Shown: positions 1 to 64,000 of the stretch, one piece after another | Position numbering within the stretch: position 1 is the first letter of the stretch | How the letters are laid out: the number at the start of each line of letters is the position of its first letter | Notes under the pieces: generated by a model | Seen by the model: the letters and a program-made list of their open reading frames with translations, nothing else | Databases searched by the model: none | What the model was told of the DNA's origin: nothing | Made by a program: the position numbers and the translations under genes | NCBI GenBank assembly: GCA_016713135.1 | Contig: JADJPR010000015.1 | Location: 29,080 to 93,079 of the forward strand | Reading direction: 5' to 3' | DNA: 64,000 bases | DNA from: Rhodanobacteraceae bacterium | GTDB lineage: Bacteria; Pseudomonadota; Gammaproteobacteria; Xanthomonadales; SZUA-5

Positions 1-125
1 GCGGGCCTGGCGGCGGTGCGCGGCGTCGGCGCGGTGCCAGCCTGGTCCGCCCGGCGCGCTGTTCCCGGTACTCGCCTTTGCGGTCGCCGGGGTGCTCGGG
101 GCGCGGGCCGGCGCGCCGGTGGCCA

Positions 126-580
126 TCCGCCTGTGGGGGGCTGGCGCGGCGCCGGGCGTGTGCGCTGCCGGGCGGTGCGGTCGTGGCTGGTGCGGGCCGC
201 GGCGCGCGGGGGGGTGTCCGGCGCGCCGCGCGTGCCGGTCCGCGGCCGGTGGCGGGGCGTCCGGCGCGCGGCGGGGGCGCGCGCCGCGCTGCGCGTCGCC
301 CGCGGCGGGGGCCTCCGGCGGCGGTGGCGCGGCGCGCGCGCCGGGGCCGGCGCGCTCGGCCGGCCGCCGTGCTGGCGCGCGGCGGGCGGCGCCTGGTCTG
401 GTCGTGCCTTGCTGCGCGGGGCGCCGCGGTCCGCTGCCGGCCCGCGCCGGCCGGGGGCGGCGCGCCGCGGTGCGCGGGCTGCTGCGCGGGCGGGGGCGTG
501 CCGGCGGGGCGTGGTCCGCCGCCTGTGCCGCGGGCCGGTCGCTGGCTTCGTGCGCGCCTGGTCGTGCCGGCGCGCTGGCC
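126..580. other. Adenine-free, extremely GC-rich, G-skewed tract
   Basis: Hand count of 131-580: G 234, C 165, T 51, A 0. Only three A occur in 1-580 (positions 39, 70, 125). No stop codon in any of the six frames from 1 to about 637. Confidence 0.9.
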
Positions 581-679
581 AGGCGCCGGTGCGCAAGGGC
601 GTCCGTGGGGGCGCGCGCGGCACGCAGGCCAGGCAAATCATCGAACTGGTCGACGCCCTGCCGGCGCGCGCGCGGCGTC

Positions 680-1471
680 TCAGCAAGGTGCGTGGATCAG
701 CCGGATGATGTAGACGCCCGCACCGGTCGGATCGTCGAGGCGCGCAATGCGGCCAACGCCGGGCGCATCGAAGGCCGGGACGCAGGTCTTGCCGCCGAGT
801 TCGGCCGCGCGGCGCAGGCAGGCATCCACGTCCGCCACCGGGATGTACAGCGACCAGTGCGGCGGAATCTCGCCCCATTCCGGGGTCATCTGCAGGATGC
901 CGCCGTAGCGGGTGCCGCCGACGACGTACTCCTGGTACTCGACTCCGGGCGCGGGCTGCTTCGATGCCGGGAATTCCCAGCCGAGCAGTCCGCCGTAGAA
1001 TGCCTTCGCGCCTGCGCTGTCGCGGGTGGCCAGTTCCACCCAGCCGACCGCATGGTGCTCGAACATCGTGAAGTCCCCGGAATCGGCCGAGGCCGGCTGC
1101 CACAAGCAGAACACCGCGCCGGCCGGATCGGCCAATACGGCGCCACGCCCATGGCCAGGCACGTCGAAGGGGCCGAACACCGACTGGCCGCCGAGCTCGC
1201 GGGCGCGCGCCAGGCTCGCGTCGACATCGGCGACCGCGAAATAGACCTGCCAGGCCGAAGGGCGGCCCTCGCTGCCGGGCAGCATGCCGCACAGCGCGCC
1301 GATGGTGCCGCTGGCATTGCGCAGGAAGGTGTAGTTGCCCATCTCGCCCATGTCGTTGTGCACATGGTTCCAGCCGAACAAGGCCTGGTGGAAGGCGAGC
1401 GAGGCATCCGCATTGCGGCTGGTCAGTTCGAACCAGCAGGGCGCCCCGGTGGGCGGGCAATGGAGTGGCAT
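680..1471 (-). CDS. VOC/glyoxalase-family protein with two tandem glyoxalase-like domains
   Basis: ORF 680..1507. Two repeats of the pattern WFEL..D...A..FY..LFGW ... V.DP.GA.F typical of the vicinal-oxygen-chelate fold. ATG at 1471 (MPLHCPP) preferred over GTG at 1507. Confidence 0.75.
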   Translation of the reverse strand: MPLHCPPTGAPCWFELTSRNADASLAFHQALFGWNHVHNDMGEMGNYTFLRNASGTIGALCGMLPGSEGRPSAWQVYFAVADVDASLARARELGGQSVFGPFDVPGHGRGAVLADPAGAVFCLWQPASADSGDFTMFEHHAVGWVELATRDSAGAKAFYGGLLGWEFPASKQPAPGVEYQEYVVGGTRYGGILQMTPEWGEIPPHWSLYIPVADVDACLRRAAELGGKTCVPAFDAPGVGRIARLDDPTGAGVYIIRLIHAPC

Positions 1472-1609
1472 GGGCGAGTCCCGTCTTGTGGGGACATCAG
1501 GGTGCACCGGCGGCGCATCGCTGGCAAGTGCGCAGGGGCCCTGAAATCACTGGAGCGCCGGCTCCGCCAGGCGACCAGTGGCTCGCGCCCGGGCACCTTC
1601 CGGGGGGCG

Positions 1610-2926
1610 CTACCCCACCGGCGGCAGCGCCTGGACCACGCGGTTGCGGCCGGCGCGCTTGGCCGCGTACAGCGCCGCATCGGCACGCGCGAAGAGTTCG
1701 CTCGGACTTTCGCCTGGCCGGTGCTGGGCGATGCCGGCCGAAAAGGTCGAGGCCACCGGCTCGCCGGCGACGCCGACTTCGATGCCGGCATAGCGTCGGC
1801 GCCAGGCCTCGATCTGACGTGCACCGTCGGCGGACTGGGATGCAGTCATGACCACCGCGAACTCCTCCCCGCCATAGCGGAAGGCGAGGTCCTGGGCGCG
1901 GTTGTCGGCCAGCAGCACGCGCCCCAGTTCGGCGAGGAAGCGGTCGCCGACCGCATGCCCATGGCGGTCGTTCAACTGCTTGAAGTGGTCGATGTCGATC
2001 ATCGCCAGGCATGCCGGAATGCCGGCCTGCGCCGCGCGGGTCAGCTCGCGCTGCAGGATCTCGTCGAAATAGCGCCGGTTGTACAGCCCGGTCAGCGGGC
2101 AGCGAATCGCCTGCTCGCGCAACTGCCCGTGCAGCCGCTCGATCTCGGCGATGCGCTGGGCCAGCTCGTCGCGCGCCTCGCGCAACTCCTGTGCGGCGCG
2201 CACGCGCTCGGTCACGTCCTGCTTGATCGCGATGTAATGGCTGACGCGGCCGCGCTCATCCTTGACCGGCGCGATGGTCTGTTCCTCGAAATACTCGCTG
2301 CCATCCTTGCGCCGGTTGACGATGTCGCCATGCCAGACCTCGCCGGCGCGCAGGGCGGACCACAGCCGCGTGTAGAAGTCCGCATCGTGGCGACCGGACT
2401 TGAGCAGGCTCGGGCGGGCGCCGATCAGTTCTTCGGGGGTGTAGCCGGTCATGCGGCATACCGCCGGATTGACTCGAACGATCAGGCCCTCCGCATCGGT
2501 GACCAGCACCCCGCTGGCCGCGGCATCGATCGCCACCGACAGCAGGCGCACCTTCTGCTGCGCCGCGCGGCTGGCGCTGACCTCGCGCATCGCCACCAGC
2601 ACCTGGCGCTGGTCGCCCAACTGCAGGGGCCTGAGCGCGATGTCGACCGGCACCTCGCTCCCGCTGCGGTGCACTGCCGTCAGTTCCATGCCGCTGGCCA
2701 TCGGCCGGTGCGAAGGGTTGGCCATGTAGCCCTCGCGCAGCCGCGAGTGATCGGTCACGCGCAGCGGCACCAGGCACTCCATCAGGCGGCCCTGCAGATC
2801 CTCCGCGCGCCAGCCGAGCAGGGTGTCGCACATGCGGTTGGCGTAGCGGATCACGCCGCCGGCATCGACGAGCACCACGGCATCCGGAAACAACTCCAGC
2901 CAGCCGGTGTCGGTGAGATCGGTCAT
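1610..2926 (-). CDS. PAS-PAS-GGDEF diguanylate cyclase
   Basis: ORF 1610..2962. Two PAS-like segments, then a GGDEF domain with RYGGEEF and an RxxD I-site (RAQD) five residues upstream. Start is ATG 2926 (MTDLTD) or ATG 2962. Confidence 0.85.
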   Translation of the reverse strand: MTDLTDTGWLELFPDAVVLVDAGGVIRYANRMCDTLLGWRAEDLQGRLMECLVPLRVTDHSRLREGYMANPSHRPMASGMELTAVHRSGSEVPVDIALRPLQLGDQRQVLVAMREVSASRAAQQKVRLLSVAIDAAASGVLVTDAEGLIVRVNPAVCRMTGYTPEELIGARPSLLKSGRHDADFYTRLWSALRAGEVWHGDIVNRRKDGSEYFEEQTIAPVKDERGRVSHYIAIKQDVTERVRAAQELREARDELAQRIAEIERLHGQLREQAIRCPLTGLYNRRYFDEILQRELTRAAQAGIPACLAMIDIDHFKQLNDRHGHAVGDRFLAELGRVLLADNRAQDLAFRYGGEEFAVVMTASQSADGARQIEAWRRRYAGIEVGVAGEPVASTFSAGIAQHRPGESPSELFARADAALYAAKRAGRNRVVQALPPVG

Positions 2927-3036
2927 CGCGGCGCCCCCTGCGCATTGCAACGCCCAAGCCATCAGTCTGACGATTGCCCGATGCGTCTGCCTTGACCCGG
3001 CTTAAACTTGCGCGCTTTTCACTCCGGAGCCCCGCC

Positions 3037-4209
3037 ATGCGCCACCCCGCCCAGATCCGCATCCCGGCCACCTACATGCGCGGCGGCACCAGCAAGGGCG
3101 TGTTCTTCCGCCTGGCGGACCTACCGGTGGCGGCGCAGCGGCCGGGGCCGGCGCGCGATGCACTGCTGATGCGCGTGATCGGCAGCCCGGACCCGTATGC
3201 CAAGCACACCGACGGCATGGGTGGCGCCACCAGCAGCACCAGCAAGTGCGTGATCATCGGGCCGGCATCCGTGCCGGATCATGATGTCGATTACCTTTAC
3301 GGCCAGGTGGCGATCGAACAGGCCTTCGTCGATTGGTCCGGCAACTGCGGCAATCTGTCGAGCGCGGTCGGGCCGTTCGCGATCGCCAACGGATTCATCG
3401 ATCCTGCCCGGGTGCCGCGCGACGGCATCTGCACCGTGCGCATCTGGCAGGCCAACATCGGCAAAACCATCGTTGCGCATGTGCCGGTGAGCGCTGGCCA
3501 GGTGCAGGAAACCGGCGACTTCGAGCTCGACGGCGTGACCTTCCCGGCGGCCGAGATCGTGCTCGAGTTCCTCGACCCGGCCGAAGATGATGGCGAAGGC
3601 GGCTCGATGTTCCCGACCGGCAAGCTGGTCGACGATCTGGACGTCCCGGGAGTGGGCACCCTGAAGGCGACCATGATCAACGCCGGCATCCCGACTGTCT
3701 TCGTCAATGCCGCCGACATCGGCCTGGCCGGAACCGAGCTGCAGCCCGAGATCAACGGCGACTCCGCACGCCTGGCCATGTTCGAAGCGATCCGCGCCCA
3801 CGGTGCTCTGCGCATGGGCCTGATCAAGGACCTCGGCGAGGCCGCCACCCGCCAGCACACGCCGAAGATCGCCTTCGTCGCGCCGCCGCAGCCTTACTTG
3901 GCATCGAGCGGCAAGCGCATCGAGGAGGCCGAGGTGCTGGTGCGCGCGCTGTCGATGGGCAAGCTGCACCACGCGATGATGGCCACCTGCGCCGTCGCCA
4001 TCGCCACCGCCGCCTCGGTGCCCGGCACCCTGGTCAACCACGCCGCCGGCGGCGGCCCGCGCGAGTCCGTGCGCTTTGGCCATCCCTCCGGCACCCTCAG
4101 GGTCGGCGCGAAAGCCGAGTTCAAGGAGGGTCAGTGGAGCGTCACCAAGGCGATCATGAGCCGCAGCGCGCGGGTGCTGATGGAGGGGTGGGTGCGCGTG
4201 CCCTTGTAG
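3037..4209 (+). CDS. PrpF/GalD-family isomerase (2-methylaconitate isomerase-like)
   Basis: MRHPAQIRIPATYMRGGTSKGVFF... is the characteristic PrpF N-terminus. About 390 aa. No prpBCD or acnD neighbours, so substrate is unknown. Confidence 0.8.
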   Translation: MRHPAQIRIPATYMRGGTSKGVFFRLADLPVAAQRPGPARDALLMRVIGSPDPYAKHTDGMGGATSSTSKCVIIGPASVPDHDVDYLYGQVAIEQAFVDWSGNCGNLSSAVGPFAIANGFIDPARVPRDGICTVRIWQANIGKTIVAHVPVSAGQVQETGDFELDGVTFPAAEIVLEFLDPAEDDGEGGSMFPTGKLVDDLDVPGVGTLKATMINAGIPTVFVNAADIGLAGTELQPEINGDSARLAMFEAIRAHGALRMGLIKDLGEAATRQHTPKIAFVAPPQPYLASSGKRIEEAEVLVRALSMGKLHHAMMATCAVAIATAASVPGTLVNHAAGGGPRESVRFGHPSGTLRVGAKAEFKEGQWSVTKAIMSRSARVLMEGWVRVPL

Positions 4210-4210
4210 A

Positions 4211-4415
4211 GGGTTGTGGGTTCTGGGTTGTGGGTTGTGGGCGGCAACAGCCCGGTGTGCTGAAGCGCTTGCGGGAGCGGCTTCAGCCACCATTTTTCGC
4301 GCTGAGCCGGGGAAAGATCGCCGACAGAGTCGGCTCCGACGGGCCACGGCGTGCGAGCTTCGCTGCCACAACCCACAACCCACAACCCACAACCCACAAC
4401 CAGAACCCACAACCC
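4211..4415. repeat. Family-A element A1: (GGGTTGT)n arm, REP-doublet core, (ACAACCC)n arm
   Basis: Left arm 4211-4241 gggttgtgggttctgggttgtgggttgtggg. Right arm 4366-4415 ccacaacccacaaccc... is its complement. Core contains gggagcggcttcagcc and gatcgccgacagagtcggctcc. Starts 1 nt after the prpF-like stop. Confidence 0.9.
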
Positions 4416-4475
4416 TCAGACCCCATACCTGTGCCACAGTCCCGCCTTCCACCCACCAACCCGATCGAGCACCCC

Positions 4476-5198
4476 ATGGCCGACCCCATTCGCCTGTCCA
4501 GGCATCTCGCCGCGATGCTGCCGTGCTCGCGCCGGGAGGCGGAGCTTTACATCGCCGGCGGCTGGGTGAGGGTGGATGGGGTGGTCGTCGAGGAACCCCA
4601 GTTCCGCATCACCGATCAGAAGGTGGAACTGGACCTTGGTGCGCAGGCCGAGCCGGCGTTGCCGGCGAGCATGCTCTGGCACAAGCCCGCGGGCGTGGAC
4701 GCCGATGCGCCGGCTGATCCGGCATCGCCGCTGATCCAGCCAGGTTCGCGCGCCGCGGACGATGCCTCGGGGGTTCGGCTGCTGCGCCGCCACTTCACCC
4801 ACCTGGAATCGGTGGTGCCGATCGACGCCGCGGCCAGCGGTCTGGTCGTGCTGACCCAGGACCGCCACCTGGCGCGCAAGCTCAAGGATGACTTCGCGCG
4901 CTTCGAGCAGGAGTACGTCGTCGAGGTCAGCGGCGACATGCCGGCCGATGGCCTGGCGCGGCTGCAGCGCGGCGCGGGCATCCAGCCCTACGGTCCGGCA
5001 GCGATCAAGGCCAGTTGGCAAAGCGAAAAGCGCCTGCGCATCGCCGCCAAGGCGATCCGCCCGGGCCAGGTGCGCCAGATGTGCGAGGCGGTCGGGCTCC
5101 AGGTGGTCGCCATGCGCCGGATTCGCGTCGGGCGGCTGCCGATGGCCAGGCTGGCGGTGGGCGAGTGGCGGTACCTGGCTCCGGACGAGCGGTTGTAG
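4476..5198 (+). CDS. RsuA/RluF-family pseudouridine synthase (S4 domain plus catalytic domain)
   Basis: MADPIRLSRHLAAMLPCSRREAELYIAGGWVRVDG (S4-like). The PIDAAASGLVVLT motif carries the catalytic Asp. The 5' part of ORF 4134..5198 is translated repeat A1. Confidence 0.8.
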   Translation: MADPIRLSRHLAAMLPCSRREAELYIAGGWVRVDGVVVEEPQFRITDQKVELDLGAQAEPALPASMLWHKPAGVDADAPADPASPLIQPGSRAADDASGVRLLRRHFTHLESVVPIDAAASGLVVLTQDRHLARKLKDDFARFEQEYVVEVSGDMPADGLARLQRGAGIQPYGPAAIKASWQSEKRLRIAAKAIRPGQVRQMCEAVGLQVVAMRRIRVGRLPMARLAVGEWRYLAPDERL

Positions 5199-5209
5199 CT
5201 TGGAATCGA

Positions 5210-5362
5210 GTTGTGGGTTGTGGGTTCTGGGTTGTGGGCAGCAAGAGCGCGGGCGGCGGGGGCTAGTCGCCGGCTGCTTCTGCGCACGAATTCACGCAGT
5301 GGCTCCGGACTGGCCGCACCCAGCTTTGGCTGCCCACAACCCAGAACCCACAACCCACAACC
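5210..5362. repeat. Family-A element A2
   Basis: 5210-5238 gttgtgggttgtgggttctgggttgtggg is the perfect 29-nt reverse complement of 5334-5362. Diverged 94-nt core. Confidence 0.9.
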
Positions 5363-5398
5363 ATCAGAATCCCCTGGCGCACAACCGAACGATCACCA

Positions 5399-7282
5399 TC
5401 ACACCACCGCCAGATCCCCCTTGGTCTCCAGCCATTCGCGGCGGTCGCTGGCGCGCTTCTTGGCGAGCAGCATGTCGAGCATGCCGTCGGTGCCGTCGGC
5501 GTCGTCGATGGTCAGCTGCACCAGGCGGCGGGTGTCGGGGTGCATGGTGGATTCGCGTAGCTGCTGCGGATTCATCTCGCCGAGGCCCTTGAAGCGGGTC
5601 ACGTTGACCTGGCCCTTGATCTTCTCGCGCGCGACGCGTTCCAGCAGTTCGGTCTTCTCGCTCTCGTCGAGCGCGTAGAACACCTGTTTGCCCACGTCCA
5701 CGCGGAACAGCGGCGGCATCGCGACGAACACGTGGCCGGCCTGCACCAGGCTGCGGAAGTGGCGCTGGAACAGGGCCGAGAGCAGGGTGGCGATGTGCAG
5801 GCCGTCCGAGTCGGCATCGGCCAGGATGACGATCTTGCCGTAGCGCAGCCCGGACAGATCCGGCTTGCCGGGGTCGAGGCCGATCGCGACCGCCAGGTCG
5901 TGCACTTCCTGCGAGGCCAGCACCGAGGTCGATTCGACTTCCCAGGTGTTCAGGATCTTGCCGCGCAGCGGCAGGATCGCCTGGAACTCGCGCTCGCGCG
6001 CCTGCTTGGCCGAGCCGCCGGCGGAATCGCCCTCGACCAGGAACAGCTCGGTGCGCCCGAGGTCCTGCGAGGCGCAGTCGGCCAGCTTGCCGGGCAGGGC
6101 CGGGCCGCTGGTGACCTTCTTGCGCACCACCTGCTTCTCGGTTTTCAGGCGTGCCTGCGCGCGCTCGATCGCGAGCATCGCGATCTTCTCGCCGAGTTCG
6201 GTGTGCTGGTTCAGCCACAGGCTGAAGGCGTCATGGATCACGCCCTGCACGAAGGGCGCGGCGGTGCGCGAGGACAGGCGCTCCTTGGTCTGCCCGGCGA
6301 ACTGCGGATCCTGCTGCTTGAACGAGAACACGAAACTTAAGCGCTCCCAGATGTCCTCGGGTGCCAGCTTTACTCCGCGCGGCAACAGGTTGCGGAACTC
6401 GCAGAACTCGCGGATTGCGTCGGTCAGCCCGGAGCGCAGGCCGTTGACGTGGGTGCCGCCCTGCGCCGTCGGGATCAGGTTGACGTAGCTTTCCTGGATC
6501 AGCTCGCCCTCGGGCGTCCAGCCGATCGCCCAGTCGGCGGCCTCGGTGGTCTTCTTGATCGCGCCGGTGAAGAGGTCGGCTGGGATCACCTCGCGGTCGG
6601 CCAGTTGCGAGCGCAGGTAGTCCTTGAGCCCGTCCTCGTAGTACCAGCGCTCGGTCTCGTTGGTCGATTCGTCCCACAACGTGACCGTCAGCCCCGGGCA
6701 AAGCACCGCCTTGGCACGCAGCACGTGGCGCAGCCGTGGCATCGACAGCTTGGGCGTGTCGAAATACTTCGCGTCCGGCCAGAAGCGCACCTTGGTGCCG
6801 GTGTTCTTCTTGCCGACGGGACCGACCACGCGCAGCGGCGTGGCCGGGTCGCCGTGCGCAAAGCCGATCGAAAACTCCTGCGCATCGCGCTTGATCGTGA
6901 CCTCGACGCGCTCGCTGAGCGCGTTGACCACCGACACGCCCACGCCGTGCAGGCCGCCCGAGAAGTTGTAGTTCTGGTTCGAGAATTTCCCGCCCGCGTG
7001 CAGCCGGCACATGATCAGCTCGACGCCGGGCACCCCGTGCTCGGGATGGATGTCCACCGGCATGCCGCGGCCGTCATCGATGACCTCGATCGAGCCATCG
7101 TTCCAGACCCGGACCTCGATGTTCTTCGCGTAGCCACTCAGCGCCTCGTCCACCGAGTTGTCCACGACCTCCTGCACCAGGTGATTCGGGCGCGTGGTGT
7201 CGGTGTACATGCCCGGCCGGCGCTTGACCGGCTCCAGGCCTTGCAGGACTTCGATATCGGCAGCGTTGTAGCGGGCGGTCAT
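5399..7282 (-). CDS. parE: DNA topoisomerase IV subunit B
   Basis: GHKL ATPase motifs (VVDNSVDEA, DDGRGMP, GGLHGVG) and Toprim EGDSAGG. About 627 aa without the GyrB insertion. ATG at 7282 (MTARYNAADIEVL); the upstream part of ORF ..7468 is translated repeat A3. Confidence 0.95.
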   Translation of the reverse strand: MTARYNAADIEVLQGLEPVKRRPGMYTDTTRPNHLVQEVVDNSVDEALSGYAKNIEVRVWNDGSIEVIDDGRGMPVDIHPEHGVPGVELIMCRLHAGGKFSNQNYNFSGGLHGVGVSVVNALSERVEVTIKRDAQEFSIGFAHGDPATPLRVVGPVGKKNTGTKVRFWPDAKYFDTPKLSMPRLRHVLRAKAVLCPGLTVTLWDESTNETERWYYEDGLKDYLRSQLADREVIPADLFTGAIKKTTEAADWAIGWTPEGELIQESYVNLIPTAQGGTHVNGLRSGLTDAIREFCEFRNLLPRGVKLAPEDIWERLSFVFSFKQQDPQFAGQTKERLSSRTAAPFVQGVIHDAFSLWLNQHTELGEKIAMLAIERAQARLKTEKQVVRKKVTSGPALPGKLADCASQDLGRTELFLVEGDSAGGSAKQAREREFQAILPLRGKILNTWEVESTSVLASQEVHDLAVAIGLDPGKPDLSGLRYGKIVILADADSDGLHIATLLSALFQRHFRSLVQAGHVFVAMPPLFRVDVGKQVFYALDESEKTELLERVAREKIKGQVNVTRFKGLGEMNPQQLRESTMHPDTRRLVQLTIDDADGTDGMLDMLLAKKRASDRREWLETKGDLAVV

Positions 7283-7347
7283 CGGGTGTGCGGCGGGTTG
7301 CGTTGGGCCGGCATGCTGCAGCGTGCGGGGCGGGGAAGCAACCGGCT

Positions 7348-7525
7348 GGTTGTGGGTTGTGGGTTGTGGGCCGCGAGCTCGCACACCGCAGCCATGTGGG
7401 AGCCGACTCTGTCCGCGATCTCTTCCTGGCGGCCGCCGACAAGAGATCGCGGCTGAAGCCGCTCCCACCGGCTATCGGCACCCAGGCTCTTGCCGCCCAC
7501 AACCCACAACCCAGAACCCAGAACC
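7348..7525. repeat. Family-A element A3 (core inverted relative to A1)
   Basis: Left arm 7348-7370 ggttgtgggttgtgggttgtggg. Right arm 7496-7525 cccacaacccacaacccagaacccagaacc. The reverse complement of the core aligns with the A1 core (gtgggagcggcttcagccgcgatc ... gacagagtcggctcccac). Confidence 0.9.
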
Positions 7526-7559
7526 AAAGAAAAGGCCCCGGAGTCTCCCCCGGGGCCTT
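7524..7559 (-). terminator. Rho-independent terminator of the 1021-aa gene
   Basis: Perfect 10-bp stem aaggccccgg/ccggggcctt (7532-7541, 7550-7559) with an 8-nt loop. Followed on the minus strand by TTTTCTTTGG. Confidence 0.8.
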
Positions 7560-7593
7560 CAGTTACCGCAGTGTGGCTAGATGGCTAGCCGCA

Positions 7594-10500
7594 TCAACCA
7601 TCCGTGCGCAGGCTGACGGTGTCGACCCGGAAGGTCGTCGCCAGCGAGCTGTCGGTGGAGCCGACGAAGCGGATGCGCACGTTCTTGCCCTTGTGCGCCA
7701 CGACGTTGTAGCTGCGCTGCACGTAGGTGGACGCGTTGGTGGTCTTGTTGACGTTCGACAGGGTCACCAGGGTCTGCAGCACCGCGTTCGTGCTCGCATC
7801 GACCAGCTGCACGGTCAGCTTGTCATAAGCCGTCGTGGTGGTGGTCTCGCTGGTCACGATCGAGGTGTAGAAGCTCAGCGTGGCCTGGGTCGCGCCGGCC
7901 GGGATCAGCGTGGGCTGGCTCTGCACCGTCTGCGAGCTGGTGGTCGCATTGACGCCGAGGTAGGCATAGCTGCCACCGGTGTTGGCATTGGTCTGGCCGG
8001 CCAGCAGGGTGTTGAACGAGGTGCCGGTCGAGGCCGAGCGGGCCCAGGAACCATCCGGCGCCGAGTTGGTGCTGGTGGTGATCGTGTCGAAGTTACCGTT
8101 GGCCAGCTTCTCGGTGACCGTGCCGCCGCCACCGCCGCCGGTGGTCCAGGAGGCCGTCACGTTGAAGGTCAGGGTGCCGGTGGCGTAGCCGTAGACGCGG
8201 ACGTAGTAGGTGCCGACGGTCGGCGTGGCGAAGGTGCAGGTCTCATTGCCCGAGCCAGTGTACGGACGGCAGTCGTATACCGTCAGCGTGGCCTGGGCGC
8301 CGGCCTTCACATACAGGTCGACGTCGCCCGACGCACCGCTGGTGGCGATGGTCAGGTTGGACGCACCGGACGGGATCGCCACGGTGTAGTCCTTCCAGCT
8401 GCTGTTGGCACTGGTGGAGTTGGTGGAACCCGCGGAAGCCACGCCGTTGCTCAGCGCGGTGGCGCCGCCGGTGGTCGCCGTGCCAGTGAAGTTCTGGCCG
8501 GTGCTGTTGGCGCTGGAGATCGTCACCGAACGGTTGGCCGGGCTGAAGGTGTAACCCGACAGCGACGGGGTGACGGTGTAGCTGCCATTGGCCAGGCCGG
8601 AGATGGTGTAGGCGCCGGTGCTGCTGGTGGTCGCGCTGGCCGAGCCGGTGCTGACGGTGACGCCCGAGATGCCGGTGCCGCCGCTGGTGGTCACGGAGCC
8701 GGAGATGCTGTAGGTCGTGGTCGTCGCGGTGCCGGTGAAGTTCTGGCCGGTGACGTTGCTGCTGCCGATGGTCACGGCGCGGTTGACCGGGCTGAAGGTG
8801 TAGCCCGAACGGGTCGGCGTGATCGTGTAGCTGCCGGAGGCCAGGTTGGCCAGGGTGTAGTTGCCGCTCGAATCGGTGGTGGTGGAGACCGAGCCGGTGC
8901 TCACGGTGACGCTGCCGATGCCGACGCCGGTGCTGGTGGTGACCTGGCCGGAGATCGAGTAGGTGGTCACGGTGCCGCCGCAGTTGCTGAACTTGAAGTC
9001 GCGGGCGCGGGTGGACCAGCTGCCACTCGGGCGGTACATGCCGATGGTCCAGAAGGTGCAGTCGTCCACCGGATCGACCACCGTCTGGTGGTAGTCGCCC
9101 CAGCGGCCGGAGGTCTCGGCGGCGGCGCCGGCGGCGATCACGTTCTCACCCTGGGTCATCACGCCCAGCGCGTCGGTGACCAGGCGGCCGGTGTACTGCA
9201 GCGAGGCATAGGTGGTCGGCGTGGTGGTGCGGCTGACGTTGTAGCTCATGCCGATGTTGCCCATCTTGTCGGTCGCCGCGGCGCCGAGCAGGTGATGGGT
9301 GCTGCTGTCGCCCGGGCTGAAGGTGCCTTCCTGGTGCAGCGTCCAGTTGCCGCCGCCGGTGCGGCGCAGTTCGAACCAGCGCACGCCGGAGTCGACCACG
9401 GTGCCGCTGCGCGCGGTGTTCTGGTTGGTCGCGAAGGTGCCCACGATGGTCTCGTAGGAGCCCATGTTGCGGTAGTTCATCAGGTTCAGGATGACTTCGC
9501 GGATCGGGTCGAGGCGCGAGGTCGAACCCGGCTGCGGCACGGTGTCGAACGAGGAGTAGTCGCGGAACCAGCTGTTGAACTCGGTGATCTGGATGCGCGG
9601 CAGGGTGGTGATGCTGCTGCTCGACGGCGTGGTCCAGTTGAAGTTGAGCTGGTATAGGTCGATGAAGTCGGCGGTGGTGTTGGCGCCGGTGCCCGCATGG
9701 GCTTCGTCATCGTTGTGGCGGGCCAGGATCGCACCCGAGCCGGCCGGCGGGGCCGTGGTGCCCATGAACGAGGCCGGGGTCAGCGCCTGGAAGCCATAGC
9801 CCGAGAGCTTGGCGACACTGGTGAAGCGCTGCGCGGCGCGCGCGGTGGCGCCATTCAGCATGTTTGCGCGGTCGAAGGCATAGACCTTGGCGCCGCTGCC
9901 AGATTCGTTGGCGGTGCAGACGTAAGCGTCGCCCCACACACCGCAATGCGGGTAGTCGGGCAGCGCCGGGGTGGCGAAGCCGTAGAACCACCAGCCGCCG
10001 GAGACCGGGTCGGAGGTCTTCGACACGTAGGTGCACAGGCGGTTGGCGCTGGAGGTGCCGCCCATTTCGAGCATGAACCAGCGGTTCGCGAGGCGATCGA
10101 ACAGGATGATCGGATCCGACACCGAGGTGGCACAGGGATCGCCGGCCGGGGCCAGCGACTTGAAGGTGGTCGGGCCGGACACCAGTGTGCCGGACTTGTT
10201 GTACACCTTGAAGGTGGTGCCGGACGAGCTGTTGATGCCGTACAGGATGTGGTTCGTGCCGACTTCGATCACCGGGTCGCCAGGGCTGACGCCGGTATTG
10301 CCGTTGTCGATGTTGATGCGAGCCGGGCCGCGGAACGACACGTCGCCGGCGCTGCGCGAGCTGCTGTCGAACAGCGCCTGCAACTCGCCCAGGCGGTCGG
10401 GGGCGGTAGTCCAGTCGGCCGGCGCATGCGGCGCGCGGGCGTCCAGCGGGTGATACACGCGGCGCTGGGCTTCGCGAATGGGCTGGCCGGGTTGCCACAT

Positions 10501-10659
10501 CGCGGCCGTCGGCAGGTTGCGCAGATCGACGTCGATGCCAACGGGCGTCACCGGTTCCCCAACCGACACGCCGTTGCCGTTGCTGAGCCCCTGGGCGACC
10601 GCGCCGGTGCCGACCGCAGTCAGCGCCAGTGCTGCCACCAAAGCTAGATGCTTCTTCAT
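7594..10659 (-). CDS. Large secreted multidomain protein (unknown N-terminal domain, 3 CarboxypepD_reg/Ig-like repeats, PPC domain, C-terminal beta-sandwich)
   Basis: Signal peptide MKKHLALVAALALTAVGTGAVAQG. Three ~85-aa repeats (YSISG.VTTS.G.GI.GVTVSTGS...SGYTFSP.NR.VTI.S.N.TGQNFTGTA). DVDLYVKAG...YYVRVYGY resembles a pre-peptidase C-terminal domain. Confidence 0.75.
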   Translation of the reverse strand: MKKHLALVAALALTAVGTGAVAQGLSNGNGVSVGEPVTPVGIDVDLRNLPTAAMWQPGQPIREAQRRVYHPLDARAPHAPADWTTAPDRLGELQALFDSSSRSAGDVSFRGPARINIDNGNTGVSPGDPVIEVGTNHILYGINSSSGTTFKVYNKSGTLVSGPTTFKSLAPAGDPCATSVSDPIILFDRLANRWFMLEMGGTSSANRLCTYVSKTSDPVSGGWWFYGFATPALPDYPHCGVWGDAYVCTANESGSGAKVYAFDRANMLNGATARAAQRFTSVAKLSGYGFQALTPASFMGTTAPPAGSGAILARHNDDEAHAGTGANTTADFIDLYQLNFNWTTPSSSSITTLPRIQITEFNSWFRDYSSFDTVPQPGSTSRLDPIREVILNLMNYRNMGSYETIVGTFATNQNTARSGTVVDSGVRWFELRRTGGGNWTLHQEGTFSPGDSSTHHLLGAAATDKMGNIGMSYNVSRTTTPTTYASLQYTGRLVTDALGVMTQGENVIAAGAAAETSGRWGDYHQTVVDPVDDCTFWTIGMYRPSGSWSTRARDFKFSNCGGTVTTYSISGQVTTSTGVGIGSVTVSTGSVSTTTDSSGNYTLANLASGSYTITPTRSGYTFSPVNRAVTIGSSNVTGQNFTGTATTTTYSISGSVTTSGGTGISGVTVSTGSASATTSSTGAYTISGLANGSYTVTPSLSGYTFSPANRSVTISSANSTGQNFTGTATTGGATALSNGVASAGSTNSTSANSSWKDYTVAIPSGASNLTIATSGASGDVDLYVKAGAQATLTVYDCRPYTGSGNETCTFATPTVGTYYVRVYGYATGTLTFNVTASWTTGGGGGGTVTEKLANGNFDTITTSTNSAPDGSWARSASTGTSFNTLLAGQTNANTGGSYAYLGVNATTSSQTVQSQPTLIPAGATQATLSFYTSIVTSETTTTTAYDKLTVQLVDASTNAVLQTLVTLSNVNKTTNASTYVQRSYNVVAHKGKNVRIRFVGSTDSSLATTFRVDTVSLRTDG

Positions 10660-10781
10660 GGATATCGTTCCTGAATGAGTAAGAACTGGATCAAGTGCTG
10701 CTCTCGATGGTCACTTGTCGCAGTCATGGTCCCTGGGAGCGTCTCATCGAGTTCCCCGCCTCGCTGTCCCAACTCCGGCCG

Positions 10782-11618
10782 TCACGCGGGCCGGAACTCC
10801 AACCGTCGCAGCAGGCGAATCTCCCCTCGCTTGCTGACGACCTCGATGTCCGATTCCGGCTTGCCGATCTCGGCAGTGGCCGACTTGTTCGGTTCCTGTC
10901 CCGGTTGCGGGACGATCTCGACACTGAATTCGGTGGCAAACACGCCGGAGCTGGCCATCGCCAGTCGCGCATTCAAGCCATCGACGATGCCGAGCAGGAT
11001 GTTGCCGGTGCTGGTGGCGATGCGCTGGCGGCTGCCCATCGGTGCCGGATCCAGTTGGCCCTCGACCATGCCGGCGCCGGTCTCGACATCGACCAGGCCA
11101 GCAATGCCACGGAAATTGATGCTGCCCTCGGCGCTGCGCGCCTTGAGGTTGCCCTGCAGACCACGGACGTCGATCAGTCCACGTTCAGTCACGATTTCGA
11201 GGTCATGTCCCTGCGGTACGTAGGCGGTGATTTCGACGCGCTGGCCGGGCGCCAACACCACGCCTTCCGGCAGGCGCGCGACCAGGGAGTAGGCAGCGCC
11301 GCTGCTCCCGGTCACGCCGATCTTGTGCAGCGCGGCGCCGTTCTGCGCAACGGTGCGCCACTCGAGCTTGTGCTCGTAGCCGCCGAAGCGGACGCGGACA
11401 TCGCCGTAGGGATTGTCGATCCGGATCGGCTGCTTCGTGGGCAGGTCTTGCAGGTTGGTGGTGCGCTCGATGTCGCCTTCGGTCAGCACCGGTGCGGCGG
11501 CATCGGCCGGGGCATCGGCCACCGGCGCGACCGGCTGCTGTGCGCAGCCCGCCAGTGCCAGCAACAATCCCCCCAGGATCCCCTTGCGCACGCCCCGAAC
11601 TCCCCAGCATGTCTGCAT
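10782..11618 (-). CDS. Lipoprotein, DUF4097-like putative beta-helical adhesin
   Basis: ATG 11618 gives MQTCWGVRGVRKGILGGLLLALAGC (lipobox). Repetitive short beta-strand pattern. Family assignment is tentative. Confidence 0.6.
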   Translation of the reverse strand: MQTCWGVRGVRKGILGGLLLALAGCAQQPVAPVADAPADAAAPVLTEGDIERTTNLQDLPTKQPIRIDNPYGDVRVRFGGYEHKLEWRTVAQNGAALHKIGVTGSSGAAYSLVARLPEGVVLAPGQRVEITAYVPQGHDLEIVTERGLIDVRGLQGNLKARSAEGSINFRGIAGLVDVETGAGMVEGQLDPAPMGSRQRIATSTGNILLGIVDGLNARLAMASSGVFATEFSVEIVPQPGQEPNKSATAEIGKPESDIEVVSKRGEIRLLRRLEFRPA

Positions 11619-11907
11619 GTCGCTCGTCTCGCCGTGGTCCGGGTGACGCCCGATCATCGGCGAGGCAAACGAAGCCCGTCTGACTCGTGAAATGAAAGTC
11701 CGGCGATCGCTCCCCAGCCCGCATTGCTCCCCAGCAATGCTGGCGTCGACCGCCGATGAACTCCCCCTGAAGCGGATCCTGCCTCCCCCCGGAGGTGGAC
11801 CGGCGCGCACTGTATTCAGGCTTGATTCAAGTGTCAATGGGTGGCGTAAAGCGACGTGATGCGTCACTCGTGATGTTGCAATGCGTGACAGGGGTGTGAA
11901 GGGTGGG

Positions 11908-12058
11908 GCCACGAGGTCAAGAGGGCACGAGGGCACGAGGGCACGCCAGGACCTCATCCCAGGCCCGGCCTCGTCTCACCGCGATAGCGGTTGAAAAACA
12001 AGCACAATCAGTTACTTGCAAAGGTCCAGACGAGAGCGAGCCTTTTCGTGCCCTCGCG
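11908..12058. repeat. Family-D element D1: (GAGGGCAC)n arm, conserved ~100-nt core, CGTGCCCTCGCG arm
   Basis: gagggcacgagggcacgagggcacg at 11921-11945. The core is ~75% identical to the D2 core, including agcacaatcagttacttgcaa. The right arm ends at 12058 and directly abuts the yceH stop codon (12059-12061). Confidence 0.9.
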
Positions 12059-12727
12059 TCAGACCTCAGCCCCGAGGTCCCGCAGCGCCGCGGTCAGTCG
12101 CGCTACCTGGGCTTCCAGCGCGCTGACGCGGTCGCCCAATGCGCTGCCGCCGGAATGGCCTTCGCTGTCGTCGCCGCGGCGCATCTCGGCGGCGGCGCGC
12201 TCGGCGTGCTCACTGCCGCACAGCAAGTGCATGTAGCGCTCGACGCTTTGCCCCGGCTGCAACGGCAGTCGAGTTGCGAGGGCCGGCTGGCGGCGGGTCA
12301 GGCGGTCCAGGGTGTCCTTGACCTGTTCGATGTCGCTGAACTTCGCCAGGCGTTCGGCCCGGGTCATCAGTTCGCTCGGTGTCTGCGGCCCGCGCAGCAG
12401 CAACAGGCAGAGGATTGCGCGCTGCGGTGGCGTCAGGGTGTAGATCTCCTCGAAGCGGTGCTCGTAGCGCAGGGCGCGCGGCGAGTGCTGGACCCGCACC
12501 AGTTTCTTGTCTTCCAGTGTGCGCAGCGCATGCCCGACGGCGCCAAGTTCCAGTTCCATCACCGGCTCGCGCGCGGTCTTCTGGTTGGCCGCGACCATCG
12601 CCGCGTTGGCGGTCAACGGGTATTGGTCCGGCGTGGTCAGCGCCTTTTCGACCAGGCACCCGAGCACGCGTGCCTCGATGTCGGAGAGTTGCGGAATCGT
12701 CGGGGCGGTGGGTGCGGAGTCGGTCAT
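12059..12727 (-). CDS. yceH: YceH/DUF480 family protein
   Basis: LSDIEARVLGCLVEKALTTPDQYPLTANA...NQKT.REPVM and the ERYMHL motif align along the full length with E. coli YceH. ATG at 12727. Confidence 0.9.
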   Translation of the reverse strand: MTDSAPTAPTIPQLSDIEARVLGCLVEKALTTPDQYPLTANAAMVAANQKTAREPVMELELGAVGHALRTLEDKKLVRVQHSPRALRYEHRFEEIYTLTPPQRAILCLLLLRGPQTPSELMTRAERLAKFSDIEQVKDTLDRLTRRQPALATRLPLQPGQSVERYMHLLCGSEHAERAAAEMRRGDDSEGHSGGSALGDRVSALEAQVARLTAALRDLGAEV

Positions 12728-12875
12728 GGTGGAGTTCCGGTGGTGGATGCCACCGAGAGTAGCGAATGCGCTGCGGTGCGGCGAGACGTTGCAGCACAAG
12801 CCGACCCGCTGACCTGCCAGCGGAGCGTCCGGGAGGGCTAGACTGGCGCCCCCGAACCGCCGCCGAGCGCCCCCC

Positions 12876-14390
12876 ATGGCCACCATCCGCCAGGAAGACT
12901 TCATCCAGTCGATCGCCGACGCGTTGCAGTACATCAGCTACTACCACCCGGTCGACTACATCCAGAACCTCGCACGCGCCTATGAGCGCGAGGAGTCGCC
13001 CGCGGCCAAGGACGCGATCGCCCAGATCCTGATCAATTCGCGCATGTGCGCCGAAGGCCATCGTCCGATCTGCCAGGACACCGGCATCGTCACCGTGTTC
13101 CTGAAGGTGGGCATGAATGTGCGCTGGGACGCCATACTGTCGCTGGACGACATGGTCAACGAGGGCGTGCGACGCGCCTACAACCATCCGGACAACAAGC
13201 TGCGTGCCTCGGTGCTGGCCGATCCGGCCGGCAAGCGGACCAACACCAAGGACAACACCCCGGCGGTGGTCAACATCAGCATCGTGCCGGGCGACGAGGT
13301 GGACGTGATCGTGGCCGCCAAGGGCGGCGGCTCGGAGGCCAAGAGCAAGTTCGCCATGCTCAATCCGTCCGACTCGGTGGTCGACTGGGTGCTGAAGACG
13401 GTGCCAACGATGGGCGCCGGCTGGTGCCCGCCGGGCATGCTCGGCATCGGCATCGGCGGCACCGCCGAGAAGGCGATGCTGCTGGCCAAGGAAGCGCTGA
13501 TGGAACCGATCGACATCCAGGAGCTGATCGCGCGCGGGCCCGCCAACCGCGCCGAGGAACTGCGCCTGGAGCTGTACGAGAAGGTCAACGCGCTCGGCAT
13601 CGGTGCGCAGGGCCTCGGCGGCCTGACCACCGTGCTCGACATCAAGATCAAGGATTTTCCCACCCACGCCGCCAACCTGCCGGTGGCGATGATTCCCAAC
13701 TGCGCCGCTACCCGGCACGCGCATTTCACGCTGGATGGCTCAGGCCCGGCCACCCTGGATCCGCCATCGCTGGACGACTGGCCGCAACTCACCTACGACG
13801 CGAGCAAGGGCAAGCGCGTGAACCTGGACACCGTGACCCGCGAGGAAGCGGCGAGCTGGCAGCCGGGCGACGTCATCCTGCTCAGCGGCAAGCTGCTGAC
13901 CGGGCGCGACGCCGCGCACAAGCGGATGGTCGACATGATCAATCGCGGCGAGCCGCTGCCGGTCGATTTCACCGGGCGCTTCATCTACTACGTCGGTCCG
14001 GTCGACCCAGTGCGCGATGAGGTCGTCGGCCCGGCCGGCCCGACCACCGCCACGCGCATGGACAAGTTCACCCGCACCATGCTGGAGCAGACCGGATTGC
14101 TCGGGATGGTGGGCAAGGCCGAGCGCGGCCCGGCGGCGATCGACGCCATCCGCGACAACAAGGCGGTCTACCTGATGGCCGTCGGTGGCGCCGCCTACCT
14201 TGTGTCGAAGGCGATCCGCGCCGCCCGGGTGGTCGCCTTCGCCGACCTCGGCATGGAGGCGATCTACGAGTTCGAGGTGCAGGACATGCCGGTCACCGTG
14301 GCCGTCGACAGCCGCGGCAGCAGCGTGCACCAGACCGGCCCGAAGGAGTGGCAGGCAAAGATCGGGAAGATTCCGGTGGTGGTGGCTTGA
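12876..14390 (+). CDS. fumA: Class I (Fe-S) fumarate hydratase
   Basis: 504 aa. Fumerase N-domain (ICQDTGIVTVFLKVG) and Fumerase_C domain (GRFIYYVGP...AAYL). Divergent from yceH. Confidence 0.92.
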   Translation: MATIRQEDFIQSIADALQYISYYHPVDYIQNLARAYEREESPAAKDAIAQILINSRMCAEGHRPICQDTGIVTVFLKVGMNVRWDAILSLDDMVNEGVRRAYNHPDNKLRASVLADPAGKRTNTKDNTPAVVNISIVPGDEVDVIVAAKGGGSEAKSKFAMLNPSDSVVDWVLKTVPTMGAGWCPPGMLGIGIGGTAEKAMLLAKEALMEPIDIQELIARGPANRAEELRLELYEKVNALGIGAQGLGGLTTVLDIKIKDFPTHAANLPVAMIPNCAATRHAHFTLDGSGPATLDPPSLDDWPQLTYDASKGKRVNLDTVTREEAASWQPGDVILLSGKLLTGRDAAHKRMVDMINRGEPLPVDFTGRFIYYVGPVDPVRDEVVGPAGPTTATRMDKFTRTMLEQTGLLGMVGKAERGPAAIDAIRDNKAVYLMAVGGAAYLVSKAIRAARVVAFADLGMEAIYEFEVQDMPVTVAVDSRGSSVHQTGPKEWQAKIGKIPVVVA

Positions 14391-14429
14391 GGCTGGGACC
14401 TGGCCCTGACTCTGTGAGTGGTTGGAGAA

Positions 14430-14707
14430 GCGGGGCAGGGGGCAAGGGGGCAGGGGACCTGTTTTGCGGCTTTGCGGATGCAATGAGGTGAGACGCGGCA
14501 CTGGGCCTTGAGTCCAGAGCGGCTACGCGGCCAGGTCACTGCGGCAAGCCATTCCCCTTGCCACGTGACCCTTGACCCGCCTTTCATCCCCGCGCAGACC
14601 CGGTTCAGACATGTCCCGCTAGCGTCCGCGGGGCCTGGAATCCAAACCGCGGCGCGGCCAGGCCAGCGCGGCAAGCCTTTTCCCCTGCCCCCTGACCCTT
14701 GCCCCGC
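14430..14707. repeat. Family-B element B1: (GGGGCA)n arm, core, C-rich arm, with duplicated right half
   Basis: Left arm 14430-14457 gcggggcagggggcaagggggcagggga. Complementary arms at 14553-14580 and 14681-14707. The 56-nt segments 14526-14581 and 14653-14708 are direct repeats. Confidence 0.88.
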
Positions 14708-14728
14708 CGTTTCCCTCAGGTCTCATTC

Positions 14729-17700
14729 GTGCCCAGTCGCTCCTTCAAATTCCTGACGATCGTTCTCGCCCTCATCGCGACGCTGGTGTCGACGGCGCGG
14801 GCGGAGGGGCCGCTGGACGCCGAGGCGCAGGCCTTCCTGAAGGCGCACGGTCCGGTGCGGCTGGCGCCGGATCCGGATTTTGCGCCGGTGGATTTCGTCG
14901 ATGGTGCCGGGCGCCACCGTGGATTGTCGGCCGAGTTGCTTGATCTGCTGGCGCGGCGCAGCGGGATGCAGCTCAAGCGGGTATTGCAGCCCAGTTTCAC
15001 CGATGCGCTCGCGGCCCTGCAGGCGGGTGAGGTGGATGTCGTCAGCGGCGTGTTCCAGAGCCCCGCGCGCGCCGGGCGCTTCCTGTTCAGCAGCCCCTAC
15101 CTGAAGCTGCCGGCGGCGCTGATCGCACGCCGCGATGGCCCTGCGATCGCCAGCCTGGCCGATCTCAAGGGACGCCGGATCGCGGTGGTGCAGGGCGTGG
15201 TCTGGCAGGAATTGCTGACCGCCGCAGGCTATCTGGATGAGCAGCGGCCGGCGGCGGACATCGCCGCGGCGCTGGCGCTGGTGGCGGAAGGCGAGGCGGA
15301 TGCCTATCTCGGCGACCTGCTGAGCGCGGATCCGGTGCTGCGGCGCCAGCGCCTCGGGGGCGCACTGCTGGTCACCGGCGAGAGCGGTCTGGAGGCCGGC
15401 GTCGCCTTCGCCATCCGGCCGGAACTGCCGCAGCTGCAGCGGGTGTTCGATCAGGCGCTGGCGAGCGTCACGGTGGAAGAGGAATCTGCCCTGCGCACGC
15501 GCTGGCAAGGTGCCGACGCGCCGACCGAGGATGACGACGCGATCGAAGTGCCGCCGAGCGGCGCGCGCACACTGCGACAGCTGCTCGCGGAAATCGATGC
15601 GGCCAACAACCTCCCCGACGCCGAGCGCGAGGCGCAGCGCCAGGCGGTCACCGCGGCCCAGGCCTTCGAGGCGCAGGCGGACCAGAACCTGCTGCGCATC
15701 GAACAAATGCGCCGCGAGGCAGAGCAGGCCGCGGCGGATGTCGAACGCCTGCAGGTGCTGGCCCCGGCGGCGGCCGCCGAGGACTTGCTGCGCTGGCGTG
15801 GCAGCCTGCCGCAGCGCGCCAGCAGCGCCGAGCTCGAGCAGTTGCTGCTGACCGAACAGACCGCGCGCGGCAGCCTGCAGGAGACGGTCGAGCGCCTGGC
15901 CCAGCGCGCACAGGAACTGCAGCTACGACCGGCGTCCCTGCGCAAGGAACTGGAGGAACTGCGCACCCAGCTCGATGCCCTGGCGATCCCGCCGCCCTTG
16001 CCGGAACTGGCGGCGCGCATTGCACACGCTGCGGCGCTGTCGCAGTCGCGCGCCTTGGGTGCCGCGATGGCCGCCGCGATGGCCGAGCAGGGGCACCTGG
16101 AAACCCTGGCCAAGGCAACCGATCTGCGCCGGCGCGAGCGCCAGCGGGCGCTGGCCTTGCGTGCCGAACGGGTCAGCGTGCTGGAGCAACTGATCGCCGA
16201 GCGCGCCGACCAGGAACTGGTGCAGGAGCTGGCGCTGTGGCGCGCCGCGGCCGAGCAGCACGCCAGCGAAGTGCCGCCGATCCGCGATCTCGCCGCCGAG
16301 AACCTGGCGAGCGGCGAATCGCTCGCGCGCCTGTTGCGCCGGCTGGCCGATCTGCGCGCGCAAGCCCAGCGCATCGAGCGCCAGCAGGGCGAGGTCGGCC
16401 GCGCACTGTCGAATGCGCGCGAGCGGATTGCCATTGGTGGCGTGACCGAGTCGGTCGGCATGTTGCTGCTGGCGGAACGGCGGCGCCTGCCGAACCTGTC
16501 GTCGCTCCGCGCGCAGCTCACCGCCTTGCAGAGGGAGTACGCGGAGCTGCAACTGGCCCAGGTCAGTCTCGGCGAGGAGCGCGACCGGCTGGCAGATCTG
16601 CCTTTGGCGTTGGCCCGCCTGAGAGACAGCGATGTCGACGGGGGCGCCGAACTCTCGCCCGAGCAGCGCGCCACGCTGACCGAACTGCTGCTGGCGCGCA
16701 CCGAGTTGCTGCCGCGCGTCTTGCAGGCGCAGCAGAAAGCCGCGGAAGTGCTGCAGGACTCCGAGACCCGTCTGGCGCAGTTGCTTGACCAGAGCCAGGC
16801 GCTGGCGCGGTTGATGGAGCAGAACCTGCTGTGGATTCCAAGCCACCGGCCGGTCGATGCGCTGTGGTCGCAGCGCGTCGGCGAGGGCTGGCGCGATCTG
16901 CTGGGCAGCGCGCGCTGGTCGCAGGCCTGGCAGCGCCTCAGTGGGCGTCTGCCGCACAAGCCGCTCTGGATCCTCGGGCTGCTGCTGCCGGTGGCGCTGC
17001 TGCTGGCGCGTGGCGTCATGTTGCGGCGACTCTCGGAGCTGTCCCGTCGCCTGCGCGAGGTGCGCGAGGATCGCTTCCGCTACACCCTGCAGGCACTCGG
17101 GCTGAGCGCGCTGCTGGCGGCGCCGATGACCCTGTTCTGGTGGCTGCTGGGGCACATGCTGCAGTCGGTGGGGATTGCCGGCCAGTTCACCGAGAGCCTG
17201 GGCGGTGCGATGTTCGCCACCGCGCCGCACCTGTATCTCTACGCCTTCCTGTCGGTGCTCTGCCGCGAGGAAGGTGTGGCGCACATCCACCTGCGCTGGC
17301 TGCGCGCAAGGCGCGAGGCGATCATGCGCCTGCGCTGGTTCTGGTACCTGCTGGTGCTGCCGCTGTTGTTCTTCGTCGAGCTCTCGTTGTTGCGCGACAT
17401 CGATGCGGTGAACAGCAGCGTCCTGCGCTCCTCACTGGTGCTGCTGCTCGCGGTGCTGGCGGCACTGTGCGGCTGGCTGCTGGCTCCGGGGCGGCTGTTC
17501 GCCAGCCGCGTCGCCGGCCCTGATCCGCGCCCCTTGCTGCGCCGGGTGCTGCGCGTGGGCGTGGTCGTCGGAATGCTCGTCATGGCGCTGCAGCCGCTGG
17601 CCGGCTACGTCTACACCTCGGCGACCCTGCTCGGGGTCTTCCTCGACACCCTGCAGGTGTTGCTCGCAGTGACCCTCGCGCATGGCCTGGTGCTGCGCTG

Positions 17701-18784
17701 GCTGGTGATCGGCGAGCGTCGCATCGCGCTGGCGCAACAGGCCCGGACAACCGAGCCCGAGCACTCCGATGCCGGCATGGACGTGCCGAAGATCGGACTC
17801 GACACGGTCAACCTGCGCAGCATCAGCGACCAGTCGCGCAGCCTGCTCAGGGCCACCACCATCGTGCTGCTCGGCAGCGGCCTGCTGTGGTCGCTGGCGG
17901 ACGTCGCGCCCGCCTTCACGCTGCTCGACCAGGTGGTGCTGTGGCAGGCCAGCGAGCAGGTCGAAGGCGCCAACGTGGTGCGCGCCACCAGCCTCGGCGA
18001 TGTGCTGCTGGCGCTGCTGGCGCTGGTGCTCGGGGTGGTCGCCGCCCGCAACGTGCCTGGATTGCTGGAGATCGTCCTGTTGCGGCGATTCACCGAGGAT
18101 GCGTCGGTGCGCTACGCCGCCGTCGCGGTGACACGCTATCTGATCAGCTTCCTGGTCATCGTCGCCGTGTTCGGGCTGCTCGGCGTGCGCTGGGGACATC
18201 TGCAGTGGCTCGCCGCGGCCTTCTCGGTGGGCCTGGGTTTTGGCCTGCAGGAGATCTTCGGCAACTTCGTGTCCGGCCTGATCCTGCTGTTCGAACGCCC
18301 GTTCCGCGTCGGCGACATCGTCACCATCGGCGAGTTGTCGGGCACCGTGCGCCGGGTCAACACGCGTGCGACCACGATCGTCGACTTCGACGGCAAGGAC
18401 ATCGTGATCCCGAACAAGACCTTCATCACCGAGCGCTTCGTCAACTGGACCCTGAGCGACACGGTCACGCGCATCGTGCTGCGCATCGGCGTGGCCTACG
18501 ACAGCAATCCCGACGAGGTGCGCGTCACCTTGCTGGAGCTGGCGCACGCGCACCCGGCGGTGCTCCACGAGCCTCCGCCGGTGGCCCTGCTGATGTCTTT
18601 GGGCGCCAGTACGCTGGACTTCGAGCTACGTTGCTTCGTCGACCAGATCGGCGACCGCCTGCGCACCACCGACGATCTGCACACGCGCATCATCGCGCGC
18701 TTCCGCGAGCGCGGCATCCGCCTGGCCTATCCGCAGATGGACGTGCACCTGCACCCTGCGGCAGGCGCGGCAGGGTGCGGATAG
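14729..18784 (+). CDS. MscK/KefA-type mechanosensitive channel with N-terminal periplasmic solute-binding (SBP_bac_3-like) domain
   Basis: GTG 14729 gives a signal-like MPSRSFKFLTIVLALIATLVSTARA (the ORF opens at TTG 14699). Residues ~35-260 look like a family-3 SBP. Then a long Ala/Leu/Gln/Arg coiled-coil region, multiple TM helices, and an MscS core GFGLQEIFGNFVSGLILLFERPFRVGDIV. Confidence 0.85.
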   Translation: MPSRSFKFLTIVLALIATLVSTARAEGPLDAEAQAFLKAHGPVRLAPDPDFAPVDFVDGAGRHRGLSAELLDLLARRSGMQLKRVLQPSFTDALAALQAGEVDVVSGVFQSPARAGRFLFSSPYLKLPAALIARRDGPAIASLADLKGRRIAVVQGVVWQELLTAAGYLDEQRPAADIAAALALVAEGEADAYLGDLLSADPVLRRQRLGGALLVTGESGLEAGVAFAIRPELPQLQRVFDQALASVTVEEESALRTRWQGADAPTEDDDAIEVPPSGARTLRQLLAEIDAANNLPDAEREAQRQAVTAAQAFEAQADQNLLRIEQMRREAEQAAADVERLQVLAPAAAAEDLLRWRGSLPQRASSAELEQLLLTEQTARGSLQETVERLAQRAQELQLRPASLRKELEELRTQLDALAIPPPLPELAARIAHAAALSQSRALGAAMAAAMAEQGHLETLAKATDLRRRERQRALALRAERVSVLEQLIAERADQELVQELALWRAAAEQHASEVPPIRDLAAENLASGESLARLLRRLADLRAQAQRIERQQGEVGRALSNARERIAIGGVTESVGMLLLAERRRLPNLSSLRAQLTALQREYAELQLAQVSLGEERDRLADLPLALARLRDSDVDGGAELSPEQRATLTELLLARTELLPRVLQAQQKAAEVLQDSETRLAQLLDQSQALARLMEQNLLWIPSHRPVDALWSQRVGEGWRDLLGSARWSQAWQRLSGRLPHKPLWILGLLLPVALLLARGVMLRRLSELSRRLREVREDRFRYTLQALGLSALLAAPMTLFWWLLGHMLQSVGIAGQFTESLGGAMFATAPHLYLYAFLSVLCREEGVAHIHLRWLRARREAIMRLRWFWYLLVLPLLFFVELSLLRDIDAVNSSVLRSSLVLLLAVLAALCGWLLAPGRLFASRVAGPDPRPLLRRVLRVGVVVGMLVMALQPLAGYVYTSATLLGVFLDTLQVLLAVTLAHGLVLRWLVIGERRIALAQQARTTEPEHSDAGMDVPKIGLDTVNLRSISDQSRSLLRATTIVLLGSGLLWSLADVAPAFTLLDQVVLWQASEQVEGANVVRATSLGDVLLALLALVLGVVAARNVPGLLEIVLLRRFTEDASVRYAAVAVTRYLISFLVIVAVFGLLGVRWGHLQWLAAAFSVGLGFGLQEIFGNFVSGLILLFERPFRVGDIVTIGELSGTVRRVNTRATTIVDFDGKDIVIPNKTFITERFVNWTLSDTVTRIVLRIGVAYDSNPDEVRVTLLELAHAHPAVLHEPPPVALLMSLGASTLDFELRCFVDQIGDRLRTTDDLHTRIIARFRERGIRLAYPQMDVHLHPAAGAAGCG

Positions 18785-18798
18785 ACGTCAGGCCCAAC

Positions 18799-19212
18799 TC
18801 AGGCGACCGCCAGTTCGACCTCGATGTTGCCGCGGGTGGCCTTGGAGTAGGGGCACACCTGGTGCGCCGCCTGCATCAGCGCCATCGCCTGTTCGGCCGC
18901 AAGCTGCGGCATGTGGCCGGTGAGCTTGACCGCCAAGCCGTAGCCGGTGGCGTCCTTGCCGATGGTCACCTCGGCGCTGATCGTCACCGGCCCGGTGACG
19001 ATCTTCTGCATGCCGGCGACCAGCTTGAGCGCGCCGCCGAAGCAAGCCGAGTAGCCGCAGGCGAACAACTGCTCCGGGTTGGTGCCATGCCCACCCGGAC
19101 CACCCAGGCCCTTGGGCACCACCAGGGCGAAATCGAGGATGCCGTCATCGCTGGCGACCTTGCCGTCGCGTCCTGCGGTGGCACTGGCTTTTGCGGTGTA
19201 GAGGGGTTGCAT
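18799..19212 (-). CDS. ohr: Organic hydroperoxide resistance protein (OsmC/Ohr family)
   Basis: 137 aa. Conserved PEQLFA.GY.AC and HQVCPYS motifs carry the two catalytic Cys. Confidence 0.92.
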   Translation of the reverse strand: MQPLYTAKASATAGRDGKVASDDGILDFALVVPKGLGGPGGHGTNPEQLFACGYSACFGGALKLVAGMQKIVTGPVTISAEVTIGKDATGYGLAVKLTGHMPQLAAEQAMALMQAAHQVCPYSKATRGNIEVELAVA

Positions 19213-19261
19213 GGGGTGCTCCGGTGGTGGGTGAGAACGGGAAGCAGTCTAATTCAGGAGC

Positions 19262-19411
19262 CAAAAGTGAAAAGTGAAACGTAAAACGTCAATTCGCCCC
19301 GCGCCCATTGACGTTTTCCGTTTCACGTTTGACCTTGCTTGCGGAGGAACAACTTCTGGCATCAGATCCGGCCCAGGCCCATTGACGTTTCACGTTTGAC
19401 TCTGCTTGCGG
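19262..19411. repeat. Family-F element F1: (GTGAAAA/C)n hairpin with duplicated right half
   Basis: gtgaaacgtaaaacgtcaat (19274-19293) pairs with attgacgttttccgtttcac (19307-19326), one mismatch, 13-nt loop. gcccattgacg...tttcacgtttgac.ctgcttgcgg occurs twice (19303-19344, 19377-19411). Confidence 0.85.
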
Positions 19412-19418
19412 CGGTACA

Positions 19419-21560
19419 TCACTCGGCGTCGGGCCCGACCCACATCAAATCCACCTCCACCTTGTCGGTTTGCGCGATCACCGCGGGCGGGCCGTCGCGG
19501 CTGACGTCAATGGCGCGGCTGAGGGCGCCGGGGTGCGGCCAAGCCGTGCTGCCATGTGTCCCATCCGTCAGCGCATGGCGGTCGATGGTGGTGCCGGGGT
19601 TGTCGGCGGCGACGTAGAACACCGCGCCCTCGGCGACAGCCCAGTTCCGCCGGTCTCCCGGCGCCAGTTCGATCGGCAACGGCGAGCACTCCTGGCCGTG
19701 GCAGCGATGCAGGCGCGCATCGCCGACCTCGACCAGGAACAGGCCCTGCGGGTCCACCTGGTAGTGCTCGACGGAATCGTGCATGCGCTCGGGTGGCGCT
19801 TTGCCGTCCAGACGGAAACGCCACAGCGTGGCCAGGCGCTCGTCGCCGACACGGCACCAGGCATGCATGCCATCGGGGTCGAACTGTGCATCGTGCGCGC
19901 CCGCAGGCGCGTGCATGAGCGCTTGTGGCGCGTCGGCGCCGATGACGAACCGCCACAGATCGACGCCGGCCGGCGCATAGCGCGTCAGCAGCAGTTCGCG
20001 GCCATCCGGCGACCACGCCGGCTGCGCCCAGCGCATGGTCGGATCGAGCGGCAGCCGCGATTCGTTGCGGCTGGCCAGGTCCAGCAGGTAGATCGACTCG
20101 GCGCCATCGCGATTGGATTGGTAGACCAGTCGTTGGCCATCCGGTGCGAGGCGCGGGTAGGCATCGTAGCGGCTGGACGCGGTCAGGCGTTCGGGCACGG
20201 CGCCGGGCGCGAACCACCAGAGGTTGGCATCGTAGCCGGCCTGCTCGTAGACCAGCGTGCCATCGGCGGCGACATCCGGATAGCGTGCGCCGCGCGCGCC
20301 GAGTAATTCGGACTTGCCGCTGACCGGATCGATGGCGACCAGTGCGCGGAAGCCCAGGCCGTCGGTGGCGGCGAGGATCCGGCCATCGGTGAGAAAATCG
20401 GCGCCATACAGCATGCTCGCCGGGAAATCGATGCGCCGGTCGTTCCCGGCAGCCTCATGCAGGCGCAGCGAACGGTCGCCTTCGACGCCGCGCGTGTAGA
20501 CGATCCGGCCGGCGCCGTCGATGCGCGGATGGGTGTCGTTGCCATGGCCCTGCGGCGGCGCAGTCAGCGATTCGCGTCGACCGTCGGCCAGGCGCAGGCG
20601 CGCAAGGCCAGCGCCATGCCCCGGCACTTCCGGCGGCGCGGTGTAGGCCACCTCGTCGCCTGCCCAGTCGGGGCAGCTCAGCACGCCGGGCGCACAGTCG
20701 GCGACGCGCACCGGCGCGCCACCCAGCACTGGCGCGCGCAACAGTTCGCAGGCACCTGCGCGGTGACGGGTCCACAGCACCTCGCGGTCGTCCGGGCTGA
20801 ACACCGGGCAGAGGTCGTTCGCGCTTCCGTCGGTCAGCGTGCGGGCGATGCGCCCATCGCGCGAGCGCAGGCGGATGCTCGCGGTCTCGCTGTCGGGTGC
20901 GACCTCGCTGTAGACCACCAGATCGCCTGCATGCGCCAGCCGCGGGGCCAGTTCCCAGCCGGGATCGCTGGTCAGCGGCTGGGCGTTGAGCAGCCGCGCG
21001 CGCCAGTCCTCGGCCGCATCAATTGGCGCTTGCGGGCGCAGCAACCAGGCCAGCGCCAGCGCCGCGAGCCCGAAGGCCGCCAGTCCCGGTGCCAGGTGCG
21101 GCGGGCGGCGGACAGGCACTCCCGCCGACGGTGCAGCCGGTGGCGCAACCACGATGGGCGTGTCATCAGCCTCCGGGACTGCAGTCTCTGCGACCGGCGC
21201 AGACGCCTCCAGCCAGTTCACCGCCGCCAGCAGCCGATAGCCGACCTTCGGAATCGTTTCCAGGTAGCGCGGCGCGCGCGCATCGTCGCCGAGCGCCTGG
21301 CGCAGATCGGCGATGGTGCGCGAGAGCACCTCGTCGTTGACCATCCGACGCGACCAGGCCGATGCCAGCAGGGTCTCGCGGCTGACCGTGCGCCCGCCCG
21401 CGAGTGCCAGCAGGCGCAACAGCTGGATCAGGCGCGGCTGCACCCGCTGGCGTTCCTCGCCACGCTGGAATTCATTGAGTTCGGGCACGACCCGCCACTC
21501 GCCGACTTCAAAGGGTCTCAGGCGATCCGCGTCTGCTTCGTTTGGGTCGTGCGAAATCAA
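19419..21560 (-). CDS. CadC/OmpR-type winged-helix regulator fused through one TM segment to a TolB-like (PD40) beta-propeller
   Basis: N-terminus PRLIQLLRLLALAGGRTVSRETLLASAW...ETIPKVGYRL (Trans_reg_C). TM segment LAAFGLAALALAWLL. Repeated P.FSPDG/P.WSPDG-type propeller blades. Start inferred at TTG 21560; the rest of the 1239-aa ORF is antisense shadow of the NHL gene. Confidence 0.75.
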   Translation of the reverse strand: MISHDPNEADADRLRPFEVGEWRVVPELNEFQRGEERQRVQPRLIQLLRLLALAGGRTVSRETLLASAWSRRMVNDEVLSRTIADLRQALGDDARAPRYLETIPKVGYRLLAAVNWLEASAPVAETAVPEADDTPIVVAPPAAPSAGVPVRRPPHLAPGLAAFGLAALALAWLLRPQAPIDAAEDWRARLLNAQPLTSDPGWELAPRLAHAGDLVVYSEVAPDSETASIRLRSRDGRIARTLTDGSANDLCPVFSPDDREVLWTRHRAGACELLRAPVLGGAPVRVADCAPGVLSCPDWAGDEVAYTAPPEVPGHGAGLARLRLADGRRESLTAPPQGHGNDTHPRIDGAGRIVYTRGVEGDRSLRLHEAAGNDRRIDFPASMLYGADFLTDGRILAATDGLGFRALVAIDPVSGKSELLGARGARYPDVAADGTLVYEQAGYDANLWWFAPGAVPERLTASSRYDAYPRLAPDGQRLVYQSNRDGAESIYLLDLASRNESRLPLDPTMRWAQPAWSPDGRELLLTRYAPAGVDLWRFVIGADAPQALMHAPAGAHDAQFDPDGMHAWCRVGDERLATLWRFRLDGKAPPERMHDSVEHYQVDPQGLFLVEVGDARLHRCHGQECSPLPIELAPGDRRNWAVAEGAVFYVAADNPGTTIDRHALTDGTHGSTAWPHPGALSRAIDVSRDGPPAVIAQTDKVEVDLMWVGPDAE

Positions 21561-21671
21561 TGATTTGTGCGAGTTCAGTGAAAACGGAGAAGTTCCGGAG
21601 GACAAGTTCAGGCGGGCCCGCGGGCCGCCGGGAAGGATGGTGCCACCCCAACTGGCAACGAGGAACCCTGC

Positions 21672-22976
21672 ATGAAGATCGTCGGCATCATCGCCCTCAG
21701 TCTGGCCGCCGGCAGCGCGCTGGCGCAACCGGCCGCCTGTCCGCGGCTGCTGGTCAGCGGGTATTTCAGCAACAATGTGCACATATTCGACGCCTGCACC
21801 GGCGCTTTCGAGCGCCTGCTCGACAGCACCGGCCGGATTGCTGGCGCGCAGGCCACGGGCGTTGGCCCCGACGGCAAGCTCTATGTGGTCAGCGAAGGCA
21901 GCGGCCAGATCCTGCGCTACGACGCCCAGACCCTGGCCTTCGAGGCCGTGGCGGTGACCTTGCCGGGCACCTTCGGCGGCACCGGCATGGTCTTCAACGG
22001 CAACGAGATCTGGGTGGCCGGTTACAACTACGACGGCGTGCGGCGCTTCTCGCTCACCGGCGAATCGCTCGGCGATGTGGTCGCGCCGCGTGCCGGCGGC
22101 CTGAACGGCGCGGACAACGGCATGACCATCGGACCCGATGGCCGGCTGTACGTGCCGGGCTACGACAGCGACAGTGTGGTCCGGCGCGACTCCGTCAGCG
22201 GCCAGACCAGCACCTTCATCGCGGCCGGTGCCGGCGGCCTGAACGAGACCCGCGGCATCCTGTTCGAGCCCGATGGCCAGACCCTGCTGGTGACCAGCGA
22301 GGGCAACGGTCGCGTGATCCGCTACACGGCGAACGGCGCGGCGATCGGCAGCGTGATCACCGGGCTCAACCGGCCCACCGGCATCGCCTACCATCCGGAT
22401 GGCAGCCTGCTGGTCGCTGATGCCGAAGCCGTGCGCAAGTACGATCCGCAGAGCTATGCGCTGCGCGGGACGCTCGCGACCGTGGCCGCCGGGCAAGTCG
22501 ACGGCACCACGTACATCAGCTTCCTGCCGCGCGTCGGCATCGACCAGGCGCAAGTCGGCAGCCAGTATTGGGTCAGCGGCAGCGGGCCGATCACTGGCCG
22601 GACCATCGTGATCGACCAGGTCATCAGCACCGTCGGGCCGGCCTTCGGCGCCAACTATGACCCGGCGGAACTCGTCATCGAGCGCTGGGGTTCGTTGCGC
22701 GTGCAGTTCACCAGTTGCACCCGGGCGAACTTCAGCTGGGACTCCACCGGCGCCGACTCCGCTGGCTTCGGCAGCGGCAGCTACCCCATGCAGCGCATCG
22801 TCGAGAACGAGCTGACCCAGCGTTGCCAGCAGCAGGGCTTCGACAACGCCAACGACATGCAATGGATCCTCGGCAGCTGGTACGGCGGCGACGCACGCAA
22901 CGGCGAGGGCATCCTGATCGACAAGACCCTGGACGGACGCGCCTTCGTGGCGTGGTTCACGTATCGGCCACGCTGA
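21672..22976 (+). CDS. Secreted NHL/SMP-30-like beta-propeller protein with extra C-terminal domain
   Basis: Signal peptide MKIVGIIALSLAAGSALAQP. Repeated G...GPDG.LYV / P.GI...PDG.LLV blades. Good GC3 codon pattern. Confidence 0.75.
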   Translation: MKIVGIIALSLAAGSALAQPAACPRLLVSGYFSNNVHIFDACTGAFERLLDSTGRIAGAQATGVGPDGKLYVVSEGSGQILRYDAQTLAFEAVAVTLPGTFGGTGMVFNGNEIWVAGYNYDGVRRFSLTGESLGDVVAPRAGGLNGADNGMTIGPDGRLYVPGYDSDSVVRRDSVSGQTSTFIAAGAGGLNETRGILFEPDGQTLLVTSEGNGRVIRYTANGAAIGSVITGLNRPTGIAYHPDGSLLVADAEAVRKYDPQSYALRGTLATVAAGQVDGTTYISFLPRVGIDQAQVGSQYWVSGSGPITGRTIVIDQVISTVGPAFGANYDPAELVIERWGSLRVQFTSCTRANFSWDSTGADSAGFGSGSYPMQRIVENELTQRCQQQGFDNANDMQWILGSWYGGDARNGEGILIDKTLDGRAFVAWFTYRPR

Positions 22977-23079
22977 TCGGCCGAAGCTGAATGGAAAATC
23001 GTGCGCCGCCGCCGCAACCGGCTGCGGTTCAGGCGCCGCGGTGCAGGTTTGAGCCCTGGCCAACTGCAGGAGCACTGCG

Positions 23080-23508
23080 ATGCGAACCCGGATTGTCCTG
23101 TTGATGCTTGCCCTGCTGACGCTGGCGGCATGCGCCACGCCGCCACGCTACTACAACGACGGCTACCGCAGCGCCTGCAACAACTGCGGCACCGTCGAAC
23201 GCATCGAGCGCGTTTACGGCGAGCGCGAAACCACCGGTGGCGGCGCGGTGCTCGGCGCGATCATCGGCGGCGCCCTCGGCAACCAGGTCGGCAAGGGCGA
23301 TGGCCGCAAGGCCGCGACCGTGGCCGGCGCGGTGATTGGCGGTGCCATTGGCAATGCGGTCGAGAAAGACCAGCGCTCTCGCCCGCGCTTCGAGATCTTC
23401 GTGCAAATGGACGACGGCCGCCGCCTGGTGGTCGAGCAACCCAGCCTGGACGGACTGCGCGAGGGCGATTACGTGCAGATCGTGGGCAACCGGGCGCAGC
23501 TGTTCTGA
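23080..23508 (+). CDS. SlyB-like outer-membrane lipoprotein (glycine-zipper 2TM)
   Basis: Lipobox LLTLAAC. Glycine zippers GAVLGAIIGGALGNQVG and AGAVIGGAIGNAV. Confidence 0.85.
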   Translation: MRTRIVLLMLALLTLAACATPPRYYNDGYRSACNNCGTVERIERVYGERETTGGGAVLGAIIGGALGNQVGKGDGRKAATVAGAVIGGAIGNAVEKDQRSRPRFEIFVQMDDGRRLVVEQPSLDGLREGDYVQIVGNRAQLF

Positions 23509-23522
23509 GCCGGGCGCCTGGG

Positions 23523-24380
23523 TCAGGCGGTGCTCACGGGGCGGGCTGGATCCCGGATCCATCCGCTCCACGAATCCGGATACAGGCGGGAGCCGCGCAG
23601 GCCGGCGACTTCCATCGCCAGCAGGTTGTGGCAGGCGGTGACGCCGGAGCCGCACATGTGCACCACCTGGGTGGCGGGGCGGCCGTCGAGCAAGGCCGCG
23701 AATTCCGCGCGCAGCTGGGCCGGGGTCTTGAACTTCCCGTCGGCCGCGAGGTTGTCGCTGAAGGGGCGGTTGACCGCGCCCGGGACATGGCCGGCGACCG
23801 GGTCGATAGGCTCCACTTCGCCGCGGAAGCGCGCCGCGCCGCGTGCGTCGATGAGCGCGATGCTGCGATCGGCAAGTCCCGCGCTGACGGCGTCCGCGCT
23901 CAGCCAGGCACTGGCCGGCAGCGCAAGTCGCAGCGGCAGCCGCGTCGGCGGATAGCTCGGCGGCGTGCCGGTTTCGAGCGGCAATCCGTCGGCTTTCCAG
24001 GCCGCGAACCCGCCATTCAGGACCTTCACCTGGGCGAAGCCGAGCACGCGCAGCAGCCACCACAGGCGCGCCGCGTAGGCGCCGTGGTCCTGGTCGTAGG
24101 CGACGATGTGGGTATCACGGGTCAGGTCCAACCGCGCGAACGAGGCCGCCAGCGCGCGCATCCCGGGCAAGGGGTGGCGGCCGTGGGTGTCCATCTGCGA
24201 CAGGTCCGAGAGATCGCGGTTGAGGTCCGCGTAGCGCGCGTGCGGGATGCGTCCGGCCGCGTAGGCGCGCGATCCGGCATCGGGATCGGCGAGGTCGAAG
24301 CGGCAATCGACAAGGCGCAACTGGCGGTCTTCCAGCCGCGCGACAAGCTCAGCGGTCGAGATCAGCGGGGTCGAAGCCAT
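23523..24380 (-). CDS. sseA: 3-mercaptopyruvate/thiosulfate sulfurtransferase (tandem rhodanese)
   Basis: 285 aa with two rhodanese domains. Active-site loop CGSGVTAC. GRIPHA motif. Confidence 0.85.
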   Translation of the reverse strand: MASTPLISTAELVARLEDRQLRLVDCRFDLADPDAGSRAYAAGRIPHARYADLNRDLSDLSQMDTHGRHPLPGMRALAASFARLDLTRDTHIVAYDQDHGAYAARLWWLLRVLGFAQVKVLNGGFAAWKADGLPLETGTPPSYPPTRLPLRLALPASAWLSADAVSAGLADRSIALIDARGAARFRGEVEPIDPVAGHVPGAVNRPFSDNLAADGKFKTPAQLRAEFAALLDGRPATQVVHMCGSGVTACHNLLAMEVAGLRGSRLYPDSWSGWIRDPARPVSTA

Positions 24381-25008
24381 GGCGGTCGAGGCGCTCCAGC
24401 AGGTTCACCAGCATGCCTGCGGTGGCGCCCCAGATGTAGCGCTCGCCGTAGGGGAATGCATAGTAACCGCGCAGGCGACCGCGGAAATGGCGCTCTTCGC
24501 GCTTGAGATTGCGGCGGTCGAGCAGGAAACGCAGCGGAACCTCGAACACTTCGTCGACTTCGCGCGCGTCCGGTCGCGTCTCGCAGCCGGGATCGACAAT
24601 GCCGACGACCGGGGTGACCGCGAATGCGCTGATCGTGCCGTAGACATCCAGGAGTCCGATCGGCCGGACCGCGGAAGGGGGGATCCCGAGTTCCTCATGC
24701 GTCTCGCGCAGCGCACCGGCGACTGCGTCGGCGTCGCCAGCCTCGATGCGTCCGCCGGGAAAGCTGATCTGGCCGCCGTGAGTGGGCAGGTCCGGGGTGC
24801 GTCGGGTCAGCAGCACCTGCCAGCCGGCGTCGCGCGGAATCAGACCGACCAGCACCGCGGCGGGGCGTAGCGGCTGGCCCGGCGGAAGCAGGCCGTCGAG
24901 TTCGTCGAGGTTGCATGGGGCGGCGCTGGCGCAGCTGACAGGGCGCAGCGCGCCGGCCAGATGATCGATCCAGCCCGGCCGCAGCAGCGTGGGCGCCTCA
25001 TCCCACAT
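24349..25008 (-). CDS. NUDIX hydrolase, CoA pyrophosphatase type
   Basis: Nudix box GGQISFPGGRIEAGDADAVAGALRETHEELGI. The 3' end overlaps the sseA start by 32 nt. Confidence 0.8.
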   Translation of the reverse strand: MWDEAPTLLRPGWIDHLAGALRPVSCASAAPCNLDELDGLLPPGQPLRPAAVLVGLIPRDAGWQVLLTRRTPDLPTHGGQISFPGGRIEAGDADAVAGALRETHEELGIPPSAVRPIGLLDVYGTISAFAVTPVVGIVDPGCETRPDAREVDEVFEVPLRFLLDRRNLKREERHFRGRLRGYYAFPYGERYIWGATAGMLVNLLERLDRHGFDPADLDR

Positions 25009-25207
25009 TCGGGCCCATTCCGCGCTGCGGCAGCACCTCGTCCATGATGCGCAGTCGTTCTGCGTCGCTCATCCGGCTCCACGCGCCGATCTCGTCGCCC
25101 GTGCGCAAACAACCCATGCACAAACCGTCGTCGCCGAGGGTGCAGATGCCAATGCACGGGGTGAGCGCGGGCGGCGGAGCCGGGCGCCAGTTCACATTCC
25201 AGTCCAT
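24998..25207 (-). CDS. DUF1289 (YdhL-like) small Cys-rich protein
   Basis: PCIGICTLGDDGLCMGCLRTGDEIGAW is the DUF1289 signature. ATG 25207 preferred. Overlaps the NUDIX gene start by 11 nt. Confidence 0.75.
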   Translation of the reverse strand: MDWNVNWRPAPPPALTPCIGICTLGDDGLCMGCLRTGDEIGAWSRMSDAERLRIMDEVLPQRGMGPNVG

Positions 25208-25323
25208 GCGCGCAAGTGTATCGCTTGCCACGCCGGAAGCGCGCGTGAAAGCATCCGCGCCATGCAAAAGCCATTCCCGCATTCAACCGCCGCTCAGGGC
25301 GGCAACTACCAGGTCCCGGGCGC

Positions 25324-25743
25324 GTGCTAGCCGTCGCCGGCAAGATCCTGCGCGACTACGGCAAGGTGCTGGGTGAGATCGAACCCGGTTGCGCCGCGTT
25401 GCCGCGCTCCTTCCTGCCGCACCCGCGCGGTGCGATCCAGGAGGCCACGTTGCGCGTGCTGGCCACGCTGAGCCCGGGCGACGACGCGCTGCGCGATGCG
25501 TTGATCCGGGGATTCGTGTTCCTCGCCCAGTTCGTCGACGACGACGACGCCATGCGCGTGGCCGAGGGCCAGGCGCAGATGGACGCGCTGGCGCTCGATG
25601 CCGGCGCCGAACCGCAATCGCCGCAGGCGCTGGAAGCGCTGCGGGTGGTCAACCAGATCAAGGTGGAGATGGAGCAGGCGCTGTTGCAGGCCTGCCAGGC
25701 GGCGCGGATTCCGCTGTCGCGGGCGCCATCGTTGTTGCGGTGA
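25324..25743 (+). CDS. Hypothetical protein
   Basis: 139-aa ORF with a GTG start and consistent GC3-rich codon usage through the whole frame. No recognised motif. Confidence 0.55.
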   Translation: MLAVAGKILRDYGKVLGEIEPGCAALPRSFLPHPRGAIQEATLRVLATLSPGDDALRDALIRGFVFLAQFVDDDDAMRVAEGQAQMDALALDAGAEPQSPQALEALRVVNQIKVEMEQALLQACQAARIPLSRAPSLLR

Positions 25744-25744
25744 A

Positions 25745-25822
25745 GGGGGTAGGCCGGTGTATCGCGCGGCGATTCACCGGCGTGAGCGCCGGGGAGGCGC
25801 GCTGCGCCACCCCGGCCTACGC
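25745..25822. repeat. REP pair of the GTAGGCCGG type (BIME-like)
   Basis: ggggtaggccggtgtatcgcgcggcgattcaccggc and, inverted, gcgcgctgcgccaccccggcctacgc. Two REP-like units in head-to-head orientation between convergent genes. Confidence 0.75.
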
Positions 25823-25852
25823 GCGGCTTGGCCGCGCGGACCACTCACCGCT

Positions 25853-26563
25853 TTACTTCACTTCGATCAGCTTGATATCGAAGATCAGCGCCTGGTTCGG
25901 GCCGATCGGGCGCGGACCGCGATCGCCGTAGGCCATTTCTGGCGGCAGGAAGATCTGCCAGTGGTCGCCGACGCGCATCAGCGGCAGCACTTCCTGCCAG
26001 CCCTTCAGCACCTGGTCGACCTGGAACTTGGCCGGCACGCCGCGCGCGAAGGAGCTGTCGAACTCGAAACCGGTGATCAGCGAGCCGCGGTAGTGCACGG
26101 TCACTTCACTGGTCGCGGTCGGGCGGCTTCCGTTGCCTTCCTCGATCACGCGGTACTGGATGCCCGAGGGCAGCGCGACGATGCCCTTCTTGGCGCGGTT
26201 CTCGGCCATGAACTTGTCGCTCGCGGCCTTGTTGTCGGCGGCGAGCTTGTTGAACTTCGCTTCGGCCTCGCTGCGCAGCTTGTTTTCCAGCAGTTCCATC
26301 TGCTGGCCGAGTTGTTCGCGCGGATAGGCGACTTCCTTGCCGGCGAAGCCATCGCGCAGCGCGCGGATCACGCCTTCGACATCGATGTCGACGCCGCGTT
26401 CCTTGAGATCGGCGCCGAACTGGTAGCCGACCGCATAGCTCATCTTGGTCTTGTCCATCGCGACCGCCGGGGCGGCCGGCGCGGCGCTAGGGGCGGGGGT
26501 CTGCGCAACAGCGGACAGCGACAACACAGCAGCGGCAACCGCCGCCAACCCAGTGAATTTCAT
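25853..26563 (-). CDS. FkpA/Mip-type FKBP peptidyl-prolyl isomerase, periplasmic
   Basis: Signal peptide MKFTGLAAVAAAVLSLSAVAQ. N-terminal dimerisation helix region. C-terminal FKBP domain VTVHYRGSLITGFEFDSS...GWQEVLPLMRVGDHWQIFLPPEMAYG. Confidence 0.9.
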   Translation of the reverse strand: MKFTGLAAVAAAVLSLSAVAQTPAPSAAPAAPAVAMDKTKMSYAVGYQFGADLKERGVDIDVEGVIRALRDGFAGKEVAYPREQLGQQMELLENKLRSEAEAKFNKLAADNKAASDKFMAENRAKKGIVALPSGIQYRVIEEGNGSRPTATSEVTVHYRGSLITGFEFDSSFARGVPAKFQVDQVLKGWQEVLPLMRVGDHWQIFLPPEMAYGDRGPRPIGPNQALIFDIKLIEVK

Positions 26564-26843
26564 CTAAACCTCCAAATGGAGCGGGATTTGCGACTGCACG
26601 GGGCTCACGGGCCGCCGAGTCTGTCGCGCTTTGAGGGGCGCGCGGATTCTAAGGGAAGCTTCCGGCCAGCGTCACCCGGATCGTTGCGCGCGGGCGATGT
26701 CGTTCAGGTCCGCCTCGCAGGCTTGCTCGCCCGGGTGACCGGATGGCGAGTTCTGCACAATCGTGGCGAGGCTCGCCACCGGGGGTTCGTGGCGGGTACG
26801 GATCGTCGGCAGTGACATCAATCAAATCAATTACTTAGACCGT

Positions 26844-26859
26844 TGGCACGGGACTTGGA
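26844..26859 (+). promoter_or_regulatory. Sigma-54 (-24/-12) promoter of pspA
   Basis: TGGCAC-gggac-TTGGA at 26844-26859, about 49 nt upstream of the pspA ATG. Same form as the E. coli pspA promoter (TGGCAC-N5-TTGTA). Confidence 0.7.
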
Positions 26860-26907
26860 ATGGGTCAATCACCCGCAAGGGGCATGAATCCACGAGGAGA
26901 TAGCAAC

Positions 26908-27577
26908 ATGGGTGTCTTTTCCCGCCTGTCCGACATCATCAACGCGAACCTCAATTCGCTGCTCGACAAGGCCGAGGATCCCGAAAAGATCGTCCGCCTG
27001 ATGATCCAGGAAATGGAAGATACGTTGGTCGAAGTGCGCACGGCGGCGGCCAAGGTGATTGCCGAACGCAAGGAGCGCGAGCGCCAGCTCGGCGTGCTCG
27101 ACCAGGAACAGCGCGACTGGGAACACAAGGCGGAACTCGCCTTGCGCAAGGATCGCGAGGACCTGGCGAAGGCCGCGCTCTCGCACCGCGCTGCACTGGC
27201 CGACCAGGCCAAGGCGGTCGCTGGCGACCTCGAGCGTGCTCGGCGACAACCTGGCCAAGCTCAATGACGACATCGCCAAGCTCCAGGCCAAGCTGCAGGA
27301 CGCCAAGGCACGCCAGCGCACCATCGTGATCCGCGCGCAGAACGCGCAGACCTCGCTGAAGGCGCGCACGCAGATCCACTCGGCCAAGATCGACGACATG
27401 CTGAACCGCTTCGACTATGCCGAACGGCGCATTGACGCGGTCGAGGCGCAGGCGGAGGCTCTGGATCTGGGCCGCGCGAAGACCCTGAACCAGGCCTTTG
27501 CGGACCTGGAGTCGGAGGAGCGCATCAAGGCCGAGCTGGAAGCGCTGAAAGCCCGTGTCAACCAGCCTAAGGGGTAA
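26908..27577 (+). pseudogene. pspA: Phage shock protein A, reading frame broken by a 1-nt insertion near 27235
   Basis: MGVFSRLSDIINANLNSLLDKAEDPEKIVRLMIQEMEDTLVEVR is collinear with E. coli PspA. Frame 1 stops at 27267, while the homologous C-terminal half (VLGDNLAKLNDDIAKLQAKLQDAKARQRT...) continues in frame 2 to 27577. Removing one nt gives 669 nt, that is 222 aa, the length of E. coli PspA. Confidence 0.85.
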
Positions 27578-27582
27578 GCACG

Positions 27583-27813
27583 ATGTGGGCGGCACTTGAG
27601 GTACCGCTGATCGTCTTCATGGTGGTGGTGCTGCCGGTGTGGCTGGTGCTGCACTATCGCAGCAAGCGGCCAGCGGCGCCGCCGACGACGGCGGTCAACA
27701 CGGACGGCGACATCGCGGAGCTGTGGCAGACCGCGCGTCGCATGGAAGAGCGCATCCGGACGCTGGAACGCATCCTGGATGCCGACACCCCCAACTGGCG
27801 AGGTCGCACATGA
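27583..27813 (+). CDS. pspB: Phage shock protein B
   Basis: 76 aa with an N-terminal TM helix, then RRMEERIRTLERILDADTPNWR (compare E. coli KRMRERIQALESILDAEHPNWR). Confidence 0.9.
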   Translation: MWAALEVPLIVFMVVVLPVWLVLHYRSKRPAAPPTTAVNTDGDIAELWQTARRMEERIRTLERILDADTPNWRGRT

Positions 27814-28277
27814 GCCGCAGTCATCGATTCGGGTATCAGTACGCCGGCGGTTGCCACTGGAATGGAGCAGCATCGATGAACGACCGATTCAGTCCCGGCC
27901 CGCGCCTGTACCGGGATGTGGACCACCGCTGGATCGCCGGTGTGTTGGCGGGTGCGGCGACGCACTTCGGCTGGAACCTGACCGCGCTGCGCATGGTCAC
28001 GATGATCGCCTGCCTGACGCCGATCGTGCCGGTGGTGATGGTGGGGTACATCCTGTGTGCGCTGTTCCTGCCGCCACGCACGGCATTCGATGGGGCGGTC
28101 CCGCCGCCGCCGCCGGGTGCCGCCAGCGACTGGCAGCCGGCGCCCCCGGCGCATGTGACCGCCAGCGAACTGCGCTACCGCATCCGTGAGATGGAAGACC
28201 GGCTGCGTGCGATGGAGGCCTATGTCACCAGCAGCAAGTACGAAATCGACCGCGAACTGAAGCGCGGTCCGCTCTGA
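27810..28277 (+). CDS. pspC: Phage shock protein C
   Basis: LYRDVDHRWIAGVLAGAATHFG (PspC domain), a TM helix, and a C-terminal RIREMEDRLRAMEAYVTS leucine-zipper region. ATGA overlap with pspB; ATG 27876 is an alternative start. Confidence 0.85.
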   Translation: MSRSHRFGYQYAGGCHWNGAASMNDRFSPGPRLYRDVDHRWIAGVLAGAATHFGWNLTALRMVTMIACLTPIVPVVMVGYILCALFLPPRTAFDGAVPPPPPGAASDWQPAPPAHVTASELRYRIREMEDRLRAMEAYVTSSKYEIDRELKRGPL

Positions 28278-28337
28278 GCATCGGCGGCTGCCGTGAAACG
28301 CCCTGGCGCGAATCCCGGTTCCGGTGTCGCAATGACG

Positions 28338-28362
28338 AAGGCCCGCGTTCGCGGGCCTTTGG
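28338..28362. terminator. Bidirectional hairpin terminator between pspC and the convergent lipoprotein gene
   Basis: aaggcccgc-gttc-gcgggcctt followed by ttgg on the + strand. Embedded in a longer imperfect palindrome, 28329-28369. Confidence 0.65.
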
Positions 28363-28374
28363 TCATTGCTGCGA

Positions 28375-29103
28375 TCAGCGCCGCGGGAATTCCTGAGACC
28401 AGTCAGGCACCTGCACCTTGGGCAATTGCACGGGTTCATCGTGTCTGGTGAAGCTGACGCGCAACTGTTCGCCGCTCTGCAATCTTGCCTCCAGTTTGAT
28501 CAGTCGTGAGTTCTCCTCGTCGATGCATACGCCGAGCAGGCTGAAGCGCGTCATCAGTTGCGGCCGCAGGCTCAGGTTCACGGTGCGCGGCTGGCAGGTG
28601 CCTCCGGGGACGATTTCCGGCGCGGCCTTGTCGGCGCTCAACACGTCCTCGGCCTGCGGCAACATGGCCAGTGTATCGGCCAGCAGTGCCAGCGAACTCT
28701 GGACCAGCGGGCTCTGGTCGTACCCCGCGGCCGACTCCCGGAACCAGCGCCCGTTTTGCAGCACCCAGTTGCCGTCATGGTCGGCACTCGGCTTGGGCAG
28801 TGTCCGCACGCCGAAGGAAAAGCCCTGGCCGGCCCCCGTGCCTGTCGCGTACTCGCTGCCGCCGTCGGCGAGGGTCATCTCGCTTTCGAAGGCGTAACTA
28901 CCGCCACTGGTGAGCGTCCGGACCGCGCGCTCATAGGGTGTGCTGATTTTCGCCGGCGGCGGGGGCGCGCGCCGGGATCCAGCGTCGGCAGCGGGCGTTG
29001 CCGCCTCGGGCTCTGGCTGCGCGACCTCGGGTTCATCACTGCATGCCGCGAGGGCGGTGCACAGGGCCAGGGGCAACATCAAACGCGGTACGGTCATTGA
29101 CAT
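28375..29103 (-). CDS. Hypothetical lipoprotein
   Basis: ATG 29103 gives MSMTVPRLMLPLALCTALAACSDE (lipobox), then a Pro/Ala-rich linker. No recognised family. Confidence 0.65.
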   Translation of the reverse strand: MSMTVPRLMLPLALCTALAACSDEPEVAQPEPEAATPAADAGSRRAPPPPAKISTPYERAVRTLTSGGSYAFESEMTLADGGSEYATGTGAGQGFSFGVRTLPKPSADHDGNWVLQNGRWFRESAAGYDQSPLVQSSLALLADTLAMLPQAEDVLSADKAAPEIVPGGTCQPRTVNLSLRPQLMTRFSLLGVCIDEENSRLIKLEARLQSGEQLRVSFTRHDEPVQLPKVQVPDWSQEFPRR

Positions 29104-29172
29104 GCGTGATTGCTCGGACTTCGGGATATGGCGCCTCAGACCGCAAAAGCGCGCCGGTGTTCCCGATGGCAT

Positions 29173-30048
29173 TCACAGATCGACCGCGCCGCGTATCAGC
29201 GCGCAGCAGCGCCCGCCGATGTGCACCCGCCCGGCAGCGTGACGAACGTGCACTTCGCCCGCGCGACCCACGGCATGGCCTTGACTCGCCGAGTAGCGCC
29301 CACCGAACGCGGCCAGGCGATTCTGCGCGGCCAGCCAGTCGCCCACTGCGGCCTGGGCGCTCCCGGTGACTGGATCCTCGGGCACGCCGGTGGCGGGCGC
29401 GAAGGCGCGCAGTTCCAGCGGCACCGGCAGGTTCGGTTCGAAGGAGAACACCGCCAGGCCCTCGACCTTGAGCGAGCGGCTCAGCGTGGCGATCAGTTCG
29501 AGGTCCGGGACGATCGCGCGTACCTGCGCGCGACTGGCCAGTTCCAGCAGCACCCAGCGGGCACCCAGGTCCGACAGCACCGGGCGCTCGCCGACGCCCG
29601 CGCCGACGCCGCCGATGGCACGCGGCAGCGCCTCGATGATTTCCGGTGGCAGCGCACTGCGCCGTGGCAGCGGCGCCTGCACCGAGACCACCCGCTGGTT
29701 GCCCTCGCCATCGACATGCACGTCGAGCAGACCCGCGCCGCACTGCTGCACCAGTTGGCCGTGGGCGTCCGGCTTGACCAGTCCGGCGTCGAGCAATGCC
29801 CAAGCCGTGCCGACACTCGGATGGCCGGCGAACGGCAGTTCCGCCATCGGCGTGTAGATGCGCACCTGGTAACTCGCGCCTGGCGCATCCGGCCGCAGCA
29901 CGAAAGTCGTCTCCGACAAATTGGTCCAGCGCGCGAAGCGCTGCATCGCCGCCGGATCCATGCCGTTGGCATCCAGCACCACCGCGAGCGGATTGCCGTA
30001 CATCGGCACCGCGGTGAACACATCGACCTGGACAAAGGGACGCAGCAT
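29173..30048 (-). CDS. PhzF-family isomerase/epimerase-like protein
   Basis: MLRPFVQVDVFTAVPMYGNPLAVVLDANG...TNLSETTFV...FAGHPSVGTA is the PhzF family signature. About 291 aa. Confidence 0.85.
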   Translation of the reverse strand: MLRPFVQVDVFTAVPMYGNPLAVVLDANGMDPAAMQRFARWTNLSETTFVLRPDAPGASYQVRIYTPMAELPFAGHPSVGTAWALLDAGLVKPDAHGQLVQQCGAGLLDVHVDGEGNQRVVSVQAPLPRRSALPPEIIEALPRAIGGVGAGVGERPVLSDLGARWVLLELASRAQVRAIVPDLELIATLSRSLKVEGLAVFSFEPNLPVPLELRAFAPATGVPEDPVTGSAQAAVGDWLAAQNRLAAFGGRYSASQGHAVGRAGEVHVRHAAGRVHIGGRCCALIRGAVDL

Positions 30049-30110
30049 GGTAGCGGCTCCGGACACGGCCGTTCAGGCTCGCGCGTTGAGGCGTCAGGCG
30101 CAAGTGCTGG

Positions 30111-30325
30111 GGTGGAGCAGGTGAAGCGGGGGAGGTGAAGCGGGGGGCGGGGGGAGGTGGAGCGGGGCGGGGGTGCTGTTGTGGGGAAATGGCGGGGCGG
30201 TTTCGTGGGTCGCCCTCGACGCGCCTGGGGTCATCCACGGAGACCGGTGCCTTTCCCCTTGCCCCTCGCCCCGCTTCATCTCTCCCCGCCCTTGCATTTT
30301 CCGCACCCCGCTTCATCTCCCCCGC
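30111..30325. repeat. Element C1: (GGTGAAGCGGGGGA)n arm, core, (TCCCCCGCTTCATC)-type arm
   Basis: Left arm 30111-30173 ggtggagcaggtgaagcgggggaggtgaagcgggggg.... Right arm 30255-30325 contains ccccgcttcatctc twice. Lies between the divergent phzF-like and lysC/lysA genes. Confidence 0.85.
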
Positions 30326-30452
30326 TTTTGGGCCTCATGCTGCACCGCCACACAAGCATGGTCGAAGTTTCATATCGAACGCCACTGAGAAGCCATTTCC
30401 GATCTCGCAAGCTCTTGCTGCAGTGCGCTAAGGTTGGCGTCCCTTGACGGGC

Positions 30453-33059
30453 ATGAACGAGGTCGCGGCGGTCACCATGCGCTGGATAGTCCTGAAGTTC
30501 GGCGGCACAAGTGTGTCGCGGCGGCATCGCTGGGAGAACATCGGCCGCCTGATGCGCGAGCGCCAGCAGCTTGGCGTGGGCGTGGTCACCGTGGTCTCGG
30601 CACTGTCGGGGGTCACCGACGCGCTCAAGGCACTGATCGCGCTGCACGGCGATCCGGCCGCCATGGCCGCGGCGGGCGAGGCGCTGATCGAGCGCCACCT
30701 GGCCTTCGCGCGGGATCTCGACGTCGCACCCGAAGTGCTCAACCATCGCGTCGCGGAGCTGCGCCGGCTGGTCGGCGATGTGCGTGCCGCGGCTGGCGGA
30801 CACGCCTGGCAGGCCGAAGTGCAGGCGCAGGGCGAGTTGTGGTCGAGCACTTTGGGCGCGCACTTCCTCGCGGGCCTTGGGATGGCGGTCAAATGGCTGG
30901 ATGCGCGCGATTACCTCACCAGCCGCGAGCAGGCGCTCGCCACCGAGTGGTCGCGCTACCAGAGCGCGATCTGCGAGCCGCGCCCGAGCCCGGCGGTGCG
31001 GCAGGACCTGGCCGCGCGCGGACAGATGTTCATCACCCAGGGCTTCATCGCGCGCCAGCCGGGCGGCGACACCGTGCTGCTCGGGCGCGGCGGCTCGGAC
31101 ACGTCCGCCAGCTACTTCGGTGCGCTGCTCGGCGCCGAGCGGGTGGAAATCTGGACCGATGTGCCGGGCATGTTCAGCGCCAACCCCAAGCAAGTACCGG
31201 ATGCACGCCTGTTGCGCCGGCTGGACTACGACGAGGCACAGGAAATCGCCACCACCGGCGCCAAGGTGCTGCATCCGCGCGCCATCGGCCCGGTGCGCGA
31301 GGTCAAGGTGCCACTGTGGATCAAGGACACCGAACGGCCCGAGTTGCCGGGCACCGAGATCGTCGCCGAGGCCGCCGGTGGCGCGCCCAGCATCAAGGCG
31401 ATCTCGCTGCGCAACGGCATCACCCTGGTGTCGATGGAATCGATCGGCATGTGGCAGCAGGTGGGCTTCCTCGCCGATGTGTTCGCCTGCTTCAAACAGC
31501 ACGGCCTGTCGGTGGACCTGATCGGCTCGGCTGAAACCAATGTCACGGTGTCGCTGGACCCGAGTGACAACCTGCTCGACGCCGGCACCCTGGACGCGCT
31601 GTGCCGCGACCTGGCGCGCGTCTGCCGCGTGCGCGTGATCGCGCCCTGCGCGGCGGTGACCCTGGTTGGCCGCGGCATGCGCGGGATGATGCACCGGCTG
31701 TCGGAGATCCTCGCCGAGATCGGCGCGCGCCGGGTGCACCTGGTGTCGCAGTCGTCCAACAACCTGAATCTTACCTTCGTCATCGATGCCGCCGACGCCG
31801 ACGGCGTGGTCCCCGCGCTGCACGCGCACCTGGTGCGCGAGGGCCTGACCGGCGCCGACGGTGACCCGGTGTTCGGCCCCTCCTGGCGTGCGCTGGAGCG
31901 CGTGCCGGAGCCGCCGCCGGTGCGCTGGTGGGAAAGCGCGCGGGCGGCGCTTCTGGCGCGCGCGCAGGCGCTGCCGACGCCGTGTTATGTCTACGCCGGC
32001 AGCATGCTGCGCGCCCGCGCAGCCGACCTGCTCGGACTCAAGTCGGTCGATCGCCGCTACTACGCGCTCAAGGCCAATCCACATCGGGAGATCCTGCGCA
32101 CACTCGCTGGACTCGGCTTCGGCATGGAGTGCGTGTCGCTCGGCGAACTGGACCATGTGCAGGCCACGCTGCCGGACCTGCCGCCGGAGCGCGTGCTGTT
32201 CACGCCGAATTTCGCGCCACGCGCCGAATACGCCGCAGCGCTGGCGCGCGGCGTGCGCGTGACGGTCGACAACCTGTCGCTGCTGGAGCGCTGGCCGGAG
32301 CTGTTTGTGGGGCGCGAGATCCTGCTGCGCTTCGACCTCGGCCGCGGTCTCGGCCACCACGACAAGGTCAAGACCGGCGGCGAGAAGAGCAAGTTCGGCA
32401 TTGCCGTGGCCGAGGTTGCCGCCGCCGCGCGCCTGGCGGCCGCCTGCGATGCGCAGGTGATCGGGCTGCATGCGCACCTCGGCAGCGGGATCTTCGACAT
32501 CGCGCACTGGAAGACGGTCTACGCCGACCTCGCCGGACTCGCGGATCGCTTCCCGGCAGTGCAGGCGCTCGACATCGGTGGCGGCCTGGGCGTGCCGCAC
32601 GAGCCGGGCGAACAGCCGCTCGCGCTGGCGGAACTGGATGCCGCGCTGGCTGGGGTCAAGTCGCTTTACCCGCGCTTCGAACTGTGGATCGAGCCCGGCC
32701 GCTACCTCGTCGCCGAGGCCGGCGTGGTGCTGACCCGCGTGACTCAGACCAAGCGCAAGAGTGGGGTGCAGTTCGTCGGTGTCGACGCCGGCATGCACAC
32801 CCTGCTGCGCCCGGCGCTGTACGACGCCTGGCACGAGATCGTCGACCTGAGCCGTCACGGCCAGCCAACTGGTGGCCGCTGGCAGGTCGTCGGCCCGATC
32901 TGCGAATCCGGCGACATCCTCGGCCGCGACCGCGCTCTGCCGGAGCCGCAGGAGGGCGATTTGATGCTGATCGCCAACGCCGGCGCCTACGGTGCGTCGA
33001 TGGCATCGCGCTATAACCTGCGCGAGGCGGTGCGCGAGGAGTGGGTGGATGAGTTGTGA
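30453..33059 (+). CDS. Bifunctional aspartate kinase / diaminopimelate decarboxylase (LysC-LysA fusion)
   Basis: N-terminus MRWIVLKFGGTSV (aspartokinase). The C-terminal half has YYALKANPH...GMECVSLGE and GAYGASMASRYN, typical of PLP Orn/DAP/Arg decarboxylases. This fusion is characteristic of Xanthomonas-type genomes. Start is ATG 30453 or 30477. Confidence 0.9.
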   Translation: MNEVAAVTMRWIVLKFGGTSVSRRHRWENIGRLMRERQQLGVGVVTVVSALSGVTDALKALIALHGDPAAMAAAGEALIERHLAFARDLDVAPEVLNHRVAELRRLVGDVRAAAGGHAWQAEVQAQGELWSSTLGAHFLAGLGMAVKWLDARDYLTSREQALATEWSRYQSAICEPRPSPAVRQDLAARGQMFITQGFIARQPGGDTVLLGRGGSDTSASYFGALLGAERVEIWTDVPGMFSANPKQVPDARLLRRLDYDEAQEIATTGAKVLHPRAIGPVREVKVPLWIKDTERPELPGTEIVAEAAGGAPSIKAISLRNGITLVSMESIGMWQQVGFLADVFACFKQHGLSVDLIGSAETNVTVSLDPSDNLLDAGTLDALCRDLARVCRVRVIAPCAAVTLVGRGMRGMMHRLSEILAEIGARRVHLVSQSSNNLNLTFVIDAADADGVVPALHAHLVREGLTGADGDPVFGPSWRALERVPEPPPVRWWESARAALLARAQALPTPCYVYAGSMLRARAADLLGLKSVDRRYYALKANPHREILRTLAGLGFGMECVSLGELDHVQATLPDLPPERVLFTPNFAPRAEYAAALARGVRVTVDNLSLLERWPELFVGREILLRFDLGRGLGHHDKVKTGGEKSKFGIAVAEVAAAARLAAACDAQVIGLHAHLGSGIFDIAHWKTVYADLAGLADRFPAVQALDIGGGLGVPHEPGEQPLALAELDAALAGVKSLYPRFELWIEPGRYLVAEAGVVLTRVTQTKRKSGVQFVGVDAGMHTLLRPALYDAWHEIVDLSRHGQPTGGRWQVVGPICESGDILGRDRALPEPQEGDLMLIANAGAYGASMASRYNLREAVREEWVDEL

Positions 33060-33069
33060 GAAGCCAGGA

Positions 33070-33206
33070 GCGGGGCAGGGGGCAGGGGGCAAGGGGAATT
33101 GCCAAGGCTTCGGACATGCCCCGGATTCATGGCCGAGCGCCTCCATTCGCCCCAGTGGGGTTCGAGCCTTGAGGCAGCGGCCCCTGCCCCTTGCCCCTTG
33201 CCCCGC
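33070..33206. repeat. Family-B element B2
   Basis: Left arm gcggggcagggggcagggggcaagggga (33070-33097). Right arm cccctgccccttgccccttgccccgc (33181-33206). Fills the lysC/lysA to PP-loop intergenic gap. Confidence 0.9.
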
Positions 33207-33224
33207 CTTTCCGAGCCTCACGAC

Positions 33225-34565
33225 ATGACCCAACCCCGCCCCACCGCCACGACCTTCCGCCTGACCGACTGCCGTTACGCCGACGGAGAGGTGTTGCTCG
33301 GCTATGCCTTCGACGATGGCGCCACGATGTTCGAGCGCATCCGCTTCCCTGGCGCGCCGGCGGCGGTGCCGGCGGGGCGCGAGGCGGCGTTCGCCCGGGC
33401 GCTGGCACTGCTGCACGGGATCGCGGGCGTCAGCTACTACAAGGCACTGGTCCCGGAGCGTATCGAAGTGGCCGGTGAGGCTTTCGATCCGGCGCTGGCG
33501 ACGCTGCTGGACGAGGTCTGGCTGCATGGCCTTGGCGAGTTCGCGCATCACAACGGCCTGGACTTGCGCGGGCGGATCCGCTTCCCGCATGGCGCGGAAC
33601 CAGCACCCGCGGCAGCTGCGCTTGGCCTGCCGCGGCGCGCGCTGGTGCCGATCGGTGGCGGCAAGGATTCGCTGGTCAGCATCGAGACGCTCAAGCGCGC
33701 GGGCGATCCGGTCGCGGTGGTGTGGATCGGCCGCAGCGAACTGATCCGCGCCTGCGCCCAGGCCACCGGGCAGCCGCTGCTGAACATCGAGCGCGAGATC
33801 GCGCCGGAACTGTTCGAACTCAATCGCCGTGGCGCCTGGAACGGCCACATCCCGGTCACCGCGATCAACTCGGCGATCCTGACCCTGGCGGCGCTGCTCT
33901 ACGGCTACGACGAGATCGTGTTTTCCAACGAGGCTTCGGCGAGCGTCGGCAACCTCGTCAGCAACGAACTCGACATCAACCACCAGTGGAGCAAGGGCCT
34001 GCGCTTCGAGACCCTGTTCGCCGGCTACCTGCGCGACGCGGTAGCTGCCGACCTGCGCTACTACTCGCTGCTGCGGCCGTTCTCCGAACTGGCGGTGACC
34101 GAGCGTTTCGCCCGGTTGACCCGCTATCACGGGCTGTTTTCCAGCTGCAACCGCAATTTCCGCATCCTCGGCGACAAGCCCTCCTCGCGCTGGTGCGGCG
34201 AGTGTCCGAAATGCCGTTTCGTGTTCCTCGCGCTGGCGCCGTTCATGAGCAAGCCCGCGCTGCTGACGATCTTCGGCCGCAACCTGCTGGACGAGCCGGA
34301 GCAAGTGGCGGGTTTCGATGCGCTGCTCGAATTCGGCGCGGTCAAACCCTTCGAATGCGTGGGCGAGGGCCGCGAATCCCGCGCCGCGCTGCTCGCGCTG
34401 AGCCAGCGCGCCGACTGGCGCGAGGACGCTCTGGTGCGGCGCTTCGTCGACGAGGTGCTGCCGGCGATCGATCCCTCCGGGCTCGAGCTGCCGCCACTGC
34501 TGCGGCCTTCCGGAGAGCACCACGTTCCGGCGAGGCTGTGGGCGGCGCTGGGCCTGGAATCCTGA
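33225..34565 (+). CDS. PP-loop (GGGKDS) ATP-pyrophosphatase-superfamily protein of unknown specificity; possible MurL-like enzyme
   Basis: ATG 33225 (MTQPRPTATTF). ALVPIGGGKDSLVS resembles the SGGKDS PP-loop. CGECPKC motif near the C-terminus. 446 aa. Confidence 0.6.
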   Translation: MTQPRPTATTFRLTDCRYADGEVLLGYAFDDGATMFERIRFPGAPAAVPAGREAAFARALALLHGIAGVSYYKALVPERIEVAGEAFDPALATLLDEVWLHGLGEFAHHNGLDLRGRIRFPHGAEPAPAAAALGLPRRALVPIGGGKDSLVSIETLKRAGDPVAVVWIGRSELIRACAQATGQPLLNIEREIAPELFELNRRGAWNGHIPVTAINSAILTLAALLYGYDEIVFSNEASASVGNLVSNELDINHQWSKGLRFETLFAGYLRDAVAADLRYYSLLRPFSELAVTERFARLTRYHGLFSSCNRNFRILGDKPSSRWCGECPKCRFVFLALAPFMSKPALLTIFGRNLLDEPEQVAGFDALLEFGAVKPFECVGEGRESRAALLALSQRADWREDALVRRFVDEVLPAIDPSGLELPPLLRPSGEHHVPARLWAALGLES

Positions 34566-34568
34566 GCC

Positions 34569-34796
34569 GGTTGTCGGTAGGCGGTTGTGTCGGCAGCAGC
34601 CGATGTGCCCTGAGCCCGTGGGAGCGGCTTCAGCCGCGATCTTTTCCCGGCGGCTGCTGGAGAAGATCGCCGACAGAGTCGGCTCCCACAGGTGTGTCGG
34701 TGTTCGAGCCTTGCTGCCCAGAACCCAGAACCCACAACCCACAACCCACAACCCACAACCCACAACCCACAACCCACAACCCACAACCCACAACCC
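34569..34796. repeat. Family-A element A4 with asymmetric arm expansion
   Basis: Degenerate left arm ggttgtcggtaggcggttgtgtcgg. REP doublet 34618-34689 (gtgggagcggcttcagccgcgatc ... gatcgccgacagagtcggctcccac). Right arm 34717-34796 is about 11 heptamers of CCCA(C/G)AA. Confidence 0.9.
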
Positions 34797-34876
34797 GGCT
34801 AGATCCTGCCCGCCATCCAATCCACCACCTCGGGCTGCCGGGCATACTTGGCCACTGAACCTCCCGGAACCCGCGC

Positions 34877-36235
34877 GTGACCGCAGCCCTCGACCAACCT
34901 CGCCGCCTTGGCCTGTGGAGCGCCTGTGCCATCGTCGTGGCGAACATGGTGGGTACGGGGGTGTTCTCGACCCTGAGCTACCAGGTGCATGCGCTGCCGG
35001 ATGAGCGCGCGATCCTGCTGTTGTGGGTGCTCGGCGGGATTTCGGCGCTGGCAGGCGCCTTGTGCTGTGCGGAGCTGGGTGCGGCGCGACCACGCTCTGG
35101 AGGCGAGTACGCGCTGCTGACGCAGCTGTTCCATCCGGCGGCGGGCTTCATCGCCGGCTGGATCTCGGTGGTCGCCGGATTTGCCGGGCCAATCGCCGCC
35201 GCCGCGCTCGCCTTTGCGGCCTATTTCGGCAAGTTATGGCCGGCTGCGGCGGCGGTGCCGATGTGGATCGCGATTGGCCTGGTGACCTTGATCAGCGCGC
35301 TGCACTTGCTGCGGGTGGAGATTGGCGCGCGCTTCCAGGTGATCACCACGCTGCTCAAGATCGTGGTGATGCTGGCGATCGTCGCCGCCGCGCTGCTGTT
35401 CGCGCCAGCACGCGAGCCGGCCACCGCCGATCTCGGTTCGGTGATCGCCAACCCGGCGTTTGCGGTCTCGCTGGTCTATGTGACCTACGCCTACCTCGGC
35501 TGGAACGCTGCGCTGTACGTGGCCGGCGAGGTGCGCGATCCGCAGCGCAGCCTGCCGCTGGCGCTGATCGCCAGCACCGCGCTGGTGACGCTGCTGTATG
35601 TCGCGGTCAACTGGGCCTTCCTCCGCCTGGTGCCTTTCGACGAGCTGGTGCGGGTCAATCCGGGTGCGATGACCGTGGACAACGAACTGGCGGTGGGTTT
35701 CCTCGCCGGGCGCGCACTGTTCGGCGAGCAGGGCGGGATGATCGTCGGCGGCGCGATTGCGTTCACCCTGATCTCCACGGTCAGCGCGATGGTGCTGGCC
35801 GGCCCGCGCGTGCTCGCGGCGATGGCCGAGGACTGGCGCCCATTCGCGCTGTTCGGCCGGCGCCACTCTGGCGGCTCGCCGCGCGCGGCGATCGCTTTCC
35901 AGTGGCTGCTGATCGTGCTCCTGCTGGCCACCGCGAGCTTCGAATTCGTGATCAACTTCATCGGCGTGTCGCTGACCCTGTTCAACATGGCAGTGATCGT
36001 CGGCTTCCTGCGCGACCGCGTGCGCCGACCGGACCTGCCGCGCCCCTTTCGCGCGCCCTTCGGCTGGACCTCAGGCCTGCTTTTCCTTGCCATCAACGGG
36101 TGGATGATCGTGTTCCTGTGCTTCAACGAACCCAAGGCTGTGCTGCTTTCCCTGGCATCCATCGCGGTCGCATTCGCGGCCTATTGGCCGTTGCGCCGGC
36201 ATGCGCCAACGCAAGCGGCCAAGGTGCCCGCATGA
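34877..36235 (+). CDS. APC-superfamily amino-acid permease
   Basis: 452 aa, about 12 TM helices. N-terminal VANMVGTGVF and AEL.......GGEY motifs. GTG start. Confidence 0.85.
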   Translation: MTAALDQPRRLGLWSACAIVVANMVGTGVFSTLSYQVHALPDERAILLLWVLGGISALAGALCCAELGAARPRSGGEYALLTQLFHPAAGFIAGWISVVAGFAGPIAAAALAFAAYFGKLWPAAAAVPMWIAIGLVTLISALHLLRVEIGARFQVITTLLKIVVMLAIVAAALLFAPAREPATADLGSVIANPAFAVSLVYVTYAYLGWNAALYVAGEVRDPQRSLPLALIASTALVTLLYVAVNWAFLRLVPFDELVRVNPGAMTVDNELAVGFLAGRALFGEQGGMIVGGAIAFTLISTVSAMVLAGPRVLAAMAEDWRPFALFGRRHSGGSPRAAIAFQWLLIVLLLATASFEFVINFIGVSLTLFNMAVIVGFLRDRVRRPDLPRPFRAPFGWTSGLLFLAINGWMIVFLCFNEPKAVLLSLASIAVAFAAYWPLRRHAPTQAAKVPA

Positions 36236-37398
36236 GGGCTGTCCGCGGTTTGTTTGGAGTCCTGCTCGCGCTGGCATCCGGCGCGACCCTGGCCATGGAT
36301 GTCTGCCCCGGCGCCGACCCGCGCGCCAGCTGGAACCAGGGCACGCTGAACGACACCGCGCGCATCCTCGCCGGGCTGCGTGCGCCACTCGAGTCCGATC
36401 TGGCGGAGGTGGTCGATCCGCGCGCGCTGGAGCGCCATCGCGACACCCTGGGCGCCAGTTGGGCGCAACTGCGCCAGCGTCAGCTCGAACCTGCTGCACG
36501 CTTCGCGCGCGAGGCGCTGGGACCCGTCGGCAGTGCGCCGCGACGCGTCTACTACCCCTTCAGCGGACCGGATGCACTGTACCTGCTGACCATGTTTCCG
36601 GACGCGCGCGCCTCCGTGCTGACTGGCCTGGAACCGGTTGGCAGCGTGCCCGATTTCAAGGGCCTGGATGCGCGGCAGATCGAGGCCGGGCTCGCGGAGG
36701 TGCGCAAGTCGCTGTACGCGATCCTCTCCTTCAGCTTCTTCCGCACCAACGATCTGACTGTCGACCTGCGCAAGAGCCGCTTCTCGGGGGTCACGCCGAT
36801 CCTGTTCGTGTTTCTCGCGGAAGCGGGCTACGCGGTATTCGACGTGCGCTATGTGCTGCTGCCGCCGGGCGGCGCGCTGTGCCAGGCGGATGCGGCGCAG
36901 ATCGGCAAGCCACCGGCGGGCCATCTGCCCGGGGTGGAGATCGAGTATTTCCACCCGGACGACGCCGATTTCCGCAAGCTGGTGTACTTCGCCGCGGACC
37001 TCGGCGACGGTGGCCTGAAGCGCACGCCGCAGTACATCGATTTCGTGACCGCCTTCGATGCCGACGCCACCTACCTCAAGAGCGCGTCCTACCTGATGTA
37101 CCGGCCATGGTTCTCGCAGGTGCGCAAGCTGATCCTCGATCACAGCGAGATCGTGCTGCAGGACGACTCGGGCATCCCGCACGCCTGGTTCCGCCCGGCG
37201 CTGTGGCAGGCCACGCTGTACGGCCGCTACGGCTCGCCGATCGCATTATTCAGCAACTGGACCCAGCCGGGGCTGCGCCAGGCGTACGCGGAGGGCGATC
37301 CGCAGCCGCTCGATTTCGGCATCGGCTACCGTCACCGGCGCAACGACAGCAACCTGCAGCTGTACCGCAAACGGCCCGAGGAACATGCGTCGCCGTGA
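36232..37398 (+). CDS. Secreted protein of unknown function
   Basis: ATGA overlap with the permease stop. Signal peptide MRAVRGLFGVLLALASGATLA. Conserved-looking blocks YYPFSGPD and YLKSASYLMY. No family recognised. Confidence 0.7.
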   Translation: MRAVRGLFGVLLALASGATLAMDVCPGADPRASWNQGTLNDTARILAGLRAPLESDLAEVVDPRALERHRDTLGASWAQLRQRQLEPAARFAREALGPVGSAPRRVYYPFSGPDALYLLTMFPDARASVLTGLEPVGSVPDFKGLDARQIEAGLAEVRKSLYAILSFSFFRTNDLTVDLRKSRFSGVTPILFVFLAEAGYAVFDVRYVLLPPGGALCQADAAQIGKPPAGHLPGVEIEYFHPDDADFRKLVYFAADLGDGGLKRTPQYIDFVTAFDADATYLKSASYLMYRPWFSQVRKLILDHSEIVLQDDSGIPHAWFRPALWQATLYGRYGSPIALFSNWTQPGLRQAYAEGDPQPLDFGIGYRHRRNDSNLQLYRKRPEEHASP

Positions 37399-38575
37399 GT
37401 GCCTTGCGGCGCTGCTCGCCGGCGCCGGATGGCCCTTCGGCCTGCGCGCCACGGAGTCGCTGGGCGCGTTGATCGGCGCCGCCGGCCCGGTTGCGCGACG
37501 GGTGCTAGCGGCGCGCGCGGCATACCAGCCACAAGTGCTGCTGACGCACTGCGTGCGCGACGGAAGCGCTTGGCGCGCGCAGGAGAGCGAGGCCTTCGGA
37601 CTGCGGTCGCGGCAATGGTTCGCGGCCGCCAGTTGGGTCAAGCTGCCGCTGGCCGGAGTGCTGCTGGAGGAACTGGATCGCCGCGGACTGGACATTGCGG
37701 CCGGCGCGCTGCGCCTGGAGGTCGATGGTGCGACTGCCTGCGCGCCGCTGCCCGCAGCGCAGGCAGGCGGATGGCGCCTCGATGCGCTGATGCAATCCAT
37801 GCTGGTGGTCAGCGACAACCTCGCCTACAACGCGCTGTACGAGCTGCTCGGCAGCGACGCGATCCACGCGCGACTGCGCGAACTTGGTTTTCCCGGGATC
37901 CGGATGGCGACGCGCCTGGGCTGCCCGCAGCCGCGCAGTCCGGGCAAGCTCGCCGCGCGCCTGCGTGACGCACGGGGCGCCGTGGTGTGGGAATCGCCGG
38001 CGCAGCTGCAGGAAACCTTCCAGCGCTTTCCGCATGGCAAGGCCCGCGCGGGGCGCGCCTGGGCTGAGGGCGGCCGCGTGATTCCTGGCGCGCACGATTT
38101 CAGCGACTCGAACTTCATCCCGCTGGCCGATGTGCACCACATGACGCTGGAGTTCGGCGGTCAGGTCGGCCTGTTGTTCGAACTCACCGCACCCACGCGT
38201 CGCTGGCTGGCCGACACACTTTCGCTGGTGCCGCGGCAAGCGGGCGGTCTGGGCGTGGAGCAGCGTGCGCTGCCCGACGATCATTCGAAGTGGCTGCTGC
38301 CGCTGGATGCCGCCGGCCATTTTCCAGCGCATCTGCGCATCCACAGCAAGAACGCGCAGTCCTACGGCTGGATTGGCGACAGCGCCTTCATCGTCGACGA
38401 ACAGGCTGGGCGCGCCTGTGCCCTCACGGCGCTGGTGTTCGTCGACCGCGATGGCGTGCTCAACGACGGCGCTTATGACTACGCTGGGACCGGCCGCCCG
38501 TTCCTGCGCGAAGTCGGCAGCGCGCTGTGGAAGGACGTCCGGGTGACGTTGAACGCTCCGACCGGGGCCGGTTAA
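37385..38575 (+). CDS. Class A beta-lactamase-like serine hydrolase, exported
   Basis: 14-nt overlap with the preceding gene. MRRRECLAALLAG is a possible Tat/Sec signal. S-x-x-K (ASWVK) and S-D-N (VVSDNLAYN) motifs. Confidence 0.7.
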   Translation: MRRRECLAALLAGAGWPFGLRATESLGALIGAAGPVARRVLAARAAYQPQVLLTHCVRDGSAWRAQESEAFGLRSRQWFAAASWVKLPLAGVLLEELDRRGLDIAAGALRLEVDGATACAPLPAAQAGGWRLDALMQSMLVVSDNLAYNALYELLGSDAIHARLRELGFPGIRMATRLGCPQPRSPGKLAARLRDARGAVVWESPAQLQETFQRFPHGKARAGRAWAEGGRVIPGAHDFSDSNFIPLADVHHMTLEFGGQVGLLFELTAPTRRWLADTLSLVPRQAGGLGVEQRALPDDHSKWLLPLDAAGHFPAHLRIHSKNAQSYGWIGDSAFIVDEQAGRACALTALVFVDRDGVLNDGAYDYAGTGRPFLREVGSALWKDVRVTLNAPTGAG

Positions 38576-38576
38576 A

Positions 38577-38710
38577 CGCGGAGACGCGGAGGGCGCGGAG
38601 AAAAGGCCGCGGAAAGCGTCTGGGAGTGGGCTCCAGGGAAATTCCGAAACGCTAGTGTGGTGTTCCGTAATTACCTTGAATTATTTCCGCGCCTTTTGCG
38701 CCGATGCGGC
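38577..38710. repeat. Element H1: (GCGGAGAC/GCGGAGGG)n arm with partner arm about 70 nt downstream
   Basis: acgcggagacgcggagggcgcggagaaaaggccgcggaaagcg (38576-38618). aaaaggccgcggaaa pairs with tttccgcgcctttt (38684-38697). Starts 1 nt after the hydrolase stop. Confidence 0.7.
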
Positions 38711-38890
38711 GTTGCTCGTCGTCGCCATAGCCCTGCTATGACCTCCGGTTCCGGCCCGCAACCAGTTGCGGGCGTTCAAGCCGGCGCGCGGCATGCCGCG
38801 CAAGCCGCCGGCTTTCACCCTCCTCTCGCCTTGCCTCGCCGCAAAATTCATCGGAAATTTCTTCAACTAAATTACGGAACACCACACTAG
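38652..38890. mobile_element. MITE-like element, 239 bp, perfect 21-bp terminal inverted repeats
   Basis: ctagtgtggtgttccgtaatt (38652-38672) is the exact reverse complement of aattacggaacaccacactag (38870-38890). Both ends carry CTAG. The interior has no ORF and is locally AT-richer. Confidence 0.55.
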
Positions 38891-38916
38891 GTGCCCTCTC
38901 GTGCAGGGGGCTGTCT

Positions 38917-39067
38917 GTGGGAGCGGCTTCAGCCGCGATCTTTTCCCTGCGGCGGCTGGAAAGGTCGCCGACAGAGTCGGCTCCCACAGGCTGGCGGTGT
39001 GCAGGCTCTGCTGCCCACAACCCACAACCCACAACCCACAACCCGCCCACAAACCCACAACCCGCCC
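38917..39067. repeat. Family-A element A5 (REP doublet plus right arm only)
   Basis: gtgggagcggcttcagccgcgatc...gtcgccgacagagtcggctcccac, then cccacaacccacaacccacaacccacaacccgcccacaaacccacaaccc (39014-39067). The left heptamer arm is missing next to the MITE-like element. Confidence 0.88.
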
Positions 39068-39158
39068 CGTGCATGTCCGCCCGCCACAGCGTTTCCCGTT
39101 CCCTGAAAGACCGGCCGCACCTGCGGCTGTCTGCGGCCAACCCGAACGGAGAAAGACC

Positions 39159-39572
39159 ATGTGGATCGTCGGATTGCTGATGCTGGTGGCGCTGGGCGTG
39201 CTCGGCGTGGCGTCGTGGTTGAAGTCGAAGAAGCCCGAGGCTGCGGGGCCGCTGGCACAGCTGGAGGGTGTTTCAGGTTGGGTGGGCCTGGTGGGCCTGG
39301 TCTGGGGCGTGTTCGGGCTGATCCAGTGGATCGGCGCGATGGGCGCGATCAGCGTGGCGCCGGTGATGATGCTGGTCGCGCTGGCCTCGGCGCTCGCGAT
39401 CATCGCGCTGTCGCTGATCCTGGCGATGCCGACGGTCAAGATCCTCGCCGGCAGCAATGGCTTCACCGTCGCACTGGAGCAGACCGCTGGCAAGCTCGGC
39501 CCGTTCAAGATGGTGCTCGGCTTCGTCTGCCTCGGGCTTGCGGCGTGGTCGCTGGTGATGCGGGTGGTGTGA
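39159..39572 (+). CDS. Small integral membrane protein (4 predicted TM helices), unknown function
   Basis: RBS ggaga 8 nt upstream of ATG 39159. MWIVGLLMLVALGVLGVASWL... The upstream part of ORF 38901.. is translated repeat A5. Confidence 0.65.
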   Translation: MWIVGLLMLVALGVLGVASWLKSKKPEAAGPLAQLEGVSGWVGLVGLVWGVFGLIQWIGAMGAISVAPVMMLVALASALAIIALSLILAMPTVKILAGSNGFTVALEQTAGKLGPFKMVLGFVCLGLAAWSLVMRVV

Positions 39573-39574
39573 TA

Positions 39575-39613
39575 GTGGTGAAAAGTGAAGAGTGAAAAGT
39601 GAAAAGTGAAACG
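39575..39613. repeat. Family-F half element F2: (GTGAAAA)n arm
   Basis: gtggtgaaaagtgaagagtgaaaagtgaaaagtgaaacg begins 2 nt after the stop codon. No complementary arm follows; instead it runs into a terminator hairpin. Confidence 0.8.
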
Positions 39614-39643
39614 AAAAGGGCGGCGCGATGCGCCGCCCTTTTC
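39614..39643. terminator. Bidirectional rho-independent terminator (membrane protein gene / fadA)
   Basis: aaaagggcggcgc-gat-gcgccgcccttttc: GC stem flanked by an A-run and a T-run, so it can act on both strands. Confidence 0.8.
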
Positions 39644-39665
39644 GGGTTGCAGCGATGTGCCTTGT

Positions 39666-40862
39666 TCAGACGCGCTCGATGATCCCGGCGAAGCCCATGC
39701 CGGTGCCGATGCACATGGTCACCATGCCGTACTTCTGCCCGGTGCGGCGCAGGCCGTGCACGACTGTTGCGGTGCGGATCGCGCCGGTGGCGCCCAGCGG
39801 GTGGCCGAGGGCGATGGCGCCGCCGAGCGGGTTGACCTTCGACGGATCCAGGCCCGAGTCGCGCATCACCGCCAGCGCCTGCGCGGCGAAGGCCTCGTTC
39901 AGCTCGATCCAGTCGATGTCGCCGATGGCAATTCCGGTCTGGCGGCAGACCTTCGGAATCGCTTCCTTGGGACCGATGCCCATGACTTCCGGGCGCACGC
40001 CGGCGACCGAGTAGCCGACCCAGCGGGCCAGCGGGGTCAGGCCGAATTCCTTAATCGCGCGCTCGCTCGCGAGCAGCACCGCGCCGGCGCCGTCGCTCAT
40101 CTGCGAGGAGTTGCCGGCGGTAACGCTGCCGCCTTGCTTGAACACCGCGCGCAGCTTGCCGAGCGCTTCGGCGGTGGTGTCCTTGCGCGGGCCTTCGTCA
40201 TTGCTGACCAGGCGGGTGTCGTCCTTGCGGCCGCGTGTGGCCAGGTCCGGGTAGTGGTCGTCCAACTGAAAGGGCAGGATCTCGGCCTTGAAGTGGCCGG
40301 CCTCGATCGCCGCGATCGCCTTCTGGTGCGAGGCGTAGGCGAACTGGTCCTGGTCCTCGCGCGAGACCTTCCACTCATCGGCGACGTTCTCGGCGGTGAT
40401 GCCCATGCCGTAGGCGATGGCGATGTTCTCGTCCTTGAAGAAGGCCGGGTTGAAGGCCGGGCGCACGCCCATCATCGGCACCATCGACATGCTCTCGGTG
40501 CCGCCGGCGAGCATCAGGTCGGACTCGCCGAGGCGGATGCGATCGGCCGCGAGCGCGACCGCCTGCGAGCCGGACGAGCAGAAGCGGTTGATGGTCATCG
40601 CCGACACGCTGTTCGGCAATCCGGCCATCAGCACGCCGATACGCGCCACGTTCATGCCCTGTTCGCCCTCCGGCATCGCGCAGCCGATGATGGCGTCGTC
40701 GATGCGCTTGGGGTCCACCCCGGGCGCCGCCGCGACCGCGCCGCGCAGCACGTGCGCGAGCAGGTCATCGGGGCGGGTGTTGCGGAACATTCCCTTCGGT
40801 GCCTTGCCCACCGGCGAACGCACGGCGGACACGATGTAGGCGTCTTGGATCTGGCGGGGCAT
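39666..40862 (-). CDS. fadA: Acetyl-CoA C-acyltransferase (3-ketoacyl-CoA thiolase)
   Basis: MPRQIQDAYIVSAVRSPVGKA.... Active-site NRFCSSG. C-terminal GLDPSKVNPLGGAIALGHPLGATG and CIGTGMG. Confidence 0.93.
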   Translation of the reverse strand: MPRQIQDAYIVSAVRSPVGKAPKGMFRNTRPDDLLAHVLRGAVAAAPGVDPKRIDDAIIGCAMPEGEQGMNVARIGVLMAGLPNSVSAMTINRFCSSGSQAVALAADRIRLGESDLMLAGGTESMSMVPMMGVRPAFNPAFFKDENIAIAYGMGITAENVADEWKVSREDQDQFAYASHQKAIAAIEAGHFKAEILPFQLDDHYPDLATRGRKDDTRLVSNDEGPRKDTTAEALGKLRAVFKQGGSVTAGNSSQMSDGAGAVLLASERAIKEFGLTPLARWVGYSVAGVRPEVMGIGPKEAIPKVCRQTGIAIGDIDWIELNEAFAAQALAVMRDSGLDPSKVNPLGGAIALGHPLGATGAIRTATVVHGLRRTGQKYGMVTMCIGTGMGFAGIIERV

Positions 40863-40969
40863 TTCTTGCGTCTCCGTTTGGAGGGCGAGGTGCGTCGGCG
40901 CACCTCGCCTTGTTGGTTGGTTTGTCGCGGAGCGGCTGGAAAACGGCCGCTCGCTGCGCTCGCTCAAAC

Positions 40970-41069
40970 GGAAAATGGAAAAGGGTAGAAGCAGAAGCGA
41001 AAAGCAGAAAACTCGCGCCGGGCAGCTTTCCCTTTTTCCATTTTCCCTTTCCCCTTTTCCTGCCTTTCC
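40970..41069. repeat. Element G1: purine-rich (GGAAAA-type) arm and pyrimidine-rich arm between the fadB-like gene and fadA
   Basis: ggaaaatggaaaaggg (40970-40985) pairs with ccctttttccattttcc (41031-41047). The pyrimidine tract continues to the fadB-like stop codon (41069-41071). Confidence 0.75.
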
Positions 41070-43445
41070 TAGTTCCTCAGCGGCTTCCCGTTCTGCATCG
41101 TGTACGCGATGCGGGCCTGGGTCTTGGGCATCTGCGCCAGGGCGACGAAATGCTTGCGCTCGAGGGTGAGCAGCCATTCCTCGTCGACTTCCGAACCTCG
41201 CTCGACCTCGCCGCCGCACAGCACGTTGGCGATGCGGGTGGCGACTTCGACGTCGTGCTCGGAGACGAATCCACCGGCCTGCATGTTGGTCAGCAGAGCG
41301 CGGATGGTTGCGATGCCGACGTCGCCGGCGACCCGAATGGCGCGCGGCGGCAATGGCGGGCGGTAGCCGGATTCGGCCATCGCGCGCGCCTCGTTCTTCG
41401 CCACGTACAGCAGCTCGTCCTTGTTGGCGATGATCAGATCGCCCGCACGCGCCAGCTTGAGTTCCCTTGGCTTCGTGCGCGCTGGTCGCGACCTTGGCCA
41501 TCGCGATGGTCTCGAACACGGTCTGGATCTGGCCGAAGACGTCGCCGCCGATCGCCGCATTGGCACAGCGCAGTGCGAATTCCTTGAGGCCGCCGCCGGC
41601 GGGGAGCAGGCCGACACCGGCCTCGACCAGGCCAACGTAGCTCTCCAGCGCGAACACGGTCTTGGCCGAATGCATCTGGAACTCGCAGCCGCCGCCGAAG
41701 GCCATGCCGCGCACCGCCGAGACCACCGGCACCAGCGAGTACTTGATGCGCTGGCTGGCGGCCTGGAAGCTGGCGACGATCTGCTCGAACTCATCCCACT
41801 TGCCGGCAGCCACCACCGGCAGCGCGTCCTTCAAGTCGGCGCCGGCCGAGAAGGGCTCTCGGGTCTGCCAGATCACCAGCGCCTTCCAGTTGCGCTCGGC
41901 TTCGTCGACGGCGCGGTTGACGCCCTCGAGGACGCTGGCGCCGATGGTGTTCATCTTGCTCTTGAACGACAGGATCGCGATGTCGTCGCCCTGGTGCCAC
42001 AGGCGCACGCCGTCGGTCTCGAAGATCGTGGTGCCCTGGTCGAAAGCTTCGGTGTAGATCGCGTCCGGGAAGTACTGGCGCTGGTACACCGGCAGCGAGG
42101 AGCGCGGGCGCAGTCCGTTGATCGACGGCGCAAACGAACCTTCCGCGGCGTGCACGCCGGCATCGCCGCGTGCCAGCACCCAGGCCGGAAGCGGCGCGTC
42201 CGACATGGTCTTGCCGTCGGCGATTTCCTCGGCGATCCACTGCGCCACCTGCGTCCAGCCCGCCTGCTGCCAGATCTCGAACGGGCCCTGGTCCCAGCCG
42301 TAGCCCCAGCGGATGGCGAAGTCCACGTCGCGCGCATTGTCGGCGATGTGTTCCAGCTGATAGGCGCAGTAGTGAAACAGGTCGCGGAAGCAGGACCACA
42401 TGAACTGCGCCTGCGGATCGCTGGACCCGCGCAGCGCGGCGAGGCGCGCGCCCCAGCCCTTCTGGCGCAGCGCGCCTTCGGCATCGGCGCTGGCCTCGGC
42501 ATTCGACGGCTTGTAGCTGCAGCTGGCGACGTCGAGGACCTCGATGACCTTGCCGTTCTTGCGGAAGAAGCCGGCCCCGGTCTTCTGCCCAAGCGCGCCC
42601 TGGGAGATCAGGCCCTTGAGCCACTCCGGCGCCTTGAAGTACTTGTGCCAGGGATCGTTCGGCAGGGTGTCGTCCATGGTCTTGATGACGTGCGCCATGG
42701 TGTCCAGGCCGACCACGTCGCTGGTGCGGTAGGTGGCGCTCTTCGGACGGCCGATCAGCGGCCCCGTCAGCGCATCGACCTCGTCGAAACCGAGGCCGAA
42801 AGCCTGCGTGTGGTGCATCGTCGCGGCGATCGAGAACACGCCGATGCGGTTGCCGATGAAGTTCGGCGTGTCCTTGGCGCGCACCACGCGCTTGCCCAGC
42901 GTGGTGGTGACGTAGGACTCGAGCTTGTCCATCGTGGCCGGGTCGGTGCTCGCGGTCGGGATCAGCTCGACCAGGAACATGTAGCGCGGCGGGTTGAAGA
43001 AATGAATGCCGCAGAAGCGCGGACGCAGTGCCTCGGGCAGCGCTTCGGAGAGCGCGGTGATCGACAGGCCGGAGGTGTTGCTGGCGAGGATCGCGCGCTC
43101 GCTGATGTAGGGCGCGATCTTCTCGTACAGCGAGCGCTTGATGTCCATGCGCTCGGCGACTGCCTCGATGATCAGATCGCAGCCGCGAAGCAGTTCGAGG
43201 TGGTCGTCGTAGTTGGCACCGACGATCTCGGCGGGCACACCCTTGGTCGCCACCGGCGACGGGCTGAGCTTGCCCAGGTTGGCGATCGCCTTGTCGACCA
43301 GGCCGTTGCGCGGACCTTCCTTGGCGGGAAGCTCGAACAGGACGGCGGGGACGCCGGAATTGACCAGGTGAGCGGCGATCTGCGCGCCCATCACGCCGGC
43401 GCCGAGGACGGCGGCCTTGCGGACGAGAAGCTTGTTCTCAGGCAT
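41069..43445 (-). pseudogene. Fused 3-hydroxyacyl-CoA dehydrogenase / enoyl-CoA hydratase (about 791 aa, FadB-like), frame broken by a 1-nt insertion at 41464-41466
   Basis: N-terminus MPENKLLVRKAAVLGAGVMGAQIA (NAD-binding) through ...MAKVATSAHEAK in one frame. The homologous continuation ELKLARAGDLIIANKDELLYVAK...QNGKPLRN is in ORF 41069..41794. The junction is aag-g-gaa (CCC run on the + strand). 2377 nt minus 1 gives 792 codons. Confidence 0.85.
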
Positions 43446-43786
43446 GTGCACCTCGAAAGCTTGGAGACAGCGGGGAGGGAATCCGACGATACGCCGTTGC
43501 CGCCCGGTCGGCAGGGCGAGGGCGCCATCGGCATCGACGTCGCCGGCGACTATACGCCCGCGTATGGAGGGCAACAATGCAGGAGGCGGGTGAATCGCTG
43601 CTGACATTGGAGCCAATGCTCGAACTTGCTGCATTGCCGCAGAAACCGTCGATTCGTTAGACTTTGCCACACAATCGCCGCTCAAGTCCGCGATTCTGCG
43701 GGCCTTCCGTGCTAGTCTCCCGCCGTTTTCAGGCCGGGACGGGCGGCGTGCCCTCCCAACCATTCCTTTGACATGGAGTCGTCAAC

Positions 43787-44212
43787 ATGGCGCTCGAGCG
43801 CACTCTTTCCATCATCAAGCCCGATGCGGTCGCCAAGAACGTGATCGGCGAGATCTATTCCCGCTTCGAAAAGGCCGGTCTCAAGATCGTCGCCGCGCGC
43901 ATGCAGCAGCTGTCGCAGCGCGATGCCGAAGGTTTCTACGCGGTGCACCGCGAGCGCGGCTTCTTCAATGACCTGGTCAAGTTCATGGTCTCCGGTCCGG
44001 TGATGATCAGCGTGCTCGAAGGCGAGGGCGCGATCCTCAAGCACCGTGAGCTGATGGGCGCCACCGATCCGAAGAAGGCTGCGCCGGGCACCATCCGTGC
44101 CGACTTCGCCGAGTCGATCGACGCCAACGCCGTGCACGGTTCGGACGCGCCGGAAACCGCCGCGGTCGAGATCGCCTACTTCTTCCGCAGCAGCGAGCTC
44201 TGCCCGCGCTGA
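43787..44212 (+). CDS. ndk: Nucleoside diphosphate kinase
   Basis: [15 protein letters not shown]...NAVHGSD, 141 aa. Confidence 0.97.
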
Positions 44213-44232
44213 GCACAGGACACGCCAGCCCC

Positions 44233-45345
44233 GTGGAGAACCAGACGCCACGCGTCAACCTGATGAACCTCGATCGCGAGGGGCTCGAGCATTTCTTCGA
44301 GTCCATCGGCGAGAAGCGCTACCGCGCGCATCAGTTGCTGAAGTGGATCTATCACCACGGGGTGACTGCGTTCGCCGACATGACCGATGTCGGCAAGAAG
44401 CTGCGCGACAAGCTGGAGGCGGCCGCCGAGATCCGGCCGCCGAAGGTGCTGTTCCAGAAGGTCAGCAGCGACGGCACCACCAAGTGGCTGATCGAACTCG
44501 ACGGCGGCAACGCGGTCGAGACGGTCTACATCCCGGAGCCCACCCGCGGCACCCTGTGCGTGTCCTCGCAGGTGGGCTGCTCGCTGAACTGCACCTTCTG
44601 CAGCACCGCCACCCAGGGCTTCAACCGCAACCTCTCCACCGCCGAGATCATCGGCCAGGTGTGGATCGCGGCGCGTGCGCTGGGTCACGACGCCAAGGAC
44701 AACCGGCGCCTGACCAATGTCGTGATGATGGGCATGGGCGAGCCGCTGCTGAATTTCGACAACGTCGTGCCGGCGATGAACCTGATGCGCGACGACCTCG
44801 GCTTCGGCCTCGCCAACAAGCGGGTCACGCTGAGCACCGCCGGCCTGGTGCCGGGAATCGACAAGCTCTCCGAGGTCTGCGACGTCAGCCTCGCGGTCAG
44901 CCTGCACGCGCCCACCGATGCCCTGCGCGAGCAACTCGTGCCGCTCAACAAGAAGTACCCGATCGCCGAGCTGATGGCCGCCTGCCAGCGCTACCTCAAG
45001 ACCCGCCCGCGCGCCTCGGTGACCTTCGAATACACCCTGATGAAGGGCATCAACGACGCCCCCGAGCATGCGCGCGCGCTGGTCAAGCTGCTGCGCCGGA
45101 TGCCGAGCAAGCTCAACCTGATTCCCTTCAACCCCTTCCCGGGCACGCGCTACGAGCGCTCGGACGACGACGCGATCCGCCGCTTCCAGACCATCGTCAT
45201 GGACGCCGGCCTGATCGCCACCGTGCGCCGCACCCGCGGCGACGACATCGATGCAGCCTGCGGGCAGCTGGTCGGCAATGTGCTTGACCGCACGCGCCGA
45301 AGCAGCCTGCACAAGACCGCGGTGGCCGCCGAGGTGCGCGCATGA
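44233..45345 (+). CDS. rlmN: 23S rRNA/tRNA m2A methyltransferase, radical SAM
   Basis: [21 protein letters not shown] (CxxxCxxC). MGMGEPL. C-terminal [12 protein letters not shown]. Confidence 0.93.
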
Positions 45346-46115
45346 GGAACTTCCGCTTCGGACTGGCTTCCGCCGCAATTGCAATCGCCTTGCTTGCTGG
45401 CTGCGCCACTGGTGGGGGTGGGCCGTTCATCGGGGGCGCCAGCTCGGAGAAGGCGCGCCAGAGCGCAGAGCTGCAGGTTCAGTTGGCGCAGGAGTACCTC
45501 AAGCGCGGCAAGCTGGAAGTGGCGCGCGACAAACTCAAGCGGGCGCTGGAACTGGACCCTTATTCAGCGCAGGCGCACACCGTCTCGGGCTATCTCAACG
45601 AGACCATTGGTGAGCGAGTGCAGGCCGAACTGCATTACAAGCGTGCCGTCGAAATCAAACCCAAGGACGGCGACATGGCGAACAACTACGCCGGTTTCCT
45701 CTGCCGCCAGGGGCGCTACGATGAGTCCGACGCGATGTTCCTGCGTGCCATTGCCGACCCGTTCTACAAGACACCCGAGGTGGCGCTGTCCAATGCCGGC
45801 ATCTGCGCCAAAGACGGAGGGCGCCTGGAACAGGCTGAGGCGTACCTGCGCGATGCGCTGGCGCGCAAGCCGGACTATGCCGGAGCACTGCTGCCGATGG
45901 CATCGGTGCTGTACGCGCGCCAGGATTTCCTGAAGGCGCGTGCCTTCATCCAACGCTATGAAGCAGGCCATCAGACCAGTCCAGAGGTGCTCTTCCTCGG
46001 CTGGCAGATCGAACAGGCGCTGGGCGACAAGCGCAGCGCCGATGACTATCGACGACGACTGATCGAAGGGTATCCGCGTTCACGCGAGGCCCTTTCGCTG
46101 GAGCAGCAGCCGTGA
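45342..46115 (+). CDS. pilW: Type IV pilus biogenesis/stability TPR lipoprotein PilW (PilF)
   Basis: Lipobox ALLAGC followed by TPR repeats. Conserved position after rlmN. Confidence 0.8.
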
Positions 46116-46129
46116 GGCAGGAGCAGGAA

Positions 46130-47053
46130 ATGAATGCACCGACGGCGCATTCCGAGACCGCGCTGGATCTGGCGGAACTGGGGCAACGCCTGCAGCAGGG
46201 GCGGATTGCCGCCGGCTGGTCGCTGGACGATGTTGCGATGAAGCTGCATCTGCCGCTCGCCACGGTGAGTGACCTGGAGGCCGGTCGCAGTGAGCGTATC
46301 GGCACGCCGGTGTACCTGAAGGGTTTTCTGCGCAGCTACCTGAAGTTGCTTGCGCTCCCCGACGAGTGGGCCGACCTTGCATTGCGGGCGGCGCGCGCGG
46401 AGCACGCGCCACCGATCATGCCGGCCGCCGGAGCGGTCGCGCGCCGGGTGCCCTGGATCGAGCGCTACAAGTGGGCAGCCAGTTATGTGGTCGGGACTGC
46501 GCTGGCGCTGACCGCGGTGCACTGGCTGGTCAGCAACACACCACAACTCGGATTCCCGGATTCGCCGCGCCCGGCCAGCGTGGCGGTGCAGGTGCCCCCG
46601 CCGGCGTCCGAACTGACGGTCGCCGAGCCGCTGCCGCCGCCCTCGGCGGCCCTCACGGAGCCGGTTGCCGCGCCGCCGGCCGATGAGGTGCCGGTGATGG
46701 CCTCGCTGAATCCCTTTCGCGTGCCGGGCGCCGATGCGCCAGCAGCCGAGCCCCACTCACTGCTGACGCTGAGCTTCGAGCAAAAGAGCTGGGTGGACGT
46801 GCGCGACCAGAATGGCGAGAAGCTGGCCTTCCAGACCGTCGCCGCGGGCGAGAAGCGTACATTCAGCGTCGGCGCGCCATTCTCGGTGCTGATCGGCAAC
46901 GCGCGTGGCGTGCGCGCTGAAGTGCAGGGCAGCGCGTTGGACCTGGAACCCTATGTCCGTGGCAATGTCGCCAAGTTTGCGGTGGGCGCGGATGGCAGGC
47001 TCTCGGCACCGGTCGGGGCAGAACGGGCCAGCGCTGGCCGCGACGACGGCTGA
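46130..47053 (+). CDS. rodZ: Cytoskeleton protein RodZ (HTH plus TM plus DUF4115)
   Basis: HTH LGQRLQQGRIAAGWSLDDVAMKLHL. C-terminal SWVDVRDQNGEKL...G....SVG.P..VLIGNA (DUF4115). RBS ggagcagga precedes ATG 46130 (the ORF opens at GTG 46112). Confidence 0.85.
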   Translation: MNAPTAHSETALDLAELGQRLQQGRIAAGWSLDDVAMKLHLPLATVSDLEAGRSERIGTPVYLKGFLRSYLKLLALPDEWADLALRAARAEHAPPIMPAAGAVARRVPWIERYKWAASYVVGTALALTAVHWLVSNTPQLGFPDSPRPASVAVQVPPPASELTVAEPLPPPSAALTEPVAAPPADEVPVMASLNPFRVPGADAPAAEPHSLLTLSFEQKSWVDVRDQNGEKLAFQTVAAGEKRTFSVGAPFSVLIGNARGVRAEVQGSALDLEPYVRGNVAKFAVGADGRLSAPVGAERASAGRDDG

Positions 47054-47166
47054 GCGCGAAAGTTCTGCGCGGTGCCCGGCTCCGCCCGTCTTCGACGCCG
47101 GAGCGGGTTTCACGAAATCGAATGCAATCAAGCAACCCAACAACCCGGATGGGCAGGATCTGAGCA

Positions 47167-47913
47167 ATGGCTGACGACATCATCGATGCGCATGAGCAAA
47201 GCGAACGTGCGCGCCAGTGGCTGCAAAAGAACGGCAGCTCCATCGTCATCGGCATTCTGCTGGGTCTTGCGGTACTGCTCGGTTGGCAGCGCTGGCAGCA
47301 GTCCGGCGTGAACCACCGCGCCGAGGCGCTGGTGAAGTTCGACGACCTGCAGGCCGCGGTGGACAAGGACGACAAGGAGCTCGCCAGCAAGCTGGTAGAG
47401 GACCTGCGCAAGAACTACGCGGATACCACTCACGCCGCGCTCGGCGCGCTCGAACTGGCGGAGATGCAGCTCAAGGGCGGACAGGTGCCCGAGGCCGAGT
47501 CCTCGCTGCGTTTCGTCGTCGACAATGCGCAGACCGACTCGCTGCGTGCGATCGCCTCCCTGCGCCTGGCGCGCGTGCTTCTGGCGCGCGGTGAAGCCCA
47601 GTCGGCACTGGATGCGCTCAAGCCGATCGCGGTGGAACATTATGTTGCTGAGCGCAATGAGGTCCGCGGCGACGCATTGCTGGCATTGGGAAAGAACAAT
47701 GACGCGCTGAAGGCTTACAACGACGCGCTCGCGGCGATGGACGTGGCGGCCCAGGCGCGCCGCACGCTGGAAGCCAAGCGCGACGACCTGGCCGCAGGTG
47801 GTGCGCCGGCGACCGCCGCAGCCCCCGCGGCAGCTGTCGCCCCCGCAGCCCCGGCTGCGATCGAACCTGCCGCCGCGCCTGCAGCTGCGGCCGAAGCGCC
47901 GGAGCAAGGCTGA
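47167..47913 (+). CDS. YfgM-like membrane-anchored TPR protein
   Basis: N-terminal TM helix IVIGILLGLAVLLGW, then a helical TPR-like region and an Ala/Pro tail. Sits directly upstream of bamB, as yfgM does in E. coli. Confidence 0.75.
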   Translation: MADDIIDAHEQSERARQWLQKNGSSIVIGILLGLAVLLGWQRWQQSGVNHRAEALVKFDDLQAAVDKDDKELASKLVEDLRKNYADTTHAALGALELAEMQLKGGQVPEAESSLRFVVDNAQTDSLRAIASLRLARVLLARGEAQSALDALKPIAVEHYVAERNEVRGDALLALGKNNDALKAYNDALAAMDVAAQARRTLEAKRDDLAAGGAPATAAAPAAAVAPAAPAAIEPAAAPAAAAEAPEQG

Positions 47914-49067
47914 TGCGGATGCGCACCGGATTCTGGGCGGCCTTGCTGGCCGCGGGACTGCTCGCTGGCTGCGCCGGCGACAGCGCGAAAAAGGAAAACA
48001 TCGAGCCGCCGACCGAACTGGTCGATTTCGCTCCCACGGTGTCGGTCCAGCGGTTGTGGTCGACCTCCGTCGACGGCGGCGCAGGCGTCAGCGGCGCCAG
48101 CCTGGCCCCTGCAGTGGCAGGCGGCCGCGTCTACGTCGCCGGGATCGAGGGCGAACTGGCAGCACTGGATGCAGGCAGTGGCAAGCGCTTGTGGGGCATC
48201 GACGGCGCGCCGTTCAGCGGCGGCCCCGGCGCCAGCGACCGGCTGGTCGTGGTCGGCACCATCGATGGCGAAGTCATTGCGCTCGATGCGGAAGCCGGTT
48301 CCGAGGTTTGGCGCCAGCGCGTGTCGTCCGAAGTGATCACGCCGCCGGTGGTGGATGGCGACATGGTCGTGGTGACCACCAACGACGGCCGCACACGTGC
48401 CATGAAGGCCAGCGACGGCAGCCAGATGTGGGCGGTGGACCGCGGTGTGCCGATGCTCAGCCTGCGCGGCAACGCGGCGCCGATCGTGGCCGGCGGTTTC
48501 GTGGTCGTCGGCGGCGCCAACGGCACGGTCAGCGCGGTGTCGGCCAGCGAAGGTCGCCCGCTGTGGGAGCAGCGCATCGGCGTCGGCGAGGGCCGCACCG
48601 ACCTGGAACGCATGATCGACGTCGATGGCCGGATGGCGGTGCTCAACGGCGATCTGTTCGTCGCCGGTTACGAGTCTGGCGCGCAGGCGCTGACCCTCGA
48701 TGGCGGCCGCACACTGTGGCAGCGCGAGATGTCCTCGGTGGCCGGCCTTGCCGTCGGCAACGATGCCGTTTTCGTCGCCGCGACCGATGGCGCGGTGTGG
48801 TCGCTCGACCGCCGCAGCGGCGGCGCACTGTGGAAGACCGAGAAGCTGCTGCACCGCATGCTCTCGGCGCCGGTTCTGATGGGCGACTATGTCGTCATCG
48901 GCGATCTCGAAGGCTATCTGCACTGGCTGAACCGCAGCGACGGCGAGTTCGCCGCGCGCACCCAGTTGGGCGACTCCGGCTTTGGTGATGGCCTGGTGGT
49001 GGTCGACGGCGTGCTCTACGCGCAGAACCGCGATGGGTCGGTGGGCGCGTTCCGGCTGGGCCAATAA
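47913..49067 (+). CDS. bamB: Outer membrane protein assembly factor BamB
   Basis: Lipobox LLAGC. Eight PQQ-like beta-propeller repeats (G.V.ALDA..G...W). Start shares one base (47913) with the yfgM-like stop. Confidence 0.9.
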   Translation: MRMRTGFWAALLAAGLLAGCAGDSAKKENIEPPTELVDFAPTVSVQRLWSTSVDGGAGVSGASLAPAVAGGRVYVAGIEGELAALDAGSGKRLWGIDGAPFSGGPGASDRLVVVGTIDGEVIALDAEAGSEVWRQRVSSEVITPPVVDGDMVVVTTNDGRTRAMKASDGSQMWAVDRGVPMLSLRGNAAPIVAGGFVVVGGANGTVSAVSASEGRPLWEQRIGVGEGRTDLERMIDVDGRMAVLNGDLFVAGYESGAQALTLDGGRTLWQREMSSVAGLAVGNDAVFVAATDGAVWSLDRRSGGALWKTEKLLHRMLSAPVLMGDYVVIGDLEGYLHWLNRSDGEFAARTQLGDSGFGDGLVVVDGVLYAQNRDGSVGAFRLGQ

Positions 49068-49112
49068 GAACCGCTGGGTGAGTTGACGCAAGGCTGATTC
49101 GATCAGTCAAAT

Positions 49113-49206
49113 GCGGGGCAGGGGGCAGGGGGCAGGAGACCGGGCTTCGCCGCATGGTTGAACCGTGCTGCGAGTTTCGTCCCTTGCCCCCTGACCCCTT
49201 CCCCGC
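49113..49206. repeat. Family-B element B3 (short core)
   Basis: Left arm gcggggcagggggcagggggcagga (49113-49137). Right arm tcccttgccccctgaccccttccccgc (49180-49206). Confidence 0.88.
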
Positions 49207-49242
49207 TTTCTCAGGCCGTCCCGCTTACCCTTTAGGTGATCC

Positions 49243-50631
49243 ATGTTGCCCGTCGTTGCACTGGTCGGCCGCCCGAATGTCGGCAAGTCCACCCTCTACA
49301 ACTCGCTGACCAAGAGCCGCGACGCTATCGTCTCGGACATGCCGGGCGTCACGCGCGACCGCCTGTTCGGCATCTGCCGCCGCGGCGAGCGGCCATTCAT
49401 GGTGGTCGATACCGCCGGCCTGACCGAGAACGAGGACGTCCTCGCGAAGGGCATGGCGGCGCAGTCCTGGCAGGCCATCGAAGAGTCCGACCTGGTCTGC
49501 CTGGTGGTCGACGCGCGCGATGGCATCAACCCGGATGACCTGGAGATTGCCCAGCGCATCCGTACCACTGGCCGGCCGATGCTGCTGGTGGTGAACAAGA
49601 TCGACGGCGTCAACGAAGACAATGTGCGCGCGGAATTCTCGCGCCTGGGGATTGCCGGCACGCTGCTGATCTCGGCGGCCCACAACCAGGGCATCGCCGA
49701 TTTCGTCGAGGAAGTGTTGACGCGCCTGCCGGCGGATTCGGTCGAGCCAGAGGCCGACGATGGTGTCATCCGCATCGCGATCATCGGCCGCCCGAATGTG
49801 GGCAAGTCGACCCTGGTCAACCGCCTGCTCGGCGAAGAACGGGTGCTGGCGATGGACCTGCCCGGCACCACCCGCGATGCGGTGCGTGTGCCGCTGGAGC
49901 GCGATGGGCGCAAGTACCGGCTGATCGACACCGCCGGCATCCGGCGCAAGGCGCGGGTGGGCGAGGGCGTCGAGAAGTTCAGCGTGATCAAGGCGCTGCA
50001 GGCGGCGGTCGAGGCGCATGTGGTGATTCTGATGCTGGATGCGCAGCAGGGCTTCGCCGATCAGGACGCACACCTGCTCGGCGAGATCGTCGAGGCTGGC
50101 CGCGGCCTGGTGCTGGCGATGAACAAGTGGGATGGCCTCTCCGTGCGCGAGCGCACCCAGGTGAATTCGCGCCTGGACTGGGGCTTGTCCTTCGTCAATT
50201 TCGCCAAGCGTCTGCCGATCTCCGCGCTGCACGGCTCCGGCCTCGGCGAACTGATGAAGGCAGTCAACCAGGCGCACAAGGCGGCGACCCGCGAGTTCTC
50301 CGCAAACGAACTGACCAAGGCGATCAACGAGGCCTTCGAGAAGCACCAGCCGCCGATGGTGCGCGGCCGCGTGGCGAAGATGCGCTACGCCCACCAGGGC
50401 GGCCGCAATCCGCCGCGCGTGATCATCCACGGCTCACGCCTGAAGGATTTGCCGGACGCCTACAAGCGCTACCTGGAAAACTCCCTGCGCGACAAGTTCC
50501 GCCTCACCGGCACCCCGCTCGCACTGGAATTCCGTGAAGGCGCCAACCCCTACGCCGACAAGAAGAACGTCCTCACCCCACGCCAGGTCGAGAAGCGCAA
50601 GCGGCTGATGCGGCATGTGAAGAAGGGGTAG
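49243..50631 (+). CDS. der: Ribosome-associated GTPase Der (EngA)
   Basis: Two G domains, each with GRPNVGKST, plus a KH-like C-terminus. Confidence 0.96.
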   Translation: MLPVVALVGRPNVGKSTLYNSLTKSRDAIVSDMPGVTRDRLFGICRRGERPFMVVDTAGLTENEDVLAKGMAAQSWQAIEESDLVCLVVDARDGINPDDLEIAQRIRTTGRPMLLVVNKIDGVNEDNVRAEFSRLGIAGTLLISAAHNQGIADFVEEVLTRLPADSVEPEADDGVIRIAIIGRPNVGKSTLVNRLLGEERVLAMDLPGTTRDAVRVPLERDGRKYRLIDTAGIRRKARVGEGVEKFSVIKALQAAVEAHVVILMLDAQQGFADQDAHLLGEIVEAGRGLVLAMNKWDGLSVRERTQVNSRLDWGLSFVNFAKRLPISALHGSGLGELMKAVNQAHKAATREFSANELTKAINEAFEKHQPPMVRGRVAKMRYAHQGGRNPPRVIIHGSRLKDLPDAYKRYLENSLRDKFRLTGTPLALEFREGANPYADKKNVLTPRQVEKRKRLMRHVKKG

Positions 50632-50825
50632 GGCGTCAGGAGGGCACGAGGGCACGCCAAGACCTTATCCCAGATCCAGCCTCGCACACTGCGGGAGTGG
50701 TTGGAAAGTCAGCACAATCAGTTACTTGCAATGGTTCCCGAGATCGCGAGCCTTTTCGGCCCTCGCGCCCTCGCGCCCTCGCGCCCTCGCGCCCTCGCGC
50801 CCTCGCGCCCTCGCGCCCTCGCGCC
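50631..50825. repeat. Family-D element D2: 2 GAGGGCAC units, conserved core, 8 CCCTCGCG units
   Basis: ggagggcacgagggcacg (50639-50656). Core 50657-50757 is homologous to D1. (ccctcgcg)x8 spans 50760-50825 and abuts the stop (50826-50828) of the convergent BNR gene. The left end touches the der stop. Confidence 0.92.
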
Positions 50826-53800
50826 TTACCCCGGCGGCACCACCACCAAATCCCGCTGCTGTGCATCCTGGACGCGCAGGCGCAGGTCCTTGGCGCCGGT
50901 GGGGCCATAGGTGGGCTGGGACAGGACCCGCACGCTGGTGCTGTGCGGGGTGGCGAGGCAAAAGGCGGCGAAACCCGACACACCCCCGAATGGATGCGGG
51001 GCGTGATAGCCACCGACGACGGCGCCGCCCTGGAAGCCACCGCCAGGCCGGTCGACGAAGCTGGTACTCAAGGCAAAGTAGAACTGGCCCTCCGGGTCGC
51101 CACCAGCGCTGCCGCTGGTTGGAGCGACGGTGACCTCGTAAAAACCCGGCGGCAGGTCGATGCTGGTGCTGTAGGCGGCCTGCAGCGAGATCGTCGCAGT
51201 CGTGTCGAGCATGCTGACGATGGTGGTGGCATCTGGTCGCCGCGAAATTCGCACGCGCACCGGGAGGCTGGCGCTGCTGCTGGTCGCCGGACTGCCGCCC
51301 AGATTCAGATTGAGACGTTGGTTCTCGTTGGCGGCGTTGGCAATGGTGAATCCGGCGAATCCCACCTGGCCAGCATCGATGAGACCGCCGAAGTTCAAGC
51401 CACCCGCGAGTACCCGGGTGCCTGGCGCGTCGAGCACGAGTTCCACCCCGAACGCACCGGGCCTCAACCCGGCGCCGGGGCCATCGTCCACCACGGCGGA
51501 GAAGAATCCGGCCGGGCAACTGGCATTCGGCGGATTCGGCGTCGGCAAGGCGTAGCGGTCGAGGCGCGGCTCGTCGGTCGGGCCGGTGACCACCACTGCA
51601 CCGGCGACCGCGAAGTCCCAGATGCCGCGGCCATAGGTGGCAAAGCGTGCCACGCCGAGCGCGTCGATGTAGTCGACATCGGTGTAGTGCTGGTTCGGCG
51701 CACCGGCGCTGACCAGGTCCACCCACTGCTGCGCCGCCGCATCGTAGTAGAAGGCACCCAGCCGCGCGGAGGCGAACAGGTGGCGGCCGTCCTGCGAGAT
51801 CGCGAGGCGCGTGATGAGCGTGCTCGGCAGTCCGTTCGCCATCGGTGCGAAAGTCACGCCGCCATCGTTCGACACGAATACCGCGGGGTTGCTGTAGCCC
51901 GCGCCGGCCACGTAGATGCGGCCCGGGCGGCTGGGGTCGAGCAGGATGTCGGTTCCGCGAAAGGTGGTGACGTTGGGGCCGACGGGCGTGACTGTGGAGT
52001 AGGGCGCGCCTGCCTCGGAGGTCCAGAACCGTCCGGCGGTGTCGAGCACGTGGCGGATCGCCGGATTGGCGCCGTATGCGACCGCGCCGATCGCGGTCGG
52101 GAAGGACTGTGGGTCGGCGACGTGGGTGATGCTGCCGTTGGCCAGGGTCAGTTCGACCACCTGGTGATGGCTGCCCTCGCCGAAGCGGCCGCCGGCGAGC
52201 AGCGCGCGGTTTGGCTGTCCCGGCATCGCCGCCAGCGCAGGAATGAACTCGAAGCCTGCGAGGCCGTTGTCGCTGAAATCCCAGCGCGGCAGTGCGCCGC
52301 GGCCCGGCGTGGTGGTGGCGGTGTCGACCATCGCAAAGCCGGGATAGACCATCCACACGGTGTTGCCGCCATCGGTCGAAGTCAGCGAGCCGTAATCGCC
52401 GCTGATGGTCTGCTCCATCGGCAACACGCCACTGGTGGGCGGGTCGAAGGCGCGCTGGTAGCCCTGGTCCTGAGCCCCGGCCATCAGCGTGTGCGGCGCA
52501 CTGCGACGGGTGTAGCTGGCGTAGTACTGGCCGACGTTGAGCCCGGACGTCAGGCTCTGGTTGACCACGCTCAGGGCGTAGTCGTCCGAGCGGTAGGTGC
52601 CGCCGTCGGTCGAGATCCAGGTGGTTTCCATTCCCGCCGCATCGCGGATGATGTCGATGTCCATGATGTCGGCGTGCAGTCGGTCGGCCGGGCGCGGGTA
52701 GTAGTCCGGCCAGTTGCTGACCTGCTGGAAGCTCAGGCCACCATCGGCCGAGCGGAACAGGTTGACGCCACCGACCAGCAGCAGGTTCGGGTCGCGCGTC
52801 GAGGACTCGGCGGAGTCGGTCGCGAACAGCCTGGTCGCCGCGCTGCCGCGGAACTCGAAGCTGGCGCCACCGTCGAGCGAGCGCCACACCTGGGTGTCGT
52901 TCTCGGCGTTGCGGCTGTGCAGCACGTAGAGGAAGGTCTGGCCGCCGGCCGTCACGCCGCCGGTCATGGTCAGCACGTCGGCCTCGGCCACCGTTGCCAG
53001 GGGCAGCGTGGAGACCGGCTGCAGCGCGTGCGAGCCCGCGACGATGCGCTGCAACTGGTTGCCCGTGAGCAGGTAGACCTCGCTCGAATCGTGGCGCGGA
53101 GAGAACAACTCGCTGTGGTTGCGCGCGCCGACATGACCCAGGTCGCGGAAGAAGCCGCCGGCATCGGTGGAGTACCACAGCCGCGCACGCCAGTTGCGCG
53201 CGGTGAAGTCGTACTCGACGCGCAGCAGGTAGACGTCTGCACTCGTCGGCTCGCGGGTTTCCAGGTCGCGGATGTACCAGACATTGGTGGCCGACAGGCC
53301 GCTGGCCTGCTCGTAGCTGCTGCCCCAGTTGTCGCTGGTGAAAAAGCCGAGCACATCGCCGGCCGACGGGACCAGCAGGCGGTCGCTGCCGTTGCGGACC
53401 ACCCGGTCGATCTGGCGCGCCTGCGGGAAGGTGGCGCTGTCATTGGGTGAAACGAAGCCCTGCGCGCCGCCCAGCCAGACATTGCCGCCATGCGCCATCA
53501 CCACCCCGCGCTGGCCGGCGACATCGCGGATATAGCCGACGGTGCGCCCCGACTGGTTGCTGCTGCCGCGCTCGCGCCAGACGCCGCTGATTGCTGGCGA
53601 TTCGAAGCGCTTGAGCGACTGCGGATCTGCGCCGGCGCCCAGCTTCTGGCTGCGTTCCATCTGGTGCCGGCGCATGCGTTCGCCGCGGTAGACCGCATCC
53701 AGCGCACGTGGATCCACCCCCGGCGCGGCGACCAGCATGCTGTCCATCCAACGCTGGCGCCATTCGCCGAAACCCTCGCCCTGTTCCCCGGGTTCGCGAT

Positions 53801-53906
53801 CGAGCGGCGCGGGCAAGTCGCTGGCTGCCTGCTGCGGCGTGCGCAGGGTCAGCCCCAGGGCGACTGCCAGGCCGAGCAGGAGAGCAGCAATTCGGGTGCG
53901 TCGCAT
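50826..53906 (-). CDS. Large secreted BNR/Asp-box beta-propeller protein (Sortilin/xyloglucanase-like) with C-terminal extension
   Basis: Signal peptide MRRTRIAALLLGLAVALGL. Asp-box motifs SLDGGASF, SADGGLSF, STDGGTY, STDGGNTVW, SNDGGVTF. 1026 aa. Confidence 0.8.
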   Translation of the reverse strand: MRRTRIAALLLGLAVALGLTLRTPQQAASDLPAPLDREPGEQGEGFGEWRQRWMDSMLVAAPGVDPRALDAVYRGERMRRHQMERSQKLGAGADPQSLKRFESPAISGVWRERGSSNQSGRTVGYIRDVAGQRGVVMAHGGNVWLGGAQGFVSPNDSATFPQARQIDRVVRNGSDRLLVPSAGDVLGFFTSDNWGSSYEQASGLSATNVWYIRDLETREPTSADVYLLRVEYDFTARNWRARLWYSTDAGGFFRDLGHVGARNHSELFSPRHDSSEVYLLTGNQLQRIVAGSHALQPVSTLPLATVAEADVLTMTGGVTAGGQTFLYVLHSRNAENDTQVWRSLDGGASFEFRGSAATRLFATDSAESSTRDPNLLLVGGVNLFRSADGGLSFQQVSNWPDYYPRPADRLHADIMDIDIIRDAAGMETTWISTDGGTYRSDDYALSVVNQSLTSGLNVGQYYASYTRRSAPHTLMAGAQDQGYQRAFDPPTSGVLPMEQTISGDYGSLTSTDGGNTVWMVYPGFAMVDTATTTPGRGALPRWDFSDNGLAGFEFIPALAAMPGQPNRALLAGGRFGEGSHHQVVELTLANGSITHVADPQSFPTAIGAVAYGANPAIRHVLDTAGRFWTSEAGAPYSTVTPVGPNVTTFRGTDILLDPSRPGRIYVAGAGYSNPAVFVSNDGGVTFAPMANGLPSTLITRLAISQDGRHLFASARLGAFYYDAAAQQWVDLVSAGAPNQHYTDVDYIDALGVARFATYGRGIWDFAVAGAVVVTGPTDEPRLDRYALPTPNPPNASCPAGFFSAVVDDGPGAGLRPGAFGVELVLDAPGTRVLAGGLNFGGLIDAGQVGFAGFTIANAANENQRLNLNLGGSPATSSSASLPVRVRISRRPDATTIVSMLDTTATISLQAAYSTSIDLPPGFYEVTVAPTSGSAGGDPEGQFYFALSTSFVDRPGGGFQGGAVVGGYHAPHPFGGVSGFAAFCLATPHSTSVRVLSQPTYGPTGAKDLRLRVQDAQQRDLVVVPPG

Positions 53907-54021
53907 GGACCTGTGTCCAGTCGGCTACAACTGCGGAGGCGCGAGCATATCCCGTTGGATCTCCCCACCCTACGCGTTCGCATGACGCGAAATGTCGAAA
54001 TCCGTCCGGACAGCAACTCTT

Positions 54022-54163
54022 GTCCGCAAAGGACGCAAAGGACGCGAAGGAAGCAAGTGCGAGATCAAGCAGAACGGCGAGTTGGTGCCGTGATGGCATT
54101 CCGGGGCTCATGCCCGACGCCAGGCAGTTGATTTTCTTTGCGTCCTTTGCGTCCTTTGCGGAC
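54022..54163. repeat. Element E1: (GCAAAGGAC)n arm, core, (GTCCTTTGC)n arm
   Basis: gtccgcaaaggacgcaaaggacgcgaaggaagcaa (54022-54056) against ttgattttctttgcgtcctttgcgtcctttgcggac (54128-54163). The outer 23 nt are perfectly complementary. Lies in a divergent promoter region. Confidence 0.9.
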
Positions 54164-54256
54164 GAGAAATGATCTTTCCCTGGCCCCGAAGCCGGCACCC
54201 GGGAGTCGCGGCAGCCGGCACCCACCCGCGACCACGGTTTCTGGCATCGTTGGCCC

Positions 54257-55513
54257 ATGGACGTCGAACAACTGCTTGCATCGCGCGGGGTGCCGATGCG
54301 CATCGGCATCGCCGATGCGCGGGTCGCGATCGCCGCGGGACTGATGAACGCATCGCCCGCGATCGAGCGCGTGGCGCTCGACAGCGCGCGCGGGCGCAGG
54401 CTGGCGGAGGACCTGCGCATCGCGCATGCGCTGCCGCCCTTCGCCAATTCGGCGATGGATGGCTATGCGCTGCGCCACGCAGACCTTGCGTCGGGCCAAC
54501 CCCTGGCCTGCATTGGCGCCAGCCGCGCCGGCGCGCGCTACGCCGGTCAGGTGGGTGCGGGGCAGTGCGTGCGGATCTCCACCGGCGCGGAAATGCCGCC
54601 GGGCGCGGACACCGTGGTGACCCAGGAGAACACCAGCCGCGAGGGCGATCAGGTGTGCGTGCTCCAGCCGCCGGCCGCGGGCGCCCATGTGCGCGCCGCG
54701 GGCGAAGAATGTGCGGCCGACAGCCTGCTGCTGACGCGCGGCAGCCCTCTGGATGCGCGCGCGCTGTCGCTGGCCGCCAGCGCCGGGCGCGCGGAGCTCC
54801 GGGTGCTGGCGCGCCCGCGCGTGGCCATCCTGACCGGCGGCGATGAACTGGCACTGCCGGGCCAGCCGCTGGCGCCTGGCCAGATTTATGACAGCAATGC
54901 CGCGCTGCTGCACGCGCTGGTCGAGGAGGCCGGAGGGCATGCGCTGCCAGCGACCCAGGCCGCGCCAGACGATCCGCAGCGCCTGCTGCACGCCCTTCGG
55001 CGCGCCGCCGCAGCGGCAGACCTGATCCTGACCACTGGTGGCGCCTCGGTCGGCGATCACGACCACCTGCCGCAACTGCTCGCCGAGCACGGCAGCGTGC
55101 ATTTCTGGAAGGTGCGCATGAAGCCCGGCATGCCGGCGCTGTTCGGCGAGATCGGCGGCAAGCCGGTGCTGGCGCTGCCGGGCAATCCGGTCAGCGTCTA
55201 CATGACCTTCCGCGTGCTCGGCGTCCCGGCATTGCAGGCTCTGCAGGGCCATCCGCCGGTGCTGCCGCTGCGCGCACGCGCACGGTTGGAAGCGCCCTTG
55301 CGCAAATCGCATCCGCGCGCCGAGTTCCTGCGCGCGGTGCAGCGGGTGGATGCGGATGGCACCTTGTGCGTACGCGTGTTCACGCAGCAGGAATCGCACC
55401 GTCTGGTCAGTCTGGCGCAGGCCAACGCGCTGGTCTTCCTGGGCGAAGGCGCGGTGGACCTGCCGGCGGGTGCGCTGGTCGAGGTCGAGCCGCTGGAGAC
55501 CATCGGCGCGTGA
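54257..55513 (+). CDS. moeA: Molybdopterin molybdenumtransferase
   Basis: PPFANSAMDGYA, and TTGGASVGDHD in the MoCF_biosynth domain. 418 aa. Confidence 0.92.
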   Translation: MDVEQLLASRGVPMRIGIADARVAIAAGLMNASPAIERVALDSARGRRLAEDLRIAHALPPFANSAMDGYALRHADLASGQPLACIGASRAGARYAGQVGAGQCVRISTGAEMPPGADTVVTQENTSREGDQVCVLQPPAAGAHVRAAGEECAADSLLLTRGSPLDARALSLAASAGRAELRVLARPRVAILTGGDELALPGQPLAPGQIYDSNAALLHALVEEAGGHALPATQAAPDDPQRLLHALRRAAAAADLILTTGGASVGDHDHLPQLLAEHGSVHFWKVRMKPGMPALFGEIGGKPVLALPGNPVSVYMTFRVLGVPALQALQGHPPVLPLRARARLEAPLRKSHPRAEFLRAVQRVDADGTLCVRVFTQQESHRLVSLAQANALVFLGEGAVDLPAGALVEVEPLETIGA

Positions 55514-56640
55514 GCACGATCCGCCGCATCGATGTGCACACCGCGCTCGCGCGCCAGCGCGCCGGCGCGCTGGTGGTGGATGTGCGCGAAATCGGCGAAT
55601 GGGCCGCGGGGAGCGTCCCCGATGCGCTGCTGCTGCCGAAGAGCCGCTTTCAGTCCTCGCTGTCTGAATTGCCGCCGGAGCGTCGCGGTGACCTGCTGCT
55701 GCTGTGCGCCGCCGGCGCGCGCGCGACCGCCTGCGCCGAGATGCTGGCGCGCGCGGGCATCGCCTCGGCGACGGTGATCGACGGCGGCTTCCGTGCCTGG
55801 CAGGCGGCCGGCCTGCCGGTGTACCTGCCGCAGGACCCGGATGCCGACTTGCTGCGTCGCTACGCCCGCCAGATCGTGTTGCCCGAAGTCGGCGCGGCTG
55901 GCCAGAAGGCGCTCGCCGCGGCGCAGGTGCTGCTGGTGGGTGCCGGTGGGTTGGGTTCGCCGGTGGCGCTGTACCTTGCCGCGGCCGGTGTCGGCACGCT
56001 GCGGCTGGTGGACGATGACCGCGTCGACGAGAGCAACCTCCAGCGCCAGGTGCTGCACACCACGGCGCGCGTCGGCCAGCCCAAGGTCAATTCCGCCCGT
56101 GAGACCCTGACCGCGTTGAACCCGGCGCTGAAGGTCGATGCCATCGAAGCGCGCGTGCACTCGGAGAATGTCGATGCGCTGGTCGCGGGTTGCGCCCTGA
56201 TCGTCGACGGCTCGGACAACCTGGCGACGCGCTACTTGCTCAGCGACGCCTCGGTCAAGCATGGCCTGCCGCTGGTGTATGCCGCAGTCGAGCGCTTCAG
56301 CGGCCAGGTGGGCGTGTTCCACCCCGCCTCCGCGCGCGGCACCGCGCCGTGCTATCGCTGCCTGTTCCCCGAACCCCCGCCGCCCGAGCAGGCACCCAAC
56401 TGCGCCGAGGTCGGTGTGCTCGGCGTGCTTCCCGGCCTGCTCGGCCTGCTGCAGGCCAACGAGGCCCTGAAGCTGCTGCTCGGCATCGGCGAACCACTGA
56501 TTGGCCGCCTGCTGCTGGTCGATGCGCTCGGCGCGCGCTTCCGCGAACTCAAGCTCCCCGCCGACCCCGACTGCGCTGTTTGCGCCCCCGGACGCGCATT
56601 CCCGGGTTATGTGGATTACGCGGCGTTCTGCGCGGGGTGA
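55510..56640 (+). CDS. moeB: ThiF/MoeB-type adenylyltransferase with N-terminal rhodanese domain
   Basis: GTG 55510 overlaps the moeA stop (GTGA). Rhodanese loop CAAGAR at residues ~60-65. Then RYARQI.L.EVG..GQ..L....VLLVGAGGLGSP and two CxxC pairs (CYRC, CAVC). Confidence 0.85.
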   Translation: MSTIRRIDVHTALARQRAGALVVDVREIGEWAAGSVPDALLLPKSRFQSSLSELPPERRGDLLLLCAAGARATACAEMLARAGIASATVIDGGFRAWQAAGLPVYLPQDPDADLLRRYARQIVLPEVGAAGQKALAAAQVLLVGAGGLGSPVALYLAAAGVGTLRLVDDDRVDESNLQRQVLHTTARVGQPKVNSARETLTALNPALKVDAIEARVHSENVDALVAGCALIVDGSDNLATRYLLSDASVKHGLPLVYAAVERFSGQVGVFHPASARGTAPCYRCLFPEPPPPEQAPNCAEVGVLGVLPGLLGLLQANEALKLLLGIGEPLIGRLLLVDALGARFRELKLPADPDCAVCAPGRAFPGYVDYAAFCAG

Positions 56641-56695
56641 ACTGGAAGCGCCGGCATTCTTGCTGGCTGCGCGAGCCTGCCGAAACCGGTGCTGG

Positions 56696-56968
56696 CTACG
56701 CCTTCGGATGCAGCTTCATCGCCAACTCATAGCGCGCCAGCTGCTCCGGGGTGACGGTGGCCTGGTGGCGCGCCTTCCAGTCCTCGTAGGGCATGCCGTA
56801 GACCCGCTGCCGCGCGGCGTCCTTGTTCACTGGCGCGCCGACATCGGCGGCTGCCTGCTGGTACCAGTCGGCCAGGCAGTTGCGGCAGAAGCCGGCCAAG
56901 ATCATCAAATCGATGTTCTGCGCGTCGGTGCGTTGCTGCAGGTGCCTCGATGGCATCGCTGGTGGCAT
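56696..56968 (-). CDS. DUF1244 family protein
   Basis: TDAQNIDLMILAGFCRNCLADWY...YGMPYEDWKARHQ is the DUF1244 signature. The N-terminus and start are uncertain. Confidence 0.75.
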   Translation of the reverse strand: MPPAMPSRHLQQRTDAQNIDLMILAGFCRNCLADWYQQAAADVGAPVNKDAARQRVYGMPYEDWKARHQATVTPEQLARYELAMKLHPKA

Positions 56969-57162
56969 CGCGCGCGCCCTGCGCTTCGGGTTCGTTGCAG
57001 GCCATGGTTCGGCAACCTTCGATGACTGATGGGTGCAAGCCTAGCCGATGACCCCCGAACTGGCAGCCTCCGGCTTCTGCGACCCGAGTCCCGAGTTCAG
57101 GTACTCCGTGCATAATTCCGCGCTCACTCTTCTGGGCCGCGCTCCGGTGCGGGCAAACATCC

Positions 57163-58029
57163 ATGACGGCCAGGTTGCTGGACGGCAAGCGCATTGCCGA
57201 TGAGTTGATCGAGAACATCCGGCTTCGCGTGCGGGCACGGGTGCGTGCGGGCGAGGGCGCGCCGGGTCTCGCGGTGGTGCTGGTCGGCGACAATCCGGCC
57301 TCGCATGTCTACGTGCGCAACAAGCGGCGAGCCTGCGAGCGCGCCGGCTTCGTCACCCGCGACCACGACCTTCCGGCCAGCACCAGCGAGTCGGAACTGC
57401 TGGCGCTGATCGATGAGCTGAACGCGGCCGACGACATCCACGGCATCCTGGTGCAGTTGCCGTTGCCGCCGCAGATCGATGCGCGCACGGTGATCCAGCG
57501 GATCTCGCCGCGCAAGGATGTCGACGGTTTCCACCCGGAGAATGTGGGCCGCCTGGCGCAGCGGGAGCCGGGACTGCGCCCGTGCACGCCGAAGGGTGTC
57601 ATGACGCTGCTCTCGCACACCGACAAGCCGGTACGCGGGCGCGATGCGCTGGTGGTCGGCGTTTCCAACCATGTCGGCCGCCCAATGGTGCTGGAACTGC
57701 TGCTGGCAGGTGCCACGGTCACCGCGGCGCATCGGTTCACCCAGGACTTGCGCTTCCATGTCGAACGCGCCGATTTGCTCGTCGTCGCGGTCGGCCGCCC
57801 CGGGCTGGTACCGGGTGCCTGGGTCAAGCCCGGTGCGGTGGTCATCGATGTCGGCATCAACCGGCTGGCGGACGGCAAGCTGGTCGGCGACATCGAGTTC
57901 GCGCCCGCGGCCGAGCGTGCCGCCTGGATCACGCCGGTGCCGGGTGGCGTGGGTCCGATGACGGTCGCCACCCTGCTGCAGAACACCCTCGAAGCCTGCG
58001 AAACCGCCGTGCCCAACGGCCTGGCGTAG
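57163..58029 (+). CDS. folD: Bifunctional methylene-THF dehydrogenase / methenyl-THF cyclohydrolase
   Basis: [14 protein letters not shown]...[19 protein letters not shown]...GILVQLPLP...PGGVGPMT. Confidence 0.96.
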
Positions 58030-58063
58030 ACTGCGCGCCGATCGACCGCACGGTTTTTCCCCA

Positions 58064-58927
58064 ATGCCCATTTCCTTTCCGCGCCGCGTCCTGCTGTTGC
58101 TGCTTCCGTTGGCGCTCGGCGCCTGCGCCTCGCTGGTCGATCGCGCCTCCGCCAATCTCGGGCGCCAGCTGTCGGCGGGCATCCTCGACCATGACGATCC
58201 GGCCACGGTGGCCGCGGGCCTGCCGGCCTACCTGCTGTTGCTGGACGGCCTGAACCACGATGGCGAGCCGAATCCGGCGCGCCTGTGCCTGGCGGCGGAC
58301 CTCTACGGCGCCTACGCCGGGTCCTTTGTCGACGAGCCTGAGCGCGCCAAGCGCCTGGCGCGGCGCGCCTTCGACTACGCCGCGCGCGCCGCCTGCGCCA
58401 CCGATGCCGGCTGGTGCGGCATCGAGAGGCGCAAGTTCGAAGAGGTCGAGGCCGCGGTGGCGCAGGCAGACGCTGGCCACTCGGATGCGTTGTTCTGCCT
58501 GGGCAGCGCCTGGGCTGGTGACATCCAGGCGCATGCGGACGACTGGAACGCGATCGCTGCCATCCCGAAGGCGCGCCGCGTGATCGAGCGCGCGGTGGAA
58601 CTGGTGCCTGACGGACGCGACGGTCAGGGTCAGTTGTATCTCGGTGTGATGAACTCGCTGCTGCCGCCGGCGTATGGCGGCAAACCGGAACTGGCGCAGC
58701 AGTACTTCGAGCAGGCGCTCGAGCGCTCGGGCGGCCGCAACCAGATGGTGCGCGTATTGTATGCGCGCCATTACGCGCGGCTGGTGTTCGACCAGGCACT
58801 GCACGATCGCCTGGTCGCCGAGGCGCTGGCGGCCGATCCGAAGGTGCCCGGGCTGACATTGATGAACACGCTGGCGCAACGTCAGGCGCTGGTGCTGCAA
58901 ACCACCTCGAAGGACTATTTCGAATGA
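58064..58927 (+). CDS. TatT-family TPR lipoprotein (TRAP transporter accessory component)
   Basis: Lipobox PLALGAC. Helical TPR-like protein matching the TRAP transporter TatT component family by eye. ATGA-coupled to the following DctP-type gene. Confidence 0.7.
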   Translation: MPISFPRRVLLLLLPLALGACASLVDRASANLGRQLSAGILDHDDPATVAAGLPAYLLLLDGLNHDGEPNPARLCLAADLYGAYAGSFVDEPERAKRLARRAFDYAARAACATDAGWCGIERRKFEEVEAAVAQADAGHSDALFCLGSAWAGDIQAHADDWNAIAAIPKARRVIERAVELVPDGRDGQGQLYLGVMNSLLPPAYGGKPELAQQYFEQALERSGGRNQMVRVLYARHYARLVFDQALHDRLVAEALAADPKVPGLTLMNTLAQRQALVLQTTSKDYFE

Positions 58928-59916
58928 TCAGGATGTACGCGCTGGCATTGTGCGCCGCGCTTGGTTGGGGCGGCATCGCGGATGCGGCGTCGCTCAAGAT
59001 CGCCACGCTGGCGCCGGAAGGCAGTTCCTGGATGCGCGAGATGCGCGCCGCCGGCGAGGCGGTGAAGACCGCCACCGCGGGCCGGGTGGAGCTCAAGTTC
59101 TTCCCTGGCGGCGTGATGGGCAACAGCGACACCGTGCTGCGCAAGATCAAGCTCGGCCAGCTCAATGGCGGCGCCTTCGCCGCAAGCGAACTGACCGCGG
59201 TCTACCCGGACGTTGCGGTGTTTGGCTTGCCTTTCATCTTCGAAAACGTGGAGGCTGTGCGCAAGGCGCGCACTGCGCTGGACCCGGTGATCAAGGCCGG
59301 GTTCGAGCAGAACGGCATGGTCGCGGCGGGCATCACGGGCGGCGGTTTCATCTACCTGATGAGCACCAAGTCGATCGCCACCCAGGCCGAGATCCGCGCC
59401 ACCAAGGTGTGGGTGCCGGAGGGCGACACCATCGGCCGCATCGCCTTCGAAGAGGCCGGCATCACCCCGGTGTCGCTGGCGCTGGGTGATGTCTACACCA
59501 GTCTGCAGACCGGTCTGGTCGAGACCGTCGGCAACACCACCACGGGCGCAGTGGCCTTCCAGTGGGCGACCAAGCTCAAGTACATGGTCGACCTGCCGGT
59601 GTCCTACACCGTGGGTATCCTGACCTTCGACAAGAAGGCGCTCGACAAGCTCTCCGCGGAGGACCGCGCGGCGGTCATCGCCAGCGTCGAGGCGGCCTTC
59701 GCGCGGCTGGAGACGCTGAATGCGGCGGATGACCTGGCCACCCGCGAGACCTTGAAGAATGAGGGCATCGCGATTGTCCCGCCGCAGCCGGAAGCGGCGC
59801 AGGCCTGGCGCGATGTCGGCAGCCGCACGATGGCGCGGATGCAGGACGAGGGCCAATTGTCGGCGGCCATCCTGGATGCGCTGAAGCAGGCGGGCGTGGC
59901 GGGCGGCAGCCGCTGA
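58924..59916 (+). CDS. TRAP transporter substrate-binding protein (DctP/TatP type)
   Basis: Signal peptide, then LKIATLAPEGSSW...ELKFFPGGVMGN...LGQLNGG, typical of DctP-family SBPs. Confidence 0.85.
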   Translation: MIRMYALALCAALGWGGIADAASLKIATLAPEGSSWMREMRAAGEAVKTATAGRVELKFFPGGVMGNSDTVLRKIKLGQLNGGAFAASELTAVYPDVAVFGLPFIFENVEAVRKARTALDPVIKAGFEQNGMVAAGITGGGFIYLMSTKSIATQAEIRATKVWVPEGDTIGRIAFEEAGITPVSLALGDVYTSLQTGLVETVGNTTTGAVAFQWATKLKYMVDLPVSYTVGILTFDKKALDKLSAEDRAAVIASVEAAFARLETLNAADDLATRETLKNEGIAIVPPQPEAAQAWRDVGSRTMARMQDEGQLSAAILDALKQAGVAGGSR

Positions 59917-60401
59917 TGAGTTACCTTGGCGTCCTGGCGCGGATCGTCGCGCGAATCGAGGACGCCCTGCTGGCTGCGCTCGGCCTTGGCCTGCTGGCCG
60001 CAGCGGCGGCGCAACTGGGTTTCCGCCTTTACGGCAGCGGCCCGGTGTGGCTGGATCCGCTGATGCGGCTGGCCACGCTGTGGCTGGCGCTGATCGGCGC
60101 GCTGGTGGCCACCCGCGAGGGTCGCCAGTTGCATATCGACGTGCTCGCCAGCCGGTTGAAGGGCTGGCTCGGGCACACCGCGCGGATCGTCGTCGCACTG
60201 TTCACGGCGAGCATCTGCGCCCTGCTGGCGCAAGCCAGCTGGACCCTGATGCAACTGGAACGCGAGGGCGGCAGCGAGATCTTCACCGGCGTGCCGGTGT
60301 GGATGGCGCTCGCGGTGCTGCCCATCGTGTTCGGATTGATGACCCTGCATGCGCTGGCGCACGTCGTGCGTGCGCCGCAGCCGCCCGGGCCGGCGTCATG
60401 A
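59916..60401 (+). CDS. TRAP transporter small permease (DctQ)
   Basis: 161 aa, four TM helices, located between the DctP-type and DctM-type genes. Start shares one base (59916) with the upstream stop. Confidence 0.8.
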   Translation: MSYLGVLARIVARIEDALLAALGLGLLAAAAAQLGFRLYGSGPVWLDPLMRLATLWLALIGALVATREGRQLHIDVLASRLKGWLGHTARIVVALFTASICALLAQASWTLMQLEREGGSEIFTGVPVWMALAVLPIVFGLMTLHALAHVVRAPQPPGPAS

Positions 60402-61681
60402 TCGTCCTGATTGCGCTTGGGCTGCTGTTGCTGGCGCTGATGGGGGCGCCGTTCTTTGCGCTGATCGGCGCGGTCGCGCTGCTCGGCTTCCACGACCAGG
60501 GCTATGACCTGGCCATCGTCGCGGTCGAGATCAACCGCCTTGGCGAGATGCCGGTGCTGGTGGCGATCCCGCTCTTCACCCTGGCCGGCTACCTGCTCAG
60601 CGAAAGCCAGGCACCCAGGCGCCTGGTGCGTCTGACCCAGGCGCTGGTCGGCTGGATGCCGGGCGGGCTGGCGATCGTCGCGCTGGTCGCGAGCGCATTG
60701 TTCACGGCGCTGACCGGTGCCTCGGGTGTGACCATCGTGGCACTCGGCGCCGTGCTGTTCCCGGCCCTGCTGCACGGGCGCTACAGCGAGAAATTCGGCC
60801 TCGGTCTGGTCACGGCCTCCGGCAGCCTGGGCCTGCTGTTCCGCCCCTCGCTGCCGTTGATCATTTACGGCGTGGTCGCGCAGCAGCTCAACACCAGCCC
60901 GCCGGTGTCGGTCGAGGACCTGTTCCTGGCCGGCATCATCCCGGGCGTGCTGATGTTGCTGGTGCTCAGTGTCTACGCGATCACCCAGTCGCCGAAAATC
61001 CCACGCGAGGAGCGCCGCTTCGTCCCGGCCGAGGCGCGTGCTGCGCTGTGGGATACGCGCTGGGAACTGCCGCTGCCCTTTCTGGTGCTGGGCGGAATCT
61101 ATTCCGGGCGGATTGCGCCCTCGGAGGCGGCCACCCTGACGGCGGTCTACGTCTTCGTGGTGACGGTCCTGGTCCGTCGCGAAATCCCGTGGAAGCGCCT
61201 GCCGCTGATCGTGCGCGAGGCGATGATGCTGGTCGGCGGCATCCTGCTGATCCTTGGCACCGCCTTCGCGCTGACCAACTACCTGATCGACGCCGAGATC
61301 CCGACCAAGCTGTTCGACTGGGTGCAGACCCACGTCAGCCAGAAGTGGATCTTTCTGCTCGCGCTGAATGCCTTCCTGCTGTTCTTCGGCATGCTGCTCG
61401 AAGGTTACCCGGCCATCGTGGTGCTGACCCCGCTGGTGCTGCCGATCGCCACCGGCTACGGCATGGACCCGGTGCATTTCGGCATCCTGTTCCTCGCCAA
61501 CCTGCAGATCGGCCTGTTCCTCGCGCCACTCGGCATGAATCTGTTCATCGCCAGCTACCGCTTCCGCAAGCCCGTCACCGAGGTGATCCGCGCGAGCTGG
61601 CCCTTCTTCCTGCTGCTGTTCGCCTGCGCGCTGGCGATCACCTATGTGCCGTGGCTGTCGCTGGCGTTGCTGGGGCGGTGA
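60398..61681 (+). CDS. TRAP transporter large permease (DctM)
   Basis: ATGA overlap with the dctQ-type stop. MIVLIALGLLLLALMGAPFFALIG..., 427 aa polytopic. The upstream part of ORF 60047.. is out-of-context read-through. Confidence 0.88.
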   Translation: MIVLIALGLLLLALMGAPFFALIGAVALLGFHDQGYDLAIVAVEINRLGEMPVLVAIPLFTLAGYLLSESQAPRRLVRLTQALVGWMPGGLAIVALVASALFTALTGASGVTIVALGAVLFPALLHGRYSEKFGLGLVTASGSLGLLFRPSLPLIIYGVVAQQLNTSPPVSVEDLFLAGIIPGVLMLLVLSVYAITQSPKIPREERRFVPAEARAALWDTRWELPLPFLVLGGIYSGRIAPSEAATLTAVYVFVVTVLVRREIPWKRLPLIVREAMMLVGGILLILGTAFALTNYLIDAEIPTKLFDWVQTHVSQKWIFLLALNAFLLFFGMLLEGYPAIVVLTPLVLPIATGYGMDPVHFGILFLANLQIGLFLAPLGMNLFIASYRFRKPVTEVIRASWPFFLLLFACALAITYVPWLSLALLGR

Positions 61682-61730
61682 AGCCTCCAGCCGCAACTTT
61701 GAGCTAAGCTGCGGACTCGGAGGTGCCTGG

Positions 61731-61940
61731 ATGAAACTGACATTCGAGGTCGAGCAGGAACTGGACGGCCGCTGGATCGCCGAAGTGCCTGAACTGCCCG
61801 GCGTTCTCGCTTATGGGGTGTCTGGTGCCGAGGCGATGGCCCGGGCGGAAGCACTCGCGCTGCGCGTACTTGCCGAACGCATTGAACATGGCGAGGTCGT
61901 CCCCATGGCGTTGCAGATCGAGCTTCCCACGGCGGCATGA
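61731..61940 (+). CDS. hicB: HicB-family antitoxin (short, UPF0150 domain only)
   Basis: RBS ggagg. MKLTFEVEQELDGRWIAEVPELPGVLAYGVSGAEAMARAEALALRVLAERIE. 69 aa with no DNA-binding extension. Confidence 0.8.
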   Translation: MKLTFEVEQELDGRWIAEVPELPGVLAYGVSGAEAMARAEALALRVLAERIEHGEVVPMALQIELPTAA

Positions 61941-62149
61941 GCACCTGGCCATCAGTGAGAGCGCGCGTGCTGCTTCACGCGCTCCTGCGAAAGGGCTGGG
62001 TGGTCAAACGGCAATCGGGGTCGCACCGGACACTCGCACATCCCGATTGGCCCGACTACACATTTCCGTTCCACGATGGCGACGAAATCGGGCCACGCAT
62101 GCTCGCCCGCGTGGCCAAACACACGGGTCTGGAGCCTTCGGATCTGTAG
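61937..62149 (+). CDS. hicA: HicA-family mRNA interferase toxin
   Basis: ATGA overlap with hicB. LLRKGWVVKRQSGSHRTLAHP is the HicA/YcfA signature. 70 aa. Confidence 0.8.
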   Translation: MSTWPSVRARVLLHALLRKGWVVKRQSGSHRTLAHPDWPDYTFPFHDGDEIGPRMLARVAKHTGLEPSDL

Positions 62150-62177
62150 ACGGACCCGGGCGTTCGCGCGAAGCGCC

Positions 62178-63641
62178 TCACCGCCCCCGCCGCGTGAACA
62201 GCAGGTACACCGCCGCGGCGACGATCAGGCCGACGAACCAGGCGTAGGTATAGATCGACACGAAGACCGCGGGAACGTCGGCGACGAAGCCGGCAGCCTT
62301 GAGGAAGCCCGGCAGGTTGGGCAGCACGCCAATCACCAGCGCGAGGATCGCCACCGGGTTCCAGCCGCTGCGATAGGCATACGCGCCCTTGTGGCGGAAC
62401 AGCGAGGCAATGTCGAGTTCGGTGCGGCGGATGATGAAATAGTCGGCCAGCATGATCCCGGCGATCGGACCCAGCAGCGCCGAATACCCGATCAGCCAGG
62501 TGAAGATGTAGGCGCCGGTCGACTCCAGCAGCTTCCACGGGAAGATCGCGATGCCGATGCCGGCGGTGATGTAGCCGCCGAGCTTGAACGAGATCTTCCC
62601 GGGCGCGAGGTTGGAGAAGCCGTAGGCCGGCGCCACCACATTGGCTGCCAGGTTGGTGGTCAGTGTCGCCAGCAGCAGGGCTGTCAGGGCGACCACCACC
62701 GCGGCGCCGCCCATGCGTCCGGTCAGCGCCACCGGATCCCAGATCGCCTCGCCGTAGATGATCACGGTGGCTGAGGTCACCGCGACGCCGACGAAGGCCA
62801 GCAGCGCCATCGGCAGTGGCAGTCCGATTACCTGGCCGACGATCTGGTCGCGCTGGCTCTTCGCGAAGCGCGTGAAATCGGGGATGTTCAGCGCCAGGGT
62901 GGCCCAGAAGCCCACCATCGCCGTCAGCGAAGGCCAGAAGGTGCCCCAGAACTGGCCCGCCTTGGGCTGGCCATCGGCGAACTGCGACGGGGTCGAGAGC
63001 ATCGGGCCGAAGCCGCCGGCCTTGACGTAGGCCCAGCCGAGCAGCGCCAGGCACATTGCGATCAGCAACGGCGCGGCCCACAGCTCCAGCCAGCGGATCG
63101 ACTCGGTGCCGTACTTGATGAACACCACATGCAGGGCCCAGAAGGCGAGGAAACACACCGTCTGCCCGGCATCGATGCCGAGCAGCGGCAGCTTGCTGCC
63201 GACGATGGCATCGCCCGTGACCACGTTGACGATGGTGTAGATCGCCGCACCGCCCACCCAGGTCTGGATGCCGAACCAGCCGCAAGCGACCAGCCCGCGC
63301 AGCACTGCCGGCAACTTGGCCCCGCGCACGCCGAAGGAGGCGCGCAGCAGTACCGGGAAGGGGATGCCGTGCTTGGCGCCGGCATGGCCGATCAGCAACA
63401 TCGGGATCAGCACGATCACGTTCGCGATCAGGATCGTCCCGACCGCCTCGCGCCAGGACATGCCCTCGCTGACCATGCCGGCCGCCAGCATGTAGGCCGG
63501 CACGCACACCACCATGCCCACCCACAGCGCGGCGATCGCCTTCCAGTCCCAGGTGCGCGCCGCCGGGGCGCTGGGCAACAGGTCCGCGTTCATCAGGTCG
63601 AAGTCGCCAAGGACCTTGGTGGGGGCTGGGGCTCCGCTCAT
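62178..63641 (-). CDS. NCS1-family nucleobase/allantoin/hydantoin:cation symporter
   Basis: DLLPS....RTW.W..IAALW......VP.Y.LA, then GHAGAKHGIPFPVLLRASFG and WFGIQTW motifs. ATG 63641. Confidence 0.88.
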   Translation of the reverse strand: MSGAPAPTKVLGDFDLMNADLLPSAPAARTWDWKAIAALWVGMVVCVPAYMLAAGMVSEGMSWREAVGTILIANVIVLIPMLLIGHAGAKHGIPFPVLLRASFGVRGAKLPAVLRGLVACGWFGIQTWVGGAAIYTIVNVVTGDAIVGSKLPLLGIDAGQTVCFLAFWALHVVFIKYGTESIRWLELWAAPLLIAMCLALLGWAYVKAGGFGPMLSTPSQFADGQPKAGQFWGTFWPSLTAMVGFWATLALNIPDFTRFAKSQRDQIVGQVIGLPLPMALLAFVGVAVTSATVIIYGEAIWDPVALTGRMGGAAVVVALTALLLATLTTNLAANVVAPAYGFSNLAPGKISFKLGGYITAGIGIAIFPWKLLESTGAYIFTWLIGYSALLGPIAGIMLADYFIIRRTELDIASLFRHKGAYAYRSGWNPVAILALVIGVLPNLPGFLKAAGFVADVPAVFVSIYTYAWFVGLIVAAAVYLLFTRRGR

Positions 63642-63684
63642 CAGACTGGCTCCGCGCGCTGTCGTTTCGATCCTGCGGAAAGTA

Positions 63685-63745
63685 CGCAAAGGACCGTGCC
63701 GACGCAAAGGGTCCTGCGCCGTTCAACGCGGAGACGCGGAGAACG
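63685..63745. repeat. Short E-like and H-like tandem units in the NCS1 upstream region
   Basis: gcaaaggaccgtgccgacgcaaagggtcc (E-type unit GCAAAGGAC), then acgcggagacgcggagaacg (H-type unit GCGGAGAC). Confidence 0.6.
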
Positions 63746-63787
63746 TAGTGAAGCAGCGGGACGGCTGCACATGGTCCCTGGATCAGG

Positions 63788-64000
63788 TCAGCCGAGGAAA
63801 GCGATCGCCGCCAGGACCAGACCACCGATGATGGCGGCGGCGACGCCGACCGCGATGGCCGGGCCGCGGTCTCCCATCGACAGTACAGGTGCCTGGCCGG
63901 GCACCTGCGCCCCGGTCTGCAGCATCGCCTGGTACATCGCCTCGTATGACCGGAAGACGCGCGAAGCGCCGACGTAGCCGATCGACGCGAATGCAGGAAT
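63788..64000 (-). CDS. 3' end of a gene continuing beyond the window; product ends in a TM helix, function unknown
   Basis: Minus-strand frame is open from 64000 to a TGA at 63790-63788, with about 80% G/C at third positions. Product ends ...GDRGPAIAVGVAAAIIGGLVLAAIAFLG. Not in the ORF track because no start lies inside the window. Confidence 0.5.
   Translation of the reverse strand: MPAFASIGYVGASRVFRSYEAMYQAMLQTGAQVPGQAPVLSMGDRGPAIAVGVAAAIIGGLVLAAIAFLG

Follow-up and report, generated by a model that had tools for sequence, protein, structure and literature searches.

An adenine-free tract in a Rhodanobacteraceae contig, probably an ordinary ankyrin-repeat gene that was read out wrongly

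The stretch of DNA analysed here—64,000 nt from a Rhodanobacteraceae bacterium, hereafter the window, to which all positions refer—carries near its left end a minus-strand gene of the VOC/glyoxalase family encoding 263 amino acids (680–1471; Pfam Glyoxalase_6 and Glyoxalase) and, upstream of that gene, a PAS-GGDEF diguanylate cyclase on the same strand (1610–2962; Pfam GGDEF and PAS), which we used as a synteny anchor. Convergent with the VOC gene, on the plus strand, lies the intact 3' end of an ankyrin-repeat gene (621–708, frame +1), recognized by tblastn, ending in RGTQARQIIELVDALPARARRLSKVRGSAG and closed by the TGA at 706–708; the region from 1 to 620 on the same strand, colinear with the related contigs L069 and L079, would be the preceding part of that gene in a corrupted form, and continues beyond the left end of the window. 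The VOC gene (stop at 680–682) and the ankyrin gene share 29 nt at their 3' ends (680–708), which overlap is conserved in all the conspecific contigs (in L069 at 3274–3302), so that neither gene can own an intergenic terminator. A search for an intrinsic terminator after the VOC gene found none, and the predicted fold of 585–700 was ordinary (z = 0.18).

The VOC protein of the window is 100% identical to P0124 (NCBI MBK8068423.1), encoded on a contig of 111,779 nt from a MAG assigned to a Rhodanobacteraceae bacterium, while the remaining members of its 90% cluster are 92–98% identical to it. Exact look-ups of the VOC and GGDEF proteins of the window, and of P0124, gave no record. Homologues at 75–89% identity have other genes downstream—DNA_alkylation, a RecQ C-terminus, or a small CxxC protein—and no such tract as is described below; a search of genome contigs with the VOC protein returned distant relatives only (at most 59% identity), with no synteny. 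In one contig whose VOC protein is 89% identical (L063), the GGDEF–VOC synteny is kept and the ankyrin gene is replaced, the breakpoint falling exactly at the VOC stop codon; there, a small protein with two CxxC pairs is encoded on the same strand (963–1154 of that contig), starting 8 nt past the VOC stop.

Within the putatively corrupted ankyrin gene, the plus strand contains no adenine over 455 nt (126–580), which run is composed of 235 G, 168 C, and 52 T. The first 580 nt contain only three A residues, as an earlier note on this DNA had stated, and these are at 39, 70, and 125; the note's count for 131–580 (G 234, C 165, T 51), together with the distribution of the T residues over the three codon phases (11/19/21), was likewise reproduced. 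Throughout the tract the G+C fraction is 0.86–0.92 (about 89%), the AT skew is -1.0, G exceeds C 1.4-fold, and several runs of 5–7 G occur on the plus strand. All six frames are open over a long distance, the first stop in any of them being the minus-strand TGA at 640–638—in agreement with the value of about 638 given earlier—and the first stops in the plus frames being at 706–708 and 711–713. The second-longest A-free run in the 64 kb measures 78 nt and is due to a microsatellite, a perfect octamer repeat (CCCTCGCG, about 8.5 copies) at 50760–50827. That microsatellite is located directly downstream of a long minus-strand open reading frame (50826–53906). As a background we used the loci obtained from the VOC search of genome contigs, which represent distant relatives: in those loci, which number 58 and add up to about 0.9 Mb, many of them at 70% GC, there was no run of at least 150 nt lacking any one base. 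The length of the A-free run is far beyond chance.

To such a composition a minus-strand gene could in principle give rise, and the earlier note had offered that possibility in the form of a low-complexity, disordered N-terminal region that would begin near the ATG at 641 and continue beyond the left edge. Since all start codons contain T, the minus-strand reading frames can start only at that ATG, at GTG 623 or TTG 596 (all frame -3), or at TTG 636 (frame -2). The ATG is situated 38 nt beyond the end of the VOC gene, the open minus frames yield sequence rich in P, A, R, T, and G, and in frame -3 the A residues are fewest at the third codon position (12/19/21), all of which would be in keeping with a gene; but a search of 5.8 billion proteins at E ≤ 1e-3 gave no homologue of frame -3, nor did one of 1.84 billion representatives, scanned in full with HMMER, for frame -2, and the Pfam search at E ≤ 10 returned a single match, that of frame -3 to PP1_bind at 13 bits (E = 0.12, with a cut-off of 27 bits), all the other frames being without a hit. 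The periodicity was assessed with a codon model that, trained on 20 genes of the window, assigned pieces of 455 nt to their correct frame in 99.8% of the trials. Under this model the frame-likelihood margin of the tract was 12, as compared to 15 ± 5 for its own shuffles and 76 ± 15 for real genes of the window, so that its codon periodicity is indistinguishable from that of shuffled sequence and the earlier observation of no coding periodicity in any frame stands. The tract has no reading frame. In addition, its DNA is colinear with a plus-strand ankyrin gene that, when intact, has abundant stops on the minus strand, as detailed below, and taking together the missing periodicity, the missing homologues, and that homology, we consider a minus-strand low-complexity gene close to impossible here.

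The note had also proposed a non-coding island liable to form G-quadruplexes or R-loops. The excess of G over C and the longer G runs would favor a functional G-rich element of that kind. Canonical G-quadruplex motifs, defined as G3+N1-7G3+N1-7G3+N1-7G3+, nevertheless numbered 0 in the tract against 1.6 ± 2.2 in shuffles; moreover, the G runs that had been described as dense do occur, but show no excess, their statistics equaling those of dinucleotide shuffles and a control by A-to-G conversion being in agreement. Internal, inverted, and tandem repeats and palindromes within the tract were likewise not above dinucleotide shuffles. Furthermore, the assemblies of the same species lack the tract and have a normal gene in its place. 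Because the tract contains no canonical motif and there is no sign that it exists in nature in such a form, we dismiss the island, to which we would assign next to no probability.

Elsewhere in the window we counted 20 canonical G-quadruplex motifs, of which 12 are in heptamer repeats. These heptamer arrays, of the form (GGGTTGT/GGGTTCT)n ... (ACAACCC)n, are inverted and bound intergenic elements, flanking some 80–140 nt, as in the pairs 4211–4234 (+)/4372–4395 (-) and 5215–5238 (+)/5333–5356 (-), with further arrays at 7496–7519, 34717–34796, and 39021–39068. Each array constitutes a canonical motif on one strand, similar copies are present in the contig L070, and the elements so bounded would seem to form one family of small repeats of palindromic or MITE-like type. 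A second intergenic family comprises short G-rich tandem repeats, (GGGGCAG/GGGGCAA)n, partly in inverted pairs and all of them canonical motifs, at 14432–14456, 14688–14715, 33072–33096, 33181–33204, and 49181–49204.

The identity of the locus emerged from contigs of the same species, which are short-read metagenome assemblies of strains 2–3% divergent from that of the window and come from other samples. The VOC protein P0125 (97% identity) is present on 12 contigs, of which we examined 10 (L069–L078; nine from ENA metagenome assemblies and one from Logan), the ENA contigs among these representing two sets of sample accessions; P0133 (97.7%) is present on two Logan contigs of a separate study (L079 and L080, from SRR29289982 and SRR29289989). 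All of L069–L080 share the gene order PrpF–PAS/GGDEF–VOC followed by a convergent ankyrin-repeat gene, which, in its complete form, comprises 1071 nt and encodes 356 amino acids on the strand corresponding to the plus strand of the window; Pfam Ank_2 matches the protein with E = 9.5e-21. The gene is complete in 7 of these 12 contigs (within the range L069–L076, plus L079, from ENA and Logan and from two sets of studies), the other contigs ending inside the gene. Six of the complete copies are identical, with 137 A residues and an A-free run of 41 nt as the longest, and the copy in L079 differs from them at 4 of the 1071 nt; the seven intact copies contain 137–138 A, and the conservation of the gene among strains is 99.6–100%. 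Outside the tract, the DNA of the window is 97.0–97.9% identical to the conspecific contigs over 3.4–6.9 kb (window 621–7500), and at 621–1500 the comparison with L079 gave 30 substitutions, in all directions, and 0 indels.

The alignment then revealed that the window from 1 to about 620 is colinear with nucleotides 198 to about 985 of the ankyrin gene in L069 and L079; colinear DNA homology, syntenic position, strand, and stop all match the orthologue, whose continuous reading frame is absent from the window copy. With L069, the aligned part of the window extends as far as 780 and takes in nucleotides 198–1071 of the gene plus DNA downstream of it. Aligned to 746 nt of the relative, positions 1–580 exhibited 95 deletion events, with 166 nt lost, and 0 insertions. 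The losses were strongly ranked by base: 76 of the relative's 83 A were deleted (92%), 4 were changed to G, and 3 were kept; the corresponding deletions amounted to 26 of 99 T (26%), 49 of 277 C (18%, with a further 14 C changed to G), and 15 of 287 G (5%). All 21 substitutions in the tract were to G, and the spectrum obtained against L079 was the same as that against L069. In units of 60 columns, the deleted columns were spread evenly, at 9–17, over window 1–557 and then numbered 4 in 558–613, and 0 from 614 onward, so that the damage has an abrupt edge at about 605–620; beyond it, 634–780 differs from L069 by one substitution, and the last 88 nt of the ankyrin gene are nearly identical in the window and in the relative. 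The difference from these independent assemblies is, in short, a single block with an abrupt edge and normal flanks.

At the protein level, the comparison of the relative's product with the window by tblastn gave patches that switch among the plus frames—PPGALFPVLAFAV in frame +2, for example, and the C-terminal 40 residues in frame +1—because bases are missing, and the three plus frames of 1–713 matched zero Pfam families even at E ≤ 10. According to the earlier note, a conserved protein alignment in one consistent frame across the tract would have made the sequence ordinary low-complexity coding; such an alignment does exist on the plus strand, but not in one frame, since it hops from one to another.

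Two other leads were discarded. The composition of the tract (G52, C37, T11, A0) fitted a simulated conversion of every A to G in the DNA of the window, which explanation we discarded since there is no codon periodicity, no parent could be found with a collapsed alphabet, and the alignment shows the A residues to be deleted. In a metagenome scan, the 22-mer at 635–656 hit nothing but a pyruvate kinase gene of an unrelated organism, which it matches exactly (positions 1301–1322 of L068), the peptide IIELVDA being encoded in frame in both; that match is a chance one, because the similarity does not extend further in any significant or colinear manner, even after simulated conversion.

With these results, we assign a probability of roughly 0.93 to the proposal that what the window shows between 1 and about 620 is an ordinary plus-strand ankyrin-repeat gene read out wrongly, rather than DNA that exists as such. 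Judged from the alignments, the spectrum of the tract is not an evolutionary one, because the changes consist of deletions without insertions, are ranked by base, have miscalls to one base only, and affect complementary bases unequally, and because the adjoining DNA has diverged by 2–3% through ordinary substitutions. The tract may derive from one or a few low-quality reads in a single orientation, since A and T, as well as G and C, behave differently. The most likely setting would be an unpolished long-read consensus, possibly at the end of a contig, with which origin the start of the window within the damaged block is in accord; polishing with short reads would then have been unable to repair the tract, because such reads fail to map at about 25% deletions. 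A published MAG pipeline for activated sludge deliberately kept unpolished sequence by running Racon with --include-unpolished (PMC8012365); the MAG of the window may be a product of that study. A literature search on adenine-free tracts and contig-end artefacts yielded nothing useful.

Such a faulty read-out would also generate the features that had made the tract conspicuous. The loss of bases would shorten 746 nt to 580 nt and scramble the reading frame, and a frameshift every 6–7 nt erases codon periodicity. The deletion of A removes all the plus-strand stops and—A being the complement of T—all the minus-strand stops and starts, whereas the preferential retention of G results in the skew of G over C and the 89% GC; DNA of that kind, when translated, gives strings of P/A/R or of G/R/A/W/C. 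An assembly artefact had been the third option of the earlier note, and it is favored by the homology of the tract, by its error spectrum and sharp boundary, and by the intact gene that independent assemblies carry. On the other hand, no documented error mode known to us removes 92% of A and yet leaves 95% of G in place.

The competing interpretation would be that the tract is real DNA, namely, an ankyrin pseudogene that arose in a single event of strand-specific, adenine-skipping copying—by an error-prone reverse transcriptase, for example, or by a polymerase on a single-stranded intermediate—and then replaced the chromosomal copy. Since the damage is strand-specific, centered on adenine, and confined to a sharp-edged block, which might conceivably represent a conversion tract, the proposal has some appeal; against it, we know of no in vivo process that deletes 92% of A plus 18–26% of T and C, makes all substitutions to G, and leaves no insertions. 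Adenine mutagenesis of the DGR type substitutes bases and preserves the length, the ankyrin gene is otherwise 99.6–100% conserved among strains, and when the tract was compared by BLAST, in a collapsed alphabet, with the remainder of the window, no second copy or template came out above the level of shuffles. We regard such a pseudogene as having a slim chance at best. That the tract be genuine DNA whose strand-specific copying skipped A, and less often T and C, as at least 600 nt of a chromosomal gene were synthesized anew seems scarcely credible; such a process would be akin to retroelement-driven mutagenesis, but with adenines deleted. Returning to the faulty read-out, we infer from the sequences compared that the anomaly is an artefact, and that the underlying locus is an ordinary ankyrin-repeat gene beside a VOC gene.

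The biological interest of that gene pair is accordingly small, and the practical value of the result is in quality control: a public MAG record contains at least 620 nt of corrupted sequence in which a gene call has been destroyed, and the corruption mimics a compositional anomaly with no A, 89% GC, and six open frames. Scans for unusual composition, for G-quadruplex or R-loop islands, or for disordered proteins run the risk of recording such stretches as false positives. Deletion-only differences from conspecific contigs, the ranking by base, the strand asymmetry, and the abrupt boundary could be combined into a filter for artefacts of this type.

The window copy may finally be set beside three known systems. 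With the 356-residue ankyrin gene of the conspecific contigs it shares the position, the strand, the 29-nt overlap with the VOC gene, and colinear DNA over the whole tract, but it lacks 166 of 746 nt, 92% of the A residues, a continuous frame, and the Pfam match. With DGR adenine mutagenesis it has in common that the changes are centered on the adenines of one strand and confined to a bounded block of a protein-coding gene; DGRs, however, change A to any base, keep the length, act on about 100–150 nt, and depend on a template repeat with a reverse transcriptase close by, whereas in the tract the A residues are deleted, T and C are lost as well, the block spans 620 nt or more, and the collapsed-alphabet comparison within the window yielded no template copy. 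Nor does the tract resemble a DGR variable region, in which A would be substituted at constant length: of 83 A, 76 are deleted and 4 substituted, and the sequence is 166 nt shorter. The tract also has a likeness to unpolished, low-quality consensus stretches of long-read (meta)genome assemblies, in which most errors are deletions, good sequence gives way abruptly to bad, and the bias is strand-specific, as would be expected if reads in one orientation support the consensus; such stretches survive short-read polishing. The ranking in the window—A 92%, T 26%, C 18%, G 5%, with miscalls to G—goes beyond every error profile known to us.

Follow-up and report, generated by a model that had tools for sequence, protein, structure and literature searches.

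The closest described relatives of the elements analysed here come from the same order, Xanthomonadales/Lysobacterales. An earlier study (Rehm et al. 2015, PLoS One, PMC4692102) found between 70 and 75 GGGAATC pairs in each Xanthomonas genome, in the convergent (G-first) arrangement. Their tandem G-rich units are ~7 nt long, about 75-80% lie in close convergent pairs with one array per strand, and 89-93% are intergenic and near ORF ends; they are depleted between divergent ORFs, and their copy numbers differ between species. In cyanobacteria, STRR heptamer hairpins are known, for example at hupS-hupL (cited in PMC2670836); these are intergenic 7-nt tandem repeats able to pair as a hairpin, for which a role in transcript stability or termination has been suggested. 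REP/BIME/REPIN sequences are likewise extragenic and abundant, located at gene 3' ends and between cistrons, with inverted doublets that give long hairpins, no target duplication, and an intrinsic polarity in the form of the 5' GTAG-type tag that each strand carries. Bacterial MITEs (among others Correia, ERIC, RUP and Nezha) are also small, non-coding, dispersed and intergenic, have terminal inverted repeats, are polymorphic in presence or absence, and can serve as terminators or RNA-processing sites. Eukaryotic Foldback transposons, Drosophila FB and its relatives, carry long inverted arms of short tandem subrepeats of unequal, variable length, a heterogeneous central loop and conserved outer termini, at kilobase scale and with a known transposase and target duplications. 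The likeness to these eukaryotic elements in arm design, loop and termini is an analogy only and does not imply homology.

The architecture is already known from Xanthomonas and cyanobacteria. Our first-pass annotation was aware of no description of such hairpins, but the GGGAATC pairs (PMC4692102) and the STRR hairpins (PMC2670836) predate it. What is new is the presence of at least eight unit types within one genome, together with the dispersal of family copies, arm copy numbers that vary among strains, the replacement of families at orthologous sites in a sister species, and a G-first order in every phylum sampled. The Xanthomonas paper treats a single unit as a G4 motif, whereas at least eight units of 6-14 nt, most of them non-G4, occur here, and it gives no account of cores, termini, family structure, family replacement or a general polarity rule (PMC4692102). 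The elements described here share with those pairs the tandem G-rich arrays, the convergent pairing and the intergenic gene-end location, but not the GGGAATC/GGGANTN unit, and TRF returned no GGGAATC units among the arrays of the window. The STRR repeats belong to another phylum and have other units, and neither a polarity rule nor a proteobacterial link is stated in the accessible literature (PMC2670836). Classical REPINs differ in having no microsatellite arms, and families B, C, D, E, F and G have no REP-like core. MITEs differ in their fixed IS-related inverted termini and in making target-site duplications; no parent IS and no such duplication turned up here.

The window, a stretch of 64,000 nucleotides from a Rhodanobacteraceae bacterium, was searched for arms with TRF, an inverted-repeat finder and a custom array-pair finder. 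Complementary tandem-oligomer arms around a core were confirmed at 12 loci (A1-A3, B1-B3, C1, D1, D2, E1, F1 and G1); A4 and A5 are two further loci with a decayed left arm, while F2 and the array at 63726 are unpaired single arrays. Array periods found by TRF are 6-9 and 14, with 2 to 11 copies per array. The shared architecture that had been claimed for at least 16 loci is real, but the count falls to 12 to 14, since A4, A5 and H1 are weak and F2 and the 63726 array are single. The elements, together with the canonical terminators returned by a terminator scan, are as follows, with strand given where one was assigned.

A1, 4211..4415: (GGGTTGT)4.4, REP-doublet core and (CCACAAC)7.3; 1 nt past the stop of a PrpF-like gene, flanked by two plus-strand genes.
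A2, 5210..5362: (GTTGTGG)4 and (CCCACAA)4 arms, 95% complementary over 39 nt and with a GGGTTCT variant unit mirrored; core without the REP doublet; between convergent pseudouridine synthase and parE genes.
A3, 7348..7525: (GGTTGTG)3.3, REP-doublet core inverted relative to A4/A5, and (CCCACAA)4.3.
Canonical terminator, 7531-7560: that of the minus-strand gene upstream of A3, which sits past it.
D1, 11910..12061: (GAGGGCAC)4.5, D2-homologous core and a short GTGCCCTCGCG right arm of about 1.3 units, this arm abutting the stop of a DUF480 gene.
B1, 14432..14705: (GGGGCAG)3.4 and (CCCCTGC)3.4 arms; core of about 225 nt with an additional internal C-rich arm.
F1, 19263..19336: GTGAAAA/GTAAAAC arm, 13-nt loop and complementary arm (30 nt, 87% complementary). 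A second, partial copy of the right arm lies near 19380-19400.
C1, 30119..30327: (AGGTGAAGCGGGGG)n and G-run arms with complement, a near-perfect hairpin of about 210 nt (predicted RNA dG -162 kcal/mol); divergent promoter region.
B2, 33070..33206: (GGGGCAG)3.6 and (GCCCCTT)3.7 arms, the entire element folding as one hairpin; between two plus-strand genes.
A4, 34569..34796: degenerate left arm GGTTGTC GGTAGGC GGTTGTG, REP-doublet core and (CCCACAA)11.4, the right arm being an 80-nt tract without G that is largely unpaired in the predicted RNA fold.
H1, 38576..38712: (ACGCGGAG)3 directly 3' of a stop codon; some 90 nt further downstream lies TTTCCGCGCCTTTTGCGCC, a partial complement; weak member.
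A5, 38900..39067: REP-doublet core and (CCCACAA)7 right arm; left arm unrecognisable (absent or replaced). It adjoins a MITE-like inverted repeat at 38652-38890.
F2, 39578..39611, plus strand: single, unpaired (GTGAAAA)4.9 array, preceded by a stop codon and followed by the terminator listed next.
Canonical bidirectional terminator hairpin, 39612-39644: follows the F2 array.
G1, 40966..41060: GGAAAAG-like purine arm and TTTCCCT-like arm; intercistronic between fadB-like and thiolase genes, 8 nt past the fadB stop.
B3, 49113..49206: (GGGGCAG)3 and complement, 50-nt core; between bamB and der.
D2, 50640..50825: (GAGGGCAC)2, core and (GCCCTCGC)8.4; fills the gap between convergent der and a 1026-aa gene, its right arm abutting a stop codon.
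E1, 54018..54167: terminus TCTTGTCC, (GCAAAGGAC)3.6, core, (GTCCTTTGC)2.8 and terminus GGACGAGA; divergent region upstream of moeA.
63726 array, 63726..63742, plus strand: single (ACGCGGAG)2 array, for which a complementary arm was looked for and not found.

The window contains 15 hairpins whose stem is 16 or longer and whose loop does not exceed 250, and 10 of them are flagged elements; under the same criteria, 20 dinucleotide shuffles have a mean of ~2.8 and a maximum of 7. The occurrence of several fast-changing foldback families with microsatellite arms in the intergenic DNA of this Rhodanobacteraceae genome is largely real.

All pairs in the window have the G-rich arm on the left, with a left-arm GC skew of +0.2 to +1.0. 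From either side, the strand rich in G points 5' to 3' into the middle of the element. Because the loci of the window are non-independent (INDEPENDENCE) and group into about 7 or 8 families, an in-window sign test of this polarity comes to about 2^-7. Over about 1 Mb, tandem-armed stems of at least 16 are G-first in 21 cases versus 1, the exception being AT-rich low-complexity sequence, and non-tandem stems in 4 versus 6; a metagenome scan found four G-first cases and no C-first one. The polarity is non-trivial, as first proposed. The G-first order holds in every phylum sampled, including the cyanobacterium Stigonema, where locus L104 has a G/T-rich-first architecture. Elements in divergent contexts (C1, E1 and L104:2247) are likewise G-first, and the polarity therefore seems to belong to the element as DNA, independent of the direction of transcription. 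In single arrays, the G strand is directed away from the nearest ORF in 114 cases versus 66, at start and stop boundaries alike. A slippage ratchet as the cause of the polarity would need a more structure-prone G arm, and standard DNA folding shows no such excess.

Core and terminus comparisons show the families to be copies dispersed to unrelated intergenic sites. The D1 and D2 cores can be aligned over their full length. A REP-type inverted doublet of imperfect 20-40-nt palindromes with a GTAG-like 5' tag, GTGGGAGCGGCTTCAGCCGCGATC ... GATCGCCGACAGAGTCGGCTCCCAC, is present in the cores of A1, A3, A4 and A5 only, which begin with GTGGGAGCGGCTTCAGCCGC and share 76-89% pairwise identity, with A3 oppositely oriented; no REP-like core was found in A2 or in families B to H. 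Four non-orthologous loci from three lineages carry E-type copies that have the outer termini CAT(T)TCTTGTCC ... GGACAAGAAATG in common. These conserved termini lie outside the array and contradict the earlier view that microsatellite arms take the place of fixed termini. No direct repeat flanks the four E-type copies or the A, B and D copies as a target-site duplication would. Copies within the window are only 75-89% identical, and hence give no sign of a recent burst. A transposase domain (including RAYT) is absent from the gene annotations recovered for relatives of two window stretches, and a plasmid search gave no match. As judged from the arrays themselves, no pair of complementary arrays 0.3-6 kb apart clearly encloses a gene.

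Comparison of orthologous regions shows how fast these elements change. A stretch that is 98.4% identical to the window and gap-free over 7.9 kb (L144) has, exactly at the D2 site, a B-type element some 230 nt long. At sites S1 to S3 the element family differs from relative to relative, and in a sister species (L151) all five orthologous sites checked are occupied, three of them by another family. Nucleotide divergence of 1.6% to about 15% is enough for elements to be gained, lost or replaced, and orthologous sites refilled by other families in L151 and the D2 relatives support the proposal that the architecture is maintained while the sequence changes. The orthologue comparison suggested for unit copy-number change also agreed with slippage as the way in which arms evolve. 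Against 8.4 units in the D2 right arm of the window, strains 97-98% identical have about 3 and other strains at least 8 to 11; the D2 left arm has 2 or 3 units across strains. In the window, each of the 8 units of this right arm carries the same C-for-T change. Contigs L014-L017 end inside this right-arm array, and the "empty" D2 site in L018-L021 still contains a short G-first hairpin. Complementarity between arms is kept, even for variant units and through a family-wide unit change between sister species, the two A-type copies of L151 having GGTTGTC/GACAACC units in both arms. Among the relatives compared, no clean pair of empty and filled sites with exact borders was obtained. Alternative alleles swap everything between the two flanking stop codons, and such replacement could equally be homologous recombination between strains.

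On balance, we lean towards the elements being several dispersed non-coding REPIN/MITE-like foldback families with subterminal microsatellite (VNTR) arms. Each family would consist of its own short terminus, followed by a tandem array with a 6-14-nt unit, a core and the same array in mirror image, and could spread without leaving a target-site duplication, by a single-strand or hairpin-based route as REPINs do with the RAYT transposase, or by recombination. Arm length would be altered by slipped-strand mispairing, complementarity would be re-established via template switching within the hairpin, and polarity may be inherited or stem from the way in which the elements are built or mobilised. 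Transcribed elements would fold into hairpins of high stability within 3' UTRs or intercistronic stretches; like REP/BIME, these hairpins may stop 3' exonucleases or terminate transcripts, as a by-product rather than a tightly selected function. The distribution is in keeping with this reading: on a gene map built from codon usage all elements are intergenic, and 14 of 22 gaps of at least 90 nt bordering a gene 3' end are occupied, compared with two of nine divergent gaps. In other phyla, 8 elements lie between co-directional minus-strand genes, 4 between co-directional plus-strand genes, 8-9 between convergent genes and 1 between divergent genes, with arm-to-ORF distances usually of 0-30 nt. 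An alternative that we consider unlikely is that these are dedicated transcript-end elements, either bidirectional terminators lacking a U-tract or 3'-end stabilisers, which selection would keep at gene ends and in which the sequence is free and a long G-first hairpin is selected. On the gene map, 14 of the 16 loci have a gene 3' end on one side or both. Arms often abut stop codons, and the gaps first reported are right to within 0 to 5 nt for A1, A4, D1, D2, H1 and F2, but not for G1 (8 nt, not 0). The predicted RNA hairpins are extremely stable (dG -30 to -162 kcal/mol), and only the two canonical terminators listed are convincing in the 60 kb scanned, where terminator counts equal the shuffle expectation. 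Given this rarity and the occupation of all five L151 sites, a selected function fits better than pure selfishness; continued occupancy despite family change, and the hairpin at the "empty" D2 site, also favour selection at transcript ends. However, A3 lies downstream of a canonical terminator and the F2 array upstream of one, G1 (fadB-fadA) and B3 (bamB-der) are intercistronic, and C1 and E1 are in divergent promoter regions. The elements do not take the form of intrinsic terminators, since their loops measure 13-230 nt and no T-run follows the 3' arm, and Rfam gave 0 hits at gathering score. In B3 orthologues (one locus, five sequences), compensatory changes affect 0 of 39 pairs, and 9 of 39 are broken in 90-95% identical relatives. 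Neither strand, the transcribed one included, is consistently more stable as folded RNA, and copies with conserved termini at unrelated loci argue for spread rather than local evolution. On this mixed evidence, a role for the elements in ending or stabilising transcripts is possible.

It is rather improbable, in our estimate, that the elements arose in place without mobility, by expansion of a microsatellite beside a small hairpin, with quasipalindrome template switching mirroring the changes and polarity reflecting a process bias. Copy-number variation, the unit variant homogenised over a whole arm, variant units of A1 and A2 mirrored at equal positions in both arms, the compensated change from GGGTTGT to GGTTGTC between sister species, and a polarity peculiar to tandem-armed hairpins would all fit such an origin. 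It does not account for the homology of cores and the conservation of outer termini between non-orthologous loci, nor for the recurrence of one unit at many loci per genome, and G arms have no greater self-structure under standard parameters. Hardly any weight can be given to a G4 or Rho-loading (rut) switch, in which the G arm would fold as a G4 and free the C-rich arm for Rho entry. The A, B and C arms fit the G3+N1-7 consensus, related Xanthomonas repeats have been shown to form G4 in vitro, and A4 would expose its G-free, C-rich tract. Yet four or more G-runs occur only in A, B, C and some D arms, and no G4 is possible in E, F, G and H, which have none, or in most units of other phyla (AGTTATG, GTTAGTG, AGACTGTA, GGTGAGA and others), so that the G4 proposed by the first-pass annotation is not a common feature. 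A rut-like tract (at least about 60-80 nt unpaired, C-rich and G-poor) is found only in the A4 right arm and perhaps A5, the C arm being paired elsewhere. The rut switch proposed alongside it is unsupported because the divergent C1 and E1 regions would yield no G-arm-first transcript, and the identical polarity in Stigonema also speaks against it, cyanobacteria being, to our knowledge, without Rho. Neither G4 nor rut holds as a general explanation.

Returning to dispersed foldback families, there is some small chance that they are part of a pan-bacterial tandem-armed foldback class with a strict DNA-level rule, reflecting a polar building or moving process. Selection at the transcript level fails to explain the polarity, since divergent promoter regions and a cyanobacterium from the presumably Rho-less group obey the same rule. 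Under such a rule the G-rich strand would run 5' to 3' towards the centre on both sides, as in two facing telomere-like arrays. Candidate processes are strand-specific HUH/RAYT-like processing that would reiterate a 5' tag, or units being added to the 3' ends of a break and then copied by fold-back. If true, the strict DNA-level polarity would point to a hitherto undescribed polar process that makes or moves these elements.

The genes of the window (68% G+C) are housekeeping ones (prpF-like, pseudouridine synthase, parE, fumarase, MscK-like channel, fadBA, ndk, rlmN, rodZ, bamB, der, moeA and moeB), as placed by a gene map built with codon-usage log-odds, with domain annotations taken from syntenic relatives. 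The elements considered here, all of them intergenic, consist of a tandem-repeat arm, a core and a complementary tandem-repeat arm, and are lettered by family according to the repeat unit. Arm pairs were checked with TRF, with an inverted-repeat finder and with a script seeking the reverse complement of each tandem array up to 350 nt away, and the three methods agree on 12 clear pairs. The first-pass annotation had counted at least 16 paired loci; A4, A5, H1, F2 and the array at 63726 are not among the clear pairs, for the reasons listed.

Tandem-armed loci of the window, with the Der gene for reference
A1, 4211-4415; A2, 5210-5362; A3, 7348-7525: clear pairs, unit GGGTTGT
B1, 14432-14705; B2; B3, 49113-49206: clear pairs, unit GGGGCA
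C1, 30119-30327; E1, 54018-54167: clear pairs
D1, 11910-12061; D2, 50640-50825: clear pairs
F1: clear pair, unit GTGAAAA
G1, 40966-41060: clear pair, unit GGAAAA-like
A4, 34569-34796: left arm decayed
A5, 38900-39067: left arm absent
H1, 38576-38712: complement partial only
F2, 39578-39611: single array, upstream of an ordinary bidirectional terminator at 39612-39644
63726: single array
Der GTPase, 49243-50631: reference gene

Every pair in the window is G-first, with the G-rich arm on the left and the C-rich arm on the right, as the first-pass annotation had claimed, and the short distances to stop codons that it gave are right for all its loci except G1, which lies 8 nt from the stop. The window has 15 hairpins whose stem reaches 16 or more and whose loop does not exceed 250, against about 2.8 (maximum 7) in dinucleotide shuffles; 10 of the 15 are flagged elements, and the other five are short, lie within coding sequence and are neutral or C-skewed in composition. 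Folded as RNA, the elements reach −30 to −162 kcal/mol on both strands. An assembly artefact was ruled out, since isolate genomes and independent assemblies from ENA, Logan and NCBI contain the same elements, and neither Rfam (at gathering score) nor a tRNA scan gave a match in the window. The original observation is substantially right and statistically solid.

A few other features of the window are recorded here. Positions 1-700 are very G+C-rich (75% across the first 2 kb), with degenerate 63-nt and shorter GC repeats at 162-296, several long GC-rich inverted repeats and no confident gene call upstream of 680. The fadB-like gene (41069-43550, minus strand) changes reading frame near 41465 by its third-position GC signal, while its homologue is one intact 791-aa protein in all relatives; this frameshift is either an assembly error or a pseudogene. 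A 249-bp tandem duplication at 8470-8955 (two copies, 76% identity), within a 1021-aa gene whose homologue in relatives has CarboxypepD_reg and PPC domains, probably represents repeated protein domains.

The first-pass annotation regarded the architecture as undescribed. This does not hold, because comparable arrays were reported in Xanthomonas (Rehm et al. 2015, PMC4692102) and as STRR repeats in cyanobacteria (PMC2670836), and the elements are a variant of that kind, not a new class. Xanthomonas genomes carry about 185 GGGAATC arrays each, about 75-80% of them in close G-first pairs; 89-93% are intergenic, and the nearer ORF is 28 nt away on average. The arrays are depleted between divergent ORFs, differ in length between species, and no function was found for them (PMC4692102). 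In filamentous cyanobacteria, 7-bp STRR repeats capable of forming hairpins between genes have long been noted (PMC2670836). Our literature search returned no paper that states polarity as a rule, treats different units as a single class or gives an account of cores and termini, and no relevant paper for the arm sequences. Three things seem unreported: that many unit families coexist, that the G-first rule is near-absolute across phyla, and that sites stay occupied while one family takes the place of another.

Beyond the window, (GGGTTGT)3 was sought in 185,579 species genomes, which gave at least 120 loci in many phyla. Among the matches listed, a pair finder recovered about 45 inverted pairs with tandem arms, whose units are diverse and include GTTGTGG, TAGGGTGA, GGTGAGA, AGTTATG, GTTAGTG, AGACTGTA and AGGAAAA. 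Skewed pairs among these matches are all G-first, the exceptions combining the C arm of one element with the G arm of its neighbour. We tallied the polarity of hairpins with stems of at least 16 in about 1.07 Mb, comprising the window and the loci among the matches listed, which were chosen for GGGTTGT arrays and so independently of polarity: tandem-like arms are G-first in 21 cases and C-first in one (an AT-rich low-complexity tract), against four and six for non-tandem arms. In a metagenome collection, the C-first pattern (CCCACAA)2-N5-35-(TTGTGGG)2 had no match versus four loci for its G-first mirror, counts that are small but consistent. The polarity first noticed in the window extends, near-absolutely among the matches listed, to Proteobacteria, Bacteroidota, Gemmatimonadota, Chloroflexota, Acidobacteriota and Cyanobacteria. 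Hairpins of other phyla fill the space between ORFs, with arms mostly 0-30 nt from each, and among the matches listed 8-9 lie in convergent, 12 in co-directional and one in divergent contexts. Metagenome contigs of giant viruses (IMG/VR: L002, L004, L006) carry (GGGTTGT)n arrays too; in the first of these contigs three consecutive 21-nt matches lie at 165-227.

What could impose such a polarity? G-quadruplexes, put forward in the first-pass annotation, were rejected both as the unifying feature and as the cause because most units have no G-runs. Avoidance of Rho was likewise ruled out as a general cause, because the polarity is present in divergent contexts and in a Stigonema cyanobacterium with three clear G/T-first hairpins; Rho is not known from cyanobacteria. 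Transcription direction does not account for it either, as C1, E1 and a Stigonema hairpin (L104:2247) lie in divergent contexts yet are G-first. Shine-Dalgarno-like or Chi-like units were ruled out, no motif being common to the units of this genome, and the idea that the G arm supplies stop codons in all three frames holds for F, C and many units of other phyla but fails for A, B, D and E. The invariant is a DNA-level geometry, in which the G-rich strand runs 5' to 3' towards the centre from both sides. In single skewed arrays, the G strand points away from the nearest ORF in 114 cases versus 66, at start and stop boundaries alike (ORF calling is noisy). This geometry would be expected if each single array is one half of a palindromic element that itself carries the polarity. 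REPINs carry a 5' GTAG-type tag ahead of the hairpin on each strand, which makes them a precedent for intrinsic polarity; the A cores here begin with GTGG. A replication-direction ratchet, in which slippage in the first-made arm would be copied to the second by fold-back, needs the G arm to be more structure-prone; since G arms are not more self-structured under standard DNA parameters (G4 not modelled), we keep it only as an idea.

The D1 and D2 cores are homologous over their full length; A1, A3, A4 and A5 share a REP-doublet core (GTGGGAGCGGCTTCAGCCGCGATC ... GATCGCCGACAGAGTCGGCTCCCAC; 76-89% pairwise identity), reversed in A3 relative to the other three, and A2 has the same inner stem with a different core. 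Outside their arrays, the E-type copies of four non-orthologous loci (three lineages) have a terminal inverted sequence in common, in the layout CAT(T)TCTTGTCC, (GCAAAGGAC)n ... (GTCCTTTGC)n, GGACAAGAAATG; B-type copies share the ends GCGGGG ... CCCCGC(C)TTTC, and a further example of a family terminus is CATTTCTTGTCC. The arrays therefore make up subterminal portions of discrete elements. No target-site duplication was visible at element copies. Recognised pairs of the same array 0.3-6 kb apart (window, L092, L104, L131) were all joined arms of neighbouring elements, with no autonomous element among them, and a plasmid BLAST with the A4 core gave no match.

Other small repeats were noted as well. 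A 29-nt inverted repeat, 90% complementary (CTAGTGTGGTGTTCCGTAATTACCTTGAA / ...), at 38652-38680 and 38862-38890 flanks a segment of 239 bp lying between H1 and A5. The segment resembles an ordinary fixed-terminus MITE, and the left arm of A5 may have been displaced by it. Between convergent genes, a palindrome at 25749-25820 (34-nt arms, GTAG at its start, CTAC at its end) is a classical REP-like element without tandem arms. In the core of one heptamer-armed Stigonema hairpin (L104 2270-2430), there are two copies of a segment about 60 nt long (gagccagcgctgcaggagggtctccctccgtaggcgactggcg), both with gggttgttagttgt after them, which looks like nested or duplicated small repeats.

Relatives retrieved via Der, Ndk and ParE, with nucleotide identity to the window from 98.5% down to about 84%, show how quickly the elements change. 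For the right arm of D2 the window has 8.4 units; strains that are 97-98% identical have about 3, and a lineage at 90-95% has at least 8-11. The left arm has two or three; all eight units of the window right arm carry the same C-for-T change. This comparison of orthologous regions bears out the earlier suggestion of slippage in the arms. Four independent metagenome contigs of the 90-95% lineage end inside the D2 right arm (GCCCTCGT)n (L014 at 11515-11578; L015, L016 and L017 at their ends), and D2-type arrays are assembly breakpoints. Whole elements are also exchanged. The contig L144 is 98.4% identical to the window without gaps across 7.9 kb, and at 7949-8182, precisely at the D2 site (window 50632-50825), it has a B-type element about 230 nt long; the exchanged segment begins 4 nt past the der stop and ends with the convergent gene's stop codon (TAA in the window, TGA in L144). 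Other sites have likewise changed occupant, and in a sister species (L151, GCA_963853445.1) five of five checked orthologous sites are occupied.

Occupants of orthologous sites in the window and in relatives
Convergent site: window F2; L014 D-type; L142 B-like hairpin
fadB-fadA site: window G1; L014 GTGAGTA-type; L147 paired F-type
bamB-der site: window B3; L018-L021 E-type
A1 site: L151 A-like, GGTTGTC/GACAACC unit in both arms
A2 site: L151 A-like, GGTTGTC/GACAACC unit in both arms
A3 site: L151 F-type
D1 site: L151 B-type
B1 site: L151 E-type

At both A-type loci of L151 (11870-12170 and 12860-13110), GGTTGTC/GACAACC replaces GGGTTGT/ACAACCC in both arms, and therefore the unit change is family-wide and compensated. 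The GGTTGTC unit also occurs in the decayed left arm of A4. In L151, a 611-aa TPR/GGDEF gene (2621-4456) between fumarase and a DUF480 gene has no counterpart in the window.

Of 22 intergenic gaps that border a gene 3' end and measure 90 nt or more, 14 hold an element, versus two of nine divergent gaps; the density is about one element for every 4 kb of the window. Convincing canonical terminators numbered only two in the 60 kb scanned, with terminator-like matches at shuffle expectation, and the element hairpins could therefore end or stabilise transcripts. However, A3 is situated past a canonical terminator, the positions of G1 and B3 are intercistronic, those of C1 and E1 are in divergent promoter regions, and relative to transcription neither strand is consistently the better folder. 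An RNA-level strand preference (G·U versus A·C) was tried and gave no consistent pattern, the sense strand being more stable in four of five elements between minus-strand genes and three of seven between plus-strand genes. At B3, the one locus compared (five sequences), orthologues show no compensatory pairs, and 9 of 39 pairs are broken in the 90-95% relatives, which is little sign of selection on element RNA structure. By analogy with REP/BIME-type repeats, whose gene-end distribution is similar, the elements would be repeats that gene ends tolerate and perhaps profit from, rather than dedicated structures.

The best-supported reading is that these are REPIN/MITE-like foldback elements with VNTR arms, which may transpose without target duplication, undergo arm-to-arm correction and have some role at the RNA level. 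They fill most of the longer intergenic regions bordering gene 3' ends in this genome, and they interrupt metagenome assemblies. No other sequence changes as fast between close strains, which makes the elements relevant to strain typing (VNTR), MAG assembly and 3' UTR annotation. If the polarity reflects function, it would mark a widespread class of transcript-end structure lacking a U-tract; if it reflects how the elements are generated, it would offer a simple handle on how REP-like hairpin repeats arise and spread.

Follow-up and report, generated by a model that had tools for sequence, protein, structure and literature searches.

Paired inverted microsatellite arms and optional REPIN cores at consecutive gene boundaries of a Rhodanobacteraceae bacterium

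Convergent pairs of G-rich heptamer microsatellites are known from Xanthomonas campestris and Xanthomonas axonopodis, with the consensus GGGAATC or GGGANTN (Rehm et al. 2015, PLoS One, PMC4692102). The GGGNNNN arrays in these genomes have at least 2 and sometimes more than 10 units, about 4 being common; the convergent pairs lie close to stop codons, vary in length while the site is preserved across species, and are transcribed; the repeats form G-quadruplexes (G4) in vitro, favoring four units; and transcripts begin or end at them with a higher frequency than at control repeats (PMC4692102). Rehm et al. found neither a regulatory role nor a link to mobile elements (PMC4692102). REP elements are imperfect palindromes of 20 to 40 nt with a 5′ GT(A/G)G head, to which GA is added in the Pseudomonas/Xanthomonas clade (PMC2817692), and REP and REPIN elements are mobilized by RAYT transposases (Nunvar et al. 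2010, PMC2817692; Bertels & Rainey 2011, PMC3116915). Tandem heptamers are also represented by the STRR repeats of heterocystous cyanobacteria and the TAACTGA repeats of Beggiatoaceae (PMC4679880).

The DNA considered here is a stretch of 64,000 nucleotides (the window), whose host was probably an uncultured Xanthomonadales (Lysobacterales/Rhodanobacteraceae-like) bacterium. TRF, repeat searches, and gene calls confirmed the original prediction that three elements, A1 (4211-4415), A2 (5210-5362), and A3 (7348-7525), fill three consecutive gene boundaries (Table 1). The anatomy had also been read correctly in that elements lie on both sides of a 723-nt gene; its label, “rluF-like,” is loose because the product, with S4 and PseudoU_synth_2 domains, scores below every NCBIfam cutoff for RluF, RsuA, and RluB. 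The outer stem of each element is (GGGTTGT)n ... (ACAACCC)n, and folding of the full elements as RNA, a check that had been proposed, gave single long hairpins (ΔG of −126.7, −115.1, and −114.8 kcal/mol and z scores of −8.8, −11.7, and −9.2 for A1, A2, and A3, respectively); folded as DNA, A2 reaches −65.5 kcal/mol (z score of −12.1). The perfect 29-nt stem claimed for A2 is present within a perfect pairing of 33 nt (5210-5242 with 5329-5361). With up to 2 mismatches, the 17-mer GGGTTGTGGGTTGTGGG occurs 31 times in the window versus 0.00 in shuffles, and with up to 3 mismatches, the REP 20-mer GTGGGAGCGGCTTCAGCCGC occurs 4 times versus 0.04 expected, a count that covers 64 kb of the source genome. 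No Rfam family reached its gathering threshold, either in the window or in nine related loci.

Table 1. Positions of genes, elements, and sister copies in the window (heptamer array limits of A1 to A3 from TRF and repeat search)
Feature	Position	Strand	Remarks
PrpF gene	3037-4209	+	Stop codon 4207-4209
A1 5′ arm	4211-4241		(GGGTTGT)4.4, one unit GGGTTCT; begins 2 nt past prpF stop
A1 core	4242-4365	+	Frame junctions GGGCGGCAACAGCC ... GAGCTTCGCTGCC; degenerate REP doublet
A1 REP-a	4271-4290		GCGGGAGCGGCTTCAGCCAC
A1 REP-b	4320-4340		GCCGACAGAGTCGGCTCCGAC
A1 3′ arm	4366-4415		(CCACAAC)7.3; ends 60 nt 5′ of pseudouridine synthase-like gene start
S4 + PseudoU_synth_2 protein gene	4476-5198	+	723 nt, 240 aa
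A2 5′ arm	5210-5238		(GTTGTGG)4.1; 11 nt past stop of 240-aa gene
A2 core	5239-5332		Frame junctions GGCAGCAAGAGC / GCTTTGGCTGCC common with family; unique sequence
A2 3′ arm	5333-5362		(CCCACAA)4.3; 36 nt before parE stop codon (convergent genes)
ParE gene	5399-7282	-	Start at 7282
A3 5′ arm	7348-7370		(GGTTGTG)3.3; 65 nt upstream of parE start
A3 core	7371-7495	-	Intact REP doublet and flanks; orientation opposite to A1
A3 REP	7396-7416	+	GTGGGAGCCGACTCTGTCCGC
A3 REP	7449-7468	-	GTGGGAGCGGCTTCAGCCGC
A3 3′ arm	7496-7525		(CCCACAA)2(CCCAGAA)2
Intrinsic terminator of 1021-aa gene	7531-7560	-	Canonical, 13-bp stem and T-tail; adjoins A3, outside element
1021-aa PPC/CarboxypepD_reg protein gene	7594-10659	-	
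Family C, second copy	11910-12058		
Family B, GGGGCAG/CTGCCCC	14432-14705		Like architecture; internal decayed arms
Family E, GTGAAAA/GTAAAAC units	19263-19330		Related half-element 39577-39611
Family B, other copy	33072-33204		
Family A, fourth copy	34569-34796	+	murL-permease boundary; REP doublet (34618-34689) intact, 5′ arm decayed
Fourth copy, 3′ arm	34717-34796		(CCCACAA)11.4
Family A, fifth copy	38917-39067	+	REP doublet 38917-38987; 3′ arm alone (39014-39067)
GGAAAAG-type units	40966-41060		Between fadB-like stop and fadA-like start, within operon
Family B, other copy	49115-49210		bamB-der boundary
Family C, 8-mer GAGGGCAC/GCCCTCGC	50640-50825		3′ arm adjoins stop codon at 50826
Family D, 9-mer CGCAAAGGA/TCCTTTGCG	54025-54160		Like architecture

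Family A is a composite, with heptamer microsatellite arms of the Xanthomonas class and, in A1 and A3, a REP doublet of the RAYT type (REPIN) at the center. The cores of A1 and A3 are homologous in opposite orientation, as had been claimed (81% identity as the reverse complement versus 68% forward). A core doublet of REP-like hairpins with a GTGGGAGC head had been proposed for the family as a whole; it is present in A1, with degenerate heads (GCGGGAGC and CTCCGAC), and in A3, and A2 has no REP doublet and a core that matched nothing else compared. The REP format in A3 and in the copies at 34618 and 38917 is GTGG-GA-GCGGCTTCAGCCGC-GA and GTGG-GA-GCCGACTCTGTCGGC-GA, and the two REPs are inverted with respect to each other in one hairpin (A1 and A3 folds; heads at 7396/7468, 34618/34689, and 38917/38987).

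The A elements resemble the Xanthomonas pairs in being mostly intergenic tandem heptamers of at least 2 units with G3-4 tracts; in their close, convergent arrays, each strand of which begins with its G-rich run, and in a match to the G4 motif; and in lying near stop codons (A1 and A2) at sites that are kept while length and sequence vary (the window compared with relatives L081, L194, L208, L209, and L212). Unlike GGGANTN, the unit is GGGTTGT here and GGTTGTC or GGTTGTT in relatives, i.e., the same kind of repeat from another sequence family; several unrelated unit families coexist in one genome, including 8-, 9-, and 14-mers unable to form G4; and a REP doublet can stand between the arms. Three features seen here are undescribed in Rehm et al.: the inner junctions are conserved, cores invert, and families turn over. 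The cores in A1, in A3, and at 34.6 and 38.9 kb are REPIN-like, with two inverted REPs, a GTGG head, GA, and a 14- to 15-nt palindrome, but unlike a plain REPIN, the doublet is enclosed by conserved flanks of ~25 nt and heptamer arms. The same REP is normally armless in other genomes: at least 120 metagenome stretches, drawn from many organisms, carry the exact 23-mer, and among 105 sites with the exact REP, any short array lay nearby at 14 and inverted heptamer arms at only 2, both in relatives of the source organism. The BIMEs of enterobacteria are similarly mosaics of inverted REPs and short motifs at gene 3′ ends or between convergent genes, present in mRNAs; their linker motifs are fixed, whereas the accompanying motifs here are expandable, mutually pairing microsatellite arms. 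STRR and TAACTGA repeats are likewise abundant intergenic tandem heptamers with lineage-specific units but are mostly single direct arrays, paired inverted arrays being rare (PMC4679880). The Correia/NEMIS and ERIC MITEs are also short noncoding palindromes at gene boundaries, cotranscribed and in some cases RNase III substrates, but they are conserved over their full length, end in terminal inverted repeats that are fixed, and have target duplications, whereas only arms are shared here and unit number is variable. Integron attC sites are imperfect palindromes following a cassette gene, bounded by the core sites 5′ RYYYAAC ... GTTRRRY 3′; we rejected this identity given that the arm order is reversed (GTTGTGG first, CCACAAC last) and that GTTGTGG misfits GTTRRRY.

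A1 to A3 are not special to this locus. The arm architecture is found in 15 of the 35 intergenic regions of the window, and three filled consecutive boundaries are therefore unremarkable. The units also include GGGGCAG, GAGGGCAC, CGCAAAGGA, GTRAAAC, and others, such that at least six unit families coexist within 64 kb. By gene arrangement, elements occupy 10/18 tandem, 3/6 convergent, and 2/10 divergent regions (one region was unclassified), that is, 2 of 10 divergent regions versus 13 of 24 tandem or convergent ones; they lie in promoter-free space right past stop codons, in most cases beginning about 0 to 12 nt beyond, and are rare between divergent genes. For adjacency of copies of the same family, P is 0.006 over all regions and 0.076 among occupied regions. 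Only the arms repeat, because the core of A2 is unique, as is that of each B, D, and E copy; a core of ~125 nt is common to the A copies, and the C pair has part of a core in common. Y1_Tnp (RAYT) had no match among 25 window proteins scanned, a single-copy gene being unlikely to fall within 64 kb.

Comparison with relatives shows how the frames and their occupants change. The arms behave as ordinary microsatellites whose unit number turns over faster than point substitution: L194 is ~100% identical to the window over ~800 nt save for two additional array units, and an arm of 2 units can face one of 10. Complementarity is maintained as the unit drifts, each genome having its own variant, with GGGTTGT/ACAACCC versus GGTTGTC/GACAACC (the latter in L081) at two orthologous boundaries and, at the orthologous lysA-murL boundaries, GGGGCAG/CTGCCCC, then GGGGCAC/GTGCCCC, then GAGGGCAC/GTGCCCTC. 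In the congeneric genome L081, at ~12 to 15% nucleotide divergence, the same sites agree in state with the window at 5/5 occupied and 3/3 empty boundaries (Fisher's exact probability of 1/56), and the occupants differ in unit, REPIN presence, or core orientation; sites remain filled between species, and the occupant is replaced. REPINs are optional, separable occupants of the frames, present at the rluF-parE boundary in L081 and absent from it in the window, and present at the lysA-murL boundary in L209 and L212 and absent from it in the window and L194. Between its inverted arms, the ~125-nt core can be found either way round, and A1 matches its L081 orthologue at 78% identity as the reverse complement, the flanks having flipped along with the core. 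Conservation is higher in the arms than in the cores, and unit sequences are common to many loci and related genomes, which could reflect selection for function beyond homogenization alone, and conserved site occupancy could likewise be function and not permissiveness. Of the 25 inverted array pairs in all the sequence examined, 24 have the G- or purine-rich arm on the 5′ side, a pattern that extends over roughly a dozen unit families in two proteobacterial classes. No symmetric DNA process explains so strict a polarity, a hint that the constraint is directional and probably transcriptional.

We consider it likely that A1 to A3 are members of a genome-wide population of noncoding, structure-forming intergenic repeats. 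We posit two layers: a frame of two inverted G-rich heptamer arrays with short conserved inner junctions, which would form a long hairpin or cruciform, and the contents between the arms, namely, a REPIN with its flanks in A1 and A3 and unrelated sequence in A2. Such elements would persist as self-perpetuating, near-neutral DNA. The supposed steps would be slippage, template switching or recombination from arm to arm, ectopic conversion or copying from one locus to another, and insertion of a REPIN into the hairpin apex by a RAYT; no slippage, conversion, or transposition event was caught directly. If the elements affect expression, they would do so no more strongly than a REP-like hairpin in a transcript, which serves as a barrier to 3′ exonucleases or as an RNase III substrate and allows read-through. 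In our best reading, the elements are at most weak transcript punctuation; they are neither terminators nor gene movers, and only their own core flips.

Could they instead be selected punctuation, i.e., bidirectional hairpins at which transcripts reaching a gene end are terminated, paused, or processed without need of a U-tract? We rather doubt it, while noting that the punctuation originally predicted does hold in a weak positional sense, the boundaries just past stop codons being filled in the congener as well. On this account, a pyrimidine-rich nascent 3′ arm would leave a weak RNA:DNA hybrid at stem closure, or the C-rich arm would be hidden from Rho, and surplus C-rich units would be rut sites; the placement after stops, the conservation of sites despite sequence change, the complementarity held through unit changes, the arm polarity, G-free C-rich tracts of 70 to 95 nt on the sense RNA (34717-34796; L081), and the enrichment of Xanthomonas transcript ends noted above are all consistent with it. 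As terminators, however, A1 to A3 were rejected: none has the intrinsic features sought (a GC-rich stem, a loop of 3 to 8 nt, and a U-tract), the stems being followed by TCAGAC, ATCAGA, and AAAGAA, respectively, and the sole clear match of a scan of 2900-7700 is the terminator of the 1021-aa gene, which is kept in L081 and L002 and beyond which A3 lies. Moreover, sister copies must be read through because they sit inside bamB-der and fadB-fadA, where 20 to 30 nt separate them from the next start codon, and because others come close before genes (20 to 32 nt for der, murL, and the MscK-like gene). Sense folding is no better than antisense folding (48 versus 44 G-U pairs; summed ΔG of −792 versus −774), and the Xanthomonas study likewise reported no regulatory role. 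It is less probable still, and in our view improbable, that the arrays exist because four G tracts form G4 structures (with i-motifs on the other strand) regulating transcription or replication. [quoted passage not shown]

Movement raises a separate set of possibilities. If the elements were MITE-like transposons, which we think unlikely, each unit family would be a nonautonomous element mobilized in trans, its terminal inverted repeats consisting of tandem transposase-binding heptamers, with insertion preferred after stop codons or into resident copies. The shared A and C core sequence and the clustering of family A would fit, as would the occurrence of families A, B, D, and E at nonorthologous sites of related genomes, the filled and empty junctions at the murL-permease boundary (filled in the window, L208, and L212; empty in L209) and between the permease and the next gene (empty in the window; filled in L209 and L212), and a betaproteobacterial family with sharply defined ends, AAACCTTTTAGC(CACAGAGnn)3. 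Several points nonetheless count against a MITE identity: only arms repeat, arm lengths vary as microsatellites do, sequence inspection of A1 to A3 found no target-site duplications, conserved outer ends, or flanking direct repeats, and the unit families of these 64 kb would require many transposases or a structure-specific one, with no transposase found in a nonexhaustive scan of window proteins. The original prediction had also suggested recombination-prone flanks by which the 723-nt gene might be mobilized or inverted; such a cassette might also be excised. Indeed, the A1 3′ arm and A2 5′ arm form an inverted repeat of 38 nt with a spacing of 791 nt, the 5′ arms of A1 and A2 are 43-nt direct repeats, and the neighbors of the gene differ among more distant relatives. 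This cassette reading is already largely refuted, and we regard it as highly improbable: the synteny comparison proposed to reveal an absent or inverted gene gave identical gene order in L081, position and orientation relative to parE (convergent) are the same in L081 and L002, the gene lies elsewhere in the 92%-ParE lineage (loci L003 and L084, one assembly) at a locus without family A arms, and such elements flank many genes in the window.

Beyond the favored population of intergenic repeats, we offer a bolder and quite tentative proposal, that STR-armed palindromes with units of 7 to 9 nt are a distinct, widespread bacterial intergenic class, neither REP nor MITE. Such a class may range over the Xanthomonadales (many units) and the Gallionellaceae/Nitrosomonadales, with (CACAGAGnn)3 ... 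(nnCTCTGTG)3. Its rules would be that the purine/G-rich arm is always 5′, that arms coevolve while cores are free, and that sites stay filled while occupants turn over. The polarity would then mark a directional, transcription-linked function, e.g., U-tract-independent 3′-end formation or two-sided Rho evasion, and the hairpin apex would be a favored landing pad for REPINs. Heptamer microsatellites are overrepresented in many bacteria, and the convergent Xanthomonas pairs have been without an explanation since 2015. What this locus and its relatives add is an architecture independent of any single unit sequence and of G4 capacity, a strict strand polarity, the maintenance of arms rather than cores, and nested REPINs that can be gained, lost, or flipped. 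Taken together, these points replace a vague “abundant repeat” with hypotheses that can be tested. For practical annotation, it also matters that the arrays have no stop codon in any frame and therefore give rise to long shadow ORFs and apparent gene fusions, e.g., at 39666-43763.

Paired period-7 arrays were recovered by Tandem Repeats Finder at each of three consecutive gene boundaries, the second array of every pair being the reverse complement of the first, and the three hairpin elements of the original prediction (A1, A2, and A3, cited as family A) are therefore real. Each folds into a single long hairpin (RNA dG of -126.7, -115.1, and -114.8 kcal/mol and RNA fold z-scores of -8.8, -11.7, and -9.2 for A1, A2, and A3, respectively; the DNA fold of A2 has z -12.1), and 31 sites of the window match the 17-mer GGGTTGTGGGTTGTGGG with no more than 2 mismatches, versus none in dinucleotide-preserving shuffles. 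The A2 stem is perfect, as predicted; its length is 33 nt, the 29 nt first described being the heptamer part. The flanking genes likewise match their earlier description, except that "rluF-like" is approximate, since the 240-aa protein falls below every NCBIfam cutoff for RluF, RsuA, and RluB.

Genes, repeat arrays, REP doublets, and hairpin families in the window
Feature	Position	Strand	Unit or composition
PrpF gene	3037-4209	+	
A1	4211-4415		arrays 4211-4241 and 4366-4415
Gene for 240-aa S4 and pseudouridine-synthase protein	4476-5198	+	723 nt
A2	5210-5362		arrays 5210-5238 and 5333-5362
ParE gene	5399-7282	-	
A3	7348-7525		arrays 7348-7370 and 7496-7525
Gene for 1021-aa PPC/CarboxypepD_reg protein	7594-10659	-	
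Further copies of the A3 REP doublet	34618-34689; 38917-38987		
Family A	five copies		GGGTTGT
Family B	14.4, 33.1, 49.1 kb		GGGGCAG
Family C	11.9, 50.6 kb		8-mer GAGGGCAC
Family D	54.0 kb		9-mer CGCAAAGGA
Family E	19.3, 39.6 kb		GTGAAAA / GTAAAAC
14-mer family	30.1 kb		AGGTGAAGCGGGGG
GGAAAAG-type family	41.0 kb		

The predicted REP-like core applies to only part of the family. The core of A3 is an inverted REP doublet (GTGGGAGCGGCTTCAGCCGCGAT and GTGGGAGCCGACTCTGTCGGCGAT), and that of A1 is a degenerate one (GCGGGAGC..., ...CTCCGAC), whereas A2 has no REP, and its 94-nt interior has no other match in the ~1.9 Mb compared. In combining a GT(A/G)G head and a GA dinucleotide with a palindrome, the REPs fit the format listed for the RAYT-associated class in Pseudomonas and Xanthomonas (PMC2817692). 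What all five family-A copies have in common is the frame, that is, (GGGTTGT)n with the inner junction GGC(A/G)GCAA(G/C)AGC and, on the opposite side, GCT(C/T)TTG(C)TGCC followed by (ACAACCC)n. Thus, "family A" is a heptamer-armed palindrome that usually carries a REPIN (two inverted REPs forming one hairpin), and it comprises two layers rather than one family. The heptamer run (4211-4241) includes TGTGGG, the opening hexamer of the REP consensus TGTGGGAGC (e.g., 7396-7403); this hexamer is absent from the GGTTGTC unit of the relative L081, so the overlap with the REP head may be coincidence. Rfam gave zero matches at gathering thresholds in the window and 9 related loci, and no RAYT or other transposase was found among the 25 window proteins scanned.

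Elements of this architecture recur across the window. A codon-usage gene model, preferred over two GC3-based finders and corrected for one shadow ORF, gave 51 genes and 35 intergenic regions of at least 30 nt, and a palindrome with short-tandem-repeat arms lies in 15 of these regions (10 of 18 tandem, 3 of 6 convergent, and 2 of 10 divergent; one empty region is unclassified). Three consecutive occupied boundaries are therefore unremarkable, and the run of a single family across all three departs mildly from chance (P = 0.006 with all regions considered and 0.076 with occupied regions only). In most cases, the element starts 0 to 12 nt past a stop codon (2 nt for A1), and the array at 50825 abuts the stop codon at 50826. 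Because the arrays have no stop codon in any frame, they inflate ORF lists and can mimic gene fusions; one 1365-aa ORF (39666-43763, minus strand) is an artifact that joins fadB-like and fadA-like thiolase genes across the palindrome at 40966-41060.

Neither ParE nor the 240-aa protein of the window has an exact match in the protein collection searched. The closest relative found, L081 (GCA_963853445.1), has a ParE protein 99% identical to that of the window; its DNA is only 83 to 92% identical, which makes it a congeneric species. Its gene order is that of the window (GGDEF, prpF, 240-aa gene, parE, and a 1023-aa gene), and its boundaries are differently furnished. Between prpF and the 240-aa gene, where A1 has (GGGTTGT)n arms and a degenerate REPIN, L081 has (GGTTGTC)2 - REPIN - (GACAACC)2, its entire core running opposite to that of A1 (reverse-complement identity of 78%). 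Opposite A2, which has no REPIN, it has (GGTTGTC)2 - intact REPIN - (GACAACC)10; opposite the REPIN-bearing A3, it has a small family-E palindrome, (GTRAAAC)3 ... (GTTTYAC)3, adjoining the same terminator as in the window. Between DUF480 and the 269-aa gene, the window has family C and L081 a family B-like element; between the fumarase and mscK-like genes, the window has family B and L081 family D. Throughout the shared region, occupancy in L081 matches that of the window, both at the filled boundaries (5/5) and at the empty ones (3/3; Fisher 1/56). A more distant locus, L002 (ParE 95%), keeps the order 240-aa gene, parE, large gene; its first boundary carries GGGGCAT/GTGCCCC arms, and its second carries a different REPIN together with (AACAACC)2. 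In a lineage with 92% ParE identity (L082 to L087), the order is large gene, fpg, parE, adh, and the 240-aa gene is missing from this locus and is found on a different contig (L003) of that assembly, so its position relative to parE changed in deeper history. Wherever it adjoins parE (L081 and L002), its orientation is unchanged. A three-way alignment with L002 and L081 was not decisive for layering, in which A2 would be new A-type arms around a decayed B-type palindrome.

Several further features of these loci were recorded. Among loci L004 to L080, homologs of the 240-aa protein occur in a few Xanthomonadales MAGs (64 to 73% identity), and the nearest beyond these are betaproteobacterial (Gallionella, Sideroxydans, and Sulfuricella; 50 to 56%). 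Between A1 and the start of its gene, the motif CCTGTGCCACAGTCCC, which contains a palindrome (4430-4446), is kept in L081 (12890-12906) despite the different adjoining element and may be an operator or promoter element. The 1021-aa gene has an internal 249-nt tandem duplication (8470-8955; 2.0 copies, 76% identical). L081 carries an extra TPR-GGDEF gene (2621-4456) between fumarase and DUF480 that is absent in the window. In a 58%-GC relative (L083, 2166-2340), a run of ~16 heptamers that drift from GTTGGTA through GTTGCTG to GTGGCTG begins 4 nt past the DUF480 stop, with only ~2 complementary units downstream; this very lopsided array sits at a boundary also occupied in the window and L081.

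Comparison around murL shows turnover of the occupants. The locus L194 is ~100% identical to the window over ~800 nt (34250-35053) save for two additional units in the 3' arm; thus, unit number changes faster than base substitution occurs. Over 32951-35053, the two are mosaic (~90 to 93% identity up to ~34200 and then ~100% to the contig end), a pattern that suggests a recent recombination tract ending inside murL. Between the window and L194, the family-B element that precedes murL is ~92% conserved in its arms and outer flanks and only ~50% conserved in its core. At lysA|murL, the window and L194 share GGGGCAG/CTGCCCC arms; L209 and L212 carry GGGGCAG-to-GGGGCAC/GTGCCCC arms plus a REPIN; and L208, which has a MurL of 96% identity, carries GAGGGCAC/GTGCCCTC arms flanking an unrelated core. 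The two arms change together. The murL|permease boundary holds family A in the window and L194, family D in L212, and an A-like GGTTGTT/GGTTGTC frame with another core in L208; in L209, it is empty because the stop and start codons overlap. Several loci of each genome share a unit variant of its own, namely GGGTTGT for the window, L100, and L194 and GGTTGTC for L081, which is concerted evolution. REPIN flanks invert along with the REPIN, indicating that the whole inter-arm segment flips, as expected of recombination or template switching between 25- to 50-nt inverted repeats ~125 nt apart.

The REPIN and the frame are also separable. The exact REP 23-mer occurs in at least 120 stretches of metagenome contigs; among the matches listed, 105 sites lie far enough from contig ends to be judged, with a 6- to 10-nt array of any kind near 14 and inverted heptamer arms at only 2 (L100 and L194). 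The two loci derive from a single project, L194 overlapping the window at ~91% identity and L100 sharing the arm unit of the window. Within the window, all intact REPINs lie inside family-A frames, and relatives have REPINs of another type (GTGGGTCCAGACTTGTCTGGAC) inside or beside family-A and -B frames. This colocation suggests that REPINs come to lie at the hairpin apex.

The frames obey a polarity rule. In a symmetric screen of 1.8 Mb, the purine-rich arm lay 5' in 24 of 25 inverted array pairs, representing about a dozen unrelated units, and the 5' arm had G > C in 21; GGTTGTC, the only one to break the purine rule, nevertheless has more G than C. Among the pairs is a betaproteobacterial family, AAACCTTTTAGC(CACAGAGnn)3 - variable core - (nnCTCTGTG)3GCTAAAAGGTTT, from Gallionellaceae, Nitrosomonadales, and Hydrogenophilales contigs, for which there was no Rfam match. 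This element is sharply bounded (L045, L047, L049, L055, L057, L059, L078, and L015; e.g., L047:10645-10737), with unrelated cores of 13 to 110 nt, three units per arm in most copies, and noncomplementary 1- to 2-nt spacers. Since a palindrome is identical read from either strand, the purine- and G-first polarity is an intrinsic property, and no symmetric DNA process predicts it. Chi-like arms, whose polarity would offer the G-rich strand in the right sense to RecBCD leaving a core break, were rejected on the grounds that the units are too many and too unrelated for all of them to be Chi. Telomerase-like addition of templated repeats at a break, also G-first, would need many templates, and no evidence for it was found.

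In total, elements of the A1-A3 kind are composites whose arms behave as microsatellites and stay complementary, whose cores are free to diverge, be replaced, invert, or host a REPIN, and whose sites just past stop codons are persistently occupied. We think it somewhat probable that they constitute a self-perpetuating population of structured DNA in promoter-free post-stop space, maintained by slippage, template switching, conversion, and RAYT activity, with a weak mRNA-hairpin effect. The niche would be the promoter-free stretch past the stop codon, the only space left free by compact genomes. In this scheme, the arms would lengthen or shorten by slippage; template switching or recombination from one arm to the other would both preserve their symmetry and turn the core around; the current unit variant of a genome would reach other loci through ectopic conversion or copying; and REPINs would be placed at the apex by RAYT. 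In phenotype, the elements would probably act as REP-like mRNA hairpins through which transcription can run.

The main rival, that the hairpins are selected transcript punctuation, was half of the original prediction, and we regard it as unlikely, even though it is the only reading that naturally explains the polarity: a pyrimidine-rich 3' arm would give a weak RNA:DNA hybrid during stem closure and would be hidden from Rho because its partner arm is already made, and surplus C-rich, G-free units of 70 to 95 nt (e.g., 34717-34796) resemble rut sites. However, no stem in A1-A3 is followed by a T-run, and an intrinsic-terminator reading was rejected for them; the sole clear intrinsic terminator in 2900-7700 (7531-7560, minus strand, between the 1021-aa gene and A3) belongs to the 1021-aa gene. 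Sister elements must be read through: one lies between bamB and der, with its 3' arm ~32 nt away from the start of der, others lie ~20 nt away from the start codons of murL and the mscK-like gene, and another separates the fadB-like stop codon from the fadA-like start codon. Sense-strand folding is no better than antisense: in 9 elements between same-strand genes, neither G-U pairs nor energies showed asymmetry, so that fold comparison does not separate RNA from DNA constraint. The other half of the prediction, a gene cassette in which the arms mobilize or invert the 723-nt gene, is highly improbable, as no evidence was found that the arms have inverted or carried that gene, and its orientation beside parE is kept in L081 and L002; an integron attC reading of A1-A3 has the wrong motif order. 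That these are MITE-like elements seems improbable. Between lineages, filled and empty junctions differ too much for a clean alignment that would locate insertion ends and target duplications. A G-quadruplex role is less probable again, and the related arrays of Xanthomonas form G-quadruplexes in vitro (PMC4692102).

Those arrays are the nearest published counterpart. Two Xanthomonas genomes contain 186 and 183 GGGAATC-type heptamer arrays, 70 to 75 of them in close inverted pairs whose "convergent" orientation was recorded without comment; they are transcribed, vary in length between species at preserved sites, and had no function found and no mobile-element link reported (Rehm et al. 2015, PMC4692102). 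Judged by sequence, A1-A3 share all the positional and structural characters of this class but differ in unit (GGGTTGT versus GGGANTN). Both layers, heptamer frame and REPIN, are of known kinds. The open-access literature yielded no later paper following Rehm et al. and no description of REPs nested in heptamer pairs; within it, four features appear to be undescribed: a heptamer-armed frame that encloses a REPIN and has an invertible core, one architecture common to many unit families of one genome, a polarity rule across unit families and two proteobacterial classes, and sites that stay occupied while their occupants turn over.

Two other repeats of the window deserve mention. A ~250-nt element at 38643-38890, with perfect 23-nt inverted repeat ends (CTAGTGTGGTGTTCCGTAATTAC ... 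GTAATTACGGAACACCACACTAG), looks MITE-like and adjoins half of a family-A element. Short (ACGCGGAG)n arrays at 38576-38600, directly after a stop codon, and at 63726-63742 may be a further unit family or decayed arms.

Follow-up and report, generated by a model that had tools for sequence, protein, structure and literature searches.

A predicted MurL epimerase gene apparently unlinked from murD2 in a Rhodanobacteraceae lineage, with a QueC-like PP-loop domain in its product

The stretch of DNA analyzed here, a 64-kb window from a Rhodanobacteraceae bacterium, contains an intact open reading frame between a lysC/lysA fusion gene and an amino-acid permease gene (Table 1). It starts with ATG, ends with TGA, and encodes the 446-aa protein that a preliminary description of the window had placed there. 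The GC3 of the ORF (0.85) is typical of coding regions in the window, whose overall G+C content is approximately 68%, and this value, together with the 7840 homologues recovered in a search of 5.8 billion proteins, supports the view that the ORF is coding. A longer version starting from TTG at 33099 is possible in principle and would add 42 codons; these fall inside the intergenic palindrome, and the homologues have nothing corresponding to them, for which reasons this start was rejected. The likely start is ATG 33225, because the MurL family profile spans residues 4-442 of the protein, the homologues are 443-450 aa long, and the sequence from 33060 to 33224 is the palindrome.

Table 1. Features of the murL locus in the window, with the evidence for each
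Feature	Position	Strand	Evidence
PhzF-family gene, directed away from lysC/lysA	29173..30066	-	Pfam PhzC-PhzF, E 8.2e-57
lysC/lysA fusion (aspartate kinase and diaminopimelate decarboxylase)	30444..33059	+	NF006515, 1229.8 bits; Pfam AA_kinase, ACT, Orn/DAP decarboxylase
Intergenic palindrome ("repeat B2"), 165 bp	33060..33224	.	Heptamer-array arms
murL gene	33225..34565	+	ORF; NF041275, 710.8 bits; 60% identity to Xanthomonas orthologue; AF2 pLDDT 96.9
N-terminal domain, approximately residues 1-130	33225..33614	+	MurL_N (PF26299) in homologues
C-terminal catalytic domain, residues 137-446	33633..34562	+	MurL_epimerase_C in homologues; Foldseek, hhalign
PP-loop GGGKDS, residues 144-149	33654..33671	+	Translation; predicted ATP pyrophosphate-binding loop
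Four-cysteine cluster C308 (in SCN), C324, C327, C330 (in WCGECPKC)	34146..34214	+	Translation; predicted structural zinc site
Cys378 in KPFECVGE, outside the four-cysteine cluster	34356..34358	+	Invariant in 71 homologues
Spacer 3' of murL, gene-order break	34566..34876	.	Hairpin 34624-34637 then T-run; (CCCACAA)x11.4 at 34717-34796
Amino-acid permease gene, in usual murD2 position	34877..36235	+	Pfam AA_permease_2, E 1.1e-52

The spacer between lysC/lysA and the ORF is the palindrome itself, the repeat B2 of the preliminary description. Its arms are formed by 3.6 copies of GGGGCAG at 33072-33096 and by the complement at 33180-33204, and the RNA fold predicted for 33060-33224 has an energy of -99.4 kcal/mol (z -4.7). 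G-rich arrays of a comparable kind are also present between these two genes in three related loci (L001, L081, and L082). A scan of the whole window with Rfam at gathering thresholds, accompanied by a tRNA scan, found nothing, which means that lysC/lysA is not preceded by a lysine riboswitch; no promoters were found by a promoter scan.

The gene order upstream of the ORF is conserved. We compared 80 related Xanthomonadales loci taken from GTDB species genomes, 75 of which include upstream DNA, and lysC/lysA lies immediately upstream of murL in all 75; the median distance between the two genes is 97 nt. The PhzF-family gene adjoins lysC/lysA in many related loci, and one aspartokinase-MurL fusion protein was found. 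The connection with diaminopimelate (DAP) and lysine synthesis that had been proposed from the neighborhood is thus borne out as a matter of gene order, and murL is probably cotranscribed or coregulated with the upstream lysC/lysA.

The protein matches the NCBIfam model NF041275 (MurL_Xanthmoales) over its full length, with a score of 710.8 bits (E 5e-214) and an alignment of residues 4-442 to profile positions 3-443 of 447. NF041275 is an equivalog model for the UDP-N-acetyl-alpha-D-muramoyl-L-alanyl-L-glutamate epimerase of Xanthomonadales with a curated cutoff of 700 bits, which the window protein exceeds by only 11 bits. The Xanthomonas orthologue used for comparison was that of X. vasicola, standing for XOO_1319; over 433 residues its identity with the window protein is 60%, and its gene overlaps murD2. 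Our local copy of Pfam predates the MurL models and therefore gave no family for the window protein at E<=0.1. Both Pfam domains, PF26298 (MurL_epimerase_C) and PF26299 (MurL_N), are annotated on all 120 homologues listed, which reach 96% identity, and both are present on the 84-85% identical homologues whose contigs were looked up. Many homologues carry the UDP-N-acetyl-alpha-D-muramoyl-L-alanyl-L-glutamate epimerase name in NCBI, UniRef, or JGI. The nearest relative among the matches listed is a 96% identical MurL from a metagenome, the named relatives are metagenome-assembled genomes of Rhodanobacteraceae and Lysobacterales, and an exact-sequence look-up returned no record of the window sequence itself.

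Among 1.84 billion cluster representatives, 2609 were recognized as members of the MurL family at E<=0.001. From an alignment of 71 diverse members including the window protein, to which they are 34-84% identical, 28 positions emerged as invariant, and all of them are intact in the window protein. The Arg of the family-consensus motif SNERSA is replaced by Ala in the window protein (SNEASA). The gene very probably encodes MurL, the ATP-dependent epimerase of the MurD2/MurL route to D-Glu, with its activity predicted from sequence. The preliminary description had guessed at the MurL family, and the guess was a good one in view of the NF041275 score, the Pfam domains of the homologues, and the identity to the Xanthomonas orthologue. 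MurL is an already known enzyme, covered by curated NCBIfam and Pfam models and found here at its usual Xanthomonadales locus. As a separate observation, MurL homologues are labeled "endonuclease domain-containing protein" in older NCBI records, and a fused DUF559-type domain is truly present in at least one MurL relative (P0110).

The one local peculiarity of the window is what follows murL. A murD-like gene lies downstream of murL in 79 of the 80 loci, within 600 nt in 78 of them, and the median arrangement is a 29-nt overlap. A family scan does not separate MurD2 from MurD, because NCBIfam contains no MurD2 model of its own and all MurD2-like proteins match the generic murD one. Two MurL-MurD-like fusion proteins (P0126 and P0170) were also found. 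The remark in the preliminary description that no murD2 is adjacent applies to the window as a whole: tblastn at E<=1e-3 detected no Mur-ligase-like sequence in the 64 kb, and scans of 45 window ORFs, all but the four longest and several short ones, with NCBIfam, Pfam, or PADLOC revealed neither murI nor a Mur ligase. L001, the locus whose MurL is closest to that of the window among the 80 (86%), likewise has no murD2 downstream. An amino-acid permease gene follows murL in L001 and also in every other contig examined whose MurL is 84-85% identical to that of the window (L081-L085 and L093). The order in this clade runs from lysC/lysA through murL to the amino-acid permease, after which come a gene lacking annotation and a beta-lactamase-like gene. 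The spacer downstream of murL varies widely among clade members; the hairpin that follows murL in the window is one of a class of terminator-like sites no more numerous than in shuffled sequence.

Sister lineages suggest how this arrangement came about. In L002 and L092, where MurL is 81-82% identical to the window protein, the order is intermediate: murL, an S9-type peptidase gene, murD2, and cytochrome b561. With the L002 MurD2 as query, we recovered a close-knit set of proteins that are 76-78% identical to it and are encoded at other loci away from murL, and the murD2-like genes of the clade are always followed by a cytochrome b561-like gene. The JGI sample 3300048587 contains a clade murL contig (L083) together with a murD2 contig (L087). 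These gene orders are explained most economically if the lineage of the window relocated the murD2-cytochrome b561 pair to a site apart from murL, and from the relatives we infer that murD2 would be located elsewhere in this genome. Because a lineage rearrangement would account for it, the missing murD2 is not evidence against the MurL assignment. The earlier reservation, that the assignment is weak for want of an adjacent murD2, is explained in this way: 79 of 80 relatives have the gene downstream and the clade has murD2-like genes elsewhere. Adjacency to murD2 is typical of the MurL family but does not define it.

The AlphaFold2 model of the protein (pLDDT 96.9, pTM 0.95) has two domains. 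Nearly all of the top Foldseek matches in the PDB are PP-loop ATP pyrophosphatases, including QueC, TtuA, QatC, Cap9, MnmA, argininosuccinate synthase (ArgG), ThiI, and YcfA. QueC was matched with probability 1.00 (2pg3, E 8.6e-5, TMt 0.59; 3bl5, TMt 0.62), as was Cap9 (9nto_B, TMt 0.67), and QatC is represented by 9y01_B; the TM scores of 0.59-0.67 are modest and target-normalised. By phmmer, the single window sequence had no sequence match in the PDB at E<=10. The profile built from the 71 sequences matched TtuA PH0300 (E 5e-4) across the segment lvpiGGGKDSlvsiellkkag, aligning GGGKDS with SGGKDS. GGGKDS is a variant of the SGGxDS signature in which Gly replaces the initial Ser, and in the model it comes right after a strand at residues 139-142. 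Within the motif, G144, G145, G146, and S149 are invariant in the 71 sequences, and conservation reaches at least 90% at K147 and D148.

The MurL alignment was also compared by hhalign with two QueC sequences taken from PDB alignments. MurL residues 137-341 aligned with QueC residues 2-214 (E 6.8e-5, with a moderate probability of 63%), such that GGGKDS is paired with SGGQDS, NGHIP with NTFVP, and MurL C308, C324, C327, and C330 with QueC Cys188, 197, 200, and 203. These four QueC residues are its zinc ligands, and by analogy the MurL cysteines would most likely form a QueC-like structural zinc site. C308 and C327 are invariant in the 71 sequences, and the other two, C324 and C330, are conserved in at least 90%. 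The preliminary description had noticed CGECPKC and called it C-terminal; the motif is present, at 34194-34214 (residues 324-330), which puts it roughly three quarters into the length of MurL rather than at the C-terminus. It had also called GGGKDS PP-loop-like, a description upheld by the profile and fold comparisons with TtuA and QueC. The interpretation of the C-terminal two thirds of MurL as a QueC-like PP-loop adenylating domain is supported by the model and by these comparisons, because hhalign pairs both the PP-loop and the cysteines while Foldseek and the profile find PP-loop enzymes. Further invariant residues are N206, G207, H208, E236, S238, N252, H253, Q254, K257, S307, and W323, and the invariant Cys378 is a candidate catalytic residue.

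The N-terminal domain extends over approximately 130 aa rather than the approximately 150 aa first estimated, and the earlier observation that it has no recognizable motif agrees with the empty local Pfam scan, with the qualification that the homologues carry PF26299. When modeled alone it has a pLDDT of 93.1, and E37, S70, Y71, K73, G102, and N110 are invariant in the 71 sequences. A Foldseek search of the PDB found no significant structural relative of this domain (best E 0.035, TM<=0.34). The weak resemblance at that level to an RNase-H-like topology was judged not meaningful.

QueC (2pg3 and 3bl5) is the best structural match to MurL, and the two have in common the PP-loop, an N-x-x-[IV]-P segment after it, and a C-x(n)-C-x2-C-x2-C quartet. 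Both use ATP and form AMP as a product, and QueC adenylates a carboxylate. Unlike QueC, MurL possesses an additional N-terminal domain of approximately 130 aa, and its C-terminus is extended by approximately 100 aa of helical structure. The first residue of the PP-loop is Gly in MurL and Ser in QueC, and sequence identity is 13-17%. The substrate of MurL is a UDP-sugar dipeptide and the outcome is inversion followed by hydrolysis, in contrast to the formation of an amide or nitrile by QueC. TtuA, MnmA, ArgG, and ThiI have the PP-loop ATP-binding core in common with MurL but act on other substrates, such as tRNA or citrulline. MurL shows no sign of Fe-S cluster use or of dependence on a sulfur carrier, and its published activity needed ATP and Mg only. 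In the literature library searched we found no link between MurL and the PP-loop or the QueC fold and no reported structure; the MurL domains have already been defined by Pfam curators, so the PP-loop link may be recognized in databases.

The biochemistry of the pathway is known from X. oryzae. XOO_1319 (MurL) and XOO_1320 (MurD2) jointly complement a D-Glu auxotroph (PMC8788868, PMC5808125). XOO_1319 then inverts the L-Glu of the product, giving the D-Glu form at the cost of one ATP and with formation of AMP; it needs ATP and Mg and works only in the L-to-D direction (PMC8788868, PMC5808125). These two sources are reviews from the laboratory of the discoverers (Dairi), who hypothesized that MurL adenylates the α-carboxylate of Glu (PMC8788868, PMC5808125). 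A QueC-like adenylating domain fits both the published ATP-to-AMP stoichiometry and the adenylation hypothesis. The window protein belongs to the same family as XOO_1319, has the same length and approximately 60% identity to Xanthomonas orthologues, and has the same lysC/lysA gene upstream; the window locus differs from that of X. oryzae in having an amino-acid permease gene downstream instead of murD2. The glutamate racemase MurI fulfills the same physiological role as MurL, the supply of D-Glu for peptidoglycan. In contrast to MurL, it has an unrelated Asp/Glu racemase fold, uses neither a cofactor nor ATP, relies on a two-cysteine mechanism, and acts reversibly on free glutamate.

We present a hypothetical sequence of steps for the reaction. 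MurD2, encoded elsewhere in the genome, would ligate L-Glu onto UDP-MurNAc-L-Ala, as published for Xanthomonas and presumed here. The QueC-like PP-loop domain would bind ATP-Mg through GGGKDS (residues 144-149), and the α-carboxylate of the terminal L-Glu would be adenylated with release of pyrophosphate, as the fold and the published ATP requirement and AMP formation suggest. The acyl-adenylate would acidify the Cα proton, and acid/base residues would remove that proton and return one on the opposite face; candidates for this role are C378, H208, H253, K257, and, in the N-terminal domain, K73 and Y71. Alternatively, inversion may pass through an oxazolone intermediate. Hydrolysis of the adenylate would then free the D-Glu product and AMP, and the reaction would be one-way through the consumption of ATP and the adenylation of the L-substrate only, as the discoverers proposed. 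At the level of the family, these elements could be combined in one reading: a QueC-type adenylating module, equipped with the GGGKDS loop, a four-cysteine metal site, and, as a fifth cysteine, the invariant Cys378, joined to an N-terminal domain without a known structural relative, inversion on the acyl-adenylate or on a Cys378 thioester, and a coupling of lysC/lysA with murL. We offer this combination tentatively and regard it, taken as a whole, as rather doubtful.

Other explanations of the locus have to be weighed. After murD2 was unlinked, the protein beside the permease gene might have diverged into a QueC-like PP-loop enzyme with another substrate or role. That neither the window nor the clade's murL contigs contain murD2 would fit such a shift, as would the score just above the equivalog cutoff and the SNEASA sequence in place of SNERSA. 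However, the MurL profile is matched over the full length, every family-invariant residue is kept, and the link to lysC/lysA is exactly that of bona fide MurL loci. The murD2-like genes of the clade persist, moreover, with 76-78% identity to the murL-linked murD2 of the close relative L002, and the sister lineages preserve an intermediate stage with a single peptidase gene between murL and murD2. We consider a new function quite improbable. It is formally conceivable, too, that murL is redundant or a relic in a lineage using canonical MurI and a D-Glu-specific MurD, for which the unlinking of murD2 is the only argument. Against it, the gene is intact and lacks none of the invariant residues, identity of 84-96% extends across many metagenomic relatives, and the murD-like genes of the clade are closest to the murL-linked MurD2 of sister lineages; no murI or Mur ligase occurs among the 45 scanned window ORFs, which are all but the four longest and several short ones. 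A relic gene seems highly improbable on this evidence.

The Foldseek matches to QatC (9y01_B) and Cap9 (9nto_B) raise the question of whether the protein is the QueC-like part of an anti-phage system of either type. These matches reflect only the common QueC-like fold. PADLOC gave no match for MurL or for three unannotated neighbors, the flanking genes are of a housekeeping kind with no QatA/B/D or CD-NTase, and the core locus is conserved across Xanthomonadales. A defense role is extremely improbable, and we excluded it on the basis of context and PADLOC. Assignment to MurL is the reading that we retain.

A standard annotation pipeline would name the window gene murL. Because murL and murD2 are not neighbors everywhere, annotation rules that depend on context would miss the clade of the window. 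The QueC-like PP-loop and the conserved four-cysteine site would provide a structural rationale for the unexplained ATP-to-AMP chemistry of MurL, and the invariant residues constitute a short list for mutation. MurD2/MurL has been proposed as a narrow-spectrum antibiotic target. The linkage of lysC/lysA and murL, with the aspartokinase-MurL fusion, hints at a coordinated supply of peptidoglycan stem-peptide precursors. If the combined family-level reading were true, MurL would be the first PP-loop scaffold used for epimerization, and the lysC/lysA-murL order and the aspartokinase-MurL fusion would mean that the supply of DAP is truly coupled to the installation of D-Glu, a coupling that would have persisted in this clade after murD2 left.

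In the window's clade, the murD2-like gene lies at a locus other than that of murL, and the lineages whose MurL is 81-82% identical to that of the window carry a S9/DLH-type peptidase gene inserted between murL and murD2 (Table). This insertion looks like an intermediate stage on the way to the state of the window's clade, in which the two genes are fully separated. At the murD2 loci of the clade (contigs L086-L091), a cytochrome b561-like gene (PF01292) is always directly 3' of the relocated murD2-like gene, with stop and start codons overlapping or adjacent. Since the genes around the two vary among these contigs, the pair is suggested to have relocated as one unit, perhaps more than once.

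Both spacers flanking murL in the window's clade are packed with short tandem arrays of differing kinds, with GGGGCAG/GGGGCAC heptamers and GACGCAAAG 9-mers among the units, and with REP-like palindromes. The arrays and palindromes vary between relatives, and the spacers are therefore hypervariable and repeat-rich although the flanking genes are conserved. In the window, the REP-like palindrome GTGGGAGCGGCTTCAGCCGCGA and the T-run that follows it form the sole terminator-like site on the + strand of the murL region.

Heptamer arrays also define a family of intergenic elements in the window, in which inverted tandem arrays form the arms around a core of ~100-250 bp. The arms are of two kinds, GGGGCAG/CTGCCCC (9 pattern matches observed in the window versus 0.35 expected) and GGGTTGT/ACAACCC (30 versus 0). 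The copy at 33060-33224 has a predicted fold of -99.4 kcal/mol (z -4.7).

Downstream of the permease gene that follows murL, an ORF of ~380-440 aa with no family match is paired with a class-A beta-lactamase-like gene, and the pair is kept in every examined clade contig that reaches that far downstream.

Table. Coordinates of features at murL loci and of repeat elements in the window
Feature	Sequence	Position	Strand	Remark
Peptidase insertion between murL and murD2	L002	11397-13667
Peptidase insertion between murL and murD2	L092	7204-9210
Repeat-filled murL spacer	L001	5662-5925
Repeat-filled murL spacer	L081	9851-10000
Repeat-filled murL spacers	L082	9662-10000 and 11342-11800
Repeat-filled murL spacer	L084	1580-1866
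REP-like palindrome, then T-run	window	34600-34660		~60 nt past murL stop codon
ORF, no family match	window	36232-37398	+	overlaps beta-lactamase-like gene
Class-A beta-lactamase-like (Beta-lactamase2) gene	window	37385-38575	+
Heptamer-array element	window	4211-4415
Heptamer-array element	window	5208-5363
Heptamer-array element	window	7347-7525
Heptamer-array element	window	14432-14698
Heptamer-array element	window	33072-33204
Heptamer array	window	34717-34796		apparently no clean partner arm
Heptamer array	window	39013-39067		apparently no clean partner arm
Heptamer-array element	window	49115-49197

Many MurL orthologues (e.g., the homologues P0005, P0029, and P0056-P0058) are still listed in NCBI records as "endonuclease domain-containing protein". 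The name seems to have been propagated by annotation transfer, and its source would appear to be relatives with a fused DUF559 (PF04480) domain, such as P0110, in which that domain is present.

Other fusions also exist in the family. Among the representatives examined, P0126 (889 aa) and P0170 (832 aa) have MurL fused to a MurD-like ligase, and about nine further representatives are of similar length. In P0138 (918 aa), an aspartokinase (AA_kinase and ACT) is fused to MurL, a mirror of the conserved lysC/lysA-murL gene order.
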